From IMG/VR virus record IMGVR_UViG_3300025387_000012, positions 1-64,000 of that record: a stretch of 64,000 nt of DNA. One strand, given 5' to 3'. A model generated the notes under the pieces. That model saw nothing but the letters and a program-made list of their open reading frames with translations, was not told where the DNA came from and did no database searches. The stretch is from a virus (Duplodnaviria > Heunggongvirae > Uroviricota > Caudoviricetes). The position numbers were made by a program, and so were the translations under genes. Position 1 is the stretch's first letter, and each line of letters begins with the position of its first letter. Below are positions 1-64,000 of this stretch, piece by piece.

Positions 1-475
1 TAACCGTGAAGGTGCCAGTGATAGAACCACCAGAGAGACACCACGTTGTAGCGCGAGTGTTTGTAGCAACGCTGGACGTCAGCGTCATGTTGCCACCGAC
101 GTAGTTTAGACGGTTGGTGTCAAGCGTCGAAAGAAAGTCTACGAGGCTTGGGCTGTTACCGGTTGGGTATGCAGCAACAACTGCGCCTTGGGCCATGTTT
201 GCGGCCGTCGGCATGCCGGTCGTAGCGGTATTCTGCCACGTCGCCATGTTGTTGATGATCGTTTGGACGTTTGCCCACGTTTGATCTACGCCGCCGACTG
301 ATACGTTAGCAAGAGCCGGTGAAGTCTGACCGTAACCGCGGTCACCGTAACCAACACCCCATAGATAACCTGCGACCTTCTGTGCGGCGGCCGAAGAGGC
401 CGCCGCCGAACCGGTCACACCCGCTAGGGCGTTAAAGTCCGTTGCTTGGGTTACTGAACCTTTTGTGTAAGACAT
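1..475 (-). CDS. tail fibre-like protein, N-terminal portion (3' end of gene lies beyond window start)
   Basis: Open frame on minus strand with ATG at 475-473 preceded by GGAGAA RBS; translation MSYTKGSVTQATDFNALAGVTGSAAASS...GYGDRGYGQT is Gly/Ala/Thr-rich like adjacent fibre gene; no stop before position 1. Confidence 0.5.
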   Translation of the reverse strand, partial: MSYTKGSVTQATDFNALAGVTGSAAASSAAAQKVAGYLWGVGYGDRGYGQTSPALANVSVGGVDQTWANVQTIINNMATWQNTATTGMPTAANMAQGAVVAAYPTGNSPSLVDFLSTLDTNRLNYVGGNMTLTSSVATNTRATTWCLSGGSITGTFTV

Positions 476-508
476 TAAGTGTTCTCCAGATCTTCTTTAT
501 CCTACTAT

Positions 509-3500
509 TTAAGCGTAGGTCGCGTTCAGAGTGCCGTACGAACCGGACGTGAACTGGACAAACATGATCTTACCACCATTTGGAAGGCTGAATGCAGCGT
601 TAGCAGCAAGGCTGTCGATTGCCAATCCAGATGCAGGATAGACGTTGATAGCCGCCCCCGTTGTGTTCCAGATGATAAAGGTTGTACCAAGCGAGTTAGG
701 AAGTAGGACACCACCTGTACCGCTCGATACTACGTTAAGTTCCTTAGACAGTGCGGTTGCTGTACCTTGGCTGCTACCAGCAGCCGCGATACCGCTTGCG
801 TTAGACTTCGAAATGTAACCGGTAGCCATAGCAAGGTTACCGTTGAAGCTATGCGTACCAGCGACGTAGCTGATAGTACCGCTATCACCCGTACCGGTAG
901 ATGCAGAGTAACCAATGTAGCCCTGACGGTTTGCGTTAGCAGCAAAGAATGCCAGATAACCAGTATGGGTAGCATCACCAGAGTTCATAATCATTTGACC
1001 AGAACCAGAAGGACCAGCGATAACAGTTGTGTTACCGGTGACGCTGTTGGTTGCTGTCAGGTACTGAGCATTGAAGACACCAGAATCAGTCAGAGATGCG
1101 ATGACTGCAGAAGCCGCGCTGTTGACATACTCAAGGGTGTTGTTGGCACCGTTTTGACGAATATACTTGTTAACGCCGTTAGCGGTAAGCAGCAGACCAG
1201 AAGTACCGGTAGCGTTGCTGTTGGTGATAGTCATACCAATCATTGACGCGATGTTGCCGGATACCTGCACGGACTGCAGAGATGAAGTGTTGATGGTGAT
1301 AGTACCAGTCTGCGTAATGTTACCGCTATCATCCATCTGCCAAGGAACCGCCGAGTATGCGCTGTTGACAAACTGCAGAAGACCGTTAACCGCGCGGATG
1401 GTCTTGTTAGGCGTGGTAGCACCGTTACCGACCAGCTTGACGTTAGCACCATTAGTGCCAGTGTCAGTGACGATCACCGTGTTAGTAGAACCGGTAGATG
1501 TAGCGGTAAGAGCTTGACCTGCACCAGAGTTCGTAGCGTTCAGAATGCTGGTGTTGGTAGTTCCAGTCATCGTGATCGTACCAGAACCGGCGATACGGAT
1601 ACCGACGTTAGTGGAAGACCAAGGAACCAGAGTCAGAACACCGTTACCGATTGCAGCTGCAGAGGCAACGATCGTAGTATCACCCGCCTGAACTGCTGGG
1701 TTGAAGGAACCGGCAGTGTTGGAAGGAACGATAGAAACAGTCTGACCGTTCTGATAGACAAACACGGTTGCAGTTGCAGAGTTAGCAGAACCACCAGAGT
1801 TAACTGTCAGAGTGCTCAGAGTACCAACGCTTGTCAGCGAAGATGCAGTGACGGTAGAGTTAAGAGTCGAACCAGTCAGAGTACCAGCAGCTGCAGTTAC
1901 CGTACCAGAACCACCAAGGGAGATTGCAGTGCCGTTAACCGTGATAGAAGAGTTGGTCAGTGCGCTGTTTGGAATGCTGGTGAAGTTGGTACCAGCGAAG
2001 GTTGGTGCAGCACCAGAGTTGATGTTCTGTGGAAGCGAGATCGTAACTGCGCCGGTAGAACCAGATACGGATACTTGGTTCGTGGTACCAGCAAGAGAGG
2101 TAACACCAGCATTGGTCAGGGTGATCGAACCACCGAGTGAAACAGAACCACCACCTGACATACCAGTACCAGCCGTAACTGTTACTGACGAGTTGGACAG
2201 TGCACCATTTGGAATACCAGTGAAGTTAGTACCGGTCAGAGTAGGTGCGGTCGACCAAGATGGGGTAGTACCACCAACGAGGACGCCAGATCCGGTTGCA
2301 AGCATTGAAGTTGCACCAGAACCAGTCTGATAAGGAATAGAACCAGCAGCACCACCAGCGAGGTTAGTTGCAGTGGTTGCAGCAGCAACGGTACCAGTGA
2401 TACCAACAGTGACTGCACCAGTAGAACCAGACAGGCTGATGTTCGTACCAGCAACAAGGGAGGTAACACCCGTGTTGGTGATCGTGACCGCGCCGGTTGC
2501 TGCAACGTTAGCAGACAGGCCGGTGTTGGAAGTGATCGAGGTAACACCAGCGTTGGTCAGGGTGACCGAACCGCCGAGTGCAACAGCACCACCACCAGAG
2601 AGACCCGTACCAGCAGTTACAGTGACCGAAGAGTTGTTTAGTGCGCTGTTAGGAATGCTGGTGAGCGAAGCACCAGAACCGCTGAAGCCAGTTGCAGTCA
2701 GAAGACCGGTAGATGGGTTGAAGGTCAGCGTAGAAGCAACTTCAGCTGGCAGGTTACCAGAGGTAGCCGTTACGAACGTTGGATAAACGGTCGCGTTGGA
2801 CGTTACAGCGGTAATGCCAATGTTGGTTGCGTTGGTTGCAGAACCAACAGACGAAGCAGATGGAGCGGACCACTGCAGACCAGAACCGGTAGAGGTAAGG
2901 ATGTAACCAGAAGTACCGATCGAAAGAGTGGTTGTGGTGTCGGTTGCAGACTGATAAACGATAGAACCAGCAGCACCACCAGCAATGTTAGTTGCCTTAG
3001 TTGCAGTAGAAGCGTTACCAGCAAGAGTAGCCGTAATCGTACCAGCAGAGAAGTTGCCAGATGCGTCACGAGCAACAATCGTCGAAGCGGTGTTCGTGTC
3101 AGTTGCGTTAGAAGCAATCGATGGGTTACCAGAAACACCATCAGCATTCGAGATCGAAAGACCAACGCCGCTTACGCCGAGCGTACGAGTTGAAACCGTA
3201 CCGCTACCAGTTCTAGAGATAAAGCCGGTAGTTGAGAGGTTAGAAACTGCAGTCAGGTTGCTGTTAAGACCTTGAGCATCGGTGATGCCATAACCAGCCA
3301 GAGTCGTTGGAGTATTCGAAACATACGAGAAGGACAGGTTAGCGTTACCGCCAGTGACACGACCGTAGGAGTCAACAATAACCTGTGCAAAGGTACCAGC
3401 GGTAACACCGGTAGTTGCAAGGTCGATGCTGTTCGAGTTGATTACGATACGGCTTGAAGAAGCGGTTGCAACAGCAATGGTGTTACCGGTATGGGTAAGA

Positions 3501-4717
3501 CCACCATTTACCGTAAGACCACCAGCGCGGCTGAAGAGCGTCCATACGATTGGCGAAGAGCCAACAGTGATGTTGCCAGTTCCAGTTACGATCCATGAGG
3601 TGTTTGCATTCGAGGTACCGAGCTCAACAAAGACGGTGTCGCCAACAGCAACTTCAACCGATGGAGAACCGTCAAAGTCAGTTGCGCGAGTCCAAGTGCC
3701 AGAATCAGCAACGTAGATACCGTTCTGAGTGCTGTCTGCCTGATCCTTAACCAGAACGCGGTTAGGAGAAACAACACCAACGCCGTCAATCGTTTGGTTA
3801 CCAGCGAGAGTGATTGGGCCGGTAGTTGCTGCGATTACAGATTGCTTAACCAGAACACCAGAAGCAAGACCATCGACGTAAGCCTTGGTCGTAAGGTGAG
3901 TAGAAGCAGTTGGGGTCTGACCACTTACTGGAACACTGAAGGTCCAAGAGCCAGTGATCGTCTCATTGTCAGCAACGCGAGCAAGCAGGCTGTCGTTCGT
4001 GATTTGGCTTTCAGCAATCGAAAGAGCCGACTGATACTGGGTAACGCTTGCCTGAGAGATACGAGCAGAAGCGAGAGTACCAGAGATGATTGCAGAAGAG
4101 TCAAGTGCGATTGGAGTATTCGAAAGAGCAGTTACACGGCCCTTGCTGTCGACGGTGATGTAAGGAACGTTCGATGCAGAACCGTAAGCACCAGCAGCAA
4201 CACCAGTCGTGCCGAGAGTTGCGGTGATCGAGGTCGTGCCAGAACCAGTTACGTCACCGGTAAGGGTGATCGTTTGGTTGCCAGTCAGGTAGGTGTTGGT
4301 GTCCAGCGACCAGGTGTCTGCAGCGGTCTTCTTAAGGAAGCCGGAGGTACCGACGAGAGCACCGATCGCAGTAAGGTCTGCATCCAGTGGCTGTGCATCG
4401 GTGATGCCATAACCAGACAGAGTGGTTGGGTTAGAACCGCCGGTTACGATACCGGTCGAGTTAACTGTGATGGACTTGTAGGTGCCTGGGGTAACTACAT
4501 CTGGAAGAAGACCAGAGATGCTGTCGCCCTGCTGAACCATGCGAACCCACTGCGCTGTCGCTCCTTCGTACAGGTAAAGGCCAATCGCATAGGTGCCAGA
4601 GGTGTTGATGTAAAAGAACTCACCATTATCTGGTGTAGCTGGGAAGGTTGCTCCAGTGTCAACCACGAGGTTCTGGATTTCAGAACCTTCTACGAGCTTA
4701 ATACCATGGAAAAGCAT
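509..4717 (-). CDS. large tail fibre protein (1402 aa), Gly/Thr/Ser-rich with internal repeats
   Basis: 1402-aa ORF. N-terminus MLFHGIKLVEGSEIQNLVVDTGATFP typical of fibre N-domains. Two GYGITDAQ motifs. ~100-aa internal repeats (IPNSALxNSSVTVTAGTG(L/M)SGGG...VTLTNAGVTS x2-3). CCAAGGAG RBS upstream on minus strand. Confidence 0.8.
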   Translation of the reverse strand: MLFHGIKLVEGSEIQNLVVDTGATFPATPDNGEFFYINTSGTYAIGLYLYEGATAQWVRMVQQGDSISGLLPDVVTPGTYKSITVNSTGIVTGGSNPTTLSGYGITDAQPLDADLTAIGALVGTSGFLKKTAADTWSLDTNTYLTGNQTITLTGDVTGSGTTSITATLGTTGVAAGAYGSASNVPYITVDSKGRVTALSNTPIALDSSAIISGTLASARISQASVTQYQSALSIAESQITNDSLLARVADNETITGSWTFSVPVSGQTPTASTHLTTKAYVDGLASGVLVKQSVIAATTGPITLAGNQTIDGVGVVSPNRVLVKDQADSTQNGIYVADSGTWTRATDFDGSPSVEVAVGDTVFVELGTSNANTSWIVTGTGNITVGSSPIVWTLFSRAGGLTVNGGLTHTGNTIAVATASSSRIVINSNSIDLATTGVTAGTFAQVIVDSYGRVTGGNANLSFSYVSNTPTTLAGYGITDAQGLNSNLTAVSNLSTTGFISRTGSGTVSTRTLGVSGVGLSISNADGVSGNPSIASNATDTNTASTIVARDASGNFSAGTITATLAGNASTATKATNIAGGAAGSIVYQSATDTTTTLSIGTSGYILTSTGSGLQWSAPSASSVGSATNATNIGITAVTSNATVYPTFVTATSGNLPAEVASTLTFNPSTGLLTATGFSGSGASLTSIPNSALNNSSVTVTAGTGLSGGGAVALGGSVTLTNAGVTSITSNTGLSANVAATGAVTITNTGVTSLVAGTNISLSGSTGAVTVGITGTVAAATTATNLAGGAAGSIPYQTGSGATSMLATGSGVLVGGTTPSWSTAPTLTGTNFTGIPNGALSNSSVTVTAGTGMSGGGSVSLGGSITLTNAGVTSLAGTTNQVSVSGSTGAVTISLPQNINSGAAPTFAGTNFTSIPNSALTNSSITVNGTAISLGGSGTVTAAAGTLTGSTLNSTVTASSLTSVGTLSTLTVNSGGSANSATATVFVYQNGQTVSIVPSNTAGSFNPAVQAGDTTIVASAAAIGNGVLTLVPWSSTNVGIRIAGSGTITMTGTTNTSILNATNSGAGQALTATSTGSTNTVIVTDTGTNGANVKLVGNGATTPNKTIRAVNGLLQFVNSAYSAVPWQMDDSGNITQTGTITINTSSLQSVQVSGNIASMIGMTITNSNATGTSGLLLTANGVNKYIRQNGANNTLEYVNSAASAVIASLTDSGVFNAQYLTATNSVTGNTTVIAGPSGSGQMIMNSGDATHTGYLAFFAANANRQGYIGYSASTGTGDSGTISYVAGTHSFNGNLAMATGYISKSNASGIAAAGSSQGTATALSKELNVVSSGTGGVLLPNSLGTTFIIWNTTGAAINVYPASGLAIDSLAANAAFSLPNGGKIMFVQFTSGSYGTLNATYA

Positions 4718-4848
4718 ATGTAGAAGTCTCCTTGGGGTTGTCCGCTTTTTAGTTTAGCTGCTCAATATTTCGAAGATATTTATCCTGACAGCTCGGAAAA
4801 AGAACTTTAGCTGCATAAATAGGCCGTGTCAATCTTTCAAGGTTTCCC

Positions 4849-5730
4849 ATGGTCACTTTCAAACAGTTCCTCGCCGAGGGCGGTCACGCTACGTCAAAGT
4901 ATGACACCCAGCGCGCAAACTCATCTGACATTAGGGCAGCCATTGCCTTTGTTTCAAAGGCACTCAGCATCTCGGAAGCAAGCCTGCATAAGGATTTGCT
5001 TGGATCTACCGAGCTTACCCTTCTCGGAAAGAAGAAGGACAGCGGTGACATTGACATTGCGTTCTCGCTTGAGGACAGCGATGTCGACAGCATCAACGCG
5101 AAGATGATGAAGGCAGTTGGTGGTGAAGGCGGCTACAATGCCGGCACGAAGGTTGGCTCCTACGCGGTCCCCGTCAACGGCAAGAAGGTCCAGGTTGACC
5201 TGATGTTCGTAAAGAACAAGGACTGGGCAAAGTTCATGTACCATTCCGCTGAGGGAAATGGCTCCTCCTATCCCGGTGCGGTTCGCAACATCATCCTCTT
5301 TACCGCCCTCGCCCACACGCAAGTTCCTGGAAAGGATTTCGTTCTCAGAGACGATGAGGGTAAGCCTATCGCCCGCGCATCAAAATCCATCGTCATGGAT
5401 ACGGGCATGAAGCGTCTCTTCAAGATGTCGAAGCTCAATCCCAAGACTGGTAAGTACAACAAGGGCATCGACACAGTAACTCCTGAGGAACTTGAAGCAC
5501 ATCTCAAGAAGATTGGTAAGTCGATTAAGTTTTCGAAAGAGATCGAGCACACTGACAACCCTGATGAGATCGCTGAATACATCTTTGGTAAGGGCGTCAA
5601 GGCTAAGGACTTGATGACCGCTGAGAATGTTATCCAGCACATCAAGAAGCTCAAGAATGCTCCTACGATCATTAGCGCTGCAAAATCCGAGCTAACCCGG
5701 CTGAAGCTCCCTGTTCCCAAGGAACTTTAG
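4849..5730 (+). CDS. Pol-beta superfamily nucleotidyltransferase-like protein (Lys-rich, lower GC than neighbours)
   Basis: GS-x13-DID motif (GSTELTLLGKKKDSGDIDIAF) plus downstream VQVDLMF acidic strand = minimal NTase fold signature. Followed by strong rho-independent terminator. Confidence 0.5.
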   Translation: MVTFKQFLAEGGHATSKYDTQRANSSDIRAAIAFVSKALSISEASLHKDLLGSTELTLLGKKKDSGDIDIAFSLEDSDVDSINAKMMKAVGGEGGYNAGTKVGSYAVPVNGKKVQVDLMFVKNKDWAKFMYHSAEGNGSSYPGAVRNIILFTALAHTQVPGKDFVLRDDEGKPIARASKSIVMDTGMKRLFKMSKLNPKTGKYNKGIDTVTPEELEAHLKKIGKSIKFSKEIEHTDNPDEIAEYIFGKGVKAKDLMTAENVIQHIKKLKNAPTIISAAKSELTRLKLPVPKEL

Positions 5731-5749
5731 TGCGTAACTAAAAAGACTG

Positions 5750-5778
5750 TTTACAAACAGCTGGACCCATGGTAATAT
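5750..5778 (+). promoter_or_regulatory. sigma70-like promoter, conserved phage family (TTTACA-N17-TAATAT)
   Basis: CTGTTTACA motif + -10; followed only by terminator 5819-5858. Confidence 0.5.
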
Positions 5779-5818
5779 AATTCTACCATGGTAAGTCTCC
5801 TTTGCAACCATGCCAACT

Positions 5819-5858
5819 AGAGGGGTCTTCTTCGGGAGACCCCTTCTTTTTTGGTTGA
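5819..5858 (+). terminator. rho-independent terminator
   Basis: AGGGGTCT-loop-AGACCCCT stem followed by TTCTTTTTTGG. Confidence 0.7.
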
Positions 5859-5904
5859 CGCCACGGTAAATAGATACATCAAATCAACATAAGGAATAGC
5901 GCGT

Positions 5905-6675
5905 ATGATGGGACTGTCGCTTAGAACCGCAGACGTTCGTAATCTTTTCAAGGCCCTTCTCGCAGAACGCCAGTTCACTTCTGTGAACCGCGAAGGCTCG
6001 ATGACCAACCTGGTTGGCAACACCACCATCGAGATCGTGAATGCATCCTTCATCGCCGACGAACCTTCCATCTTTGGAAAGGTAAACCAGAAATACGTCG
6101 AGCGTGAGGAACAGTGGTACAACTCCATGTCTCTCAACGTAAATGACATCCCAGGTGGACCTCCTCAGATTTGGTCTGCCGTCGCCGATGACAAGGGGTT
6201 CATTAACTCCAACTACGGTTGGTGCATCTACTCCCCACAGAATGGCTTCTCGGCGTACGCCAACGTCGCTGACATTGCGAACAACCCAGACCTCCACAGC
6301 GACTGTCAGTACAACCGCGCTCGTGACGAGCTTCGCAAGAACCCCGAGAGCCGTCGAGCCGTCATGCTCTACACTCGTCCTTCGATGTGGTTGGACTACA
6401 ATCGCAACGGACGTTCTGACTTCATGTGCACCAACGCGGTGCAATATCTGATCCGTCAAGGACAGCTCCACGCGATCGTGCAGATGCGTTCCAACGATGC
6501 AATCTTTGGATTTCGCAACGACAGAGCCTGGCAGCAGCACGTCCTTGAAAAGCTAGCAGCCGATCTGGAAGTTCCAGCCGGAAACCTCTACTGGAATGCT
6601 GGTTCCCTCCACGTTTACGAGCGTCATTACAGCCTCGTTGATCCGGTGGGCTACGGTGAAAGCACTCCAGGCTAA
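5905..6675 (+). CDS. 42: deoxycytidylate 5-hydroxymethyltransferase (dCMP hydroxymethylase, T4 gp42-like; ThyA fold)
   Basis: Strong similarity to T4 gp42 over whole length (IEIVNASFIADEP, INSNYGWCIYS, RPSMW.DYNRNGRSDFMCTNAVQYLIR, MRSNDAIFGFRNDRAWQ, GSLHVYERH). Asp in FRND aligns with ThyA Asn177/T4 dCH Asp179, implying cytosine specificity. Confidence 0.9.
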   Translation: MMGLSLRTADVRNLFKALLAERQFTSVNREGSMTNLVGNTTIEIVNASFIADEPSIFGKVNQKYVEREEQWYNSMSLNVNDIPGGPPQIWSAVADDKGFINSNYGWCIYSPQNGFSAYANVADIANNPDLHSDCQYNRARDELRKNPESRRAVMLYTRPSMWLDYNRNGRSDFMCTNAVQYLIRQGQLHAIVQMRSNDAIFGFRNDRAWQQHVLEKLAADLEVPAGNLYWNAGSLHVYERHYSLVDPVGYGESTPG

Positions 6676-6807
6676 TCCTCAGAGGGTTTGGAGAGAGAAA
6701 ATCCTCAGTCGCGGCGACGAAAATCGCGGCTGAGGAGCATATTTGACTTCTCTTTTCAGGGGAAGCATGATATAATCTTCTTCAGATATACGTTGAGGAG
6801 GACTACT

Positions 6808-7185
6808 ATGAAGCACGTTTATGTTTCTCGCGATGAGCTCAAGCTTTTGCTGTCGCGCCTAGATGATAACGACGCTACGCCTATCGAAAAGAAGGACCTT
6901 TTCGGTGGCAAGTTGGAGACCCTATATCTGACGCGTCGCAACATTCGAGTTCTCCTGTCGAAGCTGGATCGCAAGGCCAATGGCGAGGACACTGTCTGCA
7001 CCATCGTGAAGAACGATACCGTGCACCCTCTCTATCCCTGCAGCGTTCAGCTTTACGTGACGGCGATCGATGATCACACCACGCCTTCTCCTTCTGGCGC
7101 CCGTGTTCATGCCGTCGAGGATGAAGCCTACTACACCGAACGTGATGCAGGTCGCATGCATCCGTCAGACGAGGCAAACGTATGA
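6808..7185 (+). CDS. hypothetical protein
   Basis: ATG with GAGGAGGA RBS; extended -10 TGATATAAT at 6765-6773 upstream; no recognisable domain. Confidence 0.5.
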   Translation: MKHVYVSRDELKLLLSRLDDNDATPIEKKDLFGGKLETLYLTRRNIRVLLSKLDRKANGEDTVCTIVKNDTVHPLYPCSVQLYVTAIDDHTTPSPSGARVHAVEDEAYYTERDAGRMHPSDEANV

Positions 7186-7415
7186 ACAAATTCAACTACG
7201 TCGTAGCGGCTCCTTGGCCTGATGGTGGGGGTTCTCTCTGCGTCTACGCTTACCACGGTCAGGTCCAGTATGGAACCCAAGCTTCAGCTGAGGGCTTTCT
7301 GAAATACGTTCAGGAACAGATCAAGGCTGAAGAGGACAAGGGCAATCGCTATACGTTTGAACCCCGATCTACCGACTACCGCATCTACAAGATCGGGATT
7401 GAACTTGAGCGCTGA
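7182..7415 (+). CDS. hypothetical protein
   Basis: ATGA overlap with upstream stop (translational coupling). Confidence 0.45.
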   Translation: MNKFNYVVAAPWPDGGGSLCVYAYHGQVQYGTQASAEGFLKYVQEQIKAEEDKGNRYTFEPRSTDYRIYKIGIELER

Positions 7416-7659
7416 GGCTCACATTTTTCTGCTGCTTCTCCGGCTTTTCGGCGCGTTCGTCATTGCGATCCTCGCAATGATCTTCTTGCGGATCGCATGG
7501 GACATGCTGCTTCACGGCCCAGAACGCATTCGCGAGTATCAGCGCTGGCGGTACGAACATCGAAACGACATCAACGGCATGTATGTCGACAAGGAGGGCA
7601 AGATCGTCCTCGTGAAAAGGTTTGACGACAAAGTAAATGAAGTACGAAACCCAGATTAA
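7357..7659 (+). CDS. hypothetical small membrane protein (start uncertain)
   Basis: ORF with one predicted TM helix (LFGAFVIAILAMIFLRIAW); overlaps both neighbours, true start probably internal. Confidence 0.3.
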   Translation: MNPDLPTTASTRSGLNLSAEAHIFLLLLRLFGAFVIAILAMIFLRIAWDMLLHGPERIREYQRWRYEHRNDINGMYVDKEGKIVLVKRFDDKVNEVRNPD

Positions 7660-9376
7660 CGACGCCTTCAAACGCCTCGGATTTGTTCCTCGCGACGGTC
7701 AACGTGAAGCGGTGAACCAAATCCTCGAGGCGTTTATCGATGAGAAGATGGAGAATGTTATCCTCAACGCGTCGACTGGTACGGGTAAGTCGATCATTGG
7801 GGCTGCAGCCGCTGAAGCCCTGACAGCAGCTCGAGGTGGAGGTGATCACACGATCAAGTCCTCTATCTCTCTGACCGCAACAAACGTCCTCGCGAAGCAG
7901 TATGACGCTACGTTCCATGGTCTTGGAGATCAGGGAAAGTACGTGATGATCAAGGGCGCGAGCAACTATGACTGCGATGCCCTCTCAACTCCCGAAGAAA
8001 AGCAGAATGCGGAAGCCTGCGCTTGGTACACGATGGTGCAGAGCGGCTCTGAGTTCGAGCACATCATGGCGAAGCACTGCAACTCCTGCGAATACCTGCA
8101 GGTAAAGCGGAAGAAGAACCTCACTCGCCACCTCACCACGAACTATTCCTACTTCTTCATCGATCGAATGTACACGGGCAAGTTTGAAGACCGAGACCTT
8201 CTGATCTGGGACGAAGCGCACCTCATCAACGATCTGTTCTCCGAGCACAACGCAATCCACTTCTCTCAGAAGCGGATCCAAGCCATGCAGAAGGAGATAG
8301 CTGAAACGGTTACCCTTACCGATTTGGAGATCATGAAGATCCTAACTCAGGTCGCGGCAGACTGCGGCAAGAAGGACAAGATCACCGAGAAGAACTACCA
8401 AGCCTACCTCAACGCCATGGTAAAGGTCTACACCTACGCCAAGGAAGCAGGCGTGGTTATGGCTGAGCGAGCTCTTCGATCCAACCAGATGGGGCAGTAC
8501 TCGAAGCTTACCCGCTTTACCAAGAAGTATGAGGGTCTTCTCTGCAAGATCGATGACCTCTTCAAGTACGACTATCCTCACGTGTTCGAGTACAAGGAAG
8601 ATGAGTGCTCTGTCTCTGTGAAGCCGGTATTTGTCGGACAGATGATGAAGGCGCTTCAATGCTCTGCCCACAACCTCTTCATGTCGGCTACTGTCTCTCC
8701 TGAGTTCATGACTAAGACGCTGGACCTCGATCCTCTGAAGACGAAGTTCATCAAGCTTCCTCCGACGTTCCCCAAGGAGAGCAAGGAGGTCGTATTCTTC
8801 GATACGCTCTCACTCTCCTACACGTCCCTTCAGAACCCAGACACCGTCAAGGCTCTTCGCAAGAACGTTGCCAAGATCGTGAAGCACCACATCGACGATG
8901 GTGAGCGAGGCATCATCCTCACCCCATCATTCAAGCTTCAGAACGAACTGGTCGCCGAGCTTACGAGCCAACCGTCCTTCAAGAACTACAAGCTCTTCGA
9001 ACATCGTCAAGGCGAGAAGCTCGAGCACATTCTCGTCGCCTTCAAGAGCTACAAGGGCGGACCAGCCGTCCTTATCTCTCCCTCCATGTTTGAGGGCATC
9101 GACCTTCCAGGAGACCTCTCTCGCTTCCAGATTTTGGTGAAGGCTCCCTTCCCATCTCTTGGTGACAAGCGAATGAAGTTCATCCTCGACCACCATCCAG
9201 ACCTCTACAACGCGATCACCATCATGAAGATGGTTCAGGGGGCTGGGCGATCGGTTCGTTCGAAGGACGACTTTGCAGTCACCTACTGTCTGGACAAGAA
9301 CGCAGAGCGGCTGTTCAGTGGCAAGTCAAACATCTGGAAAGATGAGTTCACTCTTCGGTATACGAAGTTCCTGTAA
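7637..9376 (+). CDS. Rad3/XPD/DinG-family ATP-dependent DNA helicase (FeS-type)
   Basis: Walker A NASTGTGKS, DEAH box (LLIWDEAHLIND), motif VI QGAGRSVR; four-Cys cluster (CDALS...EACAW...HCNSCEY) between Walker A and B as in XPD/DinG FeS domain. Confidence 0.75.
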   Translation: MKYETQINDAFKRLGFVPRDGQREAVNQILEAFIDEKMENVILNASTGTGKSIIGAAAAEALTAARGGGDHTIKSSISLTATNVLAKQYDATFHGLGDQGKYVMIKGASNYDCDALSTPEEKQNAEACAWYTMVQSGSEFEHIMAKHCNSCEYLQVKRKKNLTRHLTTNYSYFFIDRMYTGKFEDRDLLIWDEAHLINDLFSEHNAIHFSQKRIQAMQKEIAETVTLTDLEIMKILTQVAADCGKKDKITEKNYQAYLNAMVKVYTYAKEAGVVMAERALRSNQMGQYSKLTRFTKKYEGLLCKIDDLFKYDYPHVFEYKEDECSVSVKPVFVGQMMKALQCSAHNLFMSATVSPEFMTKTLDLDPLKTKFIKLPPTFPKESKEVVFFDTLSLSYTSLQNPDTVKALRKNVAKIVKHHIDDGERGIILTPSFKLQNELVAELTSQPSFKNYKLFEHRQGEKLEHILVAFKSYKGGPAVLISPSMFEGIDLPGDLSRFQILVKAPFPSLGDKRMKFILDHHPDLYNAITIMKMVQGAGRSVRSKDDFAVTYCLDKNAERLFSGKSNIWKDEFTLRYTKFL

Positions 9377-9403
9377 TGTGGTATAATGGGACGAGGAAAA
9401 CAC

Positions 9404-9994
9404 ATGGCACTTAACCCCACAGCGTTCATGATCGAGGGGCTCGATCGTCTTGGCAAGTCCACCCTGATCAATGAGATCAGGCAGCGCCTCGGCTTTTATC
9501 AGGTCATCCACTACAGCAAGCCTGAGGTGCTTGACATGTGGTTCCAAGACAAGGTTGACAAGGGAGCTACCGCGGCTGAAGCCAAGGCGTATGCCCTCGA
9601 GTGGTACCAACGTCAGGGCTTCATCAACATGTTCGCGCTGATGCGGTCGTCTGCAAACATCATCTTCGATCGCGCCCATCTCGGAGAATGCGTCTACGCT
9701 CCCATGTATCGCGGGTACAGCGGAGATTACGTGTTCGAAATGGAGAAGCGCTATCCGGATGTTCTCGTCGGCCGCAATCGCTTGATCCTTCTGACTGAGG
9801 ACTTTGATCACAGTCAGCATTTCGTGGATGACGGTCTGTCATTCGATCCTACGAAGCGCCGCGAAGAGCAGAACCTCTTCATCAAGGCGTACAACAAGTC
9901 CAAGTTTCTCGATAAGCGGATCATCTGCGTAACGGATGTTCTGACTGGTGGGTATCGAGACAAGGAGGACATCCTAGAGGAAGCACTCGCATGA
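9404..9994 (+). CDS. thymidylate-kinase-like dNMP kinase (candidate hm-dCMP/dNMP kinase)
   Basis: P-loop FMIEGLDRLGKST matches Tmk motif (EGxDGxGKST); GAGGAA RBS 6 nt upstream of ATG 9404. Confidence 0.7.
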   Translation: MALNPTAFMIEGLDRLGKSTLINEIRQRLGFYQVIHYSKPEVLDMWFQDKVDKGATAAEAKAYALEWYQRQGFINMFALMRSSANIIFDRAHLGECVYAPMYRGYSGDYVFEMEKRYPDVLVGRNRLILLTEDFDHSQHFVDDGLSFDPTKRREEQNLFIKAYNKSKFLDKRIICVTDVLTGGYRDKEDILEEALA

Positions 9995-10257
9995 GCTACA
10001 GCGTCTTTTCCCTTACCGAAACACAGATGAATGAGCAGGCCAACAACGTGATGGAGCTTCTCGAGAAGCAGCTCTATCGCGACGGTCTAATCACCGACCC
10101 CAATCTTCTCAGCCGCAACTACACCATCACGCTCGTGAAGAAGGCATCTGTCTCTGACTGGTTCAAGAAGCATTTCTTGGGCCACGTGACTGATCAAGGT
10201 GGTGTGTTCGTGGTGTTCAAGAACGCGATCACCAACCCTGACGAGCCCAAAGAATGA
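9991..10257 (+). CDS. hypothetical protein
   Basis: ATGA-coupled ORF, no domain recognised. Confidence 0.45.
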   Translation: MSYSVFSLTETQMNEQANNVMELLEKQLYRDGLITDPNLLSRNYTITLVKKASVSDWFKKHFLGHVTDQGGVFVVFKNAITNPDEPKE

Positions 10258-10712
10258 AGAAGGTTTATCTGGCTGGCCCTATCACGGGCACATCGTGGAA
10301 TGAGAGTGAAGGCTGGCGCGACGAGCTAAAGCGTCTCGCTGAGATCAGTGGCATGTTCCACGAGGTCCGCTTCTTTAGCCCGCTCCGCGGCAAGACCTAT
10401 CTCCAGCAAGCCGCCACCATCTTCGACACTTATGACGACACGCTCTACTCGTCAGCCAAGGCGATTATGGAGCGTGACTTCCATGACGTCGAGACAGCAG
10501 ATGCCATCATCGCCAACTTCGATGGCGCCAAGAAGGTCAGCATCGGCACGGTCATGGAGATTGCATGGGCTCATGCCCGCCGTATCCCAGTAGTCGTCAT
10601 CACTGGCTCGGACACCTTCCACGATCACGCGATGATCCGTCAGGCCTCGTGGTACCGGGTAAATAACATTGAGACGGCGCTTGATGCGCTGTCCTATCTC
10701 TTCAACGAATAA
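10254..10712 (+). CDS. nucleoside 2-deoxyribosyltransferase / dNMP N-glycosidase (Rcl/DNPH1)-like protein
   Basis: N-terminal KVYLAGPITG motif characteristic of NDT/Rcl family; size 152 aa. Confidence 0.5.
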   Translation: MKKVYLAGPITGTSWNESEGWRDELKRLAEISGMFHEVRFFSPLRGKTYLQQAATIFDTYDDTLYSSAKAIMERDFHDVETADAIIANFDGAKKVSIGTVMEIAWAHARRIPVVVITGSDTFHDHAMIRQASWYRVNNIETALDALSYLFNE

Positions 10713-10720
10713 GGCATATC

Positions 10721-11842
10721 ATGAGGATCGCAGTAATCAAGCTTGGGTCCCGTATCTCGTTCAACGCGAACGATACTTCGGGTGGTAACGGTGAAGCGCG
10801 TAGCATCATCAAGATGCTGCAGCAAGGTGGGGCTGAGGTTCACATCTACACCAAGACCCTGAAGAAGGACAACCTTCTTCCAGAGTTTACCTGGCACAAC
10901 TTGAGTGATAGTCTCGATCTGCAGGTCCTTAACCGGTCGGATGCGCTGGTTATTCTGAACGGCAATGTCAACTTCTTTGGCGGAGCTGAGGATGTTGAGC
11001 AGCTGCGAAACTACGAGATCATTAACTATTTTGATGGTCCTGTCTTCTACATCTACTGCGATCCTGAGCTGACCCTCAAGCAGGTTTGGCCTTCAGTCGC
11101 CAAGAAGGAATGGGCTGGTAACTGGCGGCAGATCAATCTTGAGATCACCCGCAACGACATCATCTATCTCAGCCAGCCCCATGACGTTAAGAAGGTCTTC
11201 GAAAACTTCTCAAAGAACGAGATCATCCCGTCACAGGTCATCCACTATCCCTTCGAAAAGTTCCCATGCTTGAATGAGCGTCTCGAGTGGAACCCAGACC
11301 CTGAGGTCGACCTCTCCTATGGTGGTACGATGCGGGGTGGCAAGCGCGAGAAGAAGATGGTGAAGTTCTACTTCGGCCATCCCGAAGACATCAGCGTGGA
11401 GATGTTCGGCAAAATCCAAGAGAAGGACTTCTCTCCTAAGCACGCTCCGGCCGGTCTCCGTCGTCCTTCCTTTACTGGACCTATTCGCTATGACGAGATG
11501 CTGCCCAAGATGAACAAGGCCATGGCGCACTGCGTGATCGGCGATCCCTACTACGAGGAGATCAACGACATGGCACAGCGCGCCTACGAGAGCATCTGGT
11601 CAAAGGTCGTCACGTTCATCGACACCGATCTGGATCAGCTTCGTCGAGTGTATGGACGCGATCCAGTTCTGGCAGAGTTCCTCTACGTTTCAAGCCGCGA
11701 GGAACTTACTGACAAGCTACGTCTTCTAAAGGAAGACGTTAACCTTCGACGGACCATCCTTGCATCTCAGCTTGAGGCAATCAACTTCAACGCTGACGAG
11801 TACTGCAAGAACTTCGTCGACCTCATCAAGGCTCTAAGCTAA
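10721..11842 (+). CDS. bgt: DNA beta-glucosyltransferase (T4 BGT homologue)
   Basis: Collinear similarity to T4 beta-glucosyltransferase: MRIAVIKLG~MKIAIINMG, NGNVNFFGG~NSSINFFGG, YGGTMRGGKREKKMVKF~YGGSFRSGQRESKMVEF, PSFTGPIRYDEM~PVFTGKIPMNMV. Confidence 0.85.
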   Translation: MRIAVIKLGSRISFNANDTSGGNGEARSIIKMLQQGGAEVHIYTKTLKKDNLLPEFTWHNLSDSLDLQVLNRSDALVILNGNVNFFGGAEDVEQLRNYEIINYFDGPVFYIYCDPELTLKQVWPSVAKKEWAGNWRQINLEITRNDIIYLSQPHDVKKVFENFSKNEIIPSQVIHYPFEKFPCLNERLEWNPDPEVDLSYGGTMRGGKREKKMVKFYFGHPEDISVEMFGKIQEKDFSPKHAPAGLRRPSFTGPIRYDEMLPKMNKAMAHCVIGDPYYEEINDMAQRAYESIWSKVVTFIDTDLDQLRRVYGRDPVLAEFLYVSSREELTDKLRLLKEDVNLRRTILASQLEAINFNADEYCKNFVDLIKALS

Positions 11843-12522
11843 TGGCCACAGGCAGCCACCACGGCGATCCCATGCTAACAGACGAGGAGTACGTCGCCTG
11901 TCAGCTGGTCATTGAATGGATTCAAAAGCACGTCCAGGACAGTGAGGGCACGGACGTGTTTTGGCTGCCGACGCGGTTCGAGATGGCAGAATATCTCGCT
12001 GAGAATGCCAACGAGGAAACACTTGACACTCTCGAGATGATGCTCAAGTGGATTCGAACCGTCCGTGATGCCAACATGGTGTCGAGCGCTCCTCCCTTTA
12101 TCCCGGGGCGTGTTGACCTTATCAAGTCTCGCTTGTTCTGGCGCATTCGCAGTGGCAAGGAACCTCTTAAGTTCCCGCCTCCTTGCGCCTACTCATGCCC
12201 TTGGTACGAGCTCATCGATGAACCAGAGCGAGCTCACTGGGCATATGAGTGCTACATCCATAAGCCAGGTGAAGCGACCTTCTGGGGAACACTTAATAAA
12301 GCAATAGCCCACCTCGCGCAAGCGACATACACCGTCGAGACATGGAGTGATGAAGAAAACAGCGTCCCAGAAACAGTCTCCTTCGGAGAGTATCTCTTCA
12401 AGGTTTTCAAGGGCCCTTACCAGACTATGGCTCTTGATACTGCTACTGGACAGCCATATCGTAAGGATATTGAGGGTTGGTGGATACAATACATCGGAGA
12501 TAAAGATGGCGTTCGTACCTAA
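11842..12522 (+). CDS. hypothetical protein
   Basis: 226-aa ORF, no recognisable domain. Confidence 0.5.
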   Translation: MATGSHHGDPMLTDEEYVACQLVIEWIQKHVQDSEGTDVFWLPTRFEMAEYLAENANEETLDTLEMMLKWIRTVRDANMVSSAPPFIPGRVDLIKSRLFWRIRSGKEPLKFPPPCAYSCPWYELIDEPERAHWAYECYIHKPGEATFWGTLNKAIAHLAQATYTVETWSDEENSVPETVSFGEYLFKVFKGPYQTMALDTATGQPYRKDIEGWWIQYIGDKDGVRT

Positions 12523-12700
12523 CGGTCCCAAGGTAGGTGATCGAGTTCGCATTATGCACGACGTTCGCGTGCCAGCTGGCACCTACACGAAGGGTCATGA
12601 GTTCACAATCACGGGCTACAGCTTCCGCGGCCCTGACATGGTTGACGATGATGGTCGTCCGCTTTACGAAGCGTTCAACGTCACCATCGAAAAAATCTAA
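12506..12700 (+). CDS. hypothetical small protein
   Basis: GGAGA RBS before ATG 12506; 64 aa. Confidence 0.4.
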   Translation: MAFVPNGPKVGDRVRIMHDVRVPAGTYTKGHEFTITGYSFRGPDMVDDDGRPLYEAFNVTIEKI

Positions 12701-12706
12701 GGGCTG

Positions 12707-12735
12707 TTTACTTTTCCAGAGAAGCGTGTTACGAT
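12707..12735 (+). promoter_or_regulatory. promoter, conserved family variant (TTTACT-N17-TACGAT) driving long leader + CofD-like gene
   Basis: GGGCTGTTTACT. Confidence 0.45.
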
Positions 12736-12741
12736 CTTCTA

Positions 12742-12966
12742 ATGAGGATGTGTGCCCGAATCCCTTGATGGTCAAGACACACGTCCAATAGTCCGGAGGC
12801 TACCTCTGCCCGTAAGGGTGCAGTAACCAATCTGCTTAAACGCTAGACCACTGAGCGGTGTGGGCAAACCCGGCAAGTAGGTGGAAAGCCTACAACCTAT
12901 TTTTCTGATTGAACCTTTCCCGTAAATATGGGCGGGCCCGGAGGACGGGCGTAAAGGGAGAACACA
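12742..12966 (+). other. ~225-nt untranslated leader upstream of CofD-like gene (candidate structured regulatory RNA)
   Basis: No credible ORF; GC-rich repeated motifs CCGGAGG / CCCGTAA(G/A) (..CCGGAGGCTACCTCTGCCCGTAAGGGTG.. and ..CCCGTAAATATGGGCGGGCCCGGAGGACGGGCGTAAAGGG..). Confidence 0.35.
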
Positions 12967-14877
12967 ATGAACATCGTCATCCTCGCTGGTGGTACCGGCT
13001 CCATCGCCCTTCAGAAGGGTCTCTATGATCTGATCGACGCCCACTTCGATGGCATCGACACGAAGATCATCGTGAACGCCTATGACAATGGCCTTTCGAC
13101 CGGCGCGGTTCGACAGGTCATGGGCGGTCAAATCCTCGGTCCATCAGATGTCCGAAAGAACCAGACAACACGCCTGCAGCTCGAGGATCCAGAAAGTCCG
13201 TGGCACAACTTCCTCGGCATTCGATTTACGGCTCAAAGCTCTGAAGCCAAGGACTTCTGTGCGCGTGAGATCGACAAGCTTCGCGAAGCACTGACCCAGA
13301 AGAAGTCAGTAGCAGAAGCCGAGTTTGCTGTTCGCACTCTCTACCGCGCTCTAGATGTCTACTTTAGCGTTCCAGTTGCAACGAAGATCGACTACACCGA
13401 CTTCTCTCTTGCTAACATCATCTACGCCGGTCTTGCTCGCGCAAACAGAAACTCTCTTCGCGCTGCAGCATCCCACATGGCTGAGCTAATGGGCATCAAG
13501 GACAACGTCCTTCTCAATGATGACACGTCTCTCTTCCTCGGCGCCATTACTGAAAGTGGACGACGCATCACCGACGAAGGCGACATCGTCTCGTGGGGAA
13601 ACCTTGAAGACCCGTTCGTGGACATCTTCTTCACTGATGCAAATGGAAAGCCTTCTCGTCCAACTCTCTGTGATGAAGCATGGGACGCTCTCATCAATGC
13701 TGATCTGATCATCCTTTCATCTGGAACCCAGTGGTCCTCGCTGATCCCGACCTATGAGAGCATTCTCTTCCGTGAAGCGATGCACAAGGTCGCGGACATC
13801 GGACGAGCCAAGGTGCTGATGGTAATGAACCGCCAGCCAGACAAGGACAGCCCAGGTCAAGGCGCATCTGAGATCATCGAGCTCGTCGCGTCACGCTACT
13901 TCGCGCCAAAGCAGCTGCACGTTCTCATTGACGTGGAGGCTGATCCTATTATGCGAGAGATCACTGATGAGGCCGCTGACCTTGTCGCCGGCATCTATCC
14001 TTTTATCGGGCTTGATCTGTCCTTCATAACTGGCACTGAGAAAAAGGTTCACAACCCAGCGTTTCTGGCCAAGGCAGTATCCGAAACGTATTTCGGTGAT
14101 TACCTCAAGAGTGACTTCTTCATGTTCGACTACGATGACACTCTTGTCGGACGTGGCAACACAACTCCAAAGGCATCCAGCTTCAACATCAATGGCGTCG
14201 CCGGGCTTTCTCTGTTGGGTAAGGTTGCGATCTGCACGGGCAACTCTATCAAAGCCGTTAACCTTCGCACGCGCAATGCCTATCGCACACAGTCGATGCT
14301 CAGTCGACCACGTGTCACCGATCCTATGATCGTTTTTGCTGATGGTGGAGTGAATAAGTATCTCTACAATCCGATCATCACGGGGTATTCAAACACTGAT
14401 GATGACGATGCCATTCGATCGATCTTTGTTGAGTGCATCAACCCTGACTCTGTTATCCCGGCGACTGGAAAGCACAGCATCTCCACGATCATGTCATCAC
14501 TGATCAACAATGGCATTCCAATGTCGAAGATTGAGAATCGCGGTGGTGCCATGATCACGATTCGTCCAGTTGATACTGAGTATCGCAGGGCGCTGACAAA
14601 CTTCGTACAGCTTCTCACCAAGGGTTCAGGTCTTCTCGTCAGAGAAGCAGGTCGCTCGACTATCGAAATCCTCAACCCCAAGCTCACCAAGGTAGATGCT
14701 GTTCGGCACATCAAGCAGACTCTGAAGCCAGCCTCCATCACCTATGTGGGTGATGAGTTCAAGAGCGGTGGCAATGATGAGTGCATCAGGACAGTTGAAG
14801 GAGTGAAGTGTCTCGAAGTGAAGAACCCAGCACAGACCGCGTTTTTCATCAGCACGCTTCTGAACAGCCACCTATGA
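12967..14877 (+). CDS. CofD/YvcK (UPF0052)-like phosphotransferase domain fused to C-terminal HAD-like hydrolase domain
   Basis: N-term ILAGGTGSIALQKGL and VNAYDNGLSTGAVRQ match CofD/2-phospho-L-lactate-transferase family motifs; C-term FDYDDTL (HAD motif I), KVAICTGNS (motif II), GDEFKSGGND (motif IV). Preceded by ~225-nt leader. Confidence 0.6.
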   Translation: MNIVILAGGTGSIALQKGLYDLIDAHFDGIDTKIIVNAYDNGLSTGAVRQVMGGQILGPSDVRKNQTTRLQLEDPESPWHNFLGIRFTAQSSEAKDFCAREIDKLREALTQKKSVAEAEFAVRTLYRALDVYFSVPVATKIDYTDFSLANIIYAGLARANRNSLRAAASHMAELMGIKDNVLLNDDTSLFLGAITESGRRITDEGDIVSWGNLEDPFVDIFFTDANGKPSRPTLCDEAWDALINADLIILSSGTQWSSLIPTYESILFREAMHKVADIGRAKVLMVMNRQPDKDSPGQGASEIIELVASRYFAPKQLHVLIDVEADPIMREITDEAADLVAGIYPFIGLDLSFITGTEKKVHNPAFLAKAVSETYFGDYLKSDFFMFDYDDTLVGRGNTTPKASSFNINGVAGLSLLGKVAICTGNSIKAVNLRTRNAYRTQSMLSRPRVTDPMIVFADGGVNKYLYNPIITGYSNTDDDDAIRSIFVECINPDSVIPATGKHSISTIMSSLINNGIPMSKIENRGGAMITIRPVDTEYRRALTNFVQLLTKGSGLLVREAGRSTIEILNPKLTKVDAVRHIKQTLKPASITYVGDEFKSGGNDECIRTVEGVKCLEVKNPAQTAFFISTLLNSHL

Positions 14878-15671
14878 TCAAGAACGACCTCTTCATCATC
14901 GCAGCGGGCAAAGGCTCGCGAATGAAAACGAACGTGCCCAAGGCTCTCGTTCCAATCACTGACGAACCCTGCCTAACCACGACCCTTCAACAGGTCGCCC
15001 ATCGCTTTAACACCGTGCATCTCGTTACGAACAAGATGGTGCAGGACCAGTGGGAAGCCTACCTCGATGATCTCGCTGACAAATACCCAGAGCTAGCAGA
15101 GATAGTCGTTAACGTTCCGATAAACTCTGGACTTGGCGATGGTCATGCGACTCTCATGGGCATCAATGAAGCCGCTGAGATGTGCACGCTCTCATCCAAC
15201 GAGGTCGTGGTGGTCTGGGGAGACGTGTTCTTCCCCAACTCTGAGATCATGGACGAGCTGCTATCTCACGAGCTTCAAGGATCGGGACTTCTTCCTGCTG
15301 TAAGGGAAGACAACCCATACGTTTCACTTCTCGTTGATGAGCAGATGGCCTGCATCTCGGCCGACTTCTCCAAGTATGGTGAGACGCATCCTACCGGCTT
15401 TCACGACCAATCTGTCTTCCGCTTTAACCTTAGCCACCTCATCACGTCCTTGAACGCGCTTCACGCAGCATTCTGGAAGAATGGTCGCTACATTACCCCA
15501 GGCGGAGAGCTCTCACTTCTGTACACGTTCCACCATCTTTACAACACAGAATATCCGTGCTACGTGTATGAGACCGATTATCCCACGATGAGCTTCAACA
15601 CGGTTGAAGAGGTCGCCGACATCCAACAGGAGATAAAGAAGCGATGGACGTCAAAGCAAAGCCAGTCCTAG
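14874..15671 (+). CDS. MobA/CofC-like nucleotidyltransferase (sugar- or phospho-compound nucleotidylyltransferase)
   Basis: LFIIAAGKGSRM glycine-rich NTP-transferase loop; ATGA overlap with upstream CofD-like gene. Confidence 0.6.
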   Translation: MIKNDLFIIAAGKGSRMKTNVPKALVPITDEPCLTTTLQQVAHRFNTVHLVTNKMVQDQWEAYLDDLADKYPELAEIVVNVPINSGLGDGHATLMGINEAAEMCTLSSNEVVVVWGDVFFPNSEIMDELLSHELQGSGLLPAVREDNPYVSLLVDEQMACISADFSKYGETHPTGFHDQSVFRFNLSHLITSLNALHAAFWKNGRYITPGGELSLLYTFHHLYNTEYPCYVYETDYPTMSFNTVEEVADIQQEIKKRWTSKQSQS

Positions 15672-16309
15672 TTACCCTGACCGCACCGACCTGCTCTGGC
15701 AAGTCCCATCTGCTCAACCACATTCGTGCCGTTGGACTTCCCTGTCTTGTTTCGACAACGACAAGAAGGCCGCGTAAGGGTGAAGAGGAAGGGGTTGACT
15801 ACTACTTTATCTCTGACGAGGAGTCTCGTGAGATTGAAGCGAGAGATGGATTCGCTGAGCTGATGACCTACAATGGTTATCGCTATGGAGTTACGAAGGA
15901 AGAGTTTCATGATAAGCTTTCAAGGGGTCTCGCGTTTCTTATTGTGGAGCCGAAAGGTATTGACCACTACGTGCAGCCTGCTCTTGATGTTGGCGCCTCG
16001 CATGTAAAGCTGTTTGTCTTTGCTCCTCTAGAGGTCCGCGTTGAGCGCTTCAAGCAGCGTGTCGCCCGTGACCAAGCCGCCATTCTCCTTGCAGAGACCA
16101 GTGGCACGCCTCTCATGGAGCAGCTGAAATACCAGCGCGCTGAAGACACTCTCATGGCTCACATGAACCGCCTTGTCACGATGCTGACGACGGAGAGTGA
16201 TTGGCAGAGCCTAGTAGAATGGGATGAGGTCCTCGACGGGACAGACACTCCCGAACAAAATCTCCTCAACATCCTGGACACGGTACGCCGTAAACAGGAA
16301 GAGTGCTGA
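15644..16309 (+). CDS. guanylate-kinase-like nucleoside monophosphate kinase
   Basis: P-loop TAPTCSGKSHL plus TTRRPRKGEEEGVDYYFIS (classic Gmk TTRxxRxGExxGxDYxF motif). Confidence 0.65.
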   Translation: MDVKAKPVLVTLTAPTCSGKSHLLNHIRAVGLPCLVSTTTRRPRKGEEEGVDYYFISDEESREIEARDGFAELMTYNGYRYGVTKEEFHDKLSRGLAFLIVEPKGIDHYVQPALDVGASHVKLFVFAPLEVRVERFKQRVARDQAAILLAETSGTPLMEQLKYQRAEDTLMAHMNRLVTMLTTESDWQSLVEWDEVLDGTDTPEQNLLNILDTVRRKQEEC

Positions 16310-16343
16310 TCAAATCACGATCCAACCACGGGTAAATAAAACT

Positions 16344-16769
16344 ATGAGCACATCTGAAAACAACTGGGTGCAAGACATCCATGACATGCACACCAAGTTT
16401 GGTGTCCGTCCCGTAATCGCCGGCCTCAACAAGGAGAAGCTGGCAAAGTTCCTTGAGTTTCGTCTGAACTTCCTCCAAGAAGAGCTCGACGAAGCCAAGG
16501 AAGCTGCAGTCTCTGGCGATCCTTCCAAAGCAGAAGATGTAGTCGACGCAATGATTGACCTTTGCGTTGTTGCCATCGGAACGCTCGATGCTTTCGGTGT
16601 CGACGCGTATACTGCCTGGAACCGCGTTCATGAAAAGAACATGCAGAAAGAACCGGGCATTAAGCCAGAGCGTCCAAATCCTCTGGGTCTCCCCGATCTC
16701 ATCAAGCCAGCTGGCTGGACAGCTCCAACCCACGCTGACAATGTAGGCCTTCTCGACAAACTTTTCTAG
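16344..16769 (+). CDS. MazG-like all-alpha nucleotide pyrophosphohydrolase (candidate dCTPase)
   Basis: EExxExxDxxxDxxxYL-type MazG motif (LQEELDEAKEA...EDVVDAMIDL); in hmC phages such enzymes remove dCTP. Confidence 0.55.
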   Translation: MSTSENNWVQDIHDMHTKFGVRPVIAGLNKEKLAKFLEFRLNFLQEELDEAKEAAVSGDPSKAEDVVDAMIDLCVVAIGTLDAFGVDAYTAWNRVHEKNMQKEPGIKPERPNPLGLPDLIKPAGWTAPTHADNVGLLDKLF

Positions 16770-16776
16770 TCGGCTG

Positions 16777-16805
16777 TTTACATCCCATTAAAAATGTGAT
16801 ACGAT
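16777..16805 (+). promoter_or_regulatory. promoter, conserved family (TTTACA...TGTGATACGAT)
   Basis: CGGCTGTTTACATCC. Confidence 0.55.
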
Positions 16806-16829
16806 ACCCTAGTTAGAAAGGAGGCAATC

Positions 16830-17126
16830 ATGCTTCTTCTTGATGTGGTAGCGCTTGGCGCTGTCCTGTTTCTTCTCTGGATTTTGATCTTCCAAGTCTT
16901 GGTTCCCGTCATCAGTGGCCGTCCGCTGTTCCCTGCTTTTCGCAAGGACCCGCTGACCGTCAAGGTGGCGGCGACCCGCGATGTGGTGTCTAATCTAAAA
17001 GAGCAGAACGCCAATCTCACCGAACTGCAAACCCTGCTCTCTCAGCGTGCAAGCCTTGAAAAGCGAATCGCTGAACTCGAGAGCCCGCCGGCTGCCACCG
17101 GTGAAACCCAATCTCCTAAGGAGTAG
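16830..17126 (+). CDS. small membrane protein (NfeD-like partner of SPFH protein?)
   Basis: AAAGGAGG RBS; N-terminal TM helix; immediately upstream of SPFH gene. Confidence 0.5.
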   Translation: MLLLDVVALGAVLFLLWILIFQVLVPVISGRPLFPAFRKDPLTVKVAATRDVVSNLKEQNANLTELQTLLSQRASLEKRIAELESPPAATGETQSPKE

Positions 17127-17128
17127 AA

Positions 17129-18382
17129 ATGGCCGAAGGCAATGTTGTTAATCGCTTGGTGGGGAGAGGTGCTCTTATCACCGGTCTCGTCATCGGCGCA
17201 ATCGTTTTCTGCATCTTCGCGGTTCATCAATCATTCGTGAATGTTGACGCCGGCGAAATCGTTGTCATCCAGGCGCCAATCTCCGGTCAACTGACTGTCG
17301 TTTCCGATCCAGGTTGGAAGTGGCGCGGATTTGGTGCTGTGACTTCCTATCCTCGTCGTGCTCAGTTCAGCTTCTCTAGCAGAGCTGACCAAGGCAAGGA
17401 TGCTGATGAGTCTATCACCACCCGCTTCAACGACGGTGGTCACGCGAATATCTCTGGCACGATTAACTGGTCGATGCCTCTTTCGCCTGACAAGGTCATC
17501 GCGCTTCACAAGGACTTCCACTCCTTCCAAGCGATCGAACAGCAGCTCATTCGCACTCAACTTCAGAAGGTCATCTACAACGTTGGCCCGACGATGTCGT
17601 CGACTGAAAGCTCTGCCGAACGCAGACCGGAAATCCCGAAGTACATCGACGACCAAATGGTCAACGGTCCTTATCTGACCCGTACGGTTCAGCAGATGAT
17701 CGACGATCCTATCACCAACCAACCGAAGCAAGTTGCTGTTGTCCAAATCGCAACCGGTGCCGACGGCCGCCCTCTGCGCGAATCGATCTCGCAGATCAGC
17801 CGCTACGGCATTATCCTGCAGCCCGTCTCGATCAACCAGATCAAGTACGACGATGTTGTTGAAAACCAGATCAAGCAGCGTCAAGACGCTACCACTCAGG
17901 TTCAGATCAGCATCGCCAACGCCAAGAAGGCTGAGCAGCAAGCGATCACCACCGCCAAGGAAGGTGAAGCTGCAGCCGCAAAAGCCAAGTGGGAGCAGGA
18001 AACTTTGAACGCCAAGGACATCGCCGAAGCTGAGAAGAACAAGCAGGTTGCTGAACTTGCCGTGGCTACTGCCGCTGCAAAGAAGCAAGCCTTGATCCTC
18101 GAAGGTGAAGGTGAAGCTGCGAAGCGGAAGGCAATCCTTCTCGCCGACGGCGCCTTGGAAAAGAAGCTCGATGCGTATGTCAAGGTCAATGAAGCCTATG
18201 CAGACGCAATCAAGAATGCCAATGCCGGCGCATGGACCCCATCGGTCATCATGGGCGGCGCAGGTGGTGGCAATCAAGTCCACTCAGGCGCATCTTCTCT
18301 GGTCGACATGCTGACCGCGAAGACCGCATCTGAACTCGGACTGGATCGCACGATCACGCAAGGCGCAAAAGCTAAGCACTAA
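17129..18382 (+). CDS. SPFH/band-7 (prohibitin/HflK-like) domain membrane protein
   Basis: N-terminal TM then VDAGEIVVIQAPISGQLTVVSDPGWKWRGFGAVTSYPRRAQF typical band-7 start; C-terminal Ala/Glu/Lys-rich coiled coil; followed by terminator. Confidence 0.6.
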   Translation: MAEGNVVNRLVGRGALITGLVIGAIVFCIFAVHQSFVNVDAGEIVVIQAPISGQLTVVSDPGWKWRGFGAVTSYPRRAQFSFSSRADQGKDADESITTRFNDGGHANISGTINWSMPLSPDKVIALHKDFHSFQAIEQQLIRTQLQKVIYNVGPTMSSTESSAERRPEIPKYIDDQMVNGPYLTRTVQQMIDDPITNQPKQVAVVQIATGADGRPLRESISQISRYGIILQPVSINQIKYDDVVENQIKQRQDATTQVQISIANAKKAEQQAITTAKEGEAAAAKAKWEQETLNAKDIAEAEKNKQVAELAVATAAAKKQALILEGEGEAAKRKAILLADGALEKKLDAYVKVNEAYADAIKNANAGAWTPSVIMGGAGGGNQVHSGASSLVDMLTAKTASELGLDRTITQGAKAKH

Positions 18383-18407
18383 GCTCAGCGCCATCAACGA
18401 CTAAGAG

Positions 18408-18441
18408 AGTGGGAGCCTTAACCGGCTCCCACTTTTCGTTT
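18408..18441 (+). terminator. rho-independent terminator after SPFH gene
   Basis: AGTGGGAGCC-ttaacc-GGCTCCCACT then TTTTCGTTT. Confidence 0.75.
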
Positions 18442-18469
18442 GAGCAGGGATAAATAGTCGTACAACTCT

Positions 18470-19981
18470 TTGCCCCCTGGGATCACAATGAAACTATTCG
18501 ACCTTCACGAAGAAAAGAAAGCCTCCTCAGGGATGGCGCTTTCTAAGATCGTCTCCTACATCAGCCGTAAGATCGGCGTTGAGCTGTTGCGTATCCCTGG
18601 CGTGGAACACTTCCACAACTCCAAGGAGAACGGTTACGGTCTCCGCTATGTCGAAGCAGGTTCAACTCGCTGCATTCGTTTGAACTGGAACTCTGGAAGC
18701 GCAGCTTCTGGCGGTAAGATCAGCGATCTTTCGTCCATCGACGTCTTCTCTGGTAAGAACCACGATCCTACCTACACCATCTCTACGAAGGGTATTTCGA
18801 TCGTTCACGCTCTTCCAATGGTTGTTGCGATGCTGCAGGACCCATCGATTGGTAAGCACTTTGCATTCCCTGTCTCTGCTGAAATGGCTCTGTCAGAAGC
18901 GGTCCTCCTTGAAGTTGCTCGTGATGAGTACACTTCTGAAGGTGCACTCACAGACTTCCTCCATCAGCTGGCAAGCGGCAAGTCCTTTACCCGCTCTGAG
19001 TTCATTCAGCGCTACCACATCGTCCATGTCGGCATCTTCGACACGATCTATGACGACTTTGCTGATCGCTTCATCATTCGTGGTAAGCGTATCTCCCTCG
19101 CAAGCAATCAGAATCTGGACAGCCTGAAGGACAGCATTCTTTCCAAGGCTGGCGTCGTTGAGGTCAGCAAGGGCGGTACCAAGGAGGTCTACTTTAAGTC
19201 TCCTCAGGAAGAAGAACTTGAGAAGGAGGGCGGTGGCCAAAAGGTTCCTTACGCCGACACTCTCGAACACCTTGAAGGTCTGGTACAGGCCCTCATCAAG
19301 GGTTCCTTCAACGCACTGTTCGTTGCAGGTAAGGGTGGTACCGGTAAGACTCAGACCGTTGAGCGCGTGCTTCACTCTGCTGGTCTTACCGATGGTCATG
19401 GCTATTACAAGAACACCGGTTCAGCTTCTGCTGCCGGTGTTTACACCCTGCTCTACCATCACCGCAACGACATCATCCTCTTCGACGACTCCGATGGTGC
19501 ACTCGCCGACCAAGATGCTCGTAACCTGATCAAGGCTGCTACCGACACCAAGAAGTCTCGTAAGCTGGTTTGGAACAAGCGTTCCTCATTCATCTTCGAT
19601 CCAGAGTCTGAGGATCCAGATGCCTACGAAGGCGATCTGTCAATGGCTCCTAAGTACTTCGACTTCAAGGGTCGTATCATCTTCATCTCGAACCTTCCAC
19701 TGAACAAGCTGGACCCAGACGGTGCACTTCGCACCCGCGCGTTCATCATCAACGTCGATCCAACTGATGATGAGATGTTCGACTACATGGGCAAGATTCT
19801 CGACGACATCAAGCTTGAAGATGGTCTGACTCTTTCCAAGGAAGAGAAGGAACACGTCCTCACCGTCGTTAAGACGTCCAAGCGTAAGGGTGACGTATCC
19901 CTTCGTAAGCTCGTTCGCGCTCTCAACCTTGCCGCATCGGGGGCGCCAAACTGGGAAAAACTGGTTGAGTTGTACGCCTGA
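18470..19981 (+). CDS. P-loop NTPase of unknown function (paralog of 23110..24075)
   Basis: Walker A FVAGKGGTGKTQTV, Walker B ILFDDSDG, shared C-terminal block FDFKGRIIFISNLPLNKLDP with paralog; alternative start ATG 18488. Confidence 0.6.
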   Translation: MPPGITMKLFDLHEEKKASSGMALSKIVSYISRKIGVELLRIPGVEHFHNSKENGYGLRYVEAGSTRCIRLNWNSGSAASGGKISDLSSIDVFSGKNHDPTYTISTKGISIVHALPMVVAMLQDPSIGKHFAFPVSAEMALSEAVLLEVARDEYTSEGALTDFLHQLASGKSFTRSEFIQRYHIVHVGIFDTIYDDFADRFIIRGKRISLASNQNLDSLKDSILSKAGVVEVSKGGTKEVYFKSPQEEELEKEGGGQKVPYADTLEHLEGLVQALIKGSFNALFVAGKGGTGKTQTVERVLHSAGLTDGHGYYKNTGSASAAGVYTLLYHHRNDIILFDDSDGALADQDARNLIKAATDTKKSRKLVWNKRSSFIFDPESEDPDAYEGDLSMAPKYFDFKGRIIFISNLPLNKLDPDGALRTRAFIINVDPTDDEMFDYMGKILDDIKLEDGLTLSKEEKEHVLTVVKTSKRKGDVSLRKLVRALNLAASGAPNWEKLVELYA

Positions 19982-20037
19982 CGGAATAAAACAGCACTTC
20001 TCTATAAATACCTCCAAGGAAACTTAGGAGGTATTTT

Positions 20038-20847
20038 ATGTCTGAAACAAGAAGAGCATCTCAGAGAAACCACCACATCATTTACAGGACAACGTGTAGT
20101 GTAACTGGTAAGTGGTATATTGGAATGCATAGCACTGACAAACTTGATGACGGTTATCTTGGTTCAGGCATGCATCTTTGGCGATCGATTGACAAGTATG
20201 GAAAAGAACATCACTCTGTTGAAATCCTCGAGCATTATCCAGACAGAAAATCGTTGTCGGAAAGAGAAAGAGAAATTCTTGCTGAGGCTAAGAAACATCC
20301 GATGTGCATGAATATTGCTTGGGGTGGAGAAGGTTACTACGATCGTCCTCCCACCAAGGAAGAAACCCGGGAGAAACTTTCTAAGGCATCTAAGGGTTAT
20401 GTACGAACAAAAGAGTGGTATGAAAAGATTGCTGCTTCAAGAGCAAAGACCTGGACAACACATACTCCAGAAGCACGTGAGAAGATACGTCAAGCGCTTA
20501 CTGGAAAGACGCTAAGTGAAGAACATAAGCGCAAAATTTCAGAAGGCGGCACTGGCCAGAAGAGAACCGACGAAACCCGTGTAAATATCTCAAATGCTTT
20601 AAAGGGCAAGCCAAAGGTTCAACCTGCTTTCTCTGATGAACATCGAGAAGCTATTCGCCAATCTAGAATTGGCAAGAAGCATTCCGAAGAAGCAAAAGCC
20701 AACATGCGAAAGTCTAAAGATATGAGCAAGAATAAGCGACGCTGCACCGTAGATGGGATAAATATCTACGAATCTGTTAATGACCTTGTTTCAGCATTAG
20801 GAAGTGGCAGAAATGGATCAAGGTCTCCACTTTTCCGGTATATCTAA
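20038..20847 (+). CDS. GIY-YIG homing endonuclease with NUMOD3-like C-terminal repeats
   Basis: IYRTTCSVTGKWYIGMHS (GIY-YIG), conserved R/E; repeated SEEHKRKISEGGTG / TRVNISNALKGK / SEEAKANMRKS NUMOD3-like helices; TAGGAGG RBS. Confidence 0.75.
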   Translation: MSETRRASQRNHHIIYRTTCSVTGKWYIGMHSTDKLDDGYLGSGMHLWRSIDKYGKEHHSVEILEHYPDRKSLSEREREILAEAKKHPMCMNIAWGGEGYYDRPPTKEETREKLSKASKGYVRTKEWYEKIAASRAKTWTTHTPEAREKIRQALTGKTLSEEHKRKISEGGTGQKRTDETRVNISNALKGKPKVQPAFSDEHREAIRQSRIGKKHSEEAKANMRKSKDMSKNKRRCTVDGINIYESVNDLVSALGSGRNGSRSPLFRYI

Positions 20848-21297
20848 ATGCGCTTTGCCGAGTTCCTAGTCCAGGAAGCCTTTACCTCTCCCTACCCATT
20901 CACGTGGGCAAGGAAGGCAGACAAGCACTGGGGTGGCTCCTTCAAGACGAAGGACGGCGATAGCGTGCACGTTCATATCGCGGACGACCACGACCCAAAA
21001 ACACCAGGATTTGAAATCATCTTTGCAACGAACGACTCGATTGACATTACGGCTAAGGGCGATGGATTCAGAATCTTCGCAACCGTGATCGCCATGGTCA
21101 AGGAGTTCATAGATGCTGTTAAGCCTAACCGCCTGACATTCTCTGCGTTCAAGGACGAAGAGTCAGACAGCAATAAGTCCCGCGCGAAGCTCTACGCTGG
21201 TCTTTGCCAGCGTTTTGCTGAGAAGAATGGCTACACGTTCAAGCGGGTCATGCACGATGGCTACGACGATTTCGAGCTCACACGAAAACCCGACTAA
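20848..21297 (+). CDS. hypothetical protein with N-terminal MRFAEFLVQE motif
   Basis: ORF; N-terminus resembles motif shared with 21312, 36876, 37466, 37884 genes. Confidence 0.5.
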   Translation: MRFAEFLVQEAFTSPYPFTWARKADKHWGGSFKTKDGDSVHVHIADDHDPKTPGFEIIFATNDSIDITAKGDGFRIFATVIAMVKEFIDAVKPNRLTFSAFKDEESDSNKSRAKLYAGLCQRFAEKNGYTFKRVMHDGYDDFELTRKPD

Positions 21298-21311
21298 AAG
21301 GAAAATCACAA

Positions 21312-21698
21312 ATGCGCGTTGATGAACTATTCGAAGGCTCTGCCTCAGACCGCCGCATGGACCGTCTCGGTCGTTCATGGGCTATTCTTCCGGCTGGCCG
21401 CATCCTGTTCGGTAAGAACAAGGTCAGCATCAAGGACATGTCCACAGAATGGAAGAAGGGTACCGTCTATGTTGTAGACCTTAAGGGCCGCAACGTCTTC
21501 CTCTATTCGTCCGGCAACATTCCAAGCATCAAGATGGGTGACACGCACCGCGCTCACCACGATCAAACGTTTGGTGATCTGGGTTCTGCAAAAGTCCTCA
21601 ACATCATCCCTTACCACATGGTAGACGGTGAGCTGAAGATGGACACGGACAACGAACTCGGAACGAAGGATTCCTTCCCACTGTACGTCTTCAAATAA
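21312..21698 (+). CDS. hypothetical protein with N-terminal MRVDELFEG motif
   Basis: ORF with AAGGAAA RBS; shared N-terminal motif. Confidence 0.5.
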   Translation: MRVDELFEGSASDRRMDRLGRSWAILPAGRILFGKNKVSIKDMSTEWKKGTVYVVDLKGRNVFLYSSGNIPSIKMGDTHRAHHDQTFGDLGSAKVLNIIPYHMVDGELKMDTDNELGTKDSFPLYVFK

Positions 21699-21719
21699 GT
21701 CAACCTGACCATTATATAA

Positions 21720-21755
21720 TAGGGGCTCTGGGACATTCTCAGGGCCCCTTTTCCT
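21720..21755 (+). terminator. rho-independent terminator
   Basis: AGGGGCTCT...AGGGCCCCT stem (1 mismatch) + TTTTCC. Confidence 0.6.
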
Positions 21756-21756
21756 G

Positions 21757-21784
21757 TGTACATTCCCGCAGGACGTGATATTAT
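21757..21784 (+). promoter_or_regulatory. promoter, family variant (TGTACA-N16-TATTAT)
   Basis: CCTGTGTACATTCC. Confidence 0.5.
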
Positions 21785-21790
21785 AGCTTC

Positions 21791-22123
21791 ATGATTACGA
21801 AGCCGACCAAAACCCGTAAGCGTCGTTCAGACCGAAAGCACATCGTGTATGTGCTCACTAACAAGGTCACCGACGAAAAGTACGTGGGCATCACGGTCTG
21901 TGTGGATCGCTCCGGTAAGGAGACCCTCGCAGCTCGTTGGTGCAGGCACGTTGGTCGCGCTAAGAACCAGGACAAGAGCTGGAAGCTCTGTGAGTCCATT
22001 CGCGAGCACGGTCCTGAAGCCTTCGAAAAGGAAATCCTCCAGTTCGTTCGCGGTAAAGCCGAAGCCCACTCTGTCGAGACCGAACTTCGTAAGTCCGGTC
22101 AGTTCACTCTGAACACGGTGTGA
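21791..22123 (+). CDS. small GIY-YIG domain nuclease
   Basis: HIVYVLTNKVTDEKYVGIT...R..H..: GIY-YIG core; 110 aa. Confidence 0.55.
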   Translation: MITKPTKTRKRRSDRKHIVYVLTNKVTDEKYVGITVCVDRSGKETLAARWCRHVGRAKNQDKSWKLCESIREHGPEAFEKEILQFVRGKAEAHSVETELRKSGQFTLNTV

Positions 22124-22620
22124 CGATGACAAGACACGCTCGCTACATCCGACTTCAGAAGATGACCCTCGACGAAGGGTTGGCATACATCTCTCGCCAG
22201 CACTATCGAAAGATCGGTGGCTTCTGGATTGAAAAAGCCTCAAAGCCCTCCAACACGCGGCTGCACATGTTCAAAAGCGGACAAACACGGTGCGTTAGCT
22301 GCGGGTTGGAGGGTTCTCTTTTCCACATTGAGCGTCACAAGAATGACAAGGTGATGCCCTTCTCCATCAACCTCTATGGGGTTAGGGATGGAGAGGAAAT
22401 CATGATGACGTGGGATCACATCCTCCCCAAATCAATGGGAGGATCGAACCACCTTTCCAACGCCCAGTGCATGTGCGAGAAGTGCAACCAGAAAAAGGGC
22501 ACCGACATCAGTCTCGCTGACCTGATCAAGCTTTCCAAAATCCAAAACTTCTTGGAAATCCATAAGGCGCTGCCTATGGAACCCGTCTTTACGTTTGAAG
22601 GAGAATACGATGTCGCTTAA
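22120..22620 (+). CDS. HNH endonuclease
   Basis: WDHILPKSMGGSNHLSNAQCMCEKCNQKKG HNH motif with zinc-binding Cys pairs (CVSCG...CEKCN). Confidence 0.7.
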   Translation: MTMTRHARYIRLQKMTLDEGLAYISRQHYRKIGGFWIEKASKPSNTRLHMFKSGQTRCVSCGLEGSLFHIERHKNDKVMPFSINLYGVRDGEEIMMTWDHILPKSMGGSNHLSNAQCMCEKCNQKKGTDISLADLIKLSKIQNFLEIHKALPMEPVFTFEGEYDVA

Positions 22621-23038
22621 CCCCATCTCAGTTTCGTTCGATGAACTGATCGCCGACAATCAGCACCATCCGCTCCTGCGTCTCATGTGCGTTCGTCTTA
22701 AGGAAGAACCCTACATGACCCTCGGCACCTACTTCAAGGGACTGTCGGACCGAGACCTGGACATGCTGGCTGGTCTCGTCGAGGTCGCCACTATAAATCT
22801 GGAACCGTGGTCCTATCAGCAGGTCACGGTGATGGCTGAACTTCTGTCTCGTGCGGAAGCCTGCGAGGCTGAGACCGTGGAGGGCATCAAGATGAACGCC
22901 CGCATGTTCTGCCTTATCACCACGGCCGCGAACCTCGAGCGAAAGGGAATGGTGGATGTCATTTGGGAACACGCGTCCTTCGGACCAGAGTTCCTGGACA
23001 AGCAGGTCGTTCGGCTAAAGTCCCAACCTTCCCAATAA
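22610..23038 (+). CDS. hypothetical protein
   Basis: GAAGGAGAA RBS before ATG 22610. Confidence 0.5.
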   Translation: MSLNPISVSFDELIADNQHHPLLRLMCVRLKEEPYMTLGTYFKGLSDRDLDMLAGLVEVATINLEPWSYQQVTVMAELLSRAEACEAETVEGIKMNARMFCLITTAANLERKGMVDVIWEHASFGPEFLDKQVVRLKSQPSQ

Positions 23039-23043
23039 AGCTG

Positions 23044-23071
23044 TTTACATCCTGGTCGGTCTGTGTATAAT
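23044..23071 (+). promoter_or_regulatory. promoter, conserved family (TTTACA-N16-TATAAT, TGT extended)
   Basis: GCTGTTTACATCCTGG. Confidence 0.6.
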
Positions 23072-23109
23072 CACCTTAACATTGATTATACCACAACGGA
23101 GAATGCTGA

Positions 23110-24075
23110 ATGTCCAACGTTGCCCTCCTCTCCTTTGACAGCCGGATGAACAAGTGGACCGCCATGCACAATGGCCGGATCCTTGCAGCTTCTCCCACCA
23201 AGGAATACATCGTTCGCAACATCCGCGAAGGTCGTTGCAACAAGGCCAATCTGGTGGGTGTGACTGACGTTCGCGAGGTTGGTGAAACGATCATCAACCA
23301 TCAGGGCCGTCAGGAAAAAGTGGATCGCTTCGGCATCAACGAGCGTTTCGACTTCCTCACGGACTTCGTGAACATGGTTGCGGATCGCACCTCTCCCTCT
23401 CTTCTGGTTACCGGCGAAGGTGGCCTCGGCAAGACCTACACGGTGATGCGCGCCCTCAAGGACGCAGGCCTCAAGAACGTTTCCTATCACATCAGCAATC
23501 TCGAAGAAGGCGATGTGATCTCCGAGGAAGAAAATCGCGAGCTCTACGCCGTCGTGAAGGGCTATTCCACGGCGAAGGGTCTCTATCGAACCCTCTACGA
23601 AAATCGCGAGCGCATCGTTATCTTCGATGACTGCGATAGCATCCTCCGCGATCCTGTGGCTCTCAACCTTCTCAAGGGCGCCCTCGACAGCTACGATGTT
23701 CGGACGATCTCGTGGAACGCCGAGAGCTTTGGTGACGATGATCTGCCCCGCTCCTTCGACTTTAAGGGCGGCGTGATCTTCATCTCGAACCTCCCCATCT
23801 ACAAGATCGATCAGGCTGTTAGAAGCCGCGCAATCAGCGTGGACCTCTCGATGAACACGCAGCAGAAGATCGAGCGGATGGAAGCCATCATCACGAGCGG
23901 CTCCTTCCTCCCTGAATACGACCTTCAGACCAAGCGTGAGGCTCTCACCTTCTTGGAAACCATGAAGGACGAAGCCAAGGAGCTCTCCCTCCGCACTCTC
24001 ATCTCCGTCACCAAGGTGGCTGCCCGTGCCGGCGATTGGAAGCGCCGCGCAGAATATCTCCTCACGGCAGTTTGA
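23110..24075 (+). CDS. P-loop NTPase of unknown function (paralog of 18470..19981)
   Basis: Walker A LLVTGEGGLGKTYTV, Walker B VIFDDCDS, FDFKGGVIFISNLPIYKIDQ block shared with paralog. Confidence 0.6.
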   Translation: MSNVALLSFDSRMNKWTAMHNGRILAASPTKEYIVRNIREGRCNKANLVGVTDVREVGETIINHQGRQEKVDRFGINERFDFLTDFVNMVADRTSPSLLVTGEGGLGKTYTVMRALKDAGLKNVSYHISNLEEGDVISEEENRELYAVVKGYSTAKGLYRTLYENRERIVIFDDCDSILRDPVALNLLKGALDSYDVRTISWNAESFGDDDLPRSFDFKGGVIFISNLPIYKIDQAVRSRAISVDLSMNTQQKIERMEAIITSGSFLPEYDLQTKREALTFLETMKDEAKELSLRTLISVTKVAARAGDWKRRAEYLLTAV

Positions 24076-24090
24076 TCTGAAAGGGATCGA

Positions 24091-24282
24091 ATGTTAAAAG
24101 TTCTCATCCACAACCCCAAATTCCCAAGGGATCGCTCGAAGGCAGTGGAGCTCACTCGTGAGCAGACCGTTGCCACCCTCGAGTACATCACCTCGGCTTT
24201 GAATGAGGGAAAGAAACTCAAGGAGGACACGGTGATCCAGCTTCTTCAGGAAGCTGGACTGCCAGTCAAGTTCGATGGGTAA
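24091..24282 (+). CDS. hypothetical small protein
   Basis: ORF 63 aa. Confidence 0.4.
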   Translation: MLKVLIHNPKFPRDRSKAVELTREQTVATLEYITSALNEGKKLKEDTVIQLLQEAGLPVKFDG

Positions 24283-24523
24283 GCCCAAACACGAAAACCT
24301 CTTTCTCCTCATGATCGAGCTGGCAGACGGTCGATTGATGTTGGCAAACGGCGGCCCAGACCGCCATAACAAAATCCTCGTCGCGCGAAAGGGAAATCGA
24401 GACGCTCTTGAAAAGATCGGGCAGCGTATCCTCGATGAAGGCCTGGCCATTGGCTACCAAATCCTGATCACGGCCTCTCCCCCTGTCCGCACCTACAACG
24501 TCGAGGAAGTCCAGATCAACTGA
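24275..24523 (+). CDS. hypothetical small protein
   Basis: ORF 82 aa overlapping upstream stop. Confidence 0.4.
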   Translation: MGKPKHENLFLLMIELADGRLMLANGGPDRHNKILVARKGNRDALEKIGQRILDEGLAIGYQILITASPPVRTYNVEEVQIN

Positions 24524-24556
24524 CCTGAAAAAGTTGGCGAACCCGCCTCTTTCCTG

Positions 24557-24584
24557 TTTACATCCTGACCGAACAGTGTAAGAT
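24557..24584 (+). promoter_or_regulatory. promoter, conserved family (TTTACA-N16-TAAGAT)
   Basis: CCTGTTTACATCCTGACCGAACAGTGTAAGAT. Confidence 0.6.
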
Positions 24585-24616
24585 AACACTATCAAATGAG
24601 CAACTGAGGTTCTCAA

Positions 24617-24823
24617 ATGCTAAAGTCGAAGACAATCTTTACCGTTCGGATCGTCTACAAAGGCGGTTACGTTCACGATTTTGAAGTCCTCGACTTCTCT
24701 GTCAAGGGTGGTTCCTATTCCTGGAATGCCCTAAGCGAAACCAACAAGCCCCTTCAGCTGGGTGCAGATGAAATCGCAGCTGTTTGGGTTGTCAGTAAGC
24801 GTACGAAGTACTACCTGTTCTAA
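24617..24823 (+). CDS. hypothetical small protein
   Basis: ORF 68 aa downstream of conserved promoter at 24557. Confidence 0.45.
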   Translation: MLKSKTIFTVRIVYKGGYVHDFEVLDFSVKGGSYSWNALSETNKPLQLGADEIAAVWVVSKRTKYYLF

Positions 24824-24860
24824 ACCCCTGATGAAAACCCCGATGAAAGGAACTACGACA

Positions 24861-25217
24861 ATGCCCACTCTCGCTGATCTGATCGCCACCTACAACACCC
24901 TCGCCGTTGCCGCTGGTCTCCCGACTCGCAAGGGCTTCGACAACAAGGCCAAGGCTCTGGCTGCCATCGCTGCTCTGCAGCCGGCTCCCAAGGCTGCTAC
25001 TCTTCGAGTTCGCAAGGCCGGCGCCATCCGCGCCAAGGGTCCCCGCGGCTTCAAGATCGATTCTCCGGCGTGGCTGCGGTCCATCGCGGCTGGTAAGGGT
25101 ATCGCTCTTTCGCCGAGCAACCTGCCGAAGCTGCTGGACACCGCCGATGCCAAGGGTATCACGGTTTCGGCCGATATGACCCCGGCGGATATCGCGGCTG
25201 CTATCGCGGCTGCCTAA
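24861..25217 (+). CDS. Ala/Lys/Pro-rich basic protein (histone-H1/AlgP-like composition)
   Basis: AGGAA RBS 8 nt before ATG 24861; KAKALAAIAALQPAPKAATLRVRKAGAIRAKGPRG low-complexity basic repeats; GC-rich codon usage; followed by strong terminator. Confidence 0.45.
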   Translation: MPTLADLIATYNTLAVAAGLPTRKGFDNKAKALAAIAALQPAPKAATLRVRKAGAIRAKGPRGFKIDSPAWLRSIAAGKGIALSPSNLPKLLDTADAKGITVSADMTPADIAAAIAAA

Positions 25218-25238
25218 GCCGAATCGGCTCTTTCGCGG

Positions 25239-25270
25239 AAGCCCCATTCGAAAGGATGGGGCTTTTTGCT
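25239..25270 (+). terminator. rho-independent terminator after Ala/Lys-rich protein gene
   Basis: AAGCCCCAT-tcgaaagg-ATGGGGCTT + TTTTGCT. Confidence 0.8.
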
Positions 25271-25342
25271 GCCTCGGGACTGGTCGTTGGCGAGGATAAA
25301 TACTGAGACCATCCATCTCGTCCAAGTTCGGTGCCAGCCCAC

Positions 25343-26110
25343 ATGACACGAAAAATAGCCGTTTGTCTCAGCGGCCAGCCTCGCACATGGAAGAAGTGCT
25401 ACTCGACGTGGTTCGATGTCATGGACGGCTGGGGTGAGGTGGATTATTTCTGCCATTTGTGGAACTACAATAGCGACAGCAGCCTATCACAGTATGAGCT
25501 GGGTGACACCCCAGACACCTTGATCACGGCTGAAGAGATGCATGATATCCGCGAGACCCTTCATCCCAAGAAGCTTGTGTTCCAACCTAAAAAGAACGAT
25601 GTCATTCTTGGTGAGGGATTGGCAAACCCTGTCGCACCATGGGCGCACAGCCAGTTCTACAGCATGTGGCGAGTGGCAAACCTGAAGCGTCAGTACGAAA
25701 TCGAAAACGATTTTGAATACGACCTGGTTGTTCGACTTCGAACAGACCTGGTGCTACAGCCAAAGTTCATGCCGCCCGTCATGGCTCCTTCAACGCTCTA
25801 CGCAGTCCACACCCAACCGACTGATCCAGTTTATGGGGTCCCTCGGATTGGAGACATCTTCTTCTTGTCAGATAGCCTAACGTTTGATCACATCGCAATG
25901 TTCTACCACAGCCTTCGCTACATTGATGCTGATCACGTACTCCCCGGAAAGCCAGAGCTTTATGCCTTCCCACCAGAGGTTGCGCTCTATTACTATTGCG
26001 TCATGTCAGGCATCGACATTCAGCCGCTAAACGCCCTCGACATTAAGGTCATGAGAAGCCAAGAGCATCTTGCCAGAGTTGGAAAACTGCACCCATATGA
26101 AACCGCTTAA
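25343..26110 (+). CDS. uncharacterised 'AVCLSGQxRTW' family protein, paralog 1 (candidate glycosyl/group transferase)
   Basis: Shares N-terminal KIAVCLSGQPRTW, central YDLVVRLRTDL and DDIxFxSDS blocks with 3 paralogs in window. Confidence 0.55.
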   Translation: MTRKIAVCLSGQPRTWKKCYSTWFDVMDGWGEVDYFCHLWNYNSDSSLSQYELGDTPDTLITAEEMHDIRETLHPKKLVFQPKKNDVILGEGLANPVAPWAHSQFYSMWRVANLKRQYEIENDFEYDLVVRLRTDLVLQPKFMPPVMAPSTLYAVHTQPTDPVYGVPRIGDIFFLSDSLTFDHIAMFYHSLRYIDADHVLPGKPELYAFPPEVALYYYCVMSGIDIQPLNALDIKVMRSQEHLARVGKLHPYETA

Positions 26111-26903
26111 GATCGCAGTCTGCCTCAGCGGCCAGTCCAGAACGTGGAAGGCTGCGGTGAAGGGTACGCTTCAGCACTTTTCATCAGACCACCATCAGTA
26201 CTTTTTCTTTGGGCACACATGGGATGAGAACTGCTGGAAGACCCTGTTCTCTGGCAACCGCGATTACATTTTTGAGAAGCTAGACGCTGTCGCTCTCGAG
26301 AAAGACATTCGCGAATCCATTCCGATGAGTGGGCTGAAGATTGACCCACAGGCCGGCTGGATCGTCAATGGGCAATGGTGCACATGGGCTCCTATGCTGA
26401 AGAGCACCATGCTAGCCAACCACATGAAGACGCAGTACGAGATCGCAAACAACATGATGTTCGATCTTGTCGTGAAGACCCGCTGGGATGCCCTTTACGA
26501 TCCGCGAATGAAGTTCGAAAGCTTCATCCCGCTTCACACTCACCCTAACGCTCTCTACTGCATGGCCTCCGCAGATTTTGCGTACGAGTACCGTTTGCCA
26601 GCCGTCGACGACATCATGTACTTTGGATCTTCTACCGCCATGAACGTCATTGACAGCCTTTACCACTACTACACCACGTGTCAGCTAAATAACTTTGTCG
26701 GCGTAAAGTTTCCTTCTCAGGTTCTAGACAAGACGGTAGGCGTAGGTGTCCTTCTGTATAAGTGGGCCACTCGTAAAAATTTGCTCCTTTCCACCGGCAG
26801 ATTTAGGACACCAGGGGTTATCCGCAAGAACGTTGAGCACATGAACTGGCCAGAAGATTACGAGAAAATGAAGCACGCTTACATCCACTTCGAGGCTGTC
26901 TGA
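26097..26903 (+). CDS. uncharacterised 'AVCLSGQxRTW' family protein, paralog 2
   Basis: MKPLKIAVCLSGQSRTW, FDLVVKTRWDAL, DDIMYFGSS; overlaps upstream paralog by 14 nt. Confidence 0.55.
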   Translation: MKPLKIAVCLSGQSRTWKAAVKGTLQHFSSDHHQYFFFGHTWDENCWKTLFSGNRDYIFEKLDAVALEKDIRESIPMSGLKIDPQAGWIVNGQWCTWAPMLKSTMLANHMKTQYEIANNMMFDLVVKTRWDALYDPRMKFESFIPLHTHPNALYCMASADFAYEYRLPAVDDIMYFGSSTAMNVIDSLYHYYTTCQLNNFVGVKFPSQVLDKTVGVGVLLYKWATRKNLLLSTGRFRTPGVIRKNVEHMNWPEDYEKMKHAYIHFEAV

Positions 26904-27802
26904 TGACGCACACGATTTTTGCAAATGGCGACAGCTGGACTTTCGGCAGTGAAATCGCAGCCCCCGAGTTCCTTGCTCCTGATGGTAAGGGTGTTGGCAT
27001 GGGCAATCGCTTTACCCATGAGGGTGCCGACTACCTGCCGCATAATGACTTTTACCGCATCCCAAGGGTCTGGCCGTCTCGCCTAGGTGATATGCTCGGT
27101 GACGCAGAGGTGATCAACAAGGCTTGGCCTGCTAGAAGCAATGATACTATCTACCGCTCCACAATGGAGTGGCTGCTGACGAACTACATCACGCCCGGCA
27201 AGGATGTGTCTGACCTGACGGTAATCATTGGATGGAGCAGCCTTGAGAGAAAGAACGTCATCTTCGAGGACTTCGAAGGAAAGCTGTTCGAGTACACCAT
27301 TTGGCCAGCCATGAACCAAACCCACTACTACGATCTGCCGATGGTCAAGAAGTATTTCCAGATGCACGTCACCCATCTTTGGACTCAGCGTGAGTGTCTG
27401 ACCCGCTTCGTAGAACAGAACTTGTCACTGCACCTTCTGTGCAAGGCACATGGAATCAAGCATCACTTCTTCAACTCCTTCTATGTTCCTCGTGGTGAAG
27501 GCGGCAACTTCCATAAGTGGAAGGACCTTGACATCGCAACAGCGATCAAGCAGCTTTACGATCACAGGACAAACGGTTGGCTGGAACCGAACTACAACGA
27601 TCTTAAGGAGGTAGGCCGCCTTCTTCAAATGTGGGAATCTATTCCTGAAGAAGTGTTCCTCAACAAGAGCACTGGACTAACCTTCAAGACGCATGTTGAG
27701 CAAAACCTGCCGCACGAGCTTAGGTGGTGCGGCATTCACCCAAGTCCAGAGGGTCATGAGGTCTGGGCAAAACACCTTCACAAGCATCTGTTCAATGGGT
27801 AA
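26903..27802 (+). CDS. SGNH/GDSL-like hydrolase/acyltransferase-fold protein, paralog 1
   Basis: N-terminal FANGDSWTFG (GDS block I) and C-terminal HPSPEGHEVWA (DxxH-like block V). Confidence 0.5.
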   Translation: MTHTIFANGDSWTFGSEIAAPEFLAPDGKGVGMGNRFTHEGADYLPHNDFYRIPRVWPSRLGDMLGDAEVINKAWPARSNDTIYRSTMEWLLTNYITPGKDVSDLTVIIGWSSLERKNVIFEDFEGKLFEYTIWPAMNQTHYYDLPMVKKYFQMHVTHLWTQRECLTRFVEQNLSLHLLCKAHGIKHHFFNSFYVPRGEGGNFHKWKDLDIATAIKQLYDHRTNGWLEPNYNDLKEVGRLLQMWESIPEEVFLNKSTGLTFKTHVEQNLPHELRWCGIHPSPEGHEVWAKHLHKHLFNG

Positions 27803-28577
27803 GCTGGTAATCTGTGGCGACAGCTTTAACGCTGGCATTGGATGTCGTGACCTCTTCACACAGCCATACGGGATTCTTCTTGCGCAGAAGCTGGGATATG
27901 ATCCTATCATTCTAGCTCGTGGTAGCGCTAGCAACTTCGCTGTCTATCTTCAGGCGAAGTGGGCAGCTGAACATATCGTCAGCGAAGGCGATGTCGTTGT
28001 CATCAGCGTGACGAGCTACGACCGCATTGAGTGGATCGCTGAAGGGAAGAGCAATGCTCACCCAGCAACTCTAGGCGCCAACAACATTAACTATCACCAG
28101 TACCCTCCGCACCACGGGTACTACGACACGCGCCACTATCCTTTCTACTTTGAAGGCCGTGAAGAGTATGACCCTAAGCTGCTCACAGAGCAGATTCCAG
28201 CGTTCGATGACTACCTTGGCATCCACAAGAAGAAGCACCAAGGCAGCATCCAGTACTACAAGCGCCTACATTCAGAACCAGTTCCTAAGATCGAACTGAT
28301 GCTCGACTACTGCATGAACGTGATGGACTACGACATCAAAAGGCAATACGACATTGGTTTGATCTTCATGGCTTACACCATGCTGAAGAGAAAGGGCATT
28401 CGCTGCATCGTGCTCTCACATGATGAGATGGTCAAAGCAATGGTCGGTGAAGACACGGTCAGCATCAACTGGGGCGAGTACACCCTCAAGTACCCTGACA
28501 CGATTGGCAGTGGTCATGCTTCTGAGGAAGCACATGTTGAAATCGCGGACATTCTCTATGAGCATCTTCAGCCATGA
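27795..28577 (+). CDS. SGNH/GDSL-like protein, paralog 2
   Basis: LVICGDSFNAGIGC block I; clear paralog of 28574 gene (ILARGSASNFAVYLQA vs NLGRGGASNYAIYLQA). Confidence 0.55.
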   Translation: MGKLVICGDSFNAGIGCRDLFTQPYGILLAQKLGYDPIILARGSASNFAVYLQAKWAAEHIVSEGDVVVISVTSYDRIEWIAEGKSNAHPATLGANNINYHQYPPHHGYYDTRHYPFYFEGREEYDPKLLTEQIPAFDDYLGIHKKKHQGSIQYYKRLHSEPVPKIELMLDYCMNVMDYDIKRQYDIGLIFMAYTMLKRKGIRCIVLSHDEMVKAMVGEDTVSINWGEYTLKYPDTIGSGHASEEAHVEIADILYEHLQP

Positions 28578-29350
28578 AGATGGGATTCTGTGGTGACAGC
28601 TTTACCGCCGGCATTGGGTGCATGAATCTCTATGAGCAACCATATCCGATTCTTACGAGCAAGCACTTCAATGCTAAGCTGACCAATCTTGGCAGAGGTG
28701 GCGCAAGCAACTACGCCATCTATCTTCAGGCCATTCATGCTATTGAGGAGGTCAAGGTTGACATTCTGGTCATTAGCATGACAAGCATGGATCGCTTTGA
28801 CTGGATCGCTGAAGGTCATGACGCGGAATACATCACCGCCAGAAACATTAACTATCATGACTACGCACCATTCAACTTCCCTCAGCCAAACCATGACAAG
28901 CCACTCGTTCACCCATTTGCAAAAGACCCAGAGTATGATCCTCTTCTTCTGTCTCAGAACGTATCGACGATAGTTGAAGCGATCAAGAAGCCAGACATAG
29001 CAGCGCTTGCGCTCAAGAAGGAACCAAAGGCCAAGCTAAAGAAGATTCTTGACTTTTATGCTGATGTTCTTCCATGGCACGTCAAGATCAGCTATGACGT
29101 CGGGCTGATGGCAGCTGCCTACACCAGAGCAAAGAAGGCTGGGATCAACTGCATCGTCATTGGCTTTGAAAAGGAACTCCTCGCCACCATTCCACCCGAG
29201 GATTTGATTAACCATAACTGGTTTGCCTTCAGCCACCAGTATCCTGATTCAATCAAGAGCATGCACGCGAGTGAAGATGGGCATCAAGCCTTCTCTGAGA
29301 CCCTTATCAAAAGGATAGAGCAAAATGGCTATCACAACTCTGTACGCTAA
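28574..29350 (+). CDS. SGNH/GDSL-like protein, paralog 3
   Basis: GFCGDSFTAGIGC block I; C-terminal ASEDGHQAF (DxxH block V). Confidence 0.55.
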   Translation: MKMGFCGDSFTAGIGCMNLYEQPYPILTSKHFNAKLTNLGRGGASNYAIYLQAIHAIEEVKVDILVISMTSMDRFDWIAEGHDAEYITARNINYHDYAPFNFPQPNHDKPLVHPFAKDPEYDPLLLSQNVSTIVEAIKKPDIAALALKKEPKAKLKKILDFYADVLPWHVKISYDVGLMAAAYTRAKKAGINCIVIGFEKELLATIPPEDLINHNWFAFSHQYPDSIKSMHASEDGHQAFSETLIKRIEQNGYHNSVR

Positions 29351-30146
29351 TGGCTGCTCTTGGACTGCGGGAGATGGAGTAGAGCAGGATCCTTTCTTCG
29401 TTGAAATGTTCCCCAACATGACTCCCGTTCAAAAGCGAAATGCTCTAGGCCTTGACATCGCCAACTACGCGTGGCCTCGTTACCTTGCTGAACGACTTAA
29501 CATTCCTAACGTAGTGAATGATGCGATCGGCGGTGGCAGTAACGCTCGCGCATTCCGAATGACCCTTGAATATGTTGCTAAGCTTACTGAAGAGCAAAGA
29601 GCTGAAACTCTAGTCATCATCGGCTGGACAACGATTGAGCGCGGTGAAATCTACCTTCACGGTGAAACGAGTGTTGAAGGTCAAGGTGGCCCAGGCTGGT
29701 ATCGCTTCAACGCTGGTCAACCATTCACTGCCTACTACAACTGCTTCAGCAAATCCAAGCTCCAAAACCTCAATAAATACCATGAGCTATATGTCACTGA
29801 GGTATATGACGACGCTGCTGCGATCGAGATGAACTTTCTTCAGGTGTTCAGCCTGAAGAACACTCTTGAAAATCTTGGCGTCAAGTATCTGTTTTTCTCT
29901 GCTCTGAATGGTGGTCTATCAGGACCTCACCCATCAGCAGAAGTAAAACAGAAAGACTTGATGTTCACGCCACTTCTTCGCTGCAACAACATCATCGATC
30001 TGAAGTATTCGTACAATAGGTTTGTAGTAGAAAAACGGCTACCACTGTCTTCATGCATTCATCCACTCATTGAGACCAACAAAGTGTGGGCTGAGTATTT
30101 GGATAATGAGCTGAATGCTCGCAACATCTTAGGAGATCCTTCATGA
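29325..30146 (+). CDS. SGNH-like protein, paralog 4 (divergent: Cys replaces Asp in block I)
   Basis: LYANGCSWTAGDG aligns with ANGDSWTFG of paralog 1. Confidence 0.45.
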   Translation: MAITTLYANGCSWTAGDGVEQDPFFVEMFPNMTPVQKRNALGLDIANYAWPRYLAERLNIPNVVNDAIGGGSNARAFRMTLEYVAKLTEEQRAETLVIIGWTTIERGEIYLHGETSVEGQGGPGWYRFNAGQPFTAYYNCFSKSKLQNLNKYHELYVTEVYDDAAAIEMNFLQVFSLKNTLENLGVKYLFFSALNGGLSGPHPSAEVKQKDLMFTPLLRCNNIIDLKYSYNRFVVEKRLPLSSCIHPLIETNKVWAEYLDNELNARNILGDPS

Positions 30147-30247
30147 TCGACTTCTTTAAGAACATCATCTACCAAATCAAGAGCAAGATTAAGTACCACC
30201 AAAAGATGAAAGAAATCCGCAAGAGGGACCCGTATATCTACAAATGA
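30143..30247 (+). CDS. micro-ORF (34 aa, Lys-rich) translationally coupled on both sides
   Basis: ATGA overlaps with both neighbouring genes fill the 97-nt gap exactly. Confidence 0.25.
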   Translation: MIDFFKNIIYQIKSKIKYHQKMKEIRKRDPYIYK

Positions 30248-30939
30248 TTAAGGTCATCAGCAAATCTTCATCTGATCAAATCTACGCCAACACTTCCTAT
30301 ATCTTCTACAGAAGCTCTGTTGAAAACGGAAGTCTAATCTTTGGTGGTAACTTTGACAGGCTCGTGTACGTCGTGGATGGTGCTTTTACCGTTCAGGGCC
30401 ACGCACTTGAGCCCGGCGATACGGTGCAAATCAAGGGTCGCGTAACGTCTGTTGATGGCACTGGCACGCTCTACGTAGCGCAAGCCGCCATCCCGCATGA
30501 AGACATTCAGCAAATCGTCAAGATCACCAGGGCAGGTGCTCACTACAAGGTAGTGAAGCCGTGGGGCCATGAGCTATGGCTCAACGGCGAAGGTGCTCCA
30601 TTCTGCGCGAAGAAGATCTTCATCAAGGCCGGAAATCAGACAAGCCTGCAGTACCACAACTTCAAGGAAGAGACCAACCTTGTAGAAGATGGTCAGGTTG
30701 TTCTTGTCACGCAAGCAGACATGTCTGTCGCCATCGATGATGTGCAATCGCAGCATCTCCAAGAAACCACATTCGCTGGTCCAGTCTGCTTTCACGTTAT
30801 ACCTCGCACCATTCACAGACTGCGAGCCATTACTGACCTTAACCTTTTCGAAGTCTCTACACCGCATCTCGATGATGTCATTAGACTTCAAGATGATGCT
30901 AATCGTTCACACGGACGTATAGATAGCGAGCACCAATGA
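30244..30939 (+). CDS. cupin-fold sugar(-phosphate) isomerase-like protein
   Basis: KPWGHELWL motif typical of type II phosphomannose-isomerase/cupin sugar isomerases; conserved His/Gln (SLQYHNFKEE). Confidence 0.55.
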   Translation: MIKVISKSSSDQIYANTSYIFYRSSVENGSLIFGGNFDRLVYVVDGAFTVQGHALEPGDTVQIKGRVTSVDGTGTLYVAQAAIPHEDIQQIVKITRAGAHYKVVKPWGHELWLNGEGAPFCAKKIFIKAGNQTSLQYHNFKEETNLVEDGQVVLVTQADMSVAIDDVQSQHLQETTFAGPVCFHVIPRTIHRLRAITDLNLFEVSTPHLDDVIRLQDDANRSHGRIDSEHQ

Positions 30940-32444
30940 AGACCGTCGTACTCCTCACCGCTGGCACTGGAACTCGGATGGGGAAGTATTCGAGCGTCAT
31001 CAACAAGACGTTGCTTCCTATCAAAGACAAGGCGATCATCTCTCACATTATTTCTCAGTTTGATGCTGACACCGAGTTCGTAGTTGCGCTTGGTTACAAG
31101 GGCGACATGGTCAGAACCTACCTTGAGCTTGCCCATGAGACATCCAAGTTTACCTTCGTTGAGGTAGAAGACTTCGATGGTCCCGGTGCAGGTCCAGCGC
31201 AATCCCTCATTCAGTGCCGCGACAAGCTCAACGGTCCATTCTACATCATCGCGTGTGACGCCCATTACGAAGGGCTAAACAACATTGATGAGAGCACCAA
31301 CGTTGTTTGCGTTGCGCCAGTAAGCATCGAGCTTTCGCCGGCCTACTGCAATGTTGAGCTAGATGGATCAAGAATATCCAAGATCGTTGACAAGCAGTAC
31401 TGCACGAGTGGACTGGCTGTCAGTGGTGCGTTCTTCATCAAGGACACCGAACCTTTCTGGAACGCTTTGACTGGATCTGAGCTCTCGACCGGATGGTCTG
31501 TCCTTGAGACCCACGCCGTCGAACTGCCATGGCACGACCTTGGCACCTTCGACAAGTACCAAGCCTTCTACCTTGAGAACTCTCCCTATGACTTTAGCAA
31601 GACCGATGAGTTCCTCTACATCATCAATGGTAGAGTGATCAAGTGGTTCAGGGACAAGACGATCACTGACAACCGCGTCCTCCGTATTCAGGGTCGTGAG
31701 CACCTCTTCCCAACGATTGACTTCCAAAAGGACGGCTTCTACTCCTACAAGTTTGTGCCAGGTGAAGTACTCTATCAGTGCGTTACTCCTCAAATCTTTG
31801 AAGACTTCCTGAAATGGATGTCGTTTGAAGTATGGCCAGTTCGTCGAAGCACAAGCGTCAGACTTACTAACGCAATGTGCCGTGACTTCTACTATACGAA
31901 GACCATGAAGCGCTTGGATATGTTCCGTGACAAGTATCCAGACTTCAACCCCAAAGTCATTAACAATCAGGTGATGAAGGTTGACATGGACAATGGGTTG
32001 AAGCTCATTAACTGGAAAGCAGTCTGTGAAGAAGAGATGTACCAACGCTCTGCCTTTATTCACGGTGACTTGCAGTTTGACAATGTCATCTACGATGGTA
32101 GCAAGTTTACCATCCTTGACTGGCGCCAAGACTTTGCGGGCAATCTTCAGGTTGGCGATCTCTACTACGATGCTGCAAAGCTGCTTGGTGGCATGATCCT
32201 TAACTACGACCTCATCCGTCAAAACCAGTTCAGATTTACTGAAGACGGCGACAGCTGCACCTTCGCATACACCGCGCGTCATGAGTATCAGCCCCTTCGC
32301 GAAAGACTTCAGCACCTGCTGCCAAGTCCTATCATCGACGATCTTATCACGATCATCTTCCTCAACATGGCCCCGCTGCACTCAGCTCCCTTTGACAAGC
32401 TGCTCTACTGCCTGGCATTGGAGCGTCTCAATGGACTTGCTTGA
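30936..32444 (+). CDS. bifunctional sugar-phosphate nucleotidyltransferase / APH-ChoK-type kinase
   Basis: N-term VVLLTAGTGTRMG (sugar-1-P NTP-transferase G-loop); C-term HGDLQFDNVIYDGSKFTILDWRQDFAG (Brenner motif HGDxxxxN + DxxF of aminoglycoside/choline kinase fold). Confidence 0.65.
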   Translation: MKTVVLLTAGTGTRMGKYSSVINKTLLPIKDKAIISHIISQFDADTEFVVALGYKGDMVRTYLELAHETSKFTFVEVEDFDGPGAGPAQSLIQCRDKLNGPFYIIACDAHYEGLNNIDESTNVVCVAPVSIELSPAYCNVELDGSRISKIVDKQYCTSGLAVSGAFFIKDTEPFWNALTGSELSTGWSVLETHAVELPWHDLGTFDKYQAFYLENSPYDFSKTDEFLYIINGRVIKWFRDKTITDNRVLRIQGREHLFPTIDFQKDGFYSYKFVPGEVLYQCVTPQIFEDFLKWMSFEVWPVRRSTSVRLTNAMCRDFYYTKTMKRLDMFRDKYPDFNPKVINNQVMKVDMDNGLKLINWKAVCEEEMYQRSAFIHGDLQFDNVIYDGSKFTILDWRQDFAGNLQVGDLYYDAAKLLGGMILNYDLIRQNQFRFTEDGDSCTFAYTARHEYQPLRERLQHLLPSPIIDDLITIIFLNMAPLHSAPFDKLLYCLALERLNGLA

Positions 32445-33237
32445 TGTAGTTAAAACGGCAGGTGACGAGATCATCTGCGCGTCCCTCAGCCAGAAGCCAG
32501 GAAAGTTTGGAGCGACCATCCACAACGCCGGCTTCAAGCACCTTGGCCTAAACTATCGCTATGTCGGCTGCGCCGAAACCAATATCGAGCGCGGACTTCA
32601 GATCGCCAGAGAGCATGGCGTTCGCGGAGTAGGCATCTCAATGCCATTCAAGGTCGCCGCCCTCAACCTTATGGACGAGGTTCATGATACAGCGCTGTTC
32701 GCTGGAGCAGTAAATACAGTCGTAAATGATAACGGTTGGCTGACGGGATACAATACTGACGTTGCTGGCTTTAGCGCTCTTGCAGAGGAAGCAAACCTCC
32801 AGCGAGACGATCGCATCTGCATCCATGGATCAGGTGGGGTAGCTAGAGCCGTTCTTGTTGCGCTCAAGGATTACTCGGACGTGTCTATCTACGCCAGAAA
32901 CCAGCGTGAAGCTGCTGTTCTTGGCGACAAGTATGGCCGTCCTGTCTACCACTTTACCCATCCTAAGCGTGAACACGGTGCGGTCATTAACTGCACTCCA
33001 GTCGGTATGAATGATGAAGTTATCAGTTTCATTGACCTTGACGCCATGACAAAGTTCATCGACGTAATCGTGAAAGAAACGCCAAACGTTAGAGCGGTAA
33101 GAGCAGCTGGAAAGCCAGCCTTTACCGGCGAGACTATGGCTCTTCATCAAGCGTTTGCCCAGTTTGAGCTCTACACAGGTGTTAAGGCCCCAACCGAAGA
33201 AATGGTAAGAGCCCTAAATGCTGCATCCCAAACTTAG
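32431..33237 (+). CDS. shikimate/quinate dehydrogenase (AroE)-like NAD(P)-dependent oxidoreductase
   Basis: SLSQKPGKFGATIHNAGFKHLGLNYRY, GISMPFKVAAL, GAVNTVVNDNGWLTGYNTDVAGF - canonical AroE substrate-domain motifs; Rossmann GSGGVARA. Confidence 0.6.
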   Translation: MDLLDVVKTAGDEIICASLSQKPGKFGATIHNAGFKHLGLNYRYVGCAETNIERGLQIAREHGVRGVGISMPFKVAALNLMDEVHDTALFAGAVNTVVNDNGWLTGYNTDVAGFSALAEEANLQRDDRICIHGSGGVARAVLVALKDYSDVSIYARNQREAAVLGDKYGRPVYHFTHPKREHGAVINCTPVGMNDEVISFIDLDAMTKFIDVIVKETPNVRAVRAAGKPAFTGETMALHQAFAQFELYTGVKAPTEEMVRALNAASQT

Positions 33238-33703
33238 GCACTTCGTTGTTGACGTCGATGGCGTCATGACTACCGGACAGTTCATCTACACAGCTGACGG
33301 AAAGGTAGGTAAAGTGTTTGGGCCACATGACAGCGACGGCCTAAAGCTTATCAAGCATCTCATCAACATCCAGTTCATAACTGCAGACCAACGTGGCTTT
33401 GACATCTCAAAGAAACGCATCGTTGATGATATGGGTTATCCGTTGACCCTTGTCACTGAAGCAGAGCGCGAGAGCTACATTGAGCAGCTCGGGTTTGACT
33501 TCACGGCGTTTATGGGAGATGGCTACTACGACGCACCTGTCCTTCAGAAGTGCGCTATTGGCATCGCTCCAGCCAGTGCGCGCTATGAAGCAAAACGCGC
33601 CGCACGTTTCATAACGAGTTCACGGGCAGCTGAAGGCGCCTTGATGGACGCGTGCATCTATCTCAAGGGTATCCTGACACATGAGTACGACAAAGAAGAT
33701 TGA
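33218..33703 (+). CDS. KdsC-like HAD phosphatase (sugar-phosphate phosphatase)
   Basis: FVVDVDGVMTTGQFIY (DxDGVxTDG), ITADQRGFDISKKRIVDDMG, FMGDGYYDAPVLQKC (GDxxxD) as in Kdo-8-P phosphatase family. Confidence 0.65.
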   Translation: MLHPKLRHFVVDVDGVMTTGQFIYTADGKVGKVFGPHDSDGLKLIKHLINIQFITADQRGFDISKKRIVDDMGYPLTLVTEAERESYIEQLGFDFTAFMGDGYYDAPVLQKCAIGIAPASARYEAKRAARFITSSRAAEGALMDACIYLKGILTHEYDKED

Positions 33704-34697
33704 ACTTGAAGTTGGCATCGGGCCTATGAGCCTTGAAGTCATCGACGCGGTAGTGAAGTACGCGAACAAGAGAGATCGTGACCTCATGCTTATCGCCTCG
33801 CGTAACCAAATCGAGTGCGAGACGCTCGGCAGCGGTTATGTTGGTGGCCTGCACTCGAAGACCTTTGTTGACTATGTTCGCGGTAGAGACATGGATCGTC
33901 GCGTAAAGATTTGCCGCGACCACTGTGGTCCATACCTTCACGCTGCTGAGAAAGGCATGTCATATGAAGAGGCCATGGAGCGCGTCATCGAAAGTCTGAA
34001 GACCGACATGACCTGTGGCTTCGATCTTATCCACGTCGACACCTCGCTTGCTCCAGACCCTTACAAAGCGGCTGAGCTTATGTTCTCGACCCTTGAAAGG
34101 TCTAAGCGCGATCTCGAGTATGAGTTCGGCACCGAGGACAACGTGGGCACAGCTGTCTCCGCAAAGAAGTTTGAGCACGACATTCTGTTCGTAAAGCAGT
34201 TCGTCAACCCTCGCTTCGTCGTTGGTCAGACCGGCTCGCTCGTTAAGAGCATCCATCAGGTTGGTACCTTCGCTCCTGACACCGTCAAGCAGCTGGTTGA
34301 AATCGCCAACAAGCATAGCGTGAAGCTCAAGGAGCACAACGCAGATTACATCTCGCACGCTGAAGTCAATGAGCGCAAGAAGCTTGGTGTTGGTGCTATC
34401 AACGTAGCACCAGAGTTTGGTGTTGCTCAGACGCAGGTCCTGATCGAGCTTGCCAACCGTTGGAGACTTGAAGATGAGCTGAACAAGTTCATGAAGGTCG
34501 TCGTCAAGGGTGGCAAGTGGAAGAAGTGGAAGCACGGCACCGACTGGGATGACAAGCTGAAGTTCCTTTCCGCAGGTCACTACCACTTCACATCTCCCGA
34601 GTACATCCGCCTGGTTGACATGATCAACCAAAAGGAAAAGTTCGGTGCGGCAGTCGAGAAGAAGATCTTCAAGCTGATCGACAACTATGCAAAATGA
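33681..34697 (+). CDS. GatZ/KbaZ-like (tagatose-bisphosphate aldolase/kinase family) protein
   Basis: Collinear motifs with GatZ: GIGPMSLEVIDAV, LMLIASRNQIECETLGSGYVGGL, ICRDHCGPY, LIHVDTSL. Confidence 0.55.
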   Translation: MSTTKKIELEVGIGPMSLEVIDAVVKYANKRDRDLMLIASRNQIECETLGSGYVGGLHSKTFVDYVRGRDMDRRVKICRDHCGPYLHAAEKGMSYEEAMERVIESLKTDMTCGFDLIHVDTSLAPDPYKAAELMFSTLERSKRDLEYEFGTEDNVGTAVSAKKFEHDILFVKQFVNPRFVVGQTGSLVKSIHQVGTFAPDTVKQLVEIANKHSVKLKEHNADYISHAEVNERKKLGVGAINVAPEFGVAQTQVLIELANRWRLEDELNKFMKVVVKGGKWKKWKHGTDWDDKLKFLSAGHYHFTSPEYIRLVDMINQKEKFGAAVEKKIFKLIDNYAK

Positions 34698-35464
34698 AGG
34701 TTGCGGTCTGCATAAGCGGTCAGCTTAGGACTGGCCTTCGGTGTCTAGAAAATCAAGCTCACTTCTTGAGAGGGCTTGATGCAGACTTCTTCCTACATAC
34801 GTGGTCTACCAACACCAACAAGCGCTTTCCTCGCGATCATGAAGAGACACCTGTACCTCGTCAGGTCATAAAGGACTATGTCTCTGCTCTGAAGCCAAAG
34901 CGCTGGACGTTTGAAGATCAGCACCTCAACTTTAGAGGTGGCAAGGACATCGCGCCAGTAGCCCTTCACTATTCTTGGATGAAGAGCGTTCAGCTCAAGC
35001 AAGAGCATGAGCGTCACACAGGTGTCAGCTACGACGCAGTCATCAAGATCCGTCCTGACCTTCTTCTCAGGCCAGAAAGAAATCCAGCGTCAAGCATTCT
35101 CGAGAAGGTTTATGGTAAGCGCAAGCTCATCATTGAAAACATTCCTGAGTGGTGGAAGGTTATGGATTGGCATGATGATGTCATGTGGTTTGGTGACAAT
35201 GAGACCATGAACATGGCGACTGAATACTTTCAGCAGACCTATGTCGAGCGCACCAATGCTGAAGCATTTGGCTTCTTCGCAGACAAGAGAGGTGTTGATG
35301 TTGATGGCACCTATGAGTTCTCTTATGCCGTCTATCGAAAAGAATGCGAGCACTTTGACCCAATGACTCAATATGAAGAGTGCTTCGAGTGCGAGACACA
35401 CTACACCAGTACAGCGTGCACAACCTTGGCAACACCTGAAGAATCTCCGGACTACTACTCATGA
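34694..35464 (+). CDS. uncharacterised 'AVCLSGQxRTW' family protein, paralog 3
   Basis: MKVAVCISGQLRTG, YDAVIKIRPDLL, DDVMWFGDNETM. Confidence 0.55.
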   Translation: MKVAVCISGQLRTGLRCLENQAHFLRGLDADFFLHTWSTNTNKRFPRDHEETPVPRQVIKDYVSALKPKRWTFEDQHLNFRGGKDIAPVALHYSWMKSVQLKQEHERHTGVSYDAVIKIRPDLLLRPERNPASSILEKVYGKRKLIIENIPEWWKVMDWHDDVMWFGDNETMNMATEYFQQTYVERTNAEAFGFFADKRGVDVDGTYEFSYAVYRKECEHFDPMTQYEECFECETHYTSTACTTLATPEESPDYYS

Positions 35465-36294
35465 GGATTGCTCTTTGCTACAGCGGCCAGATCCGCACAG
35501 GTCGAAAGTGCATTGAAAACCAGATCAGGTTTCTCGGTGAGCACGCGAAGGCTGACACCTTCCTCCACACGTGGACCCACAACTCCAATCGAAAGTTCCC
35601 AGGCATCCGCGGAATAACCAGGGTACCACAGGAGCAGATTGACAGCTACGTTCAAGAGCTGAACCCAATCGCTTCTTTGGTTGAGGATCCAATCGAGCGT
35701 GGTATCTACGCAGCTCACGCTGCTTACTGGCCGCCTGCTCAGTCTCTCTTCTATTCGTGGCGTGAAAGCATCCGCATCATGCACGAGTATGAAGAGCAGA
35801 TGGGAATCAAGTACGACGTTGTCGTCAAGCTGCGCCCCGACATTATCTTCTCAGATCGTTGGAGACTAGAAGACGACCTTGAAGCTGCCGCGAGTGGAAA
35901 GTTTCTCATTCCCAAGTTGACGCACAATCCAACTTGGATGGATGATGAAAGAATCTACGATGACTTCTTTGTAACTACTGGCGACAACATGCGCAAGGCT
36001 CTTGGCTTCTACACGGAAGCTTTTGAGGACAAGACAACAGGTCACATTAACTTCGGCAGATGGCTGCACGATAATGGCATGTCTCCTGAGATGCCGTCAC
36101 GCTCCGAGTTCATGATCTACCGAAAGGAAGCCCAGGACCTTAACCCAATGGTGGACTACGACAAGATCGCTGTAGGCCTTACGCGACTGCGAGCCACAGG
36201 CCCATTCTTCTACAACGATCCCAACGCTAGGGTTAACCCTGATGCCGCGGTCATTATCATCCAGCCTGGTGAAAGCGCCGACTATTACAAATAG
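35461..36294 (+). CDS. uncharacterised 'AVCLSGQxRTW' family protein, paralog 4
   Basis: MRIALCYSGQIRTG, YDVVVKLRPDII, DDFFVTTGDNMR. Confidence 0.55.
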   Translation: MRIALCYSGQIRTGRKCIENQIRFLGEHAKADTFLHTWTHNSNRKFPGIRGITRVPQEQIDSYVQELNPIASLVEDPIERGIYAAHAAYWPPAQSLFYSWRESIRIMHEYEEQMGIKYDVVVKLRPDIIFSDRWRLEDDLEAAASGKFLIPKLTHNPTWMDDERIYDDFFVTTGDNMRKALGFYTEAFEDKTTGHINFGRWLHDNGMSPEMPSRSEFMIYRKEAQDLNPMVDYDKIAVGLTRLRATGPFFYNDPNARVNPDAAVIIIQPGESADYYK

Positions 36295-36308
36295 GCTGTT
36301 TACAATCT

Positions 36309-36339
36309 CATCAAAGCGATATACGATATCCGAATGACA
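36309..36339 (+). promoter_or_regulatory. promoter, conserved family (TTTACA...TATACGAT)
   Basis: GGCTGTTTACAATC. Confidence 0.5.
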
Positions 36340-36879
36340 AAGAAACACTTTACGAGTGACCTGCATTTTGGTCACGAGAACATCATCAAGTACTGCAAGC
36401 GTCCATGGAAAAACGCAAGTGACATGGACGAGGCCCTCATCGCCAACTGGAACAACGTGGTTGCGGATGATGACGAGGTCTACATTCTGGGCGACCTATT
36501 CTTCTGTAACGAGAAGAAGGCGTCTGAACATCTGTCGCGGCTCAAGGGAAAGAAGTTCTTTCTTCCTGGCAACCACGACAAGATGCTGCGCAAGTCGAAG
36601 GTCATGCTCGACAAGTTCGACAAGATTCTTCCAGACCTGCACGAGGAGTCCATCGACGGCATTCACGTCGTCATGTGCCACTATCCGCTCCTCACATGGA
36701 ACAGAGCCTTTCGCGGTTCGTTCATGCTTCACGGGCACAGCCACAACAGCATTCCCTTCGACAAGAAGCTGCGGCGTCTCGACGTTGGTGTCGACGCGCA
36801 GTACTACGTCCCAATCGAGTGGGATGAGATTAAGCGTAAGCTGGAAAAGGTAGACCCGACGGACGTCAGGGACTACTAA
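36334..36879 (+). CDS. calcineurin-like metallophosphoesterase
   Basis: FTSDLHFGHEN (motif I DxH), ILGDLF (GDxx), LPGNHD (GNH[DE]); downstream of conserved promoter 36309. Confidence 0.65.
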   Translation: MTKKHFTSDLHFGHENIIKYCKRPWKNASDMDEALIANWNNVVADDDEVYILGDLFFCNEKKASEHLSRLKGKKFFLPGNHDKMLRKSKVMLDKFDKILPDLHEESIDGIHVVMCHYPLLTWNRAFRGSFMLHGHSHNSIPFDKKLRRLDVGVDAQYYVPIEWDEIKRKLEKVDPTDVRDY

Positions 36880-37469
36880 ACGACCTTCTTCATCCAGAAG
36901 ATTTTGCCGAGGTTGACGCGCTTAGGTGTGCCGTCCTTGCTCTCTGGCTGTGGGATGATTCCTGTCTGCTTCAGATCGTGGAAGAACTTCTCTGACAGGT
37001 TGCGTGCTCTTATGCCGCGTGGGAACACATTAACGGGAATCATTGAGTCATAGCCATTGACCGCGCCGATCGCGTTCACGCGTCCACGGCCCTCATGACC
37101 AACGATCTTGAATCGAAGCGGCTCACCTTGCTCGTACTCCTCGTCATTGAAGTCGGCTAGGAAGAATGGCGTTCCAACCGGCACCCTCTTGCGAATCAGT
37201 GCTTCCATCTTCTCAGCATCTTCCTTGCGATCAGCAGGCGTGGCGAGCTCAAGGAATGTCTTTGGTGACATGAAGACCGTAAAGCCCATGTAGTCAACGT
37301 TCGAGTTCAGCGGTACGTTGCCGAGACCTTTGTGCGTGTCGAACGCGACGTCACCTACACGAAAGCGGTCCTCGATGTTCTGTGGGCTTGGGTTCGGTAG
37401 CGCGTCAAACTCTGACTGGGTCAGGTAGTGCGGCTCTTCGTGCTGCTCGAAAAGTTCAGCTAGCTTCAC
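36876..37469 (-). CDS. hypothetical protein (GTG start, N-terminal VKLAELFEQ motif)
   Basis: GTGA start/stop overlap with upstream gene, GGAG 7 nt upstream; shares ELFEE-type N-terminus with two upstream minus-strand genes. Confidence 0.4.
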   Translation of the reverse strand: MKLAELFEQHEEPHYLTQSEFDALPNPSPQNIEDRFRVGDVAFDTHKGLGNVPLNSNVDYMGFTVFMSPKTFLELATPADRKEDAEKMEALIRKRVPVGTPFFLADFNDEEYEQGEPLRFKIVGHEGRGRVNAIGAVNGYDSMIPVNVFPRGIRARNLSEKFFHDLKQTGIIPQPESKDGTPKRVNLGKIFWMKKVV

Positions 37470-37894
37470 TTGAAGACTCCAAATTTTCCAGGTGGATATC
37501 CCTTTGGCACGTGACCCCACACCCACAGTGAAGTTAGCTTGCGGGTTGGAACATCCTTGCCATCCTTATCCTTCTTCACCATAGGACCAGAGTTACCAGA
37601 CATTCGAGCGATAAAGGATAGCTGACGGCCCATCCAAGAGATGTCAGTCTTGTCCCATTCAGACAGTGGCTTCTCTCTCATTCTAAGAATGGCTCTTGCT
37701 GATTCACGACCTGTTCCAATGCCGAGCTTTTCAGCTTCCTTCTTTCGAAGACCTGCTTCCTGCCCGGTTTCTGTGCCTAGAAACTTCTTAAGCGTGTCTG
37801 ATGGCATGTTTACAAGCTCGCGCCAACGCTTGTACTTTTCCTTGACATCGTCGGAGATAGGTGCTTTTTCTTCGAAGAGTTCTTTAAGCAGCAT
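37466..37894 (-). CDS. hypothetical protein (N-terminal MLLKELFEEK motif)
   Basis: 142-aa ORF on minus strand. Confidence 0.45.
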   Translation of the reverse strand: MLLKELFEEKAPISDDVKEKYKRWRELVNMPSDTLKKFLGTETGQEAGLRKKEAEKLGIGTGRESARAILRMREKPLSEWDKTDISWMGRQLSFIARMSGNSGPMVKKDKDGKDVPTRKLTSLWVWGHVPKGYPPGKFGVFK

Positions 37895-38330
37895 CTTCCG
37901 GTTCCCAGTGCATGTCCTTCCTTGGTCCGCCCATCATCTTGAAGCCGTACTTCTTGTAGAACTTGATGAGCTTGGTCTGGCTGATGGCACCCTGATCGGT
38001 TGGGAAGAGGCTAAGCTTGATGCCTGCCTCGCGAGCTGCATCCTGAATAATCTTGAGAGCCTTGCCACCAACGCCTGAGCGCTGAGGGTACGCCTGAATC
38101 CACTTCAACTCAACCGCGTCACCCAGCTTTTTGTGAGGTGAAGGTACCAGCTCAAACAGCGCGAGCTCCTGCTTGCCAGCTTCCTTGTTCAGGTAGATGA
38201 CGTGCTGATGAGGGTTCATCGGACTCTCTTCGTACTTGTCGTACATCTTCTTGATGAACGCCTTAACTTTTGGTGATGGGCCGCTCAGCTGCAGTCTGAT
38301 AGGCTCTTCGAACAGTTCGCTAACTCGCAT
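37884..38330 (-). CDS. GNAT-family N-acetyltransferase-like protein (N-terminal MRVSELFEEP motif)
   Basis: QRSGVGGKALKIIQDAAREAG resembles GNAT motif A (Q/RxxGxG/A); C-terminal YKKYGF. Confidence 0.5.
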   Translation of the reverse strand: MRVSELFEEPIRLQLSGPSPKVKAFIKKMYDKYEESPMNPHQHVIYLNKEAGKQELALFELVPSPHKKLGDAVELKWIQAYPQRSGVGGKALKIIQDAAREAGIKLSLFPTDQGAISQTKLIKFYKKYGFKMMGGPRKDMHWEPEDAA

Positions 38331-38376
38331 GGTATCCTCCTAGGATTACCTATTTATCGTTGTGCGACGAGGGCTG

Positions 38377-38405
38377 TTTACATCCTCGAAAAAGCATGAT
38401 ACGAT
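38377..38405 (+). promoter_or_regulatory. promoter, conserved family (TTTACA-N17-TACGAT)
   Basis: GGGCTGTTTACATCCTCG. Confidence 0.55.
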
Positions 38406-38427
38406 CTGATTGTAATAGGAGAACGAA

Positions 38428-38886
38428 ATGACTGCCATCTTCAAGAAAGGCGAGATGCTCAGCAAGATGCTGGTCATCGCCACGAACGCCCATCACAACC
38501 AGTTTGATAAGGGCGGCAGTCCTTATATACTGCACCCTCTCGCGGTGATGTACCTCCTGGACAACCCCGACGAAGAGCAGCAGTGCATGGCTATCGGCCA
38601 CGACATCGTGGAGGATTGCGGGATTACCTACCAAGAACTCCGAGAAGCCGGTATCACCGAGCGGATCATCAAGGGCATTCAGTCCCTCACGAAGGTCCCT
38701 GGAGAAACCTACGAGGAGTACAAGGAAAAGGTAAAGGCGAACCCTGACGCCATCAAGGTGAAGATCGCCGACCTTACCCACAACACCGACGTTCGCCGCC
38801 TCAAGGGAGTTTCTCCCAAGGACATGGCGCGGATGGAGCGCTACTTCCACTTCTACATGGAACTTGTCAACCTTCAACGTAAGTGA
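38428..38886 (+). CDS. HD-domain phosphohydrolase (RelA/SpoT-HD / YpgQ-like)
   Basis: HHNQFDKGGSPYILHPLAV ... IGHDIVED: H..HD metal-binding signature. Confidence 0.6.
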   Translation: MTAIFKKGEMLSKMLVIATNAHHNQFDKGGSPYILHPLAVMYLLDNPDEEQQCMAIGHDIVEDCGITYQELREAGITERIIKGIQSLTKVPGETYEEYKEKVKANPDAIKVKIADLTHNTDVRRLKGVSPKDMARMERYFHFYMELVNLQRK

Positions 38887-38894
38887 GGCTGCAG

Positions 38895-39143
38895 ATGTCC
38901 ACCGACCTTTATGATCTTATGCGTGAGCGCATTATCGATTTTTGTGGGGATGAAGCGGGTTGCCTTGGACGATCTGATCGTCTGAAGCCAATCGCCGACT
39001 TCATCCTCGAGGAGATGGACGCAAGCCCCAAGCCGCGTGGACGGCGAAAGCAGTTGGACATCTCTATCATCGAGAACTTCTCCGATGGACAAATCTTCCG
39101 CCTTTTCCAGCTGGTCGCGGCCCTCGAACGAGCGACCTCTTAA
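38895..39143 (+). CDS. hypothetical small protein
   Basis: ORF 82 aa. Confidence 0.35.
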   Translation: MSTDLYDLMRERIIDFCGDEAGCLGRSDRLKPIADFILEEMDASPKPRGRRKQLDISIIENFSDGQIFRLFQLVAALERATS

Positions 39144-39832
39144 ACGTGTACCCTTCGTGCAAGGTGAGCGGCTCTGATCTTCTCCTTGTGTTCCTCAGAC
39201 ATTGGTCCACGCTTCTTCCCTAGCTTCGCCTCAGACATTTTCCTGCGAGCCTCCTCGCTTTTAGGAACACCCTTCTTCTGTTCAGACAGGATAGTCTTTG
39301 TGTCTTCGCTGTGAGAGCCCCAAGAGCCTCTCTTCTTCCCACGCGCTGACGCTGCCTGATTGGCAATATGTTCAGCCGTCTTTTTATATCCCCTCATAAA
39401 CTCACTGCGCTTTGCGTTAGCCTCAGGAGTTTGGATGCGAGTGGAAGGGTCTCTTCTTTTCGCGGCCTCAGATATTTTCCGACGGTGCTCCTCTGAAAAT
39501 TCCACGCGCGCGTAGAAGCGGGACATGTCGTACGTGCGATTGGTGACGAATGCCCTGTCGAGACGTTTGTTCGTATTTCGGACCATCAGGTTAAGAGCCG
39601 CGGTCATGCTGTATAAATCCTTTCCGACGGTCATCTTCGTCAGCAACAGGTGGCAGATGAAATGTTCCCTAGGAGTTAGCTTTACCAGGTTGTCTGGAAA
39701 ATCTGATCCTCCCATGGATTTTGGAACGATGTGGTGCTTTTCGTAGCGGCCCTCAAATCGGCTGTTTACATCCTGTTGGGCCTGTGATATGATAGAAAAG
39801 TAGCAGCGAGAGTATTTGTTCTCAAGGAACAT
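39140..39832 (-). CDS. HNH homing endonuclease with NUMOD-like repeats
   Basis: EKHHIVPKSMGGSDFPDNLVKLTPREHFICH HNH core; C-terminal repeats SEEHRRKISEAAK / SEDTKTILSEQKKG / SEEARRKMSEAKLG / SEEHKEKIRAAH. Confidence 0.7.
   Translation of the reverse strand: MFLENKYSRCYFSIISQAQQDVNSRFEGRYEKHHIVPKSMGGSDFPDNLVKLTPREHFICHLLLTKMTVGKDLYSMTAALNLMVRNTNKRLDRAFVTNRTYDMSRFYARVEFSEEHRRKISEAAKRRDPSTRIQTPEANAKRSEFMRGYKKTAEHIANQAASARGKKRGSWGSHSEDTKTILSEQKKGVPKSEEARRKMSEAKLGKKRGPMSEEHKEKIRAAHLARRVHV
39765..39793 (+). promoter_or_regulatory. promoter, conserved family, embedded in 5' coding region of minus-strand HNH gene; drives topo II large subunit
   Basis: GGCTGTTTACATCCTG...TGTGATATGAT. Confidence 0.55.
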
Positions 39833-39865
39833 AGCTCGACCTCCTAAAGCTTATTGGAGTTATTT

Positions 39866-41818
39866 ATGACAAAGAGCGTGGAACAAAAATACCGGAAACT
39901 GAACGAGGTAGAACACGTTCTCCTCCGTCCGGGCCGCTACATCGGTTCGATCACCCCTCACACCTCCACCGAATACATCCCCGTGGTTAAGTCCGCGTTG
40001 GACGTTACGATGGTGCGCAAGGAGATCACCTACAACCCCGGCTTCCTCAAGCTCTTCGACGAGGTCATCTCCAACTCGGCGGACCATTCGAAGCGCCCTG
40101 AAGGAAAGCACCTTGATACAATCCGCGTAGAGGTTGATGCCGAGAGCGGCGAGATCAGCATCTTCGACAACGGCGGTATCCCGGTCATCAAGCATAAGGA
40201 ATACGATCAGTGGGTTCCTGAGATGATCTTCGAGCTGCGAGCCGGCTCCAACTTCGACGATGACGATCAGGCGATGCTGACCGGCCAGAACGGCGAGGGT
40301 GCTGCTCTCACGAATATCTTCTCTCACAAGTTCGTTGTGGAAACCTGCGACGGCAAGAACAAGTTCCGCATGGTCTTCGAGGATCACTCCCAAGACCGAA
40401 AGGCAGCAAAGGTCCAGCCTGCCGAGGGAGCCAAGGGTTACACGCGCATCACCTACTCTCCTGACTTCGAGAAGCTGGGAATGACCGGCATCGATCAGGA
40501 CAACATGGACATGCTCCTCGCGCGGGTCTATCAGGTCGCGGCGGTGAACACCCACCTGAAGGTCTACTTCAACAGCGTACGCGTGATGACGCGCAGCTTT
40601 AAAGAGTACGTGGAGATGTTCGTCGGTCCTGAAGGCGAGTACGCCTACGACGAGACCGACCACTGGAAGGTGGCGGTTGCCGGTAGCGAGGATGGCTTCC
40701 AGCATATCTCCTTCGTGAACGGCACCCACACCAAGATCGGCGGCACCCACATCCTCTACGCGGGAATGCAGATTTGGGAAGCCATTCGCGCGCACATCAA
40801 GAAGAAGCACAAGGTCGACATCAAGCCGTCGGAACTCCGACAGCACATGACCCTCTTCATCGACGCGCAGATCGTCAACCCGCGCTACTCCTCTCAGACC
40901 AAGGAAGACCTGATCACCGAGGTCAAGGACTACAAGACGAGCTGGACCGTGCCGGACAAGATGATCCGCAAGATCATCCAGTCCTCGATCATCCAGTCGA
41001 TCCTTGATTGGGCGCAGGCCAAGGCCCATGCCGAGGAGCTCAAGGAGCTGCGCAAGCTCAACAAGGACACTGACAAGGCGGACCCTCGTCGAGTGCCGAA
41101 GTTCTCCGACGCTCTAGAAAAGAAGGACCGCAGCAAGTGCGTGCTCTTCCTGACCGAAGGGGATTCGGCTGCCAAGGCGGTACAGGCCGGTCGCGGCAAG
41201 AACCCCTACGTCGCCTCCTTCCCGCTGCGCGGTAAGCCCCTCAACGTCCGTGAGAAGGACGTCAAGCGCATCCTCGAAAACGAGGAGATCAAGAACCTGA
41301 TCACGATCATCGGCTTGAAGCTCGGTGAGAAGGTCACCTCGATCGACCAGCTGCGGTTCGGCAAGATCGCCTTTACGACCGACGCCGACGTCGATGGTGC
41401 CCACATCAGCGGTCTCCTCATGAACCTCTTCGACCACTTCTGGCCGGAGCTGTTCGAGCTTGGAGTGATCCACATCTTCCGTACCCCGCTCGTCAAGGTC
41501 AACCTTGGTAAGGGCAAGCCGACCCTCGAGATGTTCACCGAGCGGGAGTTCAAGGAATGGGAAGCTCGCGAGGGCCACAAGCTGAAGGGCTGGTCCTTCA
41601 AGTGGTACAAGGGATTGGGTACGAGTTCGGCCGCAGAGTTCAAGTACTATTTCGAGAACATGGAGGACTACATCTTCCGCATCGACATGGTCGATCACGA
41701 GGACAAGGACGCTATCGATCTAGCTTTCAATGGGCAACGGGCTGATGACCGCAAGGTCTGGCTGGAGACCCCTGCGGCTAACTTTGATGATTTTCTATTC
41801 GAAGCAGCAACTGTTTGA
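39866..41818 (+). CDS. 39: DNA topoisomerase II large subunit (GyrB-like ATPase+Toprim; T4 gp39-like)
   Basis: GHKL ATPase motifs (NSADH, IFDNGGIPV, GQNGEGAAL), Toprim DADVDGAHISGLL, EGDSA; GGAG RBS 6 nt before ATG 39866. Confidence 0.85.
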   Translation: MTKSVEQKYRKLNEVEHVLLRPGRYIGSITPHTSTEYIPVVKSALDVTMVRKEITYNPGFLKLFDEVISNSADHSKRPEGKHLDTIRVEVDAESGEISIFDNGGIPVIKHKEYDQWVPEMIFELRAGSNFDDDDQAMLTGQNGEGAALTNIFSHKFVVETCDGKNKFRMVFEDHSQDRKAAKVQPAEGAKGYTRITYSPDFEKLGMTGIDQDNMDMLLARVYQVAAVNTHLKVYFNSVRVMTRSFKEYVEMFVGPEGEYAYDETDHWKVAVAGSEDGFQHISFVNGTHTKIGGTHILYAGMQIWEAIRAHIKKKHKVDIKPSELRQHMTLFIDAQIVNPRYSSQTKEDLITEVKDYKTSWTVPDKMIRKIIQSSIIQSILDWAQAKAHAEELKELRKLNKDTDKADPRRVPKFSDALEKKDRSKCVLFLTEGDSAAKAVQAGRGKNPYVASFPLRGKPLNVREKDVKRILENEEIKNLITIIGLKLGEKVTSIDQLRFGKIAFTTDADVDGAHISGLLMNLFDHFWPELFELGVIHIFRTPLVKVNLGKGKPTLEMFTEREFKEWEAREGHKLKGWSFKWYKGLGTSSAAEFKYYFENMEDYIFRIDMVDHEDKDAIDLAFNGQRADDRKVWLETPAANFDDFLFEAATV

Positions 41819-42527
41819 GGGTGATTGAGCACTTATCCTGTTTTGAAACGTTTAGTGATCCGGGGATTACGCGAAGGTTGCAGTAGTGACCTGTAGTCTC
41901 TGGTGGTGTTCCATCGAGAAAGCCTTGGTGAATGGAATATTCGTGATCTACGTGCCATCCGCCAAGTTCGATGGCACCGCGCTTCTCAATGTTCTCAAGC
42001 AAGTGCAGTGGTTGCTTGTTGGTGATAGAGTGAACTTTTGAGCGGTACGCTTGGAAAGCTGGGACAAGATGTTCAGGAATGCACTGACCGTTTTTCCGCT
42101 TAGTGGCAAGGGACTTTTTAATTCGAGATTCAAGGGTACCTCGAGATCGTTGAGTACTAACTGACTTTTTGGAGATGGATTTCGCGAGGGCCGAGCCGTT
42201 AGCAGTAAGAGTGGCTGTTCTCTTTGCGGTAACGAAAGAGTGACGGCACGCTTCATTACAGAAGCGATGGTAGCAGCGCTTGCTCCAGTAGATTCTGCCA
42301 GTTAGACCAGTTCCGCAGTTCTCGCACAGCGGCTCCTTGGTGATGCCAAGGCGCAGGTTGAGAAGCCGTTCATAAGTAGAAGCAGATTCGTCGAGGTACA
42401 TAGTGGTGTGAATTAGTTTCTGTAGAAGGTCTGGTGTGAGACGTCGTTCAGCTGACTTGGTGACCTTCAGGTTCTTCCCAAGAATACCGGCTTCTGTCAG
42501 TTGTGATACAATGGACTTACGAGTCAT
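41778..42527 (-). CDS. freestanding HNH endonuclease inserted between topo II subunit genes
   Basis: C-terminal GGWHVDHEYSIHQGFLDG...NLRVIPGSLNVSKQDK HNH motif; Cys-rich zinc ribbon CENCG...CYHRFCNEAC; opposite strand to flanking topo genes. Confidence 0.6.
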   Translation of the reverse strand: MTRKSIVSQLTEAGILGKNLKVTKSAERRLTPDLLQKLIHTTMYLDESASTYERLLNLRLGITKEPLCENCGTGLTGRIYWSKRCYHRFCNEACRHSFVTAKRTATLTANGSALAKSISKKSVSTQRSRGTLESRIKKSLATKRKNGQCIPEHLVPAFQAYRSKVHSITNKQPLHLLENIEKRGAIELGGWHVDHEYSIHQGFLDGTPPETTGHYCNLRVIPGSLNVSKQDKCSITLKQLLLRIENHQS

Positions 42528-42563
42528 AGGACACCCAATAGAATTGCTTGGAGTATTTATAGC

Positions 42564-42863
42564 ATGGACGCGCTAAACCTATCCAAGGCGACCACACCCC
42601 GCCGCATCAGGGATATCCCTAACGATCCACCCGTTCAGTTCGTGGTGTTCGTCGAGAGCAGCTATTCAGTCGATGATGGCAGCAATACCTACACGACGAA
42701 CGACATCCTAAAGCCGCACTGCTTCTACACGAAGGAGCATCTCCAAAAGTGGATCGAGGAGGAGTACGCTAAGACCTCCTACGGTCCACGCCCGCAGTTC
42801 AAGGTCTTCGCCGTGAAGCCCATGCCGGTCACCGTCAAAACGGTGGTCGAGTTCGGAGAATAG
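42564..42863 (+). CDS. hypothetical protein
   Basis: ORF 99 aa. Confidence 0.45.
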   Translation: MDALNLSKATTPRRIRDIPNDPPVQFVVFVESSYSVDDGSNTYTTNDILKPHCFYTKEHLQKWIEEEYAKTSYGPRPQFKVFAVKPMPVTVKTVVEFGE

Positions 42864-42866
42864 TCC

Positions 42867-43064
42867 ATGGACGTCCTGCTCGTCATCGCCTTCGCCCTTT
42901 TCATTTCATGGGATCAGGCGCAGTCAGAAAAGCGGATCATGGCCGCCATCAAAGCCGTTGAGAAGAGGATCGATGACCTTGAACAGGAACAGGTTGACTT
43001 CGAAGAGGAGGCTGGCAGTCTGCTTGGCCTTCCTTGCTCTGACTGGATGCGCGACCACACCTGA
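42867..43064 (+). CDS. small N-terminal-TM protein (i-spanin-like architecture)
   Basis: GGAGAA RBS; MDVLLVIAFALFISW TM then charged helix KRIMAAIKAVEKRIDDLEQEQ. Confidence 0.4.
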   Translation: MDVLLVIAFALFISWDQAQSEKRIMAAIKAVEKRIDDLEQEQVDFEEEAGSLLGLPCSDWMRDHT

Positions 43065-43275
43065 GACGTTCGATCTCAACGGCGCCCCTCCTCCACAGGA
43101 CGAGGCAAGAGCCGACGAAGCGCAGCTCGTGCAGCGGCTTTTCTGGTTAAGAGCGGATATGGGACCAATCCAAATCTGCCACTACAGATCGCCAGACGGT
43201 TCAGAGTTCGAGACGATGCAGGACATCTGCTACGCCCACATCCCTGTCCCTTCGTGGGCACAGCACAAACATTAA
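42973..43275 (+). CDS. lipoprotein (lipobox LALTGC; o-spanin-like), overlapping previous gene out of frame
   Basis: Signal peptide KRRLAVCLAFLALTG|C followed by Pro-rich region. Confidence 0.4.
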   Translation: MTLNRNRLTSKRRLAVCLAFLALTGCATTPETFDLNGAPPPQDEARADEAQLVQRLFWLRADMGPIQICHYRSPDGSEFETMQDICYAHIPVPSWAQHKH

Positions 43276-43288
43276 CCAAACAAAAGTG

Positions 43289-43318
43289 TGTACACACGCC
43301 TTGAAGCAGGATATAATA
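43289..43318 (+). promoter_or_regulatory. promoter variant (TGTACA-N18-TATAAT) for gp52-like gene
   Basis: GTGTGTACACACG...GATATAAT. Confidence 0.4.
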
Positions 43319-43349
43319 AGCCATGAATGGTAAAAGGAGCGCCACACCC

Positions 43350-44699
43350 ATGTCAACGCAGTCCACTGGTCGTAGGATCAAGACGCGCCACTTCTTTGGC
43401 TCCGCGTTCAAGGAGTTCTCCCTCTACGACAACGTTCGTTCGATCCCTCTTCTGTTTGATGGGCTGAAGCCCTCACAGCGAAAGGCGATCTACGGGGTAC
43501 AGCTTCGCGGTGAAAGCGCCGGTGAAATCCAGGTCGAGCGTCTCTCTGCCGCGGTAGCAGCTTCGACTGACTACCACCACGGCACCGGCTCCATGGAGAG
43601 CACCATCATCGGCATGGCGAACAACTATGCCGGCACCAACAACATGAATATCTTCCAGCCGATCGGACAGTTCGGCTCTCGCCTTACGAAGGACGCGGCA
43701 GCTGGACGATACATCTTTACGAAGTTCGATCCCAACTTCCGCACGCTCTTCAAGAAGGAAGACGACGGCATCCTCGAGAACATCATGGTCGATGGGGATA
43801 AGATCGAGCCGAAGAACTACATCCCTCTTCTCCCTATCATGCTGATCAACGGCGCTCAAGGCACCGGCACTGGTCACGCGTGCTTCATCCTTAACTACCA
43901 TCCCAACCAAGTTCGAGATGCAGTCCTCGCGCATCTGACCGGCAAGAAGCTGAAGCCGAACACCCTGATCCCGTGGTTCAACGGCTTCAAGGGAACAGTC
44001 GAGCGCAACATGGAGACCGGTCAGGTCGTGGTTACCGGTAAGCTCGAGGTCGTCAACTCCACGATGATCAAGATCACCGAGCTGCCCGTCTCCGTCTACC
44101 TCGATCAGTACAAGGAGCACCTTCGCAAGCTCGAGGATGCCGGCTTCATCAAGGACTATGAGGACCACTCCTCGGACGATGGCTTCGAGTTCCACGTTCA
44201 AGTCCCTCGCTCCACTACGGCTCTCGACTACGAGACCCTTCTCCAGAAGTTCAAGCTGATCAGCCGAGACACGGAGAACTTTACCGTCTGGAACGAACGC
44301 GGTACCCTTGAGCGGTTCGAAAGTGCTGAGGCTCTCATTGAGCGCTTCACCGACTGGCGCATCGCCCGCTACGAAGACCGCCGTCAGATGCTGATCGCGA
44401 ACACGAAGGAAGCCATTCGCTGGATGAATGAGCGGCTCCGCTTCATTCTCTTCTACCTCGACAACGTGGACGAGTTCAAGGGCCGTCGCAAGGACGACCT
44501 CATCGAGCTCCTCCTCAAGAACGAGTTCGTCGACTACGATCGGCTTCTCCAAATGCCGATGTGGAACCTGACAAAGGACAAGATCGACGAGCTTCGCAAG
44601 CAGCTCGAGGAGCAGAAGAAGTACCTTGCTTCTCTCGAAGCCGATACCGCCATCGAGATGTACAAGCGCGAGCTCAAGGAGTTCAAATATGTCGCGTAA
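43350..44699 (+). CDS. 52: DNA topoisomerase II medium subunit (GyrA-like; T4 gp52-like)
   Basis: DGLKPSQRKAIY hallmark of type IIA topo A-subunits; AAAGGAG RBS before ATG 43350 (ORF opens at 43323). Confidence 0.8.
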   Translation: MSTQSTGRRIKTRHFFGSAFKEFSLYDNVRSIPLLFDGLKPSQRKAIYGVQLRGESAGEIQVERLSAAVAASTDYHHGTGSMESTIIGMANNYAGTNNMNIFQPIGQFGSRLTKDAAAGRYIFTKFDPNFRTLFKKEDDGILENIMVDGDKIEPKNYIPLLPIMLINGAQGTGTGHACFILNYHPNQVRDAVLAHLTGKKLKPNTLIPWFNGFKGTVERNMETGQVVVTGKLEVVNSTMIKITELPVSVYLDQYKEHLRKLEDAGFIKDYEDHSSDDGFEFHVQVPRSTTALDYETLLQKFKLISRDTENFTVWNERGTLERFESAEALIERFTDWRIARYEDRRQMLIANTKEAIRWMNERLRFILFYLDNVDEFKGRRKDDLIELLLKNEFVDYDRLLQMPMWNLTKDKIDELRKQLEEQKKYLASLEADTAIEMYKRELKEFKYVA

Positions 44700-45081
44700 G
44701 AAGATCAAGGTCGTCAAGGGCGAGTTCGGAGAATGGTACCGCCGTTCTCCGAACAGCAACGAGGTCGTCTCCGCCGCTGAAGGTAAGGTTCTTCTTGGGG
44801 AGTTCGGAGATGCCGACTTCACGGTCGAGCAGGTCATCAAGGCCCTTCAGCAGTTTGATCCGAAAGACCGCGTCTGCCTTGACAACCAAGAAGACGACGA
44901 GAGCTACCGCTCAGCCATCTTCATCTTCTCGCAGCGCACGAGGAAGCTCACGAAGGAAGAGCTGAAGAAGATCGCCGATCGAGAAGCCGAGCAGGCAGCG
45001 AGAGTCAAGAAGAGCCACGGCCTGATCGACCAAGTTCGGCAACGGTCTTATGAGCGGCTACTGCAGCAGGACAGCCAATGA
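44689..45081 (+). CDS. hypothetical protein
   Basis: ATG overlapping gp52-like stop region. Confidence 0.45.
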   Translation: MSRKKIKVVKGEFGEWYRRSPNSNEVVSAAEGKVLLGEFGDADFTVEQVIKALQQFDPKDRVCLDNQEDDESYRSAIFIFSQRTRKLTKEELKKIADREAEQAARVKKSHGLIDQVRQRSYERLLQQDSQ

Positions 45082-45515
45082 CCCACGCGAAGAAGCTTCT
45101 CGACATTCCTCCGCTCTTCGAGTACTACCGCGGTCGCATCTACCTGACCTACTTCTTCCTGCGCAGCTTCGACACCAATCCGAATTTCAACAACGATCCT
45201 TGGGAGAACCTGGAGTACCGTCAAATCTTCTTCGGCTTCGATCCCTCCGTTCTCGGTTGGTTCGGCACGAGCTCCTTCTACTACGATGGCAGCTTCATGA
45301 TTTGGTTCTCGCTCTTCGGATTTACGGTCGGTCACAGCGTCGTCTACGATTTCCAGTCTCTCTCCGAGACGCCCAGCGCGTTCATCCCCCCAGGAGCCGT
45401 ACCTCCCGCCCCCATCCCACAATCACCAACGCCCCCAACCGAGGGCAAATATTGGTTCGATACCCGGTCCGGCGCGCTAAAGGTCTACAAGGACGGCACA
45501 TGGCTCCCTTACTAA
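45078..45515 (+). CDS. hypothetical protein (Phe/Tyr-rich, Pro-rich linker)
   Basis: ORF 145 aa. Confidence 0.45.
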   Translation: MTHAKKLLDIPPLFEYYRGRIYLTYFFLRSFDTNPNFNNDPWENLEYRQIFFGFDPSVLGWFGTSSFYYDGSFMIWFSLFGFTVGHSVVYDFQSLSETPSAFIPPGAVPPAPIPQSPTPPTEGKYWFDTRSGALKVYKDGTWLPY

Positions 45516-45682
45516 TCGCCCTTAAGTACCTTATCGTCTCCGCCAACCTCGTCGCGTTCGGGTATCAGCTTCTCCAGTTCGCGAACACCCACGACAGCTA
45601 TCATCTCATTCTCGCCGCCATCAACGGGTTCGTGCTCGTCGTTCTCCTCCCACAACAGGTTCCTCACGACCATGAAGACTAA
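45500..45682 (+). CDS. hypothetical small membrane protein
   Basis: MAPLLIALKYLIVSANLVAFGY... two hydrophobic segments. Confidence 0.3.
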   Translation: MAPLLIALKYLIVSANLVAFGYQLLQFANTHDSYHLILAAINGFVLVVLLPQQVPHDHED

Positions 45683-46124
45683 AGACACAGTCATTCCCTC
45701 CGGCTACCGTCTAACCGTAACCACATGGGAGAACGATGCCGACAACTACCGCACAGTCGTGAAGGAAGGCCTCTCTAAATCAGATGCCGACTTCTTCACC
45801 GACCTGTGCAAGGCATTCCTCCATAGCACAGACTACGCGGGCCGCATCTGCAACATCCACGAAGCTGATGAGACAGACATCGTCAGAGTCTATTCCGTCA
45901 TAGTGCCTATTATGCTTAAGCACGCGCAGACGGAACATCAGCTGACAGACCCAGAGGATCCAGATGATGACGAGCTCTGCCTTATCGGTGATGAGTGCAG
46001 CGAGTTCCTTTATGATCTCGGTATCAGCGGCGGAGAGTTCTACACGCGAGTCGTAGAGAGCTTTAAGGTAGAGTACGTCGACACCCCTATCACACTCAAG
46101 AACGTAACGGCTGAGTTCGAATGA
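45672..46124 (+). CDS. hypothetical acidic protein
   Basis: ORF 150 aa. Confidence 0.45.
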   Translation: MKTKDTVIPSGYRLTVTTWENDADNYRTVVKEGLSKSDADFFTDLCKAFLHSTDYAGRICNIHEADETDIVRVYSVIVPIMLKHAQTEHQLTDPEDPDDDELCLIGDECSEFLYDLGISGGEFYTRVVESFKVEYVDTPITLKNVTAEFE

Positions 46125-46384
46125 CCGACCCTGACTGCATCTGTCAAGGTAACTGGCGCCTGTTAGTTAAGGAGTATGAGCCACTCTTTAACCGCCAGTA
46201 CCGCTCTGACCGCAATGGACAGACGTACACCTTCGTAGGACTGCTCCATGCTGAGCGCGACTACTATTACCTGATGTGGAACAAGGAGAGCACAGAGCTT
46301 CTCTCCTGCGTAGGGAACATCGACGGGTTCGGCTACACTCTTATAGAGGAGAACGACGATGAAGATCGAGATGACGATAGGTGA
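46121..46384 (+). CDS. hypothetical protein
   Basis: ATGA-coupled ORF 87 aa. Confidence 0.45.
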   Translation: MTDPDCICQGNWRLLVKEYEPLFNRQYRSDRNGQTYTFVGLLHAERDYYYLMWNKESTELLSCVGNIDGFGYTLIEENDDEDRDDDR

Positions 46385-46580
46385 CGCTCTCCAAGCGGTT
46401 GAGTCGCGGCTGAAGATGCTGGGCGACCTGCCAGAGCGCAACTATGAGGCAATGCTTCACCTGCACCGCATGAAGCAGCGTCTCGAAGGCATGGTGCTGT
46501 ATAAGTTCGGCTACAAGGGCTTAAAGGTCTTGCTAGATAATAACGATCTCGACGCTCTGACTAAGCGCCCTCTGTCCTGA
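46359..46580 (+). CDS. hypothetical protein
   Basis: ORF 73 aa. Confidence 0.4.
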   Translation: MKIEMTIGDALQAVESRLKMLGDLPERNYEAMLHLHRMKQRLEGMVLYKFGYKGLKVLLDNNDLDALTKRPLS

Positions 46581-46614
46581 ATAAATACAGAGGTACAGAC
46601 GAGGAAACTACGAC

Positions 46615-46926
46615 ATGGTCAGAAAACGTTCCGAGGCCTCACACGCGCCGCAGCGGGAGTTCAGCGAGAGCCACCTAAACGCACTAAGGGGCGGTGCTAA
46701 GCGCAGGCGGGATGAACAGATCGTAGGCAATTGGATCAGAGTAACCAACCCTGTCCTATACGCCCAGTTGCTCGGGGAGGCGACCACTCGGCCAACGTCC
46801 CCCGCCCTGGCCAACGTCCAACTCGCCCCAACTCCGGCCCAAGTGGAGCCAAGTCCCCGCGCGGCTCCCCAAGTGGTCAATGACGAAGACTTCCGCAAGC
46901 CCCCTCCTCGACTAGACATTAGATAG
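46615..46926 (+). CDS. hypothetical Pro-rich protein
   Basis: ORF 103 aa. Confidence 0.4.
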   Translation: MVRKRSEASHAPQREFSESHLNALRGGAKRRRDEQIVGNWIRVTNPVLYAQLLGEATTRPTSPALANVQLAPTPAQVEPSPRAAPQVVNDEDFRKPPPRLDIR

Positions 46927-46934
46927 GTTAACTC

Positions 46935-47096
46935 ATGGCTCTGAATAACACCTACCGACTGCCTGATACAGATGAACTGAATGAACAGCAGCGCGATCTA
47001 AGCTTAGCTGAGGTGCATCGTAAGCTTAAAGAGCTACCTCACTATGACTTCATTCAGCTGATGCAGAAGCTTTGTGAAGATAAGAACGACAGGTGA
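46935..47096 (+). CDS. hypothetical small protein (53 aa)
   Basis: ATG with AGG upstream; not in >=60 aa track. Confidence 0.3.
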   Translation: MALNNTYRLPDTDELNEQQRDLSLAEVHRKLKELPHYDFIQLMQKLCEDKNDR

Positions 47097-47104
47097 ACCT
47101 TCCC

Positions 47105-47290
47105 ATGAAAACAGTTATCGGCTATATGGATCGGACAGACTTCGATCACGAACTCGGTCATGCGTCTGACGGTAATAAGGTCTACCCATCTGTCGAAGCT
47201 CTGAAGCGGGATCGATCTTGCGTCGACGAGTGCGGCATTGTACAGGTGGCCGTGACCTTCATCTCTGTAATAGAAGAAGGTACGATGTGA
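47105..47290 (+). CDS. hypothetical small protein
   Basis: AGGTGA RBS before ATG 47105. Confidence 0.35.
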   Translation: MKTVIGYMDRTDFDHELGHASDGNKVYPSVEALKRDRSCVDECGIVQVAVTFISVIEEGTM

Positions 47291-47514
47291 GCGACGTCCA
47301 CACCACTCACTGCTGCCCTTTGTTCGGCTGTAAGTACGGCGACGAGGACTGTACCGTAGCTACAGGGCAAGCTGAAGCCGAGTACGAGTGTGAGGACTGC
47401 TGCTGTGAACGCTTCCATCCTAACCTACTGAAGGAAGCGAACGGCTGGTGGAAGAGTCTGACTGACGAGGAGAAGCGTTCAGTGTATCACTTCAGTGGGG
47501 CGAGAAGATGCTAA
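47287..47514 (+). CDS. Cys-rich small protein (probable zinc-binding)
   Basis: GTG within ATGTGA junction, GAAGAAGG RBS; 9 Cys in 75 aa incl. HCC, CKYGDEDC, CEDCCCERFH. Confidence 0.35.
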   Translation: MSDVHTTHCCPLFGCKYGDEDCTVATGQAEAEYECEDCCCERFHPNLLKEANGWWKSLTDEEKRSVYHFSGARRC

Positions 47515-47681
47515 GCTTTAAGGACGCGGTCACCGAGTGTTTGATCATTGGCTCAACTGCTGATGAGGTCATCGCTGAGCTCAAGCTTTACTTCAAGACA
47601 GATGATGTTGATCTGTCTGTAGACGAAGAGGGTCGCTTCCTAGTTAGAGTTGAACAGCGGTTCGTCTGCATCACGTTCTAG
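47508..47681 (+). CDS. hypothetical small protein (57 aa)
   Basis: ATG overlapping upstream stop; not in track. Confidence 0.3.
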   Translation: MLSFKDAVTECLIIGSTADEVIAELKLYFKTDDVDLSVDEEGRFLVRVEQRFVCITF

Positions 47682-47727
47682 TTTACTTTCTGCTGGCGCT
47701 GTGCTATAGTAGGAAGAACGACGGAGG

Positions 47728-47979
47728 ATGGTGATGCCTAAGCTCAAGTCGATTACCGTAGAATGGATTGAGACCGCCTGCTGTAGCGTTACCTTTACCG
47801 AAAGGGACCTAAAGGACTTCGAGCTGGAGTTCGGTAGGAGTCCCACTCAGGCCGACCTGAAGATGATCGCGCGTGGTTGTCCGACGGTGAACCTCTTTAG
47901 GGGTGATCGGCGGGATTACCACTTCGAGAAAGAGTATGAGGACGAGGTGAAGGTGGTCGACCTCACAAAGCGGCGCTGA
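47728..47979 (+). CDS. hypothetical protein
   Basis: GGAGGATGG RBS; 83 aa. Confidence 0.5.
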   Translation: MVMPKLKSITVEWIETACCSVTFTERDLKDFELEFGRSPTQADLKMIARGCPTVNLFRGDRRDYHFEKEYEDEVKVVDLTKRR

Positions 47980-47983
47980 GCTG

Positions 47984-48011
47984 TTTACATTCGGTTGAGA
48001 GTGTGATACAG
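47984..48011 (+). promoter_or_regulatory. promoter, conserved family
   Basis: GCTGTTTACATTCGG...GTGTGATACA. Confidence 0.5.
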
Positions 48012-48018
48012 TTGCAAT

Positions 48019-48225
48019 ATGAAAAGGAAGACCCTCACAGCGCGGACCCCAGCTGACCTTATCGATAAGATCAGGAAGGTGGAGGGCTGGCCTCGTGAAG
48101 AAGGTGACAGCCTGCGGGTGACGATCGCGGCGAGACCTGTCACCAATACTTCATCCACACGCCCGAAGGAAAGCGGCGTCAGACGGATTAGTCGCTCACC
48201 CACAAAATATATGATGCATCTCTAA
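48019..48225 (+). CDS. hypothetical basic small protein
   Basis: Downstream of conserved promoter 47984; overlaps 3' end of minus-strand GIY-YIG gene. Confidence 0.35.
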   Translation: MKRKTLTARTPADLIDKIRKVEGWPREEGDSLRVTIAARPVTNTSSTRPKESGVRRISRSPTKYMMHL

Positions 48226-48814
48226 CATCGGGCGTCATGTACTGAAGAAGATCTTCCCACGCTTCTTCGGTAGTAACTATCTTCTTTCTATTCAAGCCCG
48301 TCTTTATCGGACTGCCTTTGACGACAACAGCATTTGTTAATGGGTGACCTTGAAGCTTTCTGCGTTCAATCAGAAGACTTTCTTCCTTAAGTCTTTCTCT
48401 CTTGTCCTTAACCCCGACCAGCACCGCATCAAAGCTTAAAGACGCAGGATCTTCTGTTGCCAACCTTTTGTATACTTTTGCGGTAACAGCCTGTCCACTG
48501 ATAAAGAACACTTCATTGAGATGATCTCTACATCTCTTCCTGATGTTCTGAGCTTCACCTACATACACGACTTCTTTACCACAGCATATCTCATAGACGC
48601 CTGGCTCTTCAGGCAGTGCTTCAACTCTTTCAATAAGATCTTTACGTGCTTGAGAAAAACTGTGCCACGACATGTACATTTGGATCTGAGCTTCTTCTAC
48701 CTCAAGCTCAGCAAGTTCCTCTTCGTACTCTGTCTGAAGTCGGTTAAGACGATAGATGACTTTTCTCAAGCGCGCCTCAAGAACATCTCTTCGGGGGATG
48801 TTTGGTTCTCTCAT
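48188..48814 (-). CDS. GIY-YIG nuclease
   Basis: PGVYEICCGKEVVYVGEAQNIRKRCRDH: GIY-YIG with conserved Arg and Glu. Confidence 0.6.
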   Translation of the reverse strand: MREPNIPRRDVLEARLRKVIYRLNRLQTEYEEELAELEVEEAQIQMYMSWHSFSQARKDLIERVEALPEEPGVYEICCGKEVVYVGEAQNIRKRCRDHLNEVFFISGQAVTAKVYKRLATEDPASLSFDAVLVGVKDKRERLKEESLLIERRKLQGHPLTNAVVVKGSPIKTGLNRKKIVTTEEAWEDLLQYMTPDVRDASYILWVSD

Positions 48815-49027
48815 TTCTTAAAAACTCCTGCACCAGTTGCTGAAATTATTTATAGTTTTAGCCACTGATGCCTTCATTTAATATCATTAAAGGCAGCTGG
48901 TGCTGATGTTTTCGGGCTAAAGGGTACTGCTTTGCCCGCTTTTCGGTTTCCTCAGAACGCTCCGTATAGACCGTTTATATAAGGGGCGTTGAGCCGCCCT
49001 ATAGCAGAAACGAGCCAAACTTTCCTG

Positions 49028-49056
49028 TGTACATCACCGTCAGGTTGTGGTATTAT
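49028..49056 (+). promoter_or_regulatory. promoter variant (TGTACA-N17-TATTAT)
   Basis: CCTGTGTACATCACC. Confidence 0.5.
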
Positions 49057-49087
49057 CATTTCAACGATTGATGACGGAGCGACAACG

Positions 49088-49345
49088 ATGTTCACCAACG
49101 ACACCTACATCCTCTGCGCTGCTGGTTCGGTTACCACTCAGCGGTTGGACATCATGGTCTACGCCACGACCCACGAACGCGCCGTTGAAATCGCAAAGAC
49201 GATGGTGCAGTCGCTCGCGGCTGGAGAGTACTTCCACTTCGATCTGTACTTCATCAGCGCCAACACGGCAACGGCCGACAAGCCGATCGCGACCTTCACC
49301 ACGAAGAAGCCGCCGATCGAAGTTAGCGTAAAGGCGAACTTCTAA
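49088..49345 (+). CDS. hypothetical protein
   Basis: GACGGAG RBS; promoter variant at 49028. Confidence 0.45.
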   Translation: MFTNDTYILCAAGSVTTQRLDIMVYATTHERAVEIAKTMVQSLAAGEYFHFDLYFISANTATADKPIATFTTKKPPIEVSVKANF

Positions 49346-49354
49346 CATTTTCCT

Positions 49355-49382
49355 GTTTACATCCTGACCGTTCTGTATAAGA
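49355..49382 (+). promoter_or_regulatory. promoter, conserved family (TTTACA-N16-TAAGAT)
   Basis: CCTGTTTACATCCTGACCG. Confidence 0.6.
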
Positions 49383-49408
49383 TCAGAATAACAGATGGAG
49401 ACGCGCTC

Positions 49409-49636
49409 ATGATGACCGTTTCGGTATGGCCTAAGGGATACGCAGACTGGACCGGTCCGAGCACCTTCGAGGTTGCTGACGGTACCGAACGGTCAGTGAT
49501 CGACAAGATGGCGGCCGACAAGTACGGCTACTGGGCGAGAGTCTATTCTGTTCGGGAAAAATACGTTCCTTCAGCTCCGGTCATTCACGACGAAAAGATG
49601 AAGGCCTACATTCGCATGATGTCAAGGGACAGCTAA
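49409..49636 (+). CDS. hypothetical protein
   Basis: GGAG RBS; promoter 49355. Confidence 0.45.
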   Translation: MMTVSVWPKGYADWTGPSTFEVADGTERSVIDKMAADKYGYWARVYSVREKYVPSAPVIHDEKMKAYIRMMSRDS

Positions 49637-49637
49637 G

Positions 49638-50021
49638 ATGGACGTTTACGAGAACATTCTTGCCAACGCTTACGAGCCGAACCCCGGCTATCCCATCAAG
49701 TCTGATCGTGAGCGCGAGCTGGCCGTCATCCTCAACAAGCCGGTCAAGAGCCTGACGGCCGATGAGATGCGGAACATCGTCGACCTTCGCCATGAGTACG
49801 ACGAGCTGGTGGTGGCACGCACTGAAGCTGGCCAGCGCTACAACGCGGAGGTCAACCGGCTGCACAAGCAGTTCAAGGCCGACCTTGCGCTGCAGTTCTT
49901 CGGTGCAGCTGGTCATCCGAAGTCTGATCGGCTTTTCGGGCTGGCCTGGGAACACGGCCATTCTGGCGGTCTCGGCGACGTGTACCACTACTACTCCTCT
50001 TTCTCCGATCTGCTGAGCTGA
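49638..50021 (+). CDS. hypothetical protein
   Basis: ORF 127 aa. Confidence 0.45.
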   Translation: MDVYENILANAYEPNPGYPIKSDRERELAVILNKPVKSLTADEMRNIVDLRHEYDELVVARTEAGQRYNAEVNRLHKQFKADLALQFFGAAGHPKSDRLFGLAWEHGHSGGLGDVYHYYSSFSDLLS

Positions 50022-50026
50022 GGATC

Positions 50027-50236
50027 ATGATTCGCGCTGAACCCGTAGAAGCCGTCATCACGACCCTGCCGTGCAGCAAGTGCGGTGAGCAAACGCCGGC
50101 CTATCTGCTGGACGTCAAGGACGATGGCACCGGCAACTTCACGATCTTGGAATGCGAGCGCTGCTACGGACCTGGTTGGCTGCCGGCTTTTGTTGCGGCA
50201 GGCCGCTCTTTTCCTGTTTACATCCTGGCCGAATAG
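50027..50236 (+). CDS. hypothetical small zinc-ribbon-like protein
   Basis: CSKCG...CERCYG Cys pairs. Confidence 0.4.
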   Translation: MIRAEPVEAVITTLPCSKCGEQTPAYLLDVKDDGTGNFTILECERCYGPGWLPAFVAAGRSFPVYILAE

Positions 50237-50243
50237 TGTAATA
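50216..50243 (+). promoter_or_regulatory. promoter + shared leader cassette (..TATCAACTGGAGATG)
   Basis: CCTGTTTACATCCTGGCCGAATAGTGTAATAT. Confidence 0.6.
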
Positions 50244-50269
50244 TCACTATATCAACTGGAGATGCTCTC

Positions 50270-50563
50270 ATGGCCTTCGTCGTCTTCCACATCGAAACCA
50301 CTCAGATTCTCCGCGTCATCCGTCAGGGCTACTGGCAGGACGCCGTCTACAAGGAACGCGGTGGCGCTACTCGCGCGTTGAATGCCGCCGCTAAGGCTGG
50401 TCGGATCAACCCCGCGGAATACACCATCCTGCCGACGGACGAGTTCGCGAAGATCGAAAAGAAGCGGGTCGTCAAGAACCTGCTGAGCGGCGAGGATGTG
50501 ATCATCCCGGTCAACACGCCCTCCTGCTGCGACCCTTCGACGGAAACCTACTGGAGCATGTGA
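50270..50563 (+). CDS. hypothetical protein
   Basis: Promoter-leader cassette 50216 upstream. Confidence 0.45.
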   Translation: MAFVVFHIETTQILRVIRQGYWQDAVYKERGGATRALNAAAKAGRINPAEYTILPTDEFAKIEKKRVVKNLLSGEDVIIPVNTPSCCDPSTETYWSM

Positions 50564-50567
50564 GGCA

Positions 50568-50789
50568 ATGACCGACTACAGCGCGCGCCTCGATCTCTAC
50601 GTCATCATGGAAGAGGATCGCGCCGGCCATCGCTGCGTCCTCGACATGATCCGCATGGAGGACATCAGCCGGGCATCGGTCATTCGTCGCGCTCGCAAGC
50701 TCTGTCCGCCGGCCAGCCGGGTCATCGTGCTCGAGGACAATGATCCTACGAAGCCGGCAACCCCAATCTATAAGTCGAGGATCGCATGA
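50568..50789 (+). CDS. hypothetical protein
   Basis: ORF 73 aa. Confidence 0.4.
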   Translation: MTDYSARLDLYVIMEEDRAGHRCVLDMIRMEDISRASVIRRARKLCPPASRVIVLEDNDPTKPATPIYKSRIA

Positions 50790-50938
50790 AGTACCATTCC
50801 CCTTTCGACCTGCCTGACTATCGGAAGATGGTCGCTGGACCTGGCGCCAATCAACACCTACCGATCGTGCTGTCGGAGGGCATCTCCTACCGCGGCCATT
50901 CTCTCTGGACCAGCTTCAAGGCGTGGCTCGATCGGTAA
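50786..50938 (+). CDS. hypothetical small protein (50 aa)
   Basis: ATGA coupling; not in track. Confidence 0.3.
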   Translation: MKYHSPFDLPDYRKMVAGPGANQHLPIVLSEGISYRGHSLWTSFKAWLDR

Positions 50939-50975
50939 ACCGGCTGCATCACGACAAAAATTTTCAACTAACCTG

Positions 50976-51003
50976 TTTACATCCTGACCGAACGGTGTAT
51001 TAT
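50976..51003 (+). promoter_or_regulatory. promoter + shared leader cassette
   Basis: CCTGTTTACATCCTGACCGAACGGTGTATTAT. Confidence 0.6.
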
Positions 51004-51029
51004 CTCTCTATCAACTGGAGATAAAAGCT

Positions 51030-51446
51030 ATGATGCAGTCCGGAACCTACTACGTCGGTGATCTCTGCTACGTGTTCGACGATGAACGTTGGACCGATGT
51101 CTGCGACAAGATCATCGTGGGTCACAAGTGCCTTGATGGTGAGTTCACTCTGGACGATGGAACTACCTTCGCGATCTATTCGACGAAGTACGGCGATGGC
51201 CTTTACGAGGACAACTTCGGTCAGCGGATCGCCGTTGACTCTGGATCCATCGGCTGCGTCCTCGTAGATGCGATCGATGCCGACCGTCTGAAGGACATTC
51301 TGAACCGCAATCTGGCGGGCGTCTACACCTTCAAGACCGCGTTTGAGACCGGCTATGAAGATGACAACAACTCGGTCATCTCCTTCGGCAACACGGTCAT
51401 CGTGGATACGGACCCTCAGGAAGAAGACGAGGAGCAAGAGGACTGA
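51030..51446 (+). CDS. hypothetical protein with acidic C-terminal tail
   Basis: Promoter-leader cassette 50976; C-term DTDPQEEDEEQED. Confidence 0.5.
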   Translation: MMQSGTYYVGDLCYVFDDERWTDVCDKIIVGHKCLDGEFTLDDGTTFAIYSTKYGDGLYEDNFGQRIAVDSGSIGCVLVDAIDADRLKDILNRNLAGVYTFKTAFETGYEDDNNSVISFGNTVIVDTDPQEEDEEQED

Positions 51447-51704
51447 GAACCCAGACCCTCATCTTACCGCCCGCGATCTTCGAGGAGTTTGACCATGACA
51501 TCAGGTTCCTCGAAGAGACGCATGGGCTGGTTCGTAAATCAGTCCATCATCAGCCGGGCAATCGCTTCTCTATGAGAGGCGACACCTACACAATCACCTA
51601 CGGTGGGGCAGGGCGCTACAGTTCGTTTCAGAACCAAATGCACGTCCTCTGGGGGCGCATCAACAAAAAGTATCGCTTCACCGCCTGGCGCGGCAAATAA
51701 CCTG

Positions 51705-51732
51705 TTTACATCCTGGTAGAACGGTGTATTAT
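51705..51732 (+). promoter_or_regulatory. promoter + shared leader cassette
   Basis: CCTGTTTACATCCTGGTAGAACGGTGTATTAT. Confidence 0.6.
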
Positions 51733-51755
51733 CACTCTATCAACTGGAGACGGAC

Positions 51756-52016
51756 ATGTTCGACGATCTTGACCACAACGTTTTCCTCGAGTTCGCGAAC
51801 AACCTCGGTCGCGGCTATCTGAAGCTGTGGAAGGCAAGCGGCATCCTCATGACCCTTCGGGACTTTCCTGAGATCGCGAGTGACCCTCAGCGGCTGCGCA
51901 GCTACCTCGACAACTGCCTTCGCATGGAAGGCTTCCTTGACCCGCAGATCGAAGCCTGCGCCATCTTCTTCGAGCAGTGGGTCGACTACAAGACCACGTT
52001 TGGAAAGGTGAGCTAA
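51756..52016 (+). CDS. hypothetical protein
   Basis: Promoter-leader cassette 51705. Confidence 0.45.
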   Translation: MFDDLDHNVFLEFANNLGRGYLKLWKASGILMTLRDFPEIASDPQRLRSYLDNCLRMEGFLDPQIEACAIFFEQWVDYKTTFGKVS

Positions 52017-52186
52017 TGGAACACTTCACGTTTCGATTCCAAGGTGTGAACTTCAACGTCGAGTCGGATCACCACCTCAAGGCTATGTCAGAAGCCAATG
52101 ACTATTTCCGCCCGTTCGGTGGAGCCTGGTTCCGTATCGGCAACACCAACTGCTACGAGTGGCGAGTCGGCAACTTCTTCGATTGA
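52016..52186 (+). CDS. hypothetical small protein
   Basis: TAATGG coupling. Confidence 0.4.
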   Translation: MEHFTFRFQGVNFNVESDHHLKAMSEANDYFRPFGGAWFRIGNTNCYEWRVGNFFD

Positions 52187-52193
52187 GGGAACG

Positions 52194-52484
52194 ATGTCCA
52201 AGATCACCTACACCAACGGCTTCTCGGCGGTGAAGACCCTTCAGAGAGCCGCTGCCGATCCTCGCGTAATCGAGATCGAAGGAAACGGCATGGAGGAAGG
52301 TCGCGTCTTCATCCACCTTCGGCCAGGGTACGTCTTCTCTCTCAGCGAATGTTCCTGCCGTAGCGTAGGCAGCGCTAGAGAGGTTCGTGAAACAATGGCC
52401 TCTATCATGACCAGGGAAGAGTTCGAAAATAGCAGTTTACATCCTGGGCGAACAGTGTATTATCTCTCTATCAACTGGAGATGA
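52194..52484 (+). CDS. hypothetical protein
   Basis: GAGGGAA RBS; 3' end overlaps next promoter cassette. Confidence 0.45.
   Translation: MSKITYTNGFSAVKTLQRAAADPRVIEIEGNGMEEGRVFIHLRPGYVFSLSECSCRSVGSAREVRETMASIMTREEFENSSLHPGRTVYYLSINWR
52437..52464 (+). promoter_or_regulatory. promoter + shared leader cassette (overlaps 3' end of upstream ORF)
   Basis: CAGTTTACATCCTGGGCGAACAGTGTATTAT. Confidence 0.55.
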
Positions 52485-52488
52485 TCCA

Positions 52489-52737
52489 ATGGCCAAGGCA
52501 ATCGCTCTCTTCACCGGTATCGATACCTTCACTCGTCACGTTCACGTAGCGGTTCGTGAGGATGGCCAGCAGTTCTACCGCAACTACGGCAACTACGGCT
52601 TCAACGGCTACAGTAAGGGCTGGATGAAGTGGACTCGGTTGGGAAACCCTGTCACCATCAAGGACGATCACTGCGAGTGGGGGTTCAAGACCCTCAGCAG
52701 AGCTCCTTCGGCGAAAGGCATTAGGCTGCCCGCCTAA
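52489..52737 (+). CDS. hypothetical protein
   Basis: Promoter-leader cassette 52437. Confidence 0.45.
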   Translation: MAKAIALFTGIDTFTRHVHVAVREDGQQFYRNYGNYGFNGYSKGWMKWTRLGNPVTIKDDHCEWGFKTLSRAPSAKGIRLPA

Positions 52738-52745
52738 CTTTCCCT

Positions 52746-52773
52746 GTTTACATCCTGGGGAAACAGTGTAAGA
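52746..52773 (+). promoter_or_regulatory. promoter, conserved family (TAAGAT -10)
   Basis: CCTGTTTACATCCTGGGGAAACAGTGTAAGAT. Confidence 0.6.
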
Positions 52774-52802
52774 TCAGAATAACAGCTAACGAGGGCAGCC
52801 TA

Positions 52803-53003
52803 ATGGAATTTTCGACTCGCAAAGCAGCTCAGAAGTTCCTTGCGGATAAGGGGCTCTTCCTCGCAAACACCAGCCCTTTCTCTGACCAAGATCGAGAGTA
52901 CTGGGCGTTTGGTCAGCCAGGCGAAGGTAAGGATCGGCTCTACGATCACTCCGCTACCGTGACTCGCTGCGGCCGTACCTTCGTTGTATCAACCTTCTTC
53001 TGA
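52803..53003 (+). CDS. hypothetical protein
   Basis: Promoter 52746 upstream. Confidence 0.4.
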   Translation: MEFSTRKAAQKFLADKGLFLANTSPFSDQDREYWAFGQPGEGKDRLYDHSATVTRCGRTFVVSTFF

Positions 53004-53005
53004 GG

Positions 53006-53209
53006 ATGCAGATGCCCGAAGTCGAAACCATCGATCTCGAAATGCCCCGCTCTTGGGAACACTACATGATGACCTGTGATGGTGATCGGTACTCTGAGCG
53101 AGAGTGGCTGAAGATCGAGAAGTTCCTTTACACGAATGACATCGTTTACGGGGTGGAGGTTCTTTCCCGTACAGACGAGACCGTCATGATAAGGTGCCAG
53201 CGCGCATGA
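53006..53209 (+). CDS. hypothetical protein
   Basis: ORF 67 aa. Confidence 0.4.
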   Translation: MQMPEVETIDLEMPRSWEHYMMTCDGDRYSEREWLKIEKFLYTNDIVYGVEVLSRTDETVMIRCQRA

Positions 53210-53424
53210 CCCAGAAGTTCGAGGAAAAGAAGCTCGACACGATCTACGTGGAGGGTTCCCTTAGCTCGCTTATCAGTGACCTGCAGAGTATGCAGAGACG
53301 CTATGGCAAGGAAGGCTATGGCAACCTAACCGTCCGAAGCACGCGTACCTGCGGTCATCCGTTCTACTGCGAGTGCAGTGAGACGCCTACGCTCTTTGGT
53401 ACGAGGGCCGTAAAGGGAGAATAG
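53206..53424 (+). CDS. hypothetical protein
   Basis: ATGA coupling. Confidence 0.4.
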   Translation: MTQKFEEKKLDTIYVEGSLSSLISDLQSMQRRYGKEGYGNLTVRSTRTCGHPFYCECSETPTLFGTRAVKGE

Positions 53425-53452
53425 CTTGACGACGATTAGAGGAAACCTTATC

Positions 53453-53686
53453 ATGAATGTGTGGGTCGTCTACTACCACACGGAAAGTGGGGATGAGGGA
53501 GTCGCTGCGGTCTATAATCGCGAGCCGACAACCGAGGACCTTAACCATGTCTACCGCACCGTGCTCAGCAAGGAGATGGTGGATGAGGACGGGGATGGTG
53601 AGATGGTCAGCTACGCTCATCTCCGCGTCTATCCGTGCAGGGTCGAAACGCCTACTCCCGATCCAGTGCCAGTAAGGACGATATGA
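53453..53686 (+). CDS. hypothetical protein
   Basis: AGAGGAAA RBS. Confidence 0.4.
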   Translation: MNVWVVYYHTESGDEGVAAVYNREPTTEDLNHVYRTVLSKEMVDEDGDGEMVSYAHLRVYPCRVETPTPDPVPVRTI

Positions 53687-53817
53687 TCCTCGTTCTCGCA
53701 ATCATCGGCGGTCTCGCATTAGGAAACTGGCTCCTCGGAGTCGTGCTCGCCGCGATAGGGGTCGGAGAGTACCCCTGGCCGCTAGACGGAATCAGCCGCC
53801 GCAAAAGAGGCTATTGA
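53683..53817 (+). CDS. hypothetical small membrane protein (44 aa)
   Basis: ATGA coupling; single TM. Confidence 0.3.
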   Translation: MILVLAIIGGLALGNWLLGVVLAAIGVGEYPWPLDGISRRKRGY

Positions 53818-53820
53818 CTG

Positions 53821-53848
53821 TTTACATTCCTGCGGTTCGTGGTATAAT
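53821..53848 (+). promoter_or_regulatory. promoter, conserved family (TTTACA-N16-TATAAT; TTGACT just upstream)
   Basis: TTGACTGTTTACATTCCTG...GGTATAAT. Confidence 0.6.
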
Positions 53849-53878
53849 CAGAATACGAACTGCAGCGGAGAACTTTCG

Positions 53879-54031
53879 ATGGCTAACATTCGTCAGATCA
53901 TGAAGCTTCTGAACGTCTCTGAGGAAGCCGCTTTCCGCATCTTCGACAACATGTTCATCGACTTTAGTGAGTGCAGCCCTGCTGAGTTCAAGCGGGCCGC
54001 CACCGAAGCTAAGAAGAAGCTGGGGCTGTAA
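53879..54031 (+). CDS. hypothetical small protein (50 aa)
   Basis: GGAGAA RBS; promoter 53821. Confidence 0.35.
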   Translation: MANIRQIMKLLNVSEEAAFRIFDNMFIDFSECSPAEFKRAATEAKKKLGL

Positions 54032-54204
54032 TGACCAACGCTGAGAAGATCGCTCGCATCACCAAGGCGATTAACGCCATGACCGACTCCTACATCGACG
54101 AGGGTAACGCTGCTCTTGCCGAGAAGTCGAACAAGATGCTCGATGCCGATGATGACACGCTGGTCCAGCTCTACGACCTTATGGAGAGATGGCAGCGTGC
54201 TTAA
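54031..54204 (+). CDS. hypothetical small protein (57 aa)
   Basis: TAATG coupling. Confidence 0.35.
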   Translation: MTNAEKIARITKAINAMTDSYIDEGNAALAEKSNKMLDADDDTLVQLYDLMERWQRA

Positions 54205-54407
54205 GAAGGAACAGTGCATCCCTGGGGCGCTCCTTAAGATAAGGCCGCAGCCGAAGTCTGGCATTCCCGCTATGTACTCTGTCGGCGGTGATCAGAACCT
54301 CCCGTACGTTACGATGACAGAGTCCTCTGGCTCCTGGTTCGACGGTCACTGCGCTATCTATCCAGGTGCGATCGTTACCGTCGTTCGTGGACCTAAGAGA
54401 GTCCGCC

Positions 54408-54653
54408 ATGCCGCCAACACCACCCGTTCGGCCGGATGAGCCGATAGACGAAACCGAATGGATCAGAGGTCTCCGCAATCTTAATCGGTTGATCGAAGAG
54501 AAGTTGCGTGGTCACCGCCTCGTCAATCCACCCGCTGAAGTGGGCGAGGATGAGTTGGCGAAAGTGTTTTGGGATCAGGGAGCGCCCGACCCCAAAGACG
54601 GCGCCCGCGCCCTGCTGGCGAAATACCACATTACGAGGAGGGATGAGGGATGA
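54408..54653 (+). CDS. hypothetical protein (GC-rich segment)
   Basis: ORF; ends with TRRDEG motif repeated in next gene. Confidence 0.35.
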   Translation: MPPTPPVRPDEPIDETEWIRGLRNLNRLIEEKLRGHRLVNPPAEVGEDELAKVFWDQGAPDPKDGARALLAKYHITRRDEG

Positions 54654-54889
54654 GGCGCGATGAAGCAGTCGCAAAAGTCGAAGCAGACGTGGCGTGGAAA
54701 CTTTGGAAGCGCCTTTGCGAGACCGACCAAACACTTGCTGATTTGGCTGCGATTACTGGCAAAAGCGTAGCGGCTTTGGAATGGCTATTTTTGAATCCCG
54801 GCAGCGCGCTAGTGGGCGAAATCGGTCAAGTGTTTGGGGCCATGAATTGCCATGTCATCCCAACTTTTACGAGGAGGAATGAGGGATGA
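54650..54889 (+). CDS. hypothetical protein (GC-rich segment)
   Basis: ORF ending TRRNEG; duplicated junction. Confidence 0.4.
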   Translation: MRRDEAVAKVEADVAWKLWKRLCETDQTLADLAAITGKSVAALEWLFLNPGSALVGEIGQVFGAMNCHVIPTFTRRNEG

Positions 54890-55209
54890 GTGAGGTTGAT
54901 GACATCGTCGCCCGCATAGAGCGCCACGCTGAGGTTGGCTTCAGTCTTTGCAAGATCGAAGACACGCTCGCGATCATCACCGCCCTCCGTGCCGCACAGG
55001 CGCGGGAGCACCGGTTGCTGAGTGCGCTGACGCCGAGCGTGGAGACCAAGGCCGCTTACATAGGCGAGTTCAAATTTCCCTTCTGCATCAAGGATGAATT
55101 TGGCGACGACATGAAATTCACGCCGAACGTTCCGTGGGACACCATCAAGGAAATCATGGCTGCGATCCGCGCCCAAGCCCTTCAGGAGACCACCAATGCA
55201 CCGGAGTAG
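54886..55209 (+). CDS. hypothetical protein (GC-rich segment)
   Basis: ORF 107 aa. Confidence 0.45.
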   Translation: MSEVDDIVARIERHAEVGFSLCKIEDTLAIITALRAAQAREHRLLSALTPSVETKAAYIGEFKFPFCIKDEFGDDMKFTPNVPWDTIKEIMAAIRAQALQETTNAPE

Positions 55210-55666
55210 GGAAGAGTGGGCGGCGCGCGTTCGAAACGATTGGGTTGAAATTCCCGAATTGCTCGCCGCTGAAGACATCGCTGAACTCCACGCCCAGCTA
55301 GAAGCCGCACAGGCCGAGAACGAGCGCCTAAGCCAGTGCCTGACCTACGAGCAGCACCTTGCAGGCCGGGAGGGCACACACGGCCCTGACTGCCACCTGT
55401 GGGGGCCGAGGCATTACGAGTGCCTGAAGGCGCGCGTGGCGGAGTTGGCGGACGATGTGGAATTTTGGAAGCAGCGTTACTGGGAGGGTTGCGACCGGCG
55501 GAAGATTGACGAACCGGCGTTCCAAGAGCTGTTCAGCCGCGCCGAGGTTAATGCGGGTTACTCCGAGGATGACGAGAACGACGCCATCATCGGGCGTATG
55601 TTTATCAAACAACGTCACGCGCTCGCCGCCGCTGTTCTCCGCCACCAACTACAGGGAGGCCAGTGA
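55196..55666 (+). CDS. hypothetical coiled-coil protein (GC-rich segment)
   Basis: LHAQLEAAQAENERL motif shared with 58324 gene. Confidence 0.45.
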   Translation: MHRSREEWAARVRNDWVEIPELLAAEDIAELHAQLEAAQAENERLSQCLTYEQHLAGREGTHGPDCHLWGPRHYECLKARVAELADDVEFWKQRYWEGCDRRKIDEPAFQELFSRAEVNAGYSEDDENDAIIGRMFIKQRHALAAAVLRHQLQGGQ

Positions 55667-55831
55667 TGGCCTCCGCCGAGCGCGTGACCGTCGTGCAATC
55701 TCGCGTTCAATGGCCTCGCGAATCAGGTCGGTGCGGTCTTCATTCTCGCCAAGCACGGCGTCGATCTTGGCCCGCGTTCCGTCTGTCAACCGCAGCAGGA
55801 TCGTCTCGGCGTATAATTTTGGTCGGCCCAT
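55649..55831 (-). CDS. ribbon-helix-helix (CopG/Arc-like) transcriptional regulator
   Basis: MGRPKLYAETILLRLTDGTRAKIDAV...LIREAIEREIARR: beta-strand + two helices typical of RHH; only minus-strand gene in region; palindromic operator just upstream. Confidence 0.5.
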   Translation of the reverse strand: MGRPKLYAETILLRLTDGTRAKIDAVLGENEDRTDLIREAIEREIARRSRARRRPSLASL

Positions 55832-55846
55832 TTCGCATATCCGTTA

Positions 55847-55877
55847 TTGACACTGCGTCAGTGTATAGCGTATACAC
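55847..55877 (+). promoter_or_regulatory. canonical TTGACA-N18-TATACA promoter overlapped by perfect palindrome GTGTATAgcgTATACAC (candidate RHH operator)
   Basis: Inverted repeat 55861-55877 in divergent intergenic region between RHH gene (-) and 55903 gene (+). Confidence 0.5.
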
Positions 55878-55902
55878 GTTTCATGGACAAGGGAGGACGG
55901 AA

Positions 55903-56283
55903 ATGACCGCCATCGCCAATCTGATCTATTCGCAAACGCTTCTTTACCCGCAGGGCTACATAAGCGTTCGGCTTCAAGATGCCAAATACCGCAAAGCCCT
56001 GAAGCACCTCGGCGGCGGCTGGCGCGCCCCTATTCACGGGTGCTGGGTTTTTGCCGCCGACGATGGGACGCCGCTTGCGCAAGTCCGCACCCTTGGACAC
56101 CAGCTTCCGAAAAAGGACCGACGCTACGCGCTGCGCGTTCATGGTGTTTTGTTTACCCGGATGCAGCCGTTGGTCAGCACCAAGCGCCCGATCAATAGTG
56201 AAGTTGCGTCTTACCTGACGCCGAAAGAAGCAATGCAAGCCGGGTCGAAACTGATCGCGGACCTTCGGAAGGGAGACCAGTGA
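55903..56283 (+). CDS. hypothetical protein (divergent from RHH gene)
   Basis: AAGGGAGGA RBS before ATG 55903; upstream part of ORF-track frame looks non-coding. Confidence 0.45.
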   Translation: MTAIANLIYSQTLLYPQGYISVRLQDAKYRKALKHLGGGWRAPIHGCWVFAADDGTPLAQVRTLGHQLPKKDRRYALRVHGVLFTRMQPLVSTKRPINSEVASYLTPKEAMQAGSKLIADLRKGDQ

Positions 56284-57113
56284 TGGACCTGCGTGAAGAG
56301 ATATCGAAGGTCATGGGTGTCGTTGCCGCTGACGGCGCTCAAGCCGGATACGCCACTGAAGTTGTCATGGCCCTCATCGCCAAGGCGGGTGAGCCGGTGG
56401 CCGCACCTACTCAACGCTCAGACGGTGTTAGTCAACGCTCTGAAGGGTCTGTCGAGCCGGTGGCGTGGCGTGATGACCTCGACTGGCACGGTCAGTTCAG
56501 CCTGCACGACCCCGACCCGTCCGATGACCATTCGGCGCTCTATCTCGTCATGCCCAACGGTTTGATGGTTAACATCAGTTGCGACCCCCGCGAAGGCTTG
56601 GACGTTAAGCGCGGCAACTGGCTGGTGTCGGTGCTCAATGCGGGGTTGCTGTCTTCCGAACAGGCCACACAGGCGCGGGAAACTGTCCTCTCTGACACCG
56701 TGCGACGGATGGATGCGTGGCGAAAACAGTGCGCCGAACATGAGGCAACTATTCGCGCCTTACAAACGCGCGTAGCTGAACTGGTGGCCCTTACCGCCCC
56801 CGCCGCACCCACCCTTGACGCTGAGGCGGTGGCGCGGGTGATTGCTCCTTGGCCGTTCAAAATGGTCGAGGAAAGCATTGCAGACGGCATGTCGTGGGCA
56901 GGCATGTGTGTTCACTATCAGCACGCCATGTATCTGATCCAATCCGCCTACAGCACGGCCCACCAGATCATCGCCATGCAGGCCGCGCCGGTCGGGCCGG
57001 TGACGGAAACTGAAACTTCCCGAGCATGGACAATTGCGCTCGACGGATTGAATGGAAAGCTCGGCATGGAAGCCGCCCTTGAGGACTTCCTGAAGCGGAG
57101 GGGCGGAGCATGA
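56280..57113 (+). CDS. hypothetical protein (GC-rich segment)
   Basis: 277-aa ORF. Confidence 0.45.
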   Translation: MMDLREEISKVMGVVAADGAQAGYATEVVMALIAKAGEPVAAPTQRSDGVSQRSEGSVEPVAWRDDLDWHGQFSLHDPDPSDDHSALYLVMPNGLMVNISCDPREGLDVKRGNWLVSVLNAGLLSSEQATQARETVLSDTVRRMDAWRKQCAEHEATIRALQTRVAELVALTAPAAPTLDAEAVARVIAPWPFKMVEESIADGMSWAGMCVHYQHAMYLIQSAYSTAHQIIAMQAAPVGPVTETETSRAWTIALDGLNGKLGMEAALEDFLKRRGGA

Positions 57114-57337
57114 GCCAGCGAGAACAGATTGCTCGGATCATTGATCCCTTTGCGTTCGTATTGGCCGATGACGATTTGAATTGGCAAGTATCGCGTTAGC
57201 CGAAGCGGCTTTTGAACACAAAGGACCTTTTGAACAGGTCAGAGCCGCCCTTATTGCCGCAATGGAGAGTAAATAATACCTCACTGTGGATTTTCTTGAA
57301 AATCCAGTGCCATTGCCGCTAAAGCCTGGAGGTCAAA

Positions 57338-57613
57338 ATGATTATTTCAAGTTTTATTGGGGGATTGGTAGGTGGATTCTTTGCTAGTATTTTAACCGCC
57401 CATCGATATAAACAAAAAATTCGGCACATTCACGAACAACTAGAATCAAAGCTTTTGACATTTTCTTTTAAGAGCTCAAATGAAAGTTCTTCAACAACCA
57501 TCAAATCGCACGTGATAGCATGTGCTGAAACTGGGGAAGGTGTTCGAATAGAGATACCTATAAGCGATATTATGACGCTTCAAAAGCGCATGAACGCGCC
57601 GTCATGGCAATAG
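57338..57613 (+). CDS. hypothetical membrane protein (AT-rich segment)
   Basis: N-terminal TM MIISSFIGGLVGGFFASILTA. Confidence 0.35.
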   Translation: MIISSFIGGLVGGFFASILTAHRYKQKIRHIHEQLESKLLTFSFKSSNESSSTTIKSHVIACAETGEGVRIEIPISDIMTLQKRMNAPSWQ

Positions 57614-57638
57614 AAACAATCATTAGCTAAAATTCATG

Positions 57639-57666
57639 TTTACATCCTGGCCGTTCTGTGTAAAAT
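57639..57666 (+). promoter_or_regulatory. promoter, conserved family (TTTACA-N16-TAAAAT)
   Basis: CATGTTTACATCCTGGCCG. Confidence 0.55.
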
Positions 57667-57691
57667 TAGAAAATCAGAACGAGGGATAAAG

Positions 57692-58264
57692 ATGATCGAG
57701 ACAAAAGCCGCTACCTCTCTCCTTATTGGGGTTTCAGTTGCATCGCTGGGAATAATTTGCCAGATATCAAACATGCTGTCTGATTACCAAACTCGTCCCG
57801 CTATCCAGTTTTACCATCCATCTTTGCCAGCATCTCCAAAAATTCCTCTGCAGAACGTTGAAACTCCTCAGGATATTGCCAACAGATCAATCAAATGTCT
57901 AGCAGAAGATGTTTACTATGAGGCGAGAGGTGAACCAGAACGTGGGCAGATAGCAGCCGCATATGTCGTTATGAATAGAGTTCAAAACGAACTCGGAGGA
58001 GATGTTTGCCGAACCATCTGGAAAAGTCATCAATTTTCATGGACCGATAACATTCATCGTCCTGAGATCAATGATATGACTGCCTGGCAAAAGGCGTACT
58101 CCGTAGCCTCTAAAGTGTATCGACTTAGGGTAAATGATCCAACTAATGGTGCAGACCATTATCTAAACAAGGCCAAGGTTCATACTCTCCCCAAATGGGT
58201 GAAAAAGGGAAAAAATATCGTTAAGATAGCTAATCACACATTTATGCAGCTCATGACCCACTAG
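57692..58264 (+). CDS. SleB-type cell-wall hydrolase (Hydrolase_2 family) with N-terminal signal/TM
   Basis: IKCLAEDVYYEARGEPERGQIAAAYVVMNRV matches SleB family core (CLAxxxYxEARGE...AVAxVVxNR). Confidence 0.6.
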   Translation: MIETKAATSLLIGVSVASLGIICQISNMLSDYQTRPAIQFYHPSLPASPKIPLQNVETPQDIANRSIKCLAEDVYYEARGEPERGQIAAAYVVMNRVQNELGGDVCRTIWKSHQFSWTDNIHRPEINDMTAWQKAYSVASKVYRLRVNDPTNGADHYLNKAKVHTLPKWVKKGKNIVKIANHTFMQLMTH

Positions 58265-58267
58265 CTG

Positions 58268-58295
58268 TTTACAATCCTGCGGTTTATGATAGAAT
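58268..58295 (+). promoter_or_regulatory. promoter, conserved family (TTTACA-N16-TAGAAT)
   Basis: GCTGTTTACAATCCTG. Confidence 0.45.
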
Positions 58296-58323
58296 AAAAT
58301 CATATCAAAAAGGAGGTACAACA

Positions 58324-58665
58324 ATGAACCGGACTAATGAGTGGATCAAGACGCTGAACCTTGAAGACGCGAAACAAACTGCTGATCTGATCGCCTCCCT
58401 TCATGCCCAGCTAGAAGCTGCACAGGCGCGCGTTTCAGAATTGGAAGCGGAAAAGGCGCGCTGGGATGGGAACGATTTTCTGTCAGCTACATGCATAGGC
58501 CTTCTAAATGGTGAGCTTGTTTCTTCTCTAGACAAAAATGATGTCCTTAAAGAGGCTCTAGAGTTTGCTGCTTTAGAATTAGAAAGTTCGGCTGAAGTGC
58601 ATAAATGTGAGGTATGCCGAAACGCTTCAATTTATATTGACGGAATTCTCGAAAATAACAAGTAA
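58324..58665 (+). CDS. hypothetical coiled-coil protein
   Basis: AAAGGAGG RBS; LHAQLEAAQARVSELEAEKARW. Confidence 0.45.
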   Translation: MNRTNEWIKTLNLEDAKQTADLIASLHAQLEAAQARVSELEAEKARWDGNDFLSATCIGLLNGELVSSLDKNDVLKEALEFAALELESSAEVHKCEVCRNASIYIDGILENNK

Positions 58666-58668
58666 AAT

Positions 58669-58699
58669 AAAGCGTGGGCGGAATAATTCCGCCCACGCT
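58669..58699. terminator. 12-bp perfect hairpin (AAGCGTGGGCGG/CCGCCCACGCTT), possible bidirectional terminator
   Basis: A-tract upstream / no U-tract downstream on + strand; U-tract on minus strand. Confidence 0.45.
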
Positions 58700-58987
58700 T
58701 AAGGATTTAATCCCAAAAAACGGATCAGCTTTTGTCTGTTTTCGGCAAATCAAGAGGAAATTAGAACATGTATGAACATGATGTCATCATCGCTCTAGTA
58801 ATTTACTGTGTTGTTCAGTCGATTTTAATCAATTCGCAAAAAAAATTAATTGAAAAGCAATCTGTTTTAATTAAGGGCTTAAAGGAAATCTTAAACGAGT
58901 GAAGAGTTTGTCTGGGACAGATAGAAAGTGATCCGTTGCTGATTATCTGAGGCGTAAATACCAGCGGATGTTCTTGGAGAAAATCTA

Positions 58988-59185
58988 ATGGCAGTACCAT
59001 ATTATCAGGTTCTGGTGGTCATCGAGTTCAACGGTCAGGTTGCGACAACCTCAATGGGCTTCAACAACGAGCGGGATGCCGAGACCGCGATTGAACAGGT
59101 AACGACCAAGAAGCCAGACAGCCGCTGGCCAACGATCACGGTCAGAAGAGCCTACGTGCCTTCATGGGAACTTCCCAACAATTAA
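58988..59185 (+). CDS. hypothetical small protein
   Basis: GGAGAAAA RBS. Confidence 0.4.
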   Translation: MAVPYYQVLVVIEFNGQVATTSMGFNNERDAETAIEQVTTKKPDSRWPTITVRRAYVPSWELPNN

Positions 59186-59358
59186 GAAATGAGCAAACGT
59201 AAATGTTGCCCCGCGACCACTTTCTCAAAAACTTTGTCCCACCACCTCCCCCTCCGCCCCCAAAGAGGAGGCCTGCAGTAGCATTTTTCACATTAATAGG
59301 AATCCTCTTCATAGCGGTTACCGTGTTGTGTGGACTCCTCGATATGATGGGTATCTAA

Positions 59359-59697
59359 ATGCAGGAGTTTTGCGAAACGCTGAAGAAATCCGGGCAGCTT
59401 CACAACGACATCCAGGCTGAAGCCGAGCAGAAGGTTCTGGATCGCCTCGCGAAGAACAAGGCGTACCGTGATCGCGAAGATCGTCTCTCTAAAAACTGGC
59501 TCTACGTGATCTTCCTTCTGCCGGGCCCGGCCCAGTACATCGACACCATCACTGACGACATCAAGTGCGAGGGACTCCTTCGTGATCTCGGATGGTCGCA
59601 GGATCGAATCGACAAGCTCATGCAAAACAGATACACACTAGGAGAAAATAATGCAGGTAGTTCCAAGCGTCGTCTTCAAGACCCGCGTTCGCGATGA
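59359..59697 (+). CDS. hypothetical protein
   Basis: ORF 112 aa; 3' end overlaps peroxiredoxin gene. Confidence 0.4.
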   Translation: MQEFCETLKKSGQLHNDIQAEAEQKVLDRLAKNKAYRDREDRLSKNWLYVIFLLPGPAQYIDTITDDIKCEGLLRDLGWSQDRIDKLMQNRYTLGENNAGSSKRRLQDPRSR

Positions 59698-60175
59698 ATT
59701 CATTGGTGGACCGAATCCTTTCCGTTGGCAGGACGTTACGTCCTTTGATCTCTTCGGTGGCAAGCGCGTCGTTCTCTTCTCGTTGCCCGGAGCGTTCACG
59801 CCAACCTGCTCGACAATGCAGCTTCCCGGTTTTGAAAAGAACTATGACGAGTTCAAGAAGCTCGACATCGACGAAATCTACTGCATCAGCGTCAACGACA
59901 GCTTCGTCATGAATGCCTGGGCAAAGTCGCAGAACCTCGAGCATGTCAAGGTCATTCCTGATGGCTCAGGCCGCTTTACCGATGGGATGGGCATGCTGGT
60001 CGACAGGGACAATCTCGGCTTCGGTCGCCGTAGCTGGCGCTATGCCGCGGTGGTCGACAACGGCGCTATCGAGATGCTCACTGAAGAGCCAGGCCGCTGC
60101 GACAACTGCGAGACCGATCCCTATGGCGCGACAGCACCAGACGCGATCCTCGAATATCTGAGGACTCCTCGCTAA
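59651..60175 (+). CDS. peroxiredoxin (Prx5-type, AhpC/TSA fold)
   Basis: LPGAFTPTCS peroxidatic-Cys motif of Prx5/PrxD subfamily; GGAGAAAA RBS. Confidence 0.7.
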   Translation: MQVVPSVVFKTRVRDEFIGGPNPFRWQDVTSFDLFGGKRVVLFSLPGAFTPTCSTMQLPGFEKNYDEFKKLDIDEIYCISVNDSFVMNAWAKSQNLEHVKVIPDGSGRFTDGMGMLVDRDNLGFGRRSWRYAAVVDNGAIEMLTEEPGRCDNCETDPYGATAPDAILEYLRTPR

Positions 60176-60199
60176 GGAATAAAGCCATAACGGGGGCTA

Positions 60200-60227
60200 T
60201 TTACATCCTGGGAAAACAGGGTAAGAT
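60200..60227 (+). promoter_or_regulatory. promoter, conserved family (TAAGAT -10)
   Basis: CTATTTACATCCTGGGAAAACAGGGTAAGAT. Confidence 0.55.
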
Positions 60228-60253
60228 CATAATATCAACAGGGAGTGTTTGCA

Positions 60254-60457
60254 ATGACCCTTGAAGAAATTATTGATGAAGCTCACGAGGACATGGAAAC
60301 TGCCATGGAAACCTGGGCTACCTGCGATGAAGATTTTGCCGAAGCGGCAAGCTTCATCTGTGAGACATCGGTTTCTTCCTACGGTCGCCAAATCTCCTGG
60401 CGCTGGAGCAACTGGGGCGGTGTTGAGTTTTTCGCAGCTGAACAGGAAGTCGCGTAG
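60254..60457 (+). CDS. hypothetical acidic small protein
   Basis: GGGAG RBS; promoter 60200. Confidence 0.4.
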   Translation: MTLEEIIDEAHEDMETAMETWATCDEDFAEAASFICETSVSSYGRQISWRWSNWGGVEFFAAEQEVA

Positions 60458-60459
60458 CT

Positions 60460-60630
60460 ATGAAGTACGAAAATAAGGGGGAGCAGCCCGTGTCTAACAA
60501 GACTCGGGTGGTTGTCTACCTCAGAGGCTGGGTTGGGAATGGTCCCGCTCGGTGGGAAGGGTTCGCCAAGGATGTCGATTGGCAAATCCTTGGCGAGGAT
60601 CAAGACATCCTTTGGTGGGATTACGCCTAA
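60460..60630 (+). CDS. hypothetical small protein (56 aa)
   Basis: More protein-like than overlapping track ORF 60512..60700. Confidence 0.3.
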   Translation: MKYENKGEQPVSNKTRVVVYLRGWVGNGPARWEGFAKDVDWQILGEDQDILWWDYA

Positions 60631-60696
60631 AGCTTTCCCGGTCGGCCGCCATGAAAAGGCCGACAGCGCCTACAACGAACTCGTAAGGGAAAACCG

Positions 60697-60999
60697 ATGA
60701 AGCGTTATCCGCACGTTAACTATGAGCGCATGAAGCGACCTGTCGCGATTACAACGTTGACATATGATCTCGAGGGATCAGTCGAGGGCGCGATTGAGAC
60801 GCTTCAGCGGTACCAGAAGGAATACCCTGGCTGCACGCTCTCCTATGAGGACGTCGCTGACTCGTATTCACCAGAACGAATGGGTCTCGTCCTCTACGCG
60901 AATGTGGACGAGACCGATACCGAGATGGCGGCTCGCATCCACGGTGAAGAGCGCGAGCGCAAAGAGTTTGAACGCCTCAGGGAGAAATACGGCAAATGA
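60697..60999 (+). CDS. hypothetical protein
   Basis: ORF 100 aa. Confidence 0.45.
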   Translation: MKRYPHVNYERMKRPVAITTLTYDLEGSVEGAIETLQRYQKEYPGCTLSYEDVADSYSPERMGLVLYANVDETDTEMAARIHGEERERKEFERLREKYGK

Positions 61000-61157
61000 T
61001 CGTTTACGTCCTCCTCGTTTTCATCGCGTGGAACAACCCGATCAAGGTTGACAACATCGCGTCACTCCAGGAGTGCCAGCGGCTTGGAGCGCAGATCGGC
61101 GGCATGGACCGGGGCGGATACGAGTACAAGTGCTTCGCGGTTCAAAAAGCGCGATGA
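60996..61157 (+). CDS. hypothetical small membrane protein (53 aa)
   Basis: ATGA coupling. Confidence 0.3.
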   Translation: MIVYVLLVFIAWNNPIKVDNIASLQECQRLGAQIGGMDRGGYEYKCFAVQKAR

Positions 61158-61363
61158 GGTGGAAAGAATGGGACATCTCTGACTTCCTCGGCCGTCCCTG
61201 GTGGCTGCAGGTGAAGATGCGGTTCTGCCTTCATCGCTACGTCGAGCATGAGGAAAACAGCGCGAAGCGGAAGTGCGAGAAGTGCGGACGCGTCGAATGG
61301 CTCTTTAGCAATCCGTATCCGAGGATTGGGGAACCGAAGTACTTCTGGAAAGAGATGTTTTAA
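61154..61363 (+). CDS. hypothetical small protein with CxxC pair
   Basis: ATGA coupling; KCEKCG. Confidence 0.35.
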   Translation: MRWKEWDISDFLGRPWWLQVKMRFCLHRYVEHEENSAKRKCEKCGRVEWLFSNPYPRIGEPKYFWKEMF

Positions 61364-61420
61364 CGGTGTACTTTCCGCTGAACGCGTGTTAAGATGCTTT
61401 ATTAGAAGAAGGAAAACCCG

Positions 61421-61717
61421 ATGAACCGCAATCCTACCTATGACAAAGTCCGCGTCGGCGATCAGTTCGTCTCCTCGCTCTCTAACTTCAAGGGCAAGGG
61501 CTGGTACCACGTTTCTACCGTGGTCAAGATGGAAGAGCCTTCTCCGCGATACAAGCCGATGCCCGAATCGGTTCTCGCCGGTCTCAAGAAGCCCATTCCC
61601 CAACGCGATGTTCCCATGGACCGCGTCGTTTATGTCGATATTAGGACCTCCACCGGTATCTTCGTCGATCGCGCGAAGCGCATGTGGGTCAGCCAGCTTC
61701 TCGAAGGAAAAATCTGA
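61421..61717 (+). CDS. hypothetical protein
   Basis: ORF 98 aa. Confidence 0.45.
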   Translation: MNRNPTYDKVRVGDQFVSSLSNFKGKGWYHVSTVVKMEEPSPRYKPMPESVLAGLKKPIPQRDVPMDRVVYVDIRTSTGIFVDRAKRMWVSQLLEGKI

Positions 61718-61992
61718 TGGCGGAAATGACTGCAATCGAGATCGAATGCGACTCGTGCAAGGGCACAGGTCTCTACGTTGGGTTCATGGAAGGTAAAGGC
61801 CAAGCCGTTATCTGCGTGAACTGCCGCGGTAGTGGCGGACGCTGGCTCCACTACATTCCCTTCACAGGGCGGAAGAAGCGAGAAGGCATCGAGCGCATCC
61901 GCAGTGGTACTGGGATGATCATCGACCAACCGACTGAAGGTTCGTGGATGACATATGCAAAGTTCGAGGAACTGATCCCCCTCAAAAACTAA
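61717..61992 (+). CDS. small DnaJ-type zinc-finger protein (CxxCxGxG x2)
   Basis: CDSCKGTG and CVNCRGSG repeats; AAGGAAA RBS; TGATG coupling. Confidence 0.45.
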   Translation: MAEMTAIEIECDSCKGTGLYVGFMEGKGQAVICVNCRGSGGRWLHYIPFTGRKKREGIERIRSGTGMIIDQPTEGSWMTYAKFEELIPLKN

Positions 61993-62023
61993 TTCCCTCG
62001 AAAAACTAATTCCTCTTTTCCTG

Positions 62024-62051
62024 TTTACAACCTGGTGGAACAGTGTAAGAT
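62024..62051 (+). promoter_or_regulatory. promoter + shared leader cassette
   Basis: CCTGTTTACAACCTGGTGGAACAGTGTAAGAT...TATCAACTGGAGCTG. Confidence 0.6.
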
Positions 62052-62076
62052 CATTATATCAACTGGAGCTGATACG

Positions 62077-62325
62077 ATGACCAATGAACAACACCTCCAC
62101 AGCTACATTGAAAGCCGGAACGCTCTGGCCCACTTCTTCCGCGGTCAGCGCGTCTTCGATGCGAATGACCTTTCCTACTGGGACATCACCGCGCTCCTCG
62201 AGTGCATCGAGTGCGATCTCTCCCCTGAAAATCTCTGCTGCGACGGTGAACTCCGCGGTCGCGCTCTTCAACAGAAGCAAGCCCGCCTTCTTGGTGCCAA
62301 GGCGGCTCTTGAGGCTCGCGTCTAA
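62077..62325 (+). CDS. hypothetical protein
   Basis: Promoter-leader cassette 62024. Confidence 0.4.
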   Translation: MTNEQHLHSYIESRNALAHFFRGQRVFDANDLSYWDITALLECIECDLSPENLCCDGELRGRALQQKQARLLGAKAALEARV

Positions 62326-62447
62326 TGGAACCGTGGCTCATTCTGATCGGCATCCTCGCTGCGGTCTACGTGACCACTATCATGATTTGCTCTCGATGGG
62401 CCAGGCCTCACATCGTCAAGTTCTTCGACTGGCTTGATCGTAAATGA
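62325..62447 (+). CDS. hypothetical small membrane protein (40 aa)
   Basis: TAATG coupling. Confidence 0.3.
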   Translation: MEPWLILIGILAAVYVTTIMICSRWARPHIVKFFDWLDRK

Positions 62448-62452
62448 TCCGT

Positions 62453-62480
62453 TTACATCGCTCGAAAAGCGGTGTATAAT
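62453..62480 (+). promoter_or_regulatory. promoter, conserved family (TTTACA-N16-TATAAT)
   Basis: CCGTTTACATCGCTCG...GGTGTATAAT. Confidence 0.55.
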
Positions 62481-62507
62481 GTGATTTGAAGATGCGTTAA
62501 ATAGGAG

Positions 62508-62978
62508 ATGAACTTGAAAGACTTTCTCAAAGGCGTAGCGAGCTGGATGTTCGTGGTCGGCCTTCTCGTTGGCTGGGTCTACACCCGCTGGCCCGCCTTC
62601 CTCTACTTCTACGGGCTGCTGATTACGATCGCCACGTTCGCGATGGCAATGGTTCCGCTCGGCGCCTACCTCGCTGTCAAAATCAGCAGCGACAACATCA
62701 TCAAGGTTCTCAAGGGAGCCAAGGGGATGGTGGACACGATGAACAAGCAGTCGATCCCCTCCAAGCTGTGGGCTTGGACTAACGCGATCGGCTACGTCTC
62801 GTTCTTCATCTACTACAACCTCTTCGTTCTCCTCACGATCTTCCTGATCTATCATACCCTCGTGTTCGGTATTCGCTGGGCAGCTCGCACCTGGGTGAAG
62901 GGCGTTGAAGAGGCGGCTGCCGAAGATGGCATGACCCTCGAGGAAGCCTTCAAGAAAATGGAAGAAGAAGCCGCATGA
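62508..62978 (+). CDS. hypothetical polytopic membrane protein
   Basis: 3-4 hydrophobic helices; promoter 62453. Confidence 0.45.
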   Translation: MNLKDFLKGVASWMFVVGLLVGWVYTRWPAFLYFYGLLITIATFAMAMVPLGAYLAVKISSDNIIKVLKGAKGMVDTMNKQSIPSKLWAWTNAIGYVSFFIYYNLFVLLTIFLIYHTLVFGIRWAARTWVKGVEEAAAEDGMTLEEAFKKMEEEAA

Positions 62979-63919
62979 CTCGTGAAGAAGCCAGACGCCT
63001 CCTTGGAGTTTCGCCCGGCTTCAGTGAAGCCGATCTGAAGACGGCTTGGAAGAAAGCCGCGATGGAACACCATCCGGACCGCGGCGGTGATGAGGAGATG
63101 TTCAAGAAGATTAGCCAGGCACATGATCTTTTGCAGCGCTCCGTAAATCCCGCGTCTGGCGCCCGCTACAACGCTCACTCCAACGGTGGAACTTCTTGGA
63201 GAGGCGGTACTTCTGCCGACGAGGACTACTCCTACGAGGACTTTAAGCCTCAGTGGGGGTCAGGCATGTCGGAGGAACAGGCCTCTGAGCTGATGCGCAA
63301 GATGCGCGAACAGTTCGAGGAACAAATCCGCCAGGCCCATGTCAATCGAAAGTACTACCACGAAATCTTCTTCGACGTTTCAATCGAGGAAGCGTTCAAG
63401 GGATGCAAGCACTCCATCAACATCACCACCCGCGCTGGTAACATCGTCAAGGAGATCGATGTTCGGGCCGGAGTTATGGAGAACGAACTCATCACGATCG
63501 TTGAGGACGGCAACATCGTCTATCGCGTCTTCGTGAAAATCCGTTCCGAGTACATGATCGACTGGGGCCAGATGGGTAACCCCTTTGATCGTGGCAATAT
63601 CACCAAGATGCTGCAGGTTTCCCCATTCAAGATGATCACTGGCGGCTGGGAAGTCGTGAAGATGATTGATGGTGGAAGCGTGAAGGTCTACATCCCCGCG
63701 GGAAGTCCCGTTAATACCCTCCTCAAGGTTGGTGAAAAGGGCTACTGGAGAGGTGACAAGCTCGAACATCGTGGCCACTGCTTTCTCCGTCTAATCCCAA
63801 AAATTCAAAAGCTTGGGGATATGCCTAAAGAGGATGTGATCGAGTTCCAAAAGATTTTGCGAGAGCACACAGAGGCAGTGGAAAAGAAAAGTGGTCCGAC
63901 CATTGAGGTTAAAATCTGA
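62975..63919 (+). CDS. J-domain (DnaJ-like) protein
   Basis: N-terminal J domain: LGVSPGFSEADLKTAWKKAAMEHHPDRGGDEEMFKKISQAHDLL with HPD tripeptide. Confidence 0.7.
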   Translation: MTREEARRLLGVSPGFSEADLKTAWKKAAMEHHPDRGGDEEMFKKISQAHDLLQRSVNPASGARYNAHSNGGTSWRGGTSADEDYSYEDFKPQWGSGMSEEQASELMRKMREQFEEQIRQAHVNRKYYHEIFFDVSIEEAFKGCKHSINITTRAGNIVKEIDVRAGVMENELITIVEDGNIVYRVFVKIRSEYMIDWGQMGNPFDRGNITKMLQVSPFKMITGGWEVVKMIDGGSVKVYIPAGSPVNTLLKVGEKGYWRGDKLEHRGHCFLRLIPKIQKLGDMPKEDVIEFQKILREHTEAVEKKSGPTIEVKI

Positions 63920-64000
63920 GCTCATTGAATTCGACTACCTCGGACTTCGCAAGATCATCAGTGGGGGCCAGTGTGGTGCGGACAGGGGCGGGCTTGAAGC

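Follow-up and report, generated by a model that had tools for sequence, protein, structure and literature searches.

Probable T4-type early promoters occur as repeated units before small genes of an uncultivated jumbo phage

The DNA studied here comes from an uncultivated jumbo phage, represented by a contig of 285 kb with 52% GC, of which one stretch of 64,000 nucleotides (the window) was analysed. As judged on one protein, the topoisomerase II medium subunit (48-50% amino acid identity), its nearest cultured relatives are Ralstonia phage RsoM2USA and Xanthomonas phages BUDD and X1. With a helicase that has 26-28% amino acid identity to the best phage records, the phage is no more than a distant relative of T4. 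Its content is T4-like: it has a gp39/gp52-type topoisomerase II, a beta-glucosyltransferase and homing endonucleases, as well as late-type motifs of the form TATAAATA. The genes called between 73 and 157 kb of the contig (84 of 285 kb) have no recorded RNA polymerase, sigma, AsiA or MotA domain, and no ADP-ribosyltransferase domain is recorded in the same 84 kb.

An initial annotation of the window had described at least 24 copies of a conserved promoter motif, all facing the + strand, between 5745 and 62480. A search for CTGTTTACATCCTG allowing up to two mismatches gave 17 matches, 16 on the + strand and one on the - strand, where 100 dinucleotide shuffles gave an expectation of 0.35 and a maximum of 2. 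A looser scan for TTTACA (at most one mismatch)-N16-18-TAnnnT returned 26 sites on the + strand and four weak ones on the - strand, and a position weight matrix made of two 9-nt blocks (-38..-30 and -15..-7, threshold 16 bits) returned 24 and none, respectively. The final tally is 25 promoter sites (Table 1). All 25 are intergenic, each with a + strand ORF downstream of it; a median of 26 nt separates the -10 box and the start codon. Number and orientation thus agree with the initial annotation; its 15 example coordinates all fall within 1-2 nt of sites found here, and its extent corresponds to the distance from the first site (CTG at 5747) to the last -10 box (62475-62480).

Table 1. Promoter copies in the window and the block in which many of them lie
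Feature	Position	Strand	Following gene or start codon	Other observations
Copy, CTG-TTTACA-N17-TAATAT	5747..5778	+	next gene start 5905	CCATGG/CCATGG dyad around -10 box; hairpin z = -2.2
Weaker copy, CTG-TTTACT-N17-TACGAT	12704..12735	+	231 nt 5' of gene 12967-14877	
17-nt-spacer copy, CTGTTTACATCC...TGTGA-TACGAT	16774..16805	+	start codon 16830 with AGGAGG SD	
Copy, CTG-TGTACA-N16-TATTAT	21754..21784	+	ATG 6 nt past -10 box (leaderless geometry); ORF at 21791 with GIY-YIG domain from residue 10	preceded by strong terminator-like hairpin, -23.3 kcal/mol
Copy with exact 14-mer, -10 box TATAAT	23041..23071	+		
Copy with exact 14-mer, 16-nt-spacer family	24554..24584	+		leader CTATCAA
Copy, CTG-TTTACA-N17-TACGAT	36296..36327	+	ATG 6 nt past -10 box (leaderless geometry); ORF at 36334 with Metallophos domain from residue 6	
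17-nt-spacer copy	38374..38405	+		in divergent intergenic region
Copy with exact 14-mer	39762..39793	+	5' of gp39-like topoisomerase II large subunit gene	identical in relative L141
Copy, GTG-TGTACA-N17-TATAAT	43286..43317	+	5' of gp52-like topoisomerase gene	orthologous promoter at same place in L141; similar promoter just 5' of same gene in L123
Weaker copy, TAG-TTTACT-N17-TATAGT	47679..47710	+		
Copy, CTGTTTACATTCGG...TGTGA-TACAGT	47981..48012	+	ATG 6 nt past -10 box	
Copy, CTG-TGTACA-N17-TATTAT	49025..49056	+		CAGGTT in spacer
Copy with exact 14-mer	49353..49383	+		sub-family with leader CAGAATAACAG; 92% identity over 50 nt with copy in unrelated contig L008
Copy with exact 14-mer	50214..50244	+		ATAGTG/CACTAT dyad on both sides of -10 box
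Copy with exact 14-mer	50973..51003	+		one partner in junction contig L154
Copy with exact 14-mer	51702..51732	+		
Copy, CAG for CTG	52433..52463	+		other partner in junction contig L154
Copy with exact 14-mer	52744..52774	+		
Copy with -10 box in hairpin loop	53818..53848	+		hairpin of 12-15 bp, -19.1 kcal/mol, z = -4.4, 0/200 shuffles as stable
Copy	57636..57666	+	5' of low-GC3 cell-wall hydrolase gene	CGTTCTG/CAGAACG dyad encloses -10 box; z = -2.5
Copy	58265..58295	+	5' of low-GC3 ORF 58324-58665	z = -2.05
Copy, CTA for CTG	60197..60227	+		orthologous copy in L164, spacer diverged
Copy, ACCTGG variant	62021..62051	+		orthologous copy in L164
Copy, CCG-TTTACA-N17-TATAAT	62449..62480	+		orthologous copy in L164
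Hyperplastic block	44700..62974	+		about 60 small ORFs; from topoisomerase medium subunit gene to DnaJ-like gene

The repeated unit is about 60 bp long and runs from -42 to +22. Its 5' part is made up of an A/T-rich stretch, CTG, TTTACA with G-36, (T/A)CCTG and a spacer of 16-17 nt; its 3' part has GTG or TGn, TAnnAT, an A-T-C-A start region and a short leader whose SD is of the GGAG type, ending in the start codon. In the -35 region T-35, T-33, A-32 and C-31 occur at every one of the 25 sites, G-36 at 24, A-30 at 23 and T-34 at 22 (G in 3). T-12, A-11 and T-7 of the -10 box are each present in 25/25, G or T is found at -15 in 24/25 and at -14 in 25/25, and the predicted start position is A in 20/25. 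Among the sites listed in 44-64 kb, 9-11 of the 12 hexamer positions match the sigma70 consensus. Thirteen sites have a spacer of 16 nt and twelve one of 17 nt, in keeping with the annotation, but the annotated extended -10 element applies in its canonical TGn form to the 17-nt family (TGTGA-TACGAT). In the 16-nt family GTG abuts the -10 hexamer, with T at -14 and G at -13, so that the register is shifted one base from that canonical in E. coli. The UP-like element that had been proposed corresponds to an A/T-rich stretch at -45..-40, which could act as such, although A and T are mixed in it (A-45 and A-44 in 14/25, T-42 in 15/25, T-41 in 12/25). Dyads with arms of at least 6 bp surround the -10 box at five sites, against about 0.5 expected, and their arm sequences differ from copy to copy.

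T4 early promoters, sigma70-dependent 'uber' promoters that combine UP, -35, TGn and -10 elements, are described as having a GTTTAC -35 box and a GT-rich stretch 5' of -12 (PMC1524935), together with additional consensus regions (PMC2988021), and the consensus given for T4/PST is TTTACW-N17-TAYWAT (PMC4122927). As a reference set we extracted GTTTACW-N16-18-TAnnnT sites from the T4 genome, which gave 30 on the early-gene strand and one on the other. The window sites have in common with these 30 G-36, TTTAC at -35..-31, W at -30 and -29, a GT-rich sequence or TGn before TAnnAT (with T-15/G-14), and A-T-C-A at 0..+3. TATCAAC follows the -10 box in the same register in sub-families of both, and in both there are many near-identical copies, in gene orientation, before small ORFs and replication genes. 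There are also differences. The window has C-38, T-37, C-28 and C-27, whereas T4 has T or C at -38 and shows no preferred base at -37 or -27; at -42/-41 the window is rich in T, whereas T4 is A-rich at -44..-40, its UP-like region having A-40 in 27/30 and A-44 in 22/30 sites; and the spacer of the main family is 16 nt in the window, as against 17 nt in 29/30 T4 sites.

With a GTTTAC(A/T) -35 element, a TAnnnT -10 box accompanied by GT-rich sequence or TGn, and a placement 5' of, and along with, small ORFs, these elements are real, yet of a kind already known, namely T4-type early promoters. The new phage-specific class that the initial annotation had suggested accordingly gives way to a T4-type grammar, checked against the 30 T4 sites. 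What survives of that suggestion is the early-type, promoter-like character of the units and host RNA polymerase with sigma70 as their simplest reader ('sigma70' meaning here the primary sigma factor of the host). The phage co-factor that had been invoked is not required by anything observed, and no domain of a sigma factor, AsiA, MotA or RNA polymerase is recorded among the genes called in the 84 kb. Very probably, then, the 25 sites are T4-type early promoters of this jumbo phage read by host sigma70, their timing, start sites, polymerase and strength being predicted from the sequence. The mechanism we propose supposes that they play the same role as T4 early promoters. Unmodified host sigma70 holoenzyme would bind the near-consensus sites straight after DNA entry, the phage sites would outcompete host promoters, and short operons of small host-takeover genes, along with some replication genes, would be transcribed. 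The units would serve as portable promoter-plus-leader cassettes before unrelated genes, concentrated in a hyperplastic region.

T4 middle promoters were considered as well. They share with the window units a conserved element from -35 to about -25 and a sigma70 -10 box, often an extended one. In these promoters, however, the MotA box, (a/t)(a/t)TGCTT(t/c)a centred at -30, takes the place of the -35 element (PMC2988021), whereas the window units keep a good -35 hexamer, read TTTACATCCTG at -35..-25 with no TGCTT, and are accompanied by no MotA or AsiA domain in the 84 kb. This class was rejected.

The same style of promoter is found in related contigs (25 sites on the gene strand versus one on the other), and these also carry the extra bases CTG and TCCTG. 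In orthologous promoter pairs 2% of hexamer positions, 9% of extension positions and 24% of flanking positions have changed, a difference from the flanks that is significant for the hexamers (Fisher p = 9e-6) and for the extension (p = 0.011). The annotated conservation beyond the two hexamers is borne out by this result, and the pattern of change indicates that the extension (CTG, TCCTG) is under purifying selection in these pairs. The extra bases, which are specific to the clade, are under functional constraint; most likely they tune polymerase binding or strength. In more distant relatives the spacer contains another element, CAGG(TT), whose position varies.

Fifteen of the 25 copies are crowded into an 18.3-kb block of the window (Table 1), at a density of 0.82 per kb versus 0.22 per kb elsewhere. 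The block is absent from the related contig L138, in which the same two flanking genes are 545 nt apart and the flanks are collinear. Genes downstream of the promoter copies are non-paralogous, while the copies themselves share 46-64 nt at 78-94% identity. At 57.3-58.7 kb there are genes of foreign composition that carry native promoters.

This arrangement recalls the PeSL (promoter-early stem-loop) cassettes of the T4-like phages RB49/phi1, PST/T4 and nt-1/KVP40. Like these, the window units are composites of a predicted strong sigma70-like early promoter with an SD sequence and a start codon at the 3' end, conserved over tens of bp; they adjoin ORFans, cluster in a hyperplastic region and stand before unrelated genes; and their stem-loops, where present, enclose the -10 box, which is a common PeSL arrangement. 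In PeSLs a stable stem-loop lies inside or beside the promoter and serves as terminator or attenuator. The window units differ from PeSLs in lacking a G-run/C-run stem motif and in having a significant stem-loop at only four of 25 sites (53821, z = -4.4; 57639, -2.5; 5750, -2.2; 58268, -2.05), hairpins around the -10 box not being significant at the other 21. There is no enrichment of upstream hairpins (mean -11.0 versus -12.0 kcal/mol in controls, p = 0.88) or of terminator-like sites (16 versus 19.6 expected).

Is the near-identity of the copies mainly the work of recombination? Recombination-mediated spread had been proposed in the initial annotation, and in its full form this explanation makes the units PeSL-like mobile cassettes that are made uniform by exchange between copies and rearrange the genes beside them; one possible route is excision in the form of small circles. 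That such near-identical modules precede unrelated genes makes spread of this kind plausible, as do the location of 15 copies in a block missing from L138 and the native promoters of the foreign-composition genes. Furthermore, the same leader sub-families occur beside unrelated genes in contig L008, and the related contig L141 has an insert that carries two promoter copies, and one of these lies immediately 5' of a gene absent from the window. The direct support, and here the case differs from that of PeSLs, is a single junction contig, L154 (788 nt), which joins window positions 52218-52482 head-to-tail to 51023-51545 via a promoter that is itself chimeric. The two parts cross over inside an identical stretch of 28 nt that starts just 5' of the -10 box and takes in the SD sequence, roughly where PeSL mini-circle crossovers have been mapped. 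But L154 may be an assembly chimera, a low-coverage de Bruijn join through the 28-nt exact repeat, and the ten other contigs checked in the block (five look-ups) are collinear with the window. Nor do promoter copies mark both ends of any indel that distinguishes the window from L141 or L164, and the scarcity of significant stem-loops and the lack of enrichment of upstream hairpins also count against mobile cassettes. Since the extension is under purifying selection, spread by recombination alone is an insufficient explanation; function, besides homogenisation, maintains it. A predominant role for recombination is a possibility that we entertain tentatively.

Could the extended motif (T-42/-41, CTG, WCCTG) instead be a recognition surface for a phage-supplied factor, such that the reader is not simply unmodified host polymerase? 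To our knowledge there is no established sigma70 contact for the selected bases -38/-37 and -28/-27, and because these are also unlike T4 a further factor is possible. Candidates would be an injected Alt-like polymerase modifier, a MotA/AsiA-style sigma-appropriation activator, or an early shut-off repressor. The extension is kept where spacers and leaders are unrelated (W-29 in 14/14, T-42 in 13/14, C-27 in 12/14), and its slow change relative to the flanks of orthologous pairs (p = 0.011, above) points the same way. T4 offers a precedent, in that Alt-modified polymerase favours some early promoters; the mechanism of T4 early shut-off is still unsolved (PMC2988021). That said, the -35 and -10 elements of the window sites are near consensus, so that a helper is unneeded, and the sites have no MotA box (TGCTT). 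AsiA, MotA, sigma and ADP-ribosyltransferase domains are absent from the records of the 84 kb, and the variably placed CAGG(TT) of distant relatives is a further argument against such a surface. We consider a phage factor unlikely, and prefer the reading in which host sigma70 holoenzyme suffices.

It is far less probable still that the motif is a promoter for a polymerase or sigma factor encoded by the phage, or that it is no promoter but a protein-binding repeat (operator or iteron): many jumbo phages do encode their own polymerases (PMC8504454) and dyads are in excess at the -10 box, but both hexamers match sigma70, are correctly spaced and lie at a constant distance from SD and ATG, the arms of the dyads vary from copy to copy, which speaks against binding by a single operator protein, and RsoM2USA, the nearest cultured relative by topoisomerase, is reported to have no polymerase genes (PMC8504454). 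A phage-RNA-polymerase promoter of the jumbo/N4 type was rejected on the match to the sigma70 consensus and the lack of a recorded polymerase or sigma domain among the genes called between 73 and 157 kb of the contig.

A wider reading, for which we see little likelihood, adds a second layer of control composed of the selected bases (T-42/-41, C-38/T-37, W-29/C-28/C-27) and the hairpins that hold the -10 box in their loop, with an ancient shared cassette. If it were true, an injected or early phage protein would mark promoters for preferential use or early shut-off or, alternatively, read-through transcripts would be attenuated. That T4 and a jumbo phage so distant from it both have TATCAAC would, on this reading, point to an ancient, exchangeable early-promoter cassette of the whole T4-like supergroup.

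On the preferred reading, that of T4-type early promoters read by host sigma70, the motif picks out what is likely to be the phage's early regulon: about 25 transcription units, mostly short operons. These consist mostly of small ORFs without assigned function, and it is from such ORFs that host-takeover and anti-defence proteins usually come. The motif also delimits the 18-kb hyperplastic region. The clade-specific selected bases are a target for mutagenesis that would address what, beyond the hexamers, wins polymerase competition. Finally, T4 early-promoter grammar and PeSL-like organisation are extended to a jumbo lineage whose proteins are 26-50% identical to those of cultured phages, which suggests that this way of organising transcription predates the Straboviridae and extends beyond them.

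Allowing at most two mismatches, the window contains the 14-mer CTGTTTACATCCTG 17 times, 16 of them on the + strand; dinucleotide shuffles of the window contain it 0.35 times on average and at most twice. A window scan for TTTACA (up to one mismatch), 16-18 nt and TAnnnT returned 26 sites on the + strand and four weak ones on the - strand, and a matrix built from -38..-30 and -15..-7 returned 24 and none. Twenty-five sites were kept for analysis, and all example coordinates in the initial annotation agree with kept sites to within 1-2 nt. Genes were called with a codon-usage model, which puts almost all window genes on the + strand and all sites in intergenic DNA shortly before an ORF. Start codons lie a median of 26 nt past the -10 box (22-38 nt at 19 of 25 sites). 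The repeat is real, and it was correctly read as a promoter. A phage-specific early-promoter class had been suggested as one option; the promoter part of that proposal stands but the novelty does not, because the class, that of T4-type early promoters, is already known. No copy is present in the 10 kb of core genes past the right end of the window, and the window itself has no tRNA genes or Rfam families.

Anchored alignments of the copies define a unit some 60 bp long. An A/T-rich tract at -45..-40 is followed by C-38 (22/25), T-37 (22/25), G-36 (24/25) and the -35 box TTTACA, in which four positions are invariant. Next come T-29 (20/25), C-28 (16/25) and C-27 (22/25), often with TG directly after, then, after a spacer of 16 or 17 nt, GTG or TGTGA and the -10 box TAnnAT with invariant T-12, A-11 and T-7. 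A-T-C-A lies at the expected start, and a short leader, a GGAG-type Shine-Dalgarno (SD) sequence and ATG complete the unit. Spacer length sets two flavours of copy. The 16-nt family, CTGTTTACATCCTGg.cGAACaGTG-TAaGAT-cacTaTATCAACTGGAGA, predominates in the small-ORF region at 49-62 kb and has two leader sub-families, ...TATCAACTGGAGA and ...CAGAATAACAG. The 17-nt family, gGCTGTTTACAtcc...tGTGA-TACGAT, is found mostly before larger genes: the Band-7 operon and the Metallophos, HD-domain and gp39-like topoisomerase subunit genes.

Three copies (window 21784-21793, 36327-36336 and 48012-48021) have an ATG 6 nt past the -10 box, so that their transcripts would start at or beside the start codon and are predicted to be leaderless. 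No SD sequence precedes starts 21791 and 36334, the two scored by the gene model; start codons 36334 and 21791 are supported by Pfam domains that begin at residue 6 (Metallophos) and residue 10 (GIY-YIG), respectively. Two tandem copies of a direct repeat, AAAAACTAATTCC(C/T)TC, occupy window 61984-62017 and directly precede the promoter copy at 62024. A -35 box with the palindromic sequence TGTACA tends to be preceded by CCTG and followed by CAGG(TT) (window 21754-21779 and 49025-49051; contigs L122, L128, L136, L138 and L141), an inverted repeat that places the box in a loop. CAGGTT also occurs at variable distance in the spacers of many relatives.

How close are these elements to those of T4? 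T4-like early promoters have a -35 box GTTTAC (-36 to -31), are GT-rich 5' of -12 and A-rich at -40..-44 (Nolan et al., PMC1524935); T4 early promoters are of the UP/-35/TGn/-10 type with further consensus regions (Hinton, PMC2988021), and the T4/PST pattern is described as TTTACW-N17-TAYWAT (Comeau et al., PMC4122927). In 115 kb of T4 the pattern GTTTACW-N16-18-TAnnnT occurs 30 times on the early-gene strand and once on the other. T4 and the window have in common G-36/TTTAC, W at -30/-29, T/G at -15/-14 and A-T-C-A at 0..+3, and the T4 sub-family TACTAT-acaac-TATCAAC and the main window family TATTAT-cactc-TATCAAC carry the identical 7-mer in identical register. The window differs from T4 in C-38, T-37, C-28 and C-27, in being T-rich rather than A-rich at -42/-41 and, in its main family, in the 16-nt spacer and in a TG one base off the canonical extended -10. 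Since they share the T4 grammar, the window elements qualify by sequence as T4-type early promoters of a lineage-specific flavour; we infer their early timing and polymerase usage. Promoter annotations of Pseudomonas phage pf16 were uninformative. TATCAAC (or TATCGGC) starts at the sixth base past the -10 hexamer in the most repeated early-promoter sub-families of T4 and of the window (see table); this common word may have arisen by convergence, if such an initial transcribed sequence is favoured, or by common descent.

The window corresponds to about 82.8-146.8 kb of ENA contig ERZ27271998 k141_59194 (285,248 bp). Megablast of window 49-54 kb against 50,697 phage records found no match, and the phage is, to judge from sequence comparisons, without a close sequenced relative. 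Ralstonia phage RsoM2USA and Xanthomonas phages BUDD and X1 have topoisomerase II medium subunits that share 48-50% identity with the one encoded here, and IMG/VR relatives at 63-75% identity are on contigs of up to 368 kb. T4-like gene content includes gp39/gp52-type topoisomerase II, a homolog of the T4 beta-glucosyltransferase, a member of the thymidylate-synthase family and several endonucleases of the GIY-YIG, HNH and NUMOD3 types. The genes called in contig 73-157 kb include none with a recorded RNA polymerase, sigma, AsiA or MotA domain, and polymerase genes are reported to be missing from RsoM2USA (PMC8504454).

Several other features of this gene content deserve mention. The 11-kb run at window 25421-36294 has tightly packed or overlapping genes and no internal promoter copy; its products are nucleotidyltransferase/APH, shikimate-dehydrogenase-like, GatZ/KbaZ-like, mannose-6-P-isomerase-like and DUF6071 proteins, and several paralog pairs occur within it. 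Combined with genes at 5.9-16.8 kb (CofD-like, IspD-like, guanylate kinase, beta-glucosyltransferase, thymidylate-synthase-family), this run may encode a sugar-nucleotide or DNA hypermodification pathway. The sole large minus-strand gene, divergent from the + strand genes, is a 1402-aa ORF (509-4717) that has no Pfam match and odd codon-position GC (GC2 0.59). Immediately left of the window (contig 73.3-83.3 kb, seen as positions 14243-24027 of contig L145) are homologs of PrkA, DUF444 and SpoVR, a bacterial yeaG-yeaH-ycgB-type trio, along with bactofilin, DHFR and a Ro60/TROVE-vWA protein. This set is unusual phage cargo.

Is the conservation beyond the hexamers due to copying or to selection? 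Gene duplication is not the source of the repeat: all-against-all blastp found no similarity among the ORFs downstream of the copies. Pairing of TCCTG with the SD sequence, as an anti-SD masking it in read-through RNA, was dropped because it amounts to only 3-4 bp (TCC with GGA). In favour of copying, blastn between copies gives 46-64-nt modules at 78-94% identity in front of these dissimilar ORFs, and the leader sub-families recur in contig L008, which has nothing else in common with the window. An exact 14-mer scan of IMG/VR hit at least 119 stretches, nearly all single chance matches among those listed; among these matches only L008 (identical to L115), L070 and L035 have several copies, and L008 and L035 may derive from this phage's own genome rather than from independent lineages, since their samples also contain this phage. 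In favour of function, fourteen sites from other contigs, some perhaps of the same genome, were picked on two 9-nt blocks alone, and at the unscored positions they are biased to T-42 (13/14), T-41 (11/14), W-29 (14/14), C-28 (10/14), C-27 (12/14) and Y-17 (14/14).

A cleaner test is provided by five orthologous promoter pairs with the relatives L141 and L164 (76-90% DNA identity). Substitutions number 1/60 in the hexamers, 5/55 in the extension (CTG before the -35 box, TCCTG after it) and 64/263 in spacer and flanks (Fisher p = 9e-6 for hexamers, 0.011 for extension). Between the 60200 copy and L164:6909, TTTACATCCTG and TAAGAT are kept and the remaining spacer is almost wholly replaced. More distant relatives keep (C/G)TG-T(T/G)TAC and GTG-TAtAAT, with CAGG(TT) at variable spacer positions in place of TCCTG. 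Recent copying and function both appear to contribute to the extra conservation.

Most copies are in a hyperplastic region. In the relative L138 (topoisomerase 81% identical in amino acids) a DnaJ-like gene lies at most 545 nt after the topoisomerase gene, then cpYpsA and thymidylate synthase, an order collinear with the window and its downstream flank. The window's topoisomerase-DnaJ-like gap is 18.3 kb; this block (44700..62974) comprises about 60 small ORFs, and 15 of the 25 promoters lie in it, a density of 0.82 per kb vs 0.22 per kb elsewhere. L164 (DnaJ-like protein 88% identical in amino acids) matches the block over its right 3 kb only and further left has other small genes behind promoters of the same style. 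Three genes at 57338-58665, one a SleB-type cell-wall hydrolase, have GC3 of 0.34-0.40 vs about 0.65 elsewhere; two of them follow native-style early promoters, a perfect palindromic terminator with a 14-bp stem comes after them (58670-58700), and none has a counterpart in the 9.8 kb of L164 that precede its DnaJ-like gene. An insert in L141, absent from the window, carries two promoter copies, one directly upstream of an inserted gene.

[quoted passage not shown] Their conservation can span about 100 bp, and they cluster beside ORFans in hyperplastic regions and can recombine mutually (PMC2839356, PMC4122927). The window has the promoter, SD sequence, hyperplastic region and conservation, and the stem-loop in part. 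The -10 box lies in the loop of a significant hairpin at 53821 (-19.1 kcal/mol, z -4.4), 57639, 5750 and 58268, and at none of the other 21 of 25 sites. Five sites have dyad arms of 6 bp or longer, where cross-pairing predicts about 0.5. A single operator or dyad common to all copies is excluded, as arms of at least 5 bp are found at 9 of 25 sites and differ in sequence. Strong upstream hairpins are confined to 21757 and 50217. Nor is there a general terminator before each promoter: fold energies of the 55 nt upstream are not below controls, and terminator-like sites are not enriched.

Contig L154 (ENA ERZ27271939 k141_91543, 788 nt, from a sister sample) joins window 52218-52482 to 51023-51545, its match to the second segment reaching back to 50975. 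Its promoter is chimeric, the left part being that of the 52436 copy and the right part that of the 50976 copy, and the crossover lies inside a 28-nt identical stretch that begins slightly 5' of the -10 box and extends to include the SD sequence, in roughly the part of the unit to which PeSL mini-circle crossovers have been mapped. Such a head-to-tail join is the signature that the 1.46-kb segment between two copies would leave if excised as a circle or duplicated in tandem. It could also be an assembly chimera, made by low-coverage de Bruijn assembly through the 28-nt repeat. Ten other contigs checked from the block are collinear with the window, leaving L154 the sole exception over five look-ups, and the indels that separate the window from L141 and L164 do not have a promoter copy at each end. 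Given the shared features, the partial stem-loop and the ambiguous L154 join, we describe the units as probably working like PeSLs and as candidate members of that class.

The T4 late-promoter word TATAAATA has only three copies in the window, each just upstream of a low-GC3 gene (see table), and GGATAAATA is also found near 18455 and 25300. The region of the 249-aa minus-strand ORF has no match in relative L141. In T4, homing endonucleases have late-type expression, and the motif placement suggests that those of this phage may be expressed in this way too.

Late-type words in the window and TATCAAC-type words past the -10 boxes of early-type promoters
Feature	Position	Strand	Context
TATAAATA	20003-20010	+	before NUMOD3 endonuclease gene 20038-20847
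TATAAATA	42554-42561	-	before 249-aa minus-strand ORF 41778-42527, no Pfam match
TATAAATA	48847-48854	-	before GIY-YIG-like gene 48188-48814
TATCAAC/TATCGGC	promoter sites 27079, 53942, 55383, 146874, 163672		T4 NC_000866
TATCAAC/TATCGGC	promoter copies 50976, 51705, 52436		window

What is new is the lineage that bears these promoters, an uncultivated jumbo phage far from T4, the detail of the likeness to T4, which reaches down to the start region, and a clade-specific extension that is, on the substitution counts, under selection.

Follow-up and report, generated by a model that had tools for sequence, protein, structure and literature searches.

Gene content of the locus

The 64,000-nt stretch of DNA analysed here (the window) comes from a 285-kb metagenomic jumbo-phage contig, a distant relative of Ralstonia phage RsoM2USA. 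At its left edge, the minus strand carries virion structural genes (1–4717), as recognized by PHROG matches to head-decoration, structural and virion structural proteins. They include a gene for a 1402-aa structural protein (509–4717) and that of a Ser/Thr-rich fibre-like protein, fib9, which starts near position 475 and is cut by the window edge, leaving only the N-terminus. Representatives of fib9 (26% Ser+Thr) match window positions 475–41 with 32% identity (E 3e-6).

The initial annotation had interpreted about 17 enzyme genes of the window as a single island acting on DNA. These genes are real: all of them are present on the plus strand at the positions given below, with significant family matches, every domain call was reproduced, and the genes form one train with replication and nucleotide genes. 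The 23.6-kb "island" is, however, a composite of two non-contiguous modules, A (5905–16769) and B (25343–36294).

Module A starts with a dCMP hydroxymethylase of the T4 gp42 type (5905–6675; PDB 1b49, E 1.8e-70), a thymidylate-synthase (TS) homologue that makes hm-dCMP. Two motifs are retained, RSND, with Asp in the N177 position, and SDFMC, with Asp in the L143 position; the enzyme displays 49–52% identity to the T-even hydroxymethylases, but only ~24% to the 5-hydroxy-dCMP synthases of the RB69/HY126 type. Judging from its sequence, the phage very probably makes hmC. Also present are a gp1-like dNMP kinase (9404–9994; Pfam AAA_28 and Thymidylate_kin), a nucleoside 2-deoxyribosyltransferase-family protein with no assigned role (10254–10712; PF05014, 1.5e-10), which recurs in one of the other loci (L008), a guanylate-kinase-like enzyme (Gmk, 15644–16309; PF00625, 2.3e-13) and a MazG-like NTP pyrophosphohydrolase (16344–16769; PF01503; nearest PDB entry, DR2231), whose probable role is dCTP/dUTP exclusion. 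MazG, Gmk and the dNMP kinase can be ordinary members of an hmC nucleotide pathway.

The core of module A consists of three genes. The first encodes a BGT-like GT-B DNA glycosyltransferase (10721–11842; PF09198, 3.3e-15; PDB 1bgt, 2.2e-32), which aligns with 1bgt at the catalytic Asp100 and at the Arg/Glu nucleotide-binding positions. The earlier statement that the phage already makes glucosyl-hmC goes further than this: a BGT-like transferase is present, which may use glucose or another sugar. The second gene (12967–14877) encodes a fusion between a CofD/YvcK-like transferase (PF01933, 6.6e-17) and a HAD-IIB phosphatase/mutase domain, i.e. a UPF0052/FbiA/CofD fold plus HAD-IIB, with intact catalytic motifs, those of the HAD domain included. 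The CofD-like half bears the YvcK-type signature DxGxSxGxxR and is closer by sequence to YvcK/GlmR than to CofD; phosphomannomutase and alpha-phosphoglucomutase are among the top structural matches for its HAD-IIB half. The third gene (14874–15671) encodes a MobA/IspD/TarI-like nucleotidyltransferase (PF12804, 3e-11), whose closest PDB entries are the ribitol-5-P cytidylyltransferase 4jis and IspD, and which is fused in frame with CofD/HAD in one sequence (P0084).

Module B contains four paralogues of an undescribed glycosyltransferase family, which we refer to by its motif AVCLSGQxRTW, arranged as two pairs (25343–26110 and 26097–26903; 34694–35464 and 35461–36294). The latter two fall in the same family alignment and carry its 11 invariant residues, which are shared by the four paralogues and 41 homologues; the GT-A fold of the family is well supported. 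Four SGNH-fold paralogues likewise form two pairs, one of the DUF6071 type (26903–27802 and 29325–30146; PF19547, 2.5e-14 and 2.8e-17) and one of a second type (27795–28577 and 28574–29350), with a weak GDSL match among these proteins; conservation extends to the Ser of GDS, the SN pair and the His. The remaining genes encode a cupin resembling the C-terminal part of type-II phosphomannose isomerase, a putative sugar-phosphate isomerase (30244–30939; PF01050, 1.3e-5; phrog_7851); an AfhE-like bifunctional enzyme combining a sugar kinase of APH fold and a sugar-1-P nucleotidyltransferase (30936–32444; PF12804 and PF01636); an SdhL-class, shikimate-dehydrogenase-like (AroE-like) oxidoreductase (32431–33237; PDB 1npy (HI0607), 1.3e-45), a putative keto-sugar or cyclitol reductase whose class includes the 5-ketofructose reductase 7cok; a KdsC-type HAD sugar-phosphate phosphatase (33218–33703; TIGR01670, 2.5e-12); and a GatZ/KbaZ-like protein of the class-II aldolase superfamily, a putative ketose-phosphate epimerase or aldolase (33681–34697; PF08013, 9e-9).

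The genes between the modules (16830–25217, plus strand), characterized by Pfam matches and TM segments, belong to neither: they encode a TM protein and SPFH/Band-7 pair, two AAA-type ATPases, NUMOD3, GIY-YIG and HNH homing endonucleases and small ORFs. A terminator-like hairpin (21721–21749) and a promoter-like site (11/12, 23044–23071) are found there as well.

The module A core is conserved and linked to BGT-like genes

We surveyed the 10-kb neighbourhood of 39 divergent phage CofD/HAD loci. The identity of CofD/HAD to the window protein ranges from 57% down to 25% across these loci, without a change in gene order (BGT-like, CofD/HAD, nucleotidyltransferase): 36 of the 39 have a BGT-like gene in the locus, upstream of CofD/HAD, and in 37 the nucleotidyltransferase gene adjoins CofD/HAD, as it also does in MAG loci. 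Within 10 kb of CofD/HAD are found a TS homologue (23/39), a dNMP kinase (24/39), Gmk (19/39) and MazG (14/39). RsoM2USA and the 462-kb phage LR756500 carry the same module A set. This tight and wide linkage of CofD/HAD and the nucleotidyltransferase to a BGT-like gene makes a DNA modification beyond plain glucosyl-hmC, as put forward in the initial annotation, plausible.

On Firmicutes MAG contigs, the nucleotidyltransferase and CofD/HAD pair occurs without BGT, in Wzx/GT2 polysaccharide or phosphonate clusters. The pair adjoins a Wzx flippase, a GT2 and a LicC/LicA-like fusion at two loci (L141 and L144), and PEP mutase, a TPP decarboxylase and an Fe-ADH at a third (L139). As judged from gene content, these neighbourhoods are settings in which a phospho- or phosphono-head group would be attached to a glycan.

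None of the papers retrieved in our literature searches describes the BGT-like/CofD-HAD/nucleotidyltransferase trio. These three genes are a conserved and undescribed unit, whose probable effect is to give hmC DNA more than a plain sugar, and module A is likely to act on DNA.

Module B is an autonomous viral cassette

Module B was surveyed in the same manner, using the 10-kb neighbourhood of at least 79 viral (IMG/VR) loci containing the GT-A family. The families co-occurring with GT-A were DUF6071 (64/79), the second SGNH type (42/79), AfhE-like (35/79), cupin (34/79), AroE-like (31/79), GatZ-like (29/79) and KdsC-like (13/79), and up to eight GT-A paralogues were present in a single locus outside this phage. 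Other recurrent neighbours encode glycan enzymes, namely GT7+LamG, GT2 and GT47-like proteins, a carbamoyltransferase, methyltransferases and a cytidylyltransferase; in marine virus AG-345-E15, the GatZ-like gene adjoins the AfhE-like gene. For module B, the closest viral structural relatives are giant-virus and cyanophage proteins, and homologues of GT-A and the cupin occur in the carbohydrate-gene cluster of cyanophage S-SM2.

Fibre-like virion genes are visible in 28 of the 79 loci, and in all 28 they lie upstream on the same strand; one of the fibre-like families, fib11, matches a virion structural PHROG and has an intramolecular-chaperone domain. Module B is an autonomous, widespread viral sugar-chain cassette, found elsewhere beside virion fibre genes. 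Regarding its acceptor, XacN1, whose virions contain glycoproteins (PMC5852040), has been placed in the same clade as RsoM2USA (PMC8504454). Note that the linkage to fibre genes could reflect a mere shared insertion hot spot: the 10-kb flanks of fib9 loci mostly contain radical-SAM arrays, with GT-A genes in 7 of 51, many of these loci being cut at the flank edge. In the clade of the window, module B lies in the same plus-strand train as the DNA enzymes and has none of the radical-SAM, c4, c10 and carbamoyltransferase partners found in other viruses. On balance, module B may act on a virion protein, at close to even chances in our estimation, and the fibre-like fib9 protein at the window edge is a possible acceptor; DNA is a less likely acceptor than such a Ser/Thr-rich protein, and action on it appears rather unlikely.

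The two modules are very likely independent

GT-A, SGNH and AfhE-like genes were absent within 10 kb of CofD/HAD in all 39 loci and, conversely, hydroxymethylase, BGT, CofD and dNMP kinase genes were absent within 10 kb of GT-A in all 79 loci. RsoM2USA and LR756500 have module A and lack module B, and a related hmC jumbo-phage contig has its GT-A cassette in a c10/c4 context close to a structural gene, with at least 43 kb separating the cassette from module A. Modules A and B are therefore very likely independent, which contradicts the single ~17-enzyme island initially proposed. The initial interpretation is partly supported. The situation is best explained by two functionally unrelated modules that lie ~10 kb apart by chance; the part of the early gene train in which they are found is plastic and rich in homing endonucleases.

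Proposed functions and alternatives

Our preferred explanation, to which we give slightly less than even confidence, is that module A is a cytosine hypermodification unit and module B a self-contained glycan cassette. We infer the chemical steps and both acceptors as follows. In module A, the gp42-type enzyme would make hm-dCMP, and the MazG-like enzyme and the dNMP kinase would favour hm-dCTP in the nucleotide pool; once the DNA is replicated, a sugar would be added to hmC by the BGT-like GT-B. The MobA/IspD-like enzyme would convert X-P (a sugar phosphate, an alditol phosphate or an acid phosphate) into NDP-X, from which the CofD/YvcK-like domain would move P-X to a hydroxyl of the DNA-bound sugar with release of NMP. 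The fused HAD-IIB domain would strip the leftover phosphate, a step akin to the synthase/phosphatase logic of trehalose-6-P and mannosyl-3-phosphoglycerate synthesis, and Gmk would recycle GMP. CofD/HAD and the nucleotidyltransferase would thereby decorate the sugar placed on hmC, presumably via a phosphodiester; phosphodiester transfer as such is a tentative assignment.

In module B, a central sugar phosphate would be processed by the cupin, the GatZ-like protein and the SdhL-like dehydrogenase to yield the phosphate of a rare sugar or polyol. Its conversion into an NDP-sugar would fall to the kinase and nucleotidyltransferase domains of the AfhE-like protein, together with the KdsC-like phosphatase. 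The four GT-A enzymes would assemble an oligosaccharide in the cytoplasm, and the four SGNH-fold proteins would add or trim O-acyl groups, the acceptor being most likely a Ser/Thr-rich fibre-like virion protein rather than DNA. The logic recognized initially (isomerase, kinase, phosphatase, nucleotidyltransferase, transferases) fits the published arabinosyl pathway (PMC13326640), and the kinase/nucleotidyltransferase fusion is collinear with HY126 AfhE over residues 1–444 (22% identity, E 2e-6).

Alternatively, module A could merely supply a donor, a reading that we regard as doubtful: the HAD, CofD/YvcK-like and nucleotidyltransferase proteins would make an unusual nucleotide-sugar from which the BGT-like enzyme would transfer a single non-glucose sugar, no phosphodiester being formed. 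It has a direct precedent in the Kdo-5hmC system, in which a BGT-like GT-B, a HAD/APH bifunctional enzyme and a cytidylyltransferase install Kdo on 5hmC (Pyle et al.), and is in keeping with the order of the Afh pathway (kinase, HAD phosphatase, nucleotidyltransferase). Since its best structural matches include phosphomannomutases, the HAD domain could be a mutase feeding the donor pathway. The proximity of the CofD-like half to YvcK/GlmR points in the same direction: YvcK/GlmR has been described as a regulator that binds UDP-GlcNAc and as an accessory uridyltransferase (the latter for Listeria GlmR, PMC10128056), not as a phospho-X transferase. By contrast, the Arg and Glu positions that contact UDP in T4 BGT are kept in the BGT-like protein, so that host UDP-glucose would suffice, and the pathways that accompany the pair in MAGs are of the head-group type (phosphonate, LicA/C-like), for which a transferase is required, not a further activating enzyme. 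Moreover, CofD-type reactions give off GMP, as established for EC 2.7.8.28, which would provide a role for the extra Gmk; its presence suits an NMP-releasing reaction.

A single DNA-modifying system, in which BGT would place glucose on hmC, module A a phosphodiester group, the GT-A enzymes an oligosaccharide made from a phage-made NDP-sugar, and the SGNH proteins O-acyl groups, seems improbable to us. The single plus-strand train with replication and nucleotide genes, conserved in the close clade (L019, L021, L027 and L009), speaks for it, as do the cytoplasmic, soluble nature of the enzymes and the homologous architecture shared by the AfhE-like fusion and the DNA-arabinosylation enzyme, AfhE-type activation being known from a DNA pathway (PMC13326640). 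Phage GT-A enzymes are also known to build di- and trisaccharides on 5hmC of phage DNA (10.1101/2023.12.21.572611), with APH-type kinases and secondary GTs alongside. However, such a system is at odds with the statistical independence of the modules, the existence of module A genomes devoid of module B, the distant, structural context of the GT-A cassette in the related hmC phage, and the ~8 kb of mobile or unrelated genes and strong hairpin that separate the modules; the GT-A paralogues (up to eight per locus) and the carbamoyl- and methyltransferases seen elsewhere better suit a protein or polymer glycan than a base adduct. It is very unlikely that module B, or the island as a whole, remodels the envelope of the infected host (its LPS, capsule or teichoic acid), as in lysogenic conversion or superinfection exclusion. 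Of the distant homologues in the carbohydrate-gene cluster of S-SM2, one does bear the annotation "capsular polysaccharide biosynthesis protein", and the MAG homologues of module A lie in Wzx/GT2 polysaccharide clusters; but the island enzymes, including all those of module B, have no predicted membrane segment, the SGNH proteins begin right at the catalytic GDS block, neither a signal peptide nor a flippase (Wzx), polymerase (Wzy) or polyprenyl-phosphate glycosyltransferase was found among the island genes, and no lysogeny gene was detected within the window. We give slightly less credit still to module B making a soluble glycoside or cyclitol-type metabolite, with no macromolecule decorated. 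The dehydrogenase is of the SdhL/AroE type, one locus (L009) has a DHQ-synthase-like sugar-phosphate cyclase and an SDR in the same slot, and a precedent exists in NDP-cyclitol chemistry, which occurs in aminocyclitol pathways; yet the several GT paralogues and the tight same-strand position behind virion genes in many viruses favour a macromolecular acceptor, and an exporter is absent from the module.

Finally, the metallophosphoesterase (36334–36879, plus strand; PF00149), initially counted with the island, probably belongs to neither module; it is a common phage gene, not an island-specific one. With this protein in the concatenated query, 1,689 phage records were matched and, among the matches listed, most were to the metallophosphoesterase.

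Genomic setting of the two modules

The window is matched exactly by a 285,248-bp ENA metagenome contig (ERZ27271998 k141_59194), and no near-identical phage DNA turned up when the region was compared by megablast with 50,697 phage records. Judged by topoisomerase II, the nearest isolates are the Ralstonia jumbo phage RsoM2USA (49.6% identity) and the Xanthomonas phages BUDD and X1. The enzyme genes lie in a tightly packed train on the plus strand (4849-36879), flanked on the left by minus-strand virion structural genes (509-4717) with PHROG structural and head-decoration matches. They form two groups. Module A (5905-16769) encodes a dCMP hydroxymethylase, a dNMP kinase, a BGT-like protein, a fusion of a CofD/YvcK-like and a HAD-IIB domain (CofD/HAD), a MobA/IspD-like nucleotidyltransferase, Gmk and MazG. 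Module B (25343-36294) encodes four GT-A proteins, four SGNH-like proteins, a cupin, an AfhE-like fusion, an SdhL/AroE-like dehydrogenase, a KdsC-like HAD phosphatase and a GatZ-like protein. The intervening segment (16830-25217), which the initial annotation had passed over, codes, by Pfam, for an SPFH pair and two AAA-type ATPases, along with three homing endonucleases and small ORFs.

Module A carries a T4-type hydroxymethylase and a BGT-family protein

The TS homologue at 5905-6675 matches the T4 enzyme (PDB 1b49) with an E-value of 1.8e-70, the best true TS reaching only 5.5e-9, and is 49-52% identical to the T-even hydroxymethylases. RB69-type homologues have turned out to make 5-hydroxy-dCMP, so that it matters whether such a protein is a hydroxymethylase or a 5-hydroxy-dCMP synthase; the latter identity was rejected here, since the HY126/Mosigvirus enzymes are merely about 24% identical to the window protein. 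The RSND and SDFMC motifs are the same as in T4 and place Asp at the positions of N177 and L143 of E. coli ThyA, where Asp (N177) confers cytosine specificity and an acidic residue (L143) provides water access (PMC13326640). Judged from its sequence, the gene product is a T4 gp42-type dCMP hydroxymethylase, with hm-dCMP as its predicted product. The TS homologue of RsoM2USA also has the cytosine-specific Asp.

The BGT homologue (10721-11842) scores 56.6 bits against PF09198 (cut-off 27) and matches PDB 1bgt with an E-value of 2.2e-32. In the 1bgt alignment, CDPEL faces TDIRL, MRGGKRE faces FRSGQRE and QRAYES faces LRVWET, so that the positions of the catalytic Asp100 and of the nucleotide-binding Arg and Glu of T4 BGT are all aligned, the roles of these residues being those known from the T4 BGT structures. 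The protein is a member of the T4 beta-glucosyltransferase family (PF09198, GT-B), with a putative UDP-glucose/hmC-DNA activity. Just upstream, between the dNMP kinase and BGT-like genes, lies a nucleoside 2-deoxyribosyltransferase-family gene (10254-10712, plus strand), whose presence along with a gp42-type hydroxymethylase is reminiscent of the MilA/MilB pair (hydroxymethylase and N-glycosidase).

The set thus resembles the T4 hmC pathway, with an orthologous hydroxymethylase (about 50% identity, specificity residues kept), a gp1-like kinase, a BGT homologue with aligned catalytic and nucleotide-binding residues, and a MazG-type NTPase standing in for gp56. It departs from that pathway in that no alpha-GT was seen in the window, and in that the BGT-like gene is locked to CofD/HAD and nucleotidyltransferase genes that T-even phages lack. 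Module A works like the T4 pathway with a CofD-type or donor-supply step added.

The BGT-like, CofD/HAD and nucleotidyltransferase genes travel together

The CofD/HAD fusion (12967-14877; 636 aa) gave a confident structure model (pLDDT 90). Its HAD part is of the HAD-IIB (Cof) type, with a cap-2 fold and motifs I (DxDxT), II (T/S), III (K) and IV (GDxxxxxGND), and all four motifs are invariant among 42 homologues. The other half has the CofD fold and falls into the CofD Pfam family; its NCBIfam matches are YvcK-related only and below the cut-off (53 bits against 196), and its PDB sequence matches are UPF0052 proteins. Since these matches are of the YvcK type and the window holds no F420 genes, we did not file the protein as CofD proper, and a true F420 enzyme (CofD/FbiA, EC 2.7.8.28) was rejected. 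The window enzyme is like CofD/FbiA, with its partner CofC, in being paired with a MobA-type nucleotidyltransferase and in having a guanylate kinase nearby, which is consistent with GMP release. It is unlike CofD/FbiA in being fused to HAD-IIB and in its genomic partners, a DNA glycosyltransferase in phages and Wzx/GT2 or phosphonate genes in metagenome-assembled genomes (MAGs).

This is a large family: at least 548 homologues were counted, on contigs of up to 368 kb. We compared 39 loci (37 from an alignment-seeded IMG/VR scan and others fetched earlier), whose CofD/HAD proteins range from 57% down to 25% identity with that of the window. A BGT-like gene lies upstream of CofD/HAD in 36 of the 39 and a MobA/IspD-like nucleotidyltransferase gene adjoins it in 37; the genes within 10 kb include a gp1-like kinase (24 loci), a TS homologue (23), Gmk (19) and MazG (14). 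The module A set is also present in LR756500, a 462-kb uncultured phage, and in RsoM2USA, where it spans the ends of the linear record. In P0084, an 895-aa metagenomic protein from a 6.6-kb ENA contig, CofD/HAD is fused in frame with the nucleotidyltransferase (60% identical to the window gene); this fusion could also be a sequencing or gene-calling artefact, given that the two window genes overlap by 4 nt (14874-14877).

Comparative evidence is therefore strong that the products of these three genes would act as one functional unit tied to C5-modified cytosine, and the trio is a well-supported candidate DNA hypermodification unit. We found no description of it in the literature searched, and a literature search for CofD with phage DNA modification gave nothing useful. 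Which restriction, CRISPR and modification-dependent defences a phage can escape is determined by the hypermodifications of its DNA, and these have also been a source of enzymes for epigenetic sequencing; the trio was seen in no fewer than 39 divergent loci of jumbo phages, as well as in one phage in culture, RsoM2USA.

A possible chemistry for module A

Bacterial contexts of the fusion bear on what the trio may do. In a scan of GTDB genomes, the CofD/HAD fusion was found in MAG contigs only, and Firmicutes MAGs keep the nucleotidyltransferase-CofD/HAD pair without BGT. In two of these loci (L141 and L144) the pair adjoins a Wzx-type flippase and a GT2 gene, L141 also encoding a LicC/LicA-like nucleotidyltransferase-kinase. 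In a third, on a Eubacterium MAG contig (CAJTSV010000026.1, locus L139, 2896-9785), the pair lies directly downstream of genes for a nucleotidyltransferase-PEP-mutase fusion, an Fe-alcohol dehydrogenase and a TPP decarboxylase. Phosphonate head groups are normally made by this set of enzymes, PEP mutase, TPP decarboxylase and Fe-alcohol dehydrogenase. The Eubacterium context suggests that the CofD-like enzyme may install a phosphonate-type head group on a glycan, and the MAG contexts together point to a unit that would link a head group to a glycan hydroxyl through a phosphate or phosphonate.

CofD enzymes convert NDP-X and an acceptor hydroxyl into X-P-O-acceptor and NMP. Taken with the MAG contexts, this chemistry led us to propose a P-X transfer scheme for the phage, each step of which we infer: the nucleotidyltransferase would make NDP-X, the CofD-like domain would transfer P-X onto the sugar installed by the BGT-like enzyme, the HAD domain would remove residual phosphate, following a synthase/phosphatase logic, and Gmk would recycle the GMP. 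If the CofD-like domain does add a phosphodiester-linked group, this would be a new DNA chemistry.

The main alternative to P-X transfer is that the trio merely supplies an unusual donor to the BGT-like enzyme. There is a precedent for donor supply: on contig 53 of Pyle et al., a BGT-like GT, a HAD/APH enzyme and a cytidylyltransferase install Kdo on 5hmC (10.1101/2023.12.21.572611). The YvcK-like signature of the CofD-like half and the mutase-like matches of the HAD domain likewise keep donor supply alive. More generally, the phage GT-A/GT-B clusters of that study put mono-, di- and trisaccharides on 5hmC (10.1101/2023.12.21.572611). The window genes are like these clusters in coupling a BGT-like GT-B to a HAD-containing bifunctional enzyme and a nucleotidyltransferase, in the repurposing of envelope-glycan enzymes and in the association with a ThyS homologue. 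By contrast, the HAD partner is a CofD/YvcK-like domain in the window and an APH kinase in their clusters, and neither CofD nor UPF0052 turned up in a text search of the paper (10.1101/2023.12.21.572611); furthermore, their GT-A proteins resemble JGT and TarP, whereas those of the window are nearest to Mnn9, GT6 and giant-virus proteins.

The P-X transfer scheme can be carried further, to a pathway in which module A writes a phosphodiester-linked substituent on the sugar of glycosyl-hmC and, in the window clade, module B extends it to an O-acylated oligosaccharide. We consider this extended pathway improbable. Were it true, the substituent would be a sugar-1-phosphate, an alditol phosphate or a phosphonate-type head group, as in teichoic acids, and the phage DNA would bear a glycan resembling teichoic acid, a kind of DNA modification not found in the literature searched.

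Module B encodes soluble GT-A-fold proteins and a swappable, putative sugar pathway

The four GT-A paralogues have a GT-A Rossmann-like fold, without a Pfam match above threshold, and E123, D131, R137 and D139, candidate residues for a DxD-type metal and nucleotide-sugar site, are invariant in the family. The PHROG matches of the key proteins, the GT-A family included, are to families of "unknown function" only. By structure, the viral proteins nearest to the GT-A model are those of giant viruses and cyanophages (e.g. Catovirus, Fadolivirus, Tupanvirus, a chlorovirus and S-SKS1). The four SGNH-like proteins form two pairs, in which the Ser (GDS), Ser-Asn and His are invariant and the block V Asp is missing; Pfam recognized DUF6071 above threshold in two of them and Lipase_GDSL_2 below threshold in one. 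A literature search on DUF6071 returned no paper, and the GT-A family, DUF6071 and the sugar pathway of module B are all uncharacterised.

The fusion at 30936-32444 joins an N-terminal nucleotidyltransferase (PF12804) to a C-terminal APH-like kinase (PF01636) and is collinear with HY126 AfhE over residues 1-444 (E-value 2e-6), with the HGD motif aligned. A single-protein search found no relatives of this fusion in viral contigs, and the literature searched held nothing useful on AfhE beyond one paper. In the arabinosyl-5-hydroxycytosine pathway, AfhE serves as both sugar kinase and UDP-sugar pyrophosphorylase (PMC13326640). The dehydrogenase is of the SdhL class (PDB 1npy, 1.3e-45), which includes a 5-ketofructose reductase. 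Together, the AfhE-like, SdhL-class, cupin, KdsC-like and GatZ-like enzymes could plausibly convert a central sugar phosphate into a rare sugar or polyol in NDP-activated form. In the relative L009 (IMGVR_UViG_3300012943_000030, 14122-17593), the slot of the cupin, AfhE-like, AroE-like, HAD and GatZ-like genes is filled by a nucleotidyltransferase, a 322-aa unknown protein, a DHQ-synthase-like sugar-phosphate cyclase and an SDR, a replacement of cyclitol flavour; the sugar pathway of module B is therefore a swappable cassette.

The initial annotation had drawn a parallel with arabinosyl-hmC systems of the RB69 type. In the Afh pathway (RB69, DLP3 and HY126), an A5P isomerase, AfhE, the HAD phosphatase AfhF and GT-B arabinosyltransferases produce arabinosyl-5-hydroxycytosine (PMC13326640). 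Module B shares the logic of this pathway (isomerase, kinase, phosphatase, nucleotidyltransferase, then several GTs), and its fusion matches AfhE in domain order and can be aligned from one end to the other, at just 22% identity. On the other hand, the isomerase is a cupin instead of an SIS-type enzyme, the KdsC-type phosphatase has no detectable similarity to AfhF, the SdhL-like and GatZ-like enzymes are additional, and the GTs are GT-A, not GT-B. The base also differs (hmC in the window, 5hoC in the Afh pathway), and so does the clustering with TS, the TS homologue being 19 kb from module B in the window and absent within 10 kb in all 79 GT-A loci examined. Module B is thus akin to Afh arabinosylation in its logic and in one homologous enzyme, and lacks the other defining Afh features.

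None of the enzymes of either module has a hydrophobic segment, and the Pfam matches include no envelope-glycan family of the Gtr, Oac or Wzx/Wzy type. The modules differ from such serotype-conversion systems in having no membrane transferase, flippase or lipid-carrier step, and an exported polysaccharide system was rejected because the membrane components are absent.

Module B is an independent and widespread viral cassette

An alignment-seeded IMG/VR scan with the GT-A family gave at least 352 matches, and 79 loci were examined. DUF6071 is encoded in 64 of these, the second SGNH type in 42, and AfhE-like, cupin, AroE-like and GatZ-like proteins in 35, 34, 31 and 29, respectively. Within 10 kb, a hydroxymethylase, BGT, CofD/HAD or dNMP kinase gene was found in 0/79 loci; conversely, module B genes were found in 0/39 CofD/HAD loci, and RsoM2USA and LR756500 both have module A without module B.

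These counts bear directly on the initial annotation. Its gene content and domain calls were all reproduced by Pfam, NCBIfam and PDB searches. Its interpretation finds partial support. The proposal that 12700-36300 is a single elaborate DNA hypermodification island is not supported: module B is an independent, widespread viral glycan cassette. The annotation's wider claim of a modification beyond the hmC pathway shrinks to the smaller candidate unit of BGT-like, CofD/HAD and nucleotidyltransferase genes. The co-occurrence with gp42/BGT across relatives, a check that it had put forward, was found for the CofD/HAD unit (BGT-like in 36/39, TS homologue within 10 kb in 23/39) and, within 10 kb, not for module B (0/79). 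Known kinds of system stand behind both modules, hmC glycosylation behind A and virus-encoded glycan synthesis behind B, and the GT-A/DUF6071/SGNH/AfhE-like cassette represents a widespread viral glycan system. A sugar cluster that merely lies near hmC genes is not evidence of action on DNA.

Clustering of the neighbouring genes in the 79 loci revealed a recurrent same-strand block that begins with genes of the families c16, fib11, fib9, c10 and c4 (fib11 and fib9 being fibre-like), followed by a radical SAM gene and several GT-A genes, then by DUF6071/SGNH, AfhE-like and cupin, AroE-like, HAD, GatZ-like and carbamoyltransferase genes. Wherever fibre-like genes occur (28 loci), they are upstream and on the same strand; fib11 has a virion structural PHROG match and a Peptidase_G2 intramolecular-chaperone domain, and fib9 contains 26% Ser+Thr. 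In the window, the N-terminus of an S/T-rich protein related to fib9 is encoded on the minus strand at 1-475, cut by the window edge. A second GT-A context comprises a methyltransferase, GT2 and GT7+LamG fusions, and other GTs and a cytidylyltransferase are further recurrent neighbours. On a 343-kb contig from a relative of the window phage (identities of 66% for the hydroxymethylase, 74% for BGT and 47% for CofD/HAD), a GT-A/DUF6071/carbamoyltransferase cassette is at least 43 kb away from module A, in the c10/c4 context and near a homologue of the 1402-aa structural protein of the window. Overall, the fibre linkage of module B is uncertain.

Loci seeded with fib9 itself (L156-L193; at least 542 fib9 matches in IMG/VR, representing a sizeable group of uncultivated viruses) have the same-strand fibre-like block followed by tandem radical-SAM arrays of up to five or more paralogues (e.g. 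L165, 14.7-19.9 kb), with GT-A and DUF6071 genes after the arrays wherever the flank extends far enough. GT-A genes are visible in 7/51 of the fib9-seeded loci, the 10-kb flank being mostly filled by the radical-SAM paralogues. Among isolated phages, fib9 has no match and the GT-A family has only faint homologues, in cyanophages; that of S-SM2 is inside a carbohydrate-gene cluster and adjoins a cupin annotated "cysteine dioxygenase", which is also the description of the PHROG matched by the window cupin. A GT-A homologue, an AfhE-like protein (30% identity), a GatZ-like protein and a cupin are encoded together in Marine virus AG-345-E15 (MH319741.1, L023, 11898-19011), an unrelated 66-kb fragment, in the first 40 kb of which no hydroxymethylase or BGT homologue was found.

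Candidate acceptors of the module B glycan

We tentatively regard a virion protein as the acceptor of module B, with a likelihood a little short of even. XacN1, which belongs to the same clade as RsoM2USA (PMC8504454), has virions that contain glycoproteins (PMC5852040), and giant viruses glycosylate their capsids and fibrils (PMC5852040). Module B is like the viral protein glycosylation systems of chloroviruses, mimivirus, XacN1 and S-SM2 in combining soluble GT-A enzymes with a virus-encoded nucleotide-sugar pathway, in having its best GT-A structural relatives in giant viruses and cyanophages and in adjoining fibre-like virion genes in many viruses.

It is unlike them in that, in the window clade (L019, L021, L027 and L009), the cassette is kept inside the early DNA-metabolism gene train. 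This placement is what an action of module B on DNA would lead one to expect, an action that we hold to be unlikely. The enzymes are soluble and export machinery is absent, 5hmC is a known substrate on which phage GT-A enzymes assemble di- and trisaccharides, and one DNA pathway is known to use AfhE-type activation, all of which speak for DNA. However, the cassette is statistically independent of hmC genes, its neighbours elsewhere are structural genes, a related hmC phage included, and other loci have up to eight GT-A paralogues or carry carbamoyl- and methyltransferases alongside the cassette; moreover, the homing endonucleases clustered just upstream of module B in the window point to an insertion hot spot. 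The remaining likelihood falls to an acceptor that is neither a virion protein nor DNA. The isoelectric point, considered as a hint of DNA binding, was dropped as uninformative, since the BGT-like enzyme is itself acidic.

Features of the surrounding zone

The window contains five homing-endonuclease-type genes (NUMOD3, GIY-YIG, HNH, HNH/NUMOD3 and GIY-YIG), at 20038-22620 (plus strand), 39140-39832 (minus) and 48188-48814 (minus); as three of the five are between modules A and B, this zone is plastic. The same interval contains a GC-rich 13-bp hairpin with a T-run (21721-21749, plus strand) and a sigma-70-like site (11/12; 23044-23071, plus strand). In the promoter/terminator scan, the numbers of sites did not exceed those of shuffled controls, so that no operon structure can be claimed.

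The metallophosphoesterase is a common phage gene: a concatenated query with this protein in it hit 1,689 phage records, the listed rows being for the most part metallophosphoesterase matches. Finally, an ORF (41778-42527, minus strand) separates the large and medium topoisomerase II subunits (39854-44699); in LR756500 (L026, 8387-11990), the large subunit is in two pieces with a homologue of this ORF between them.
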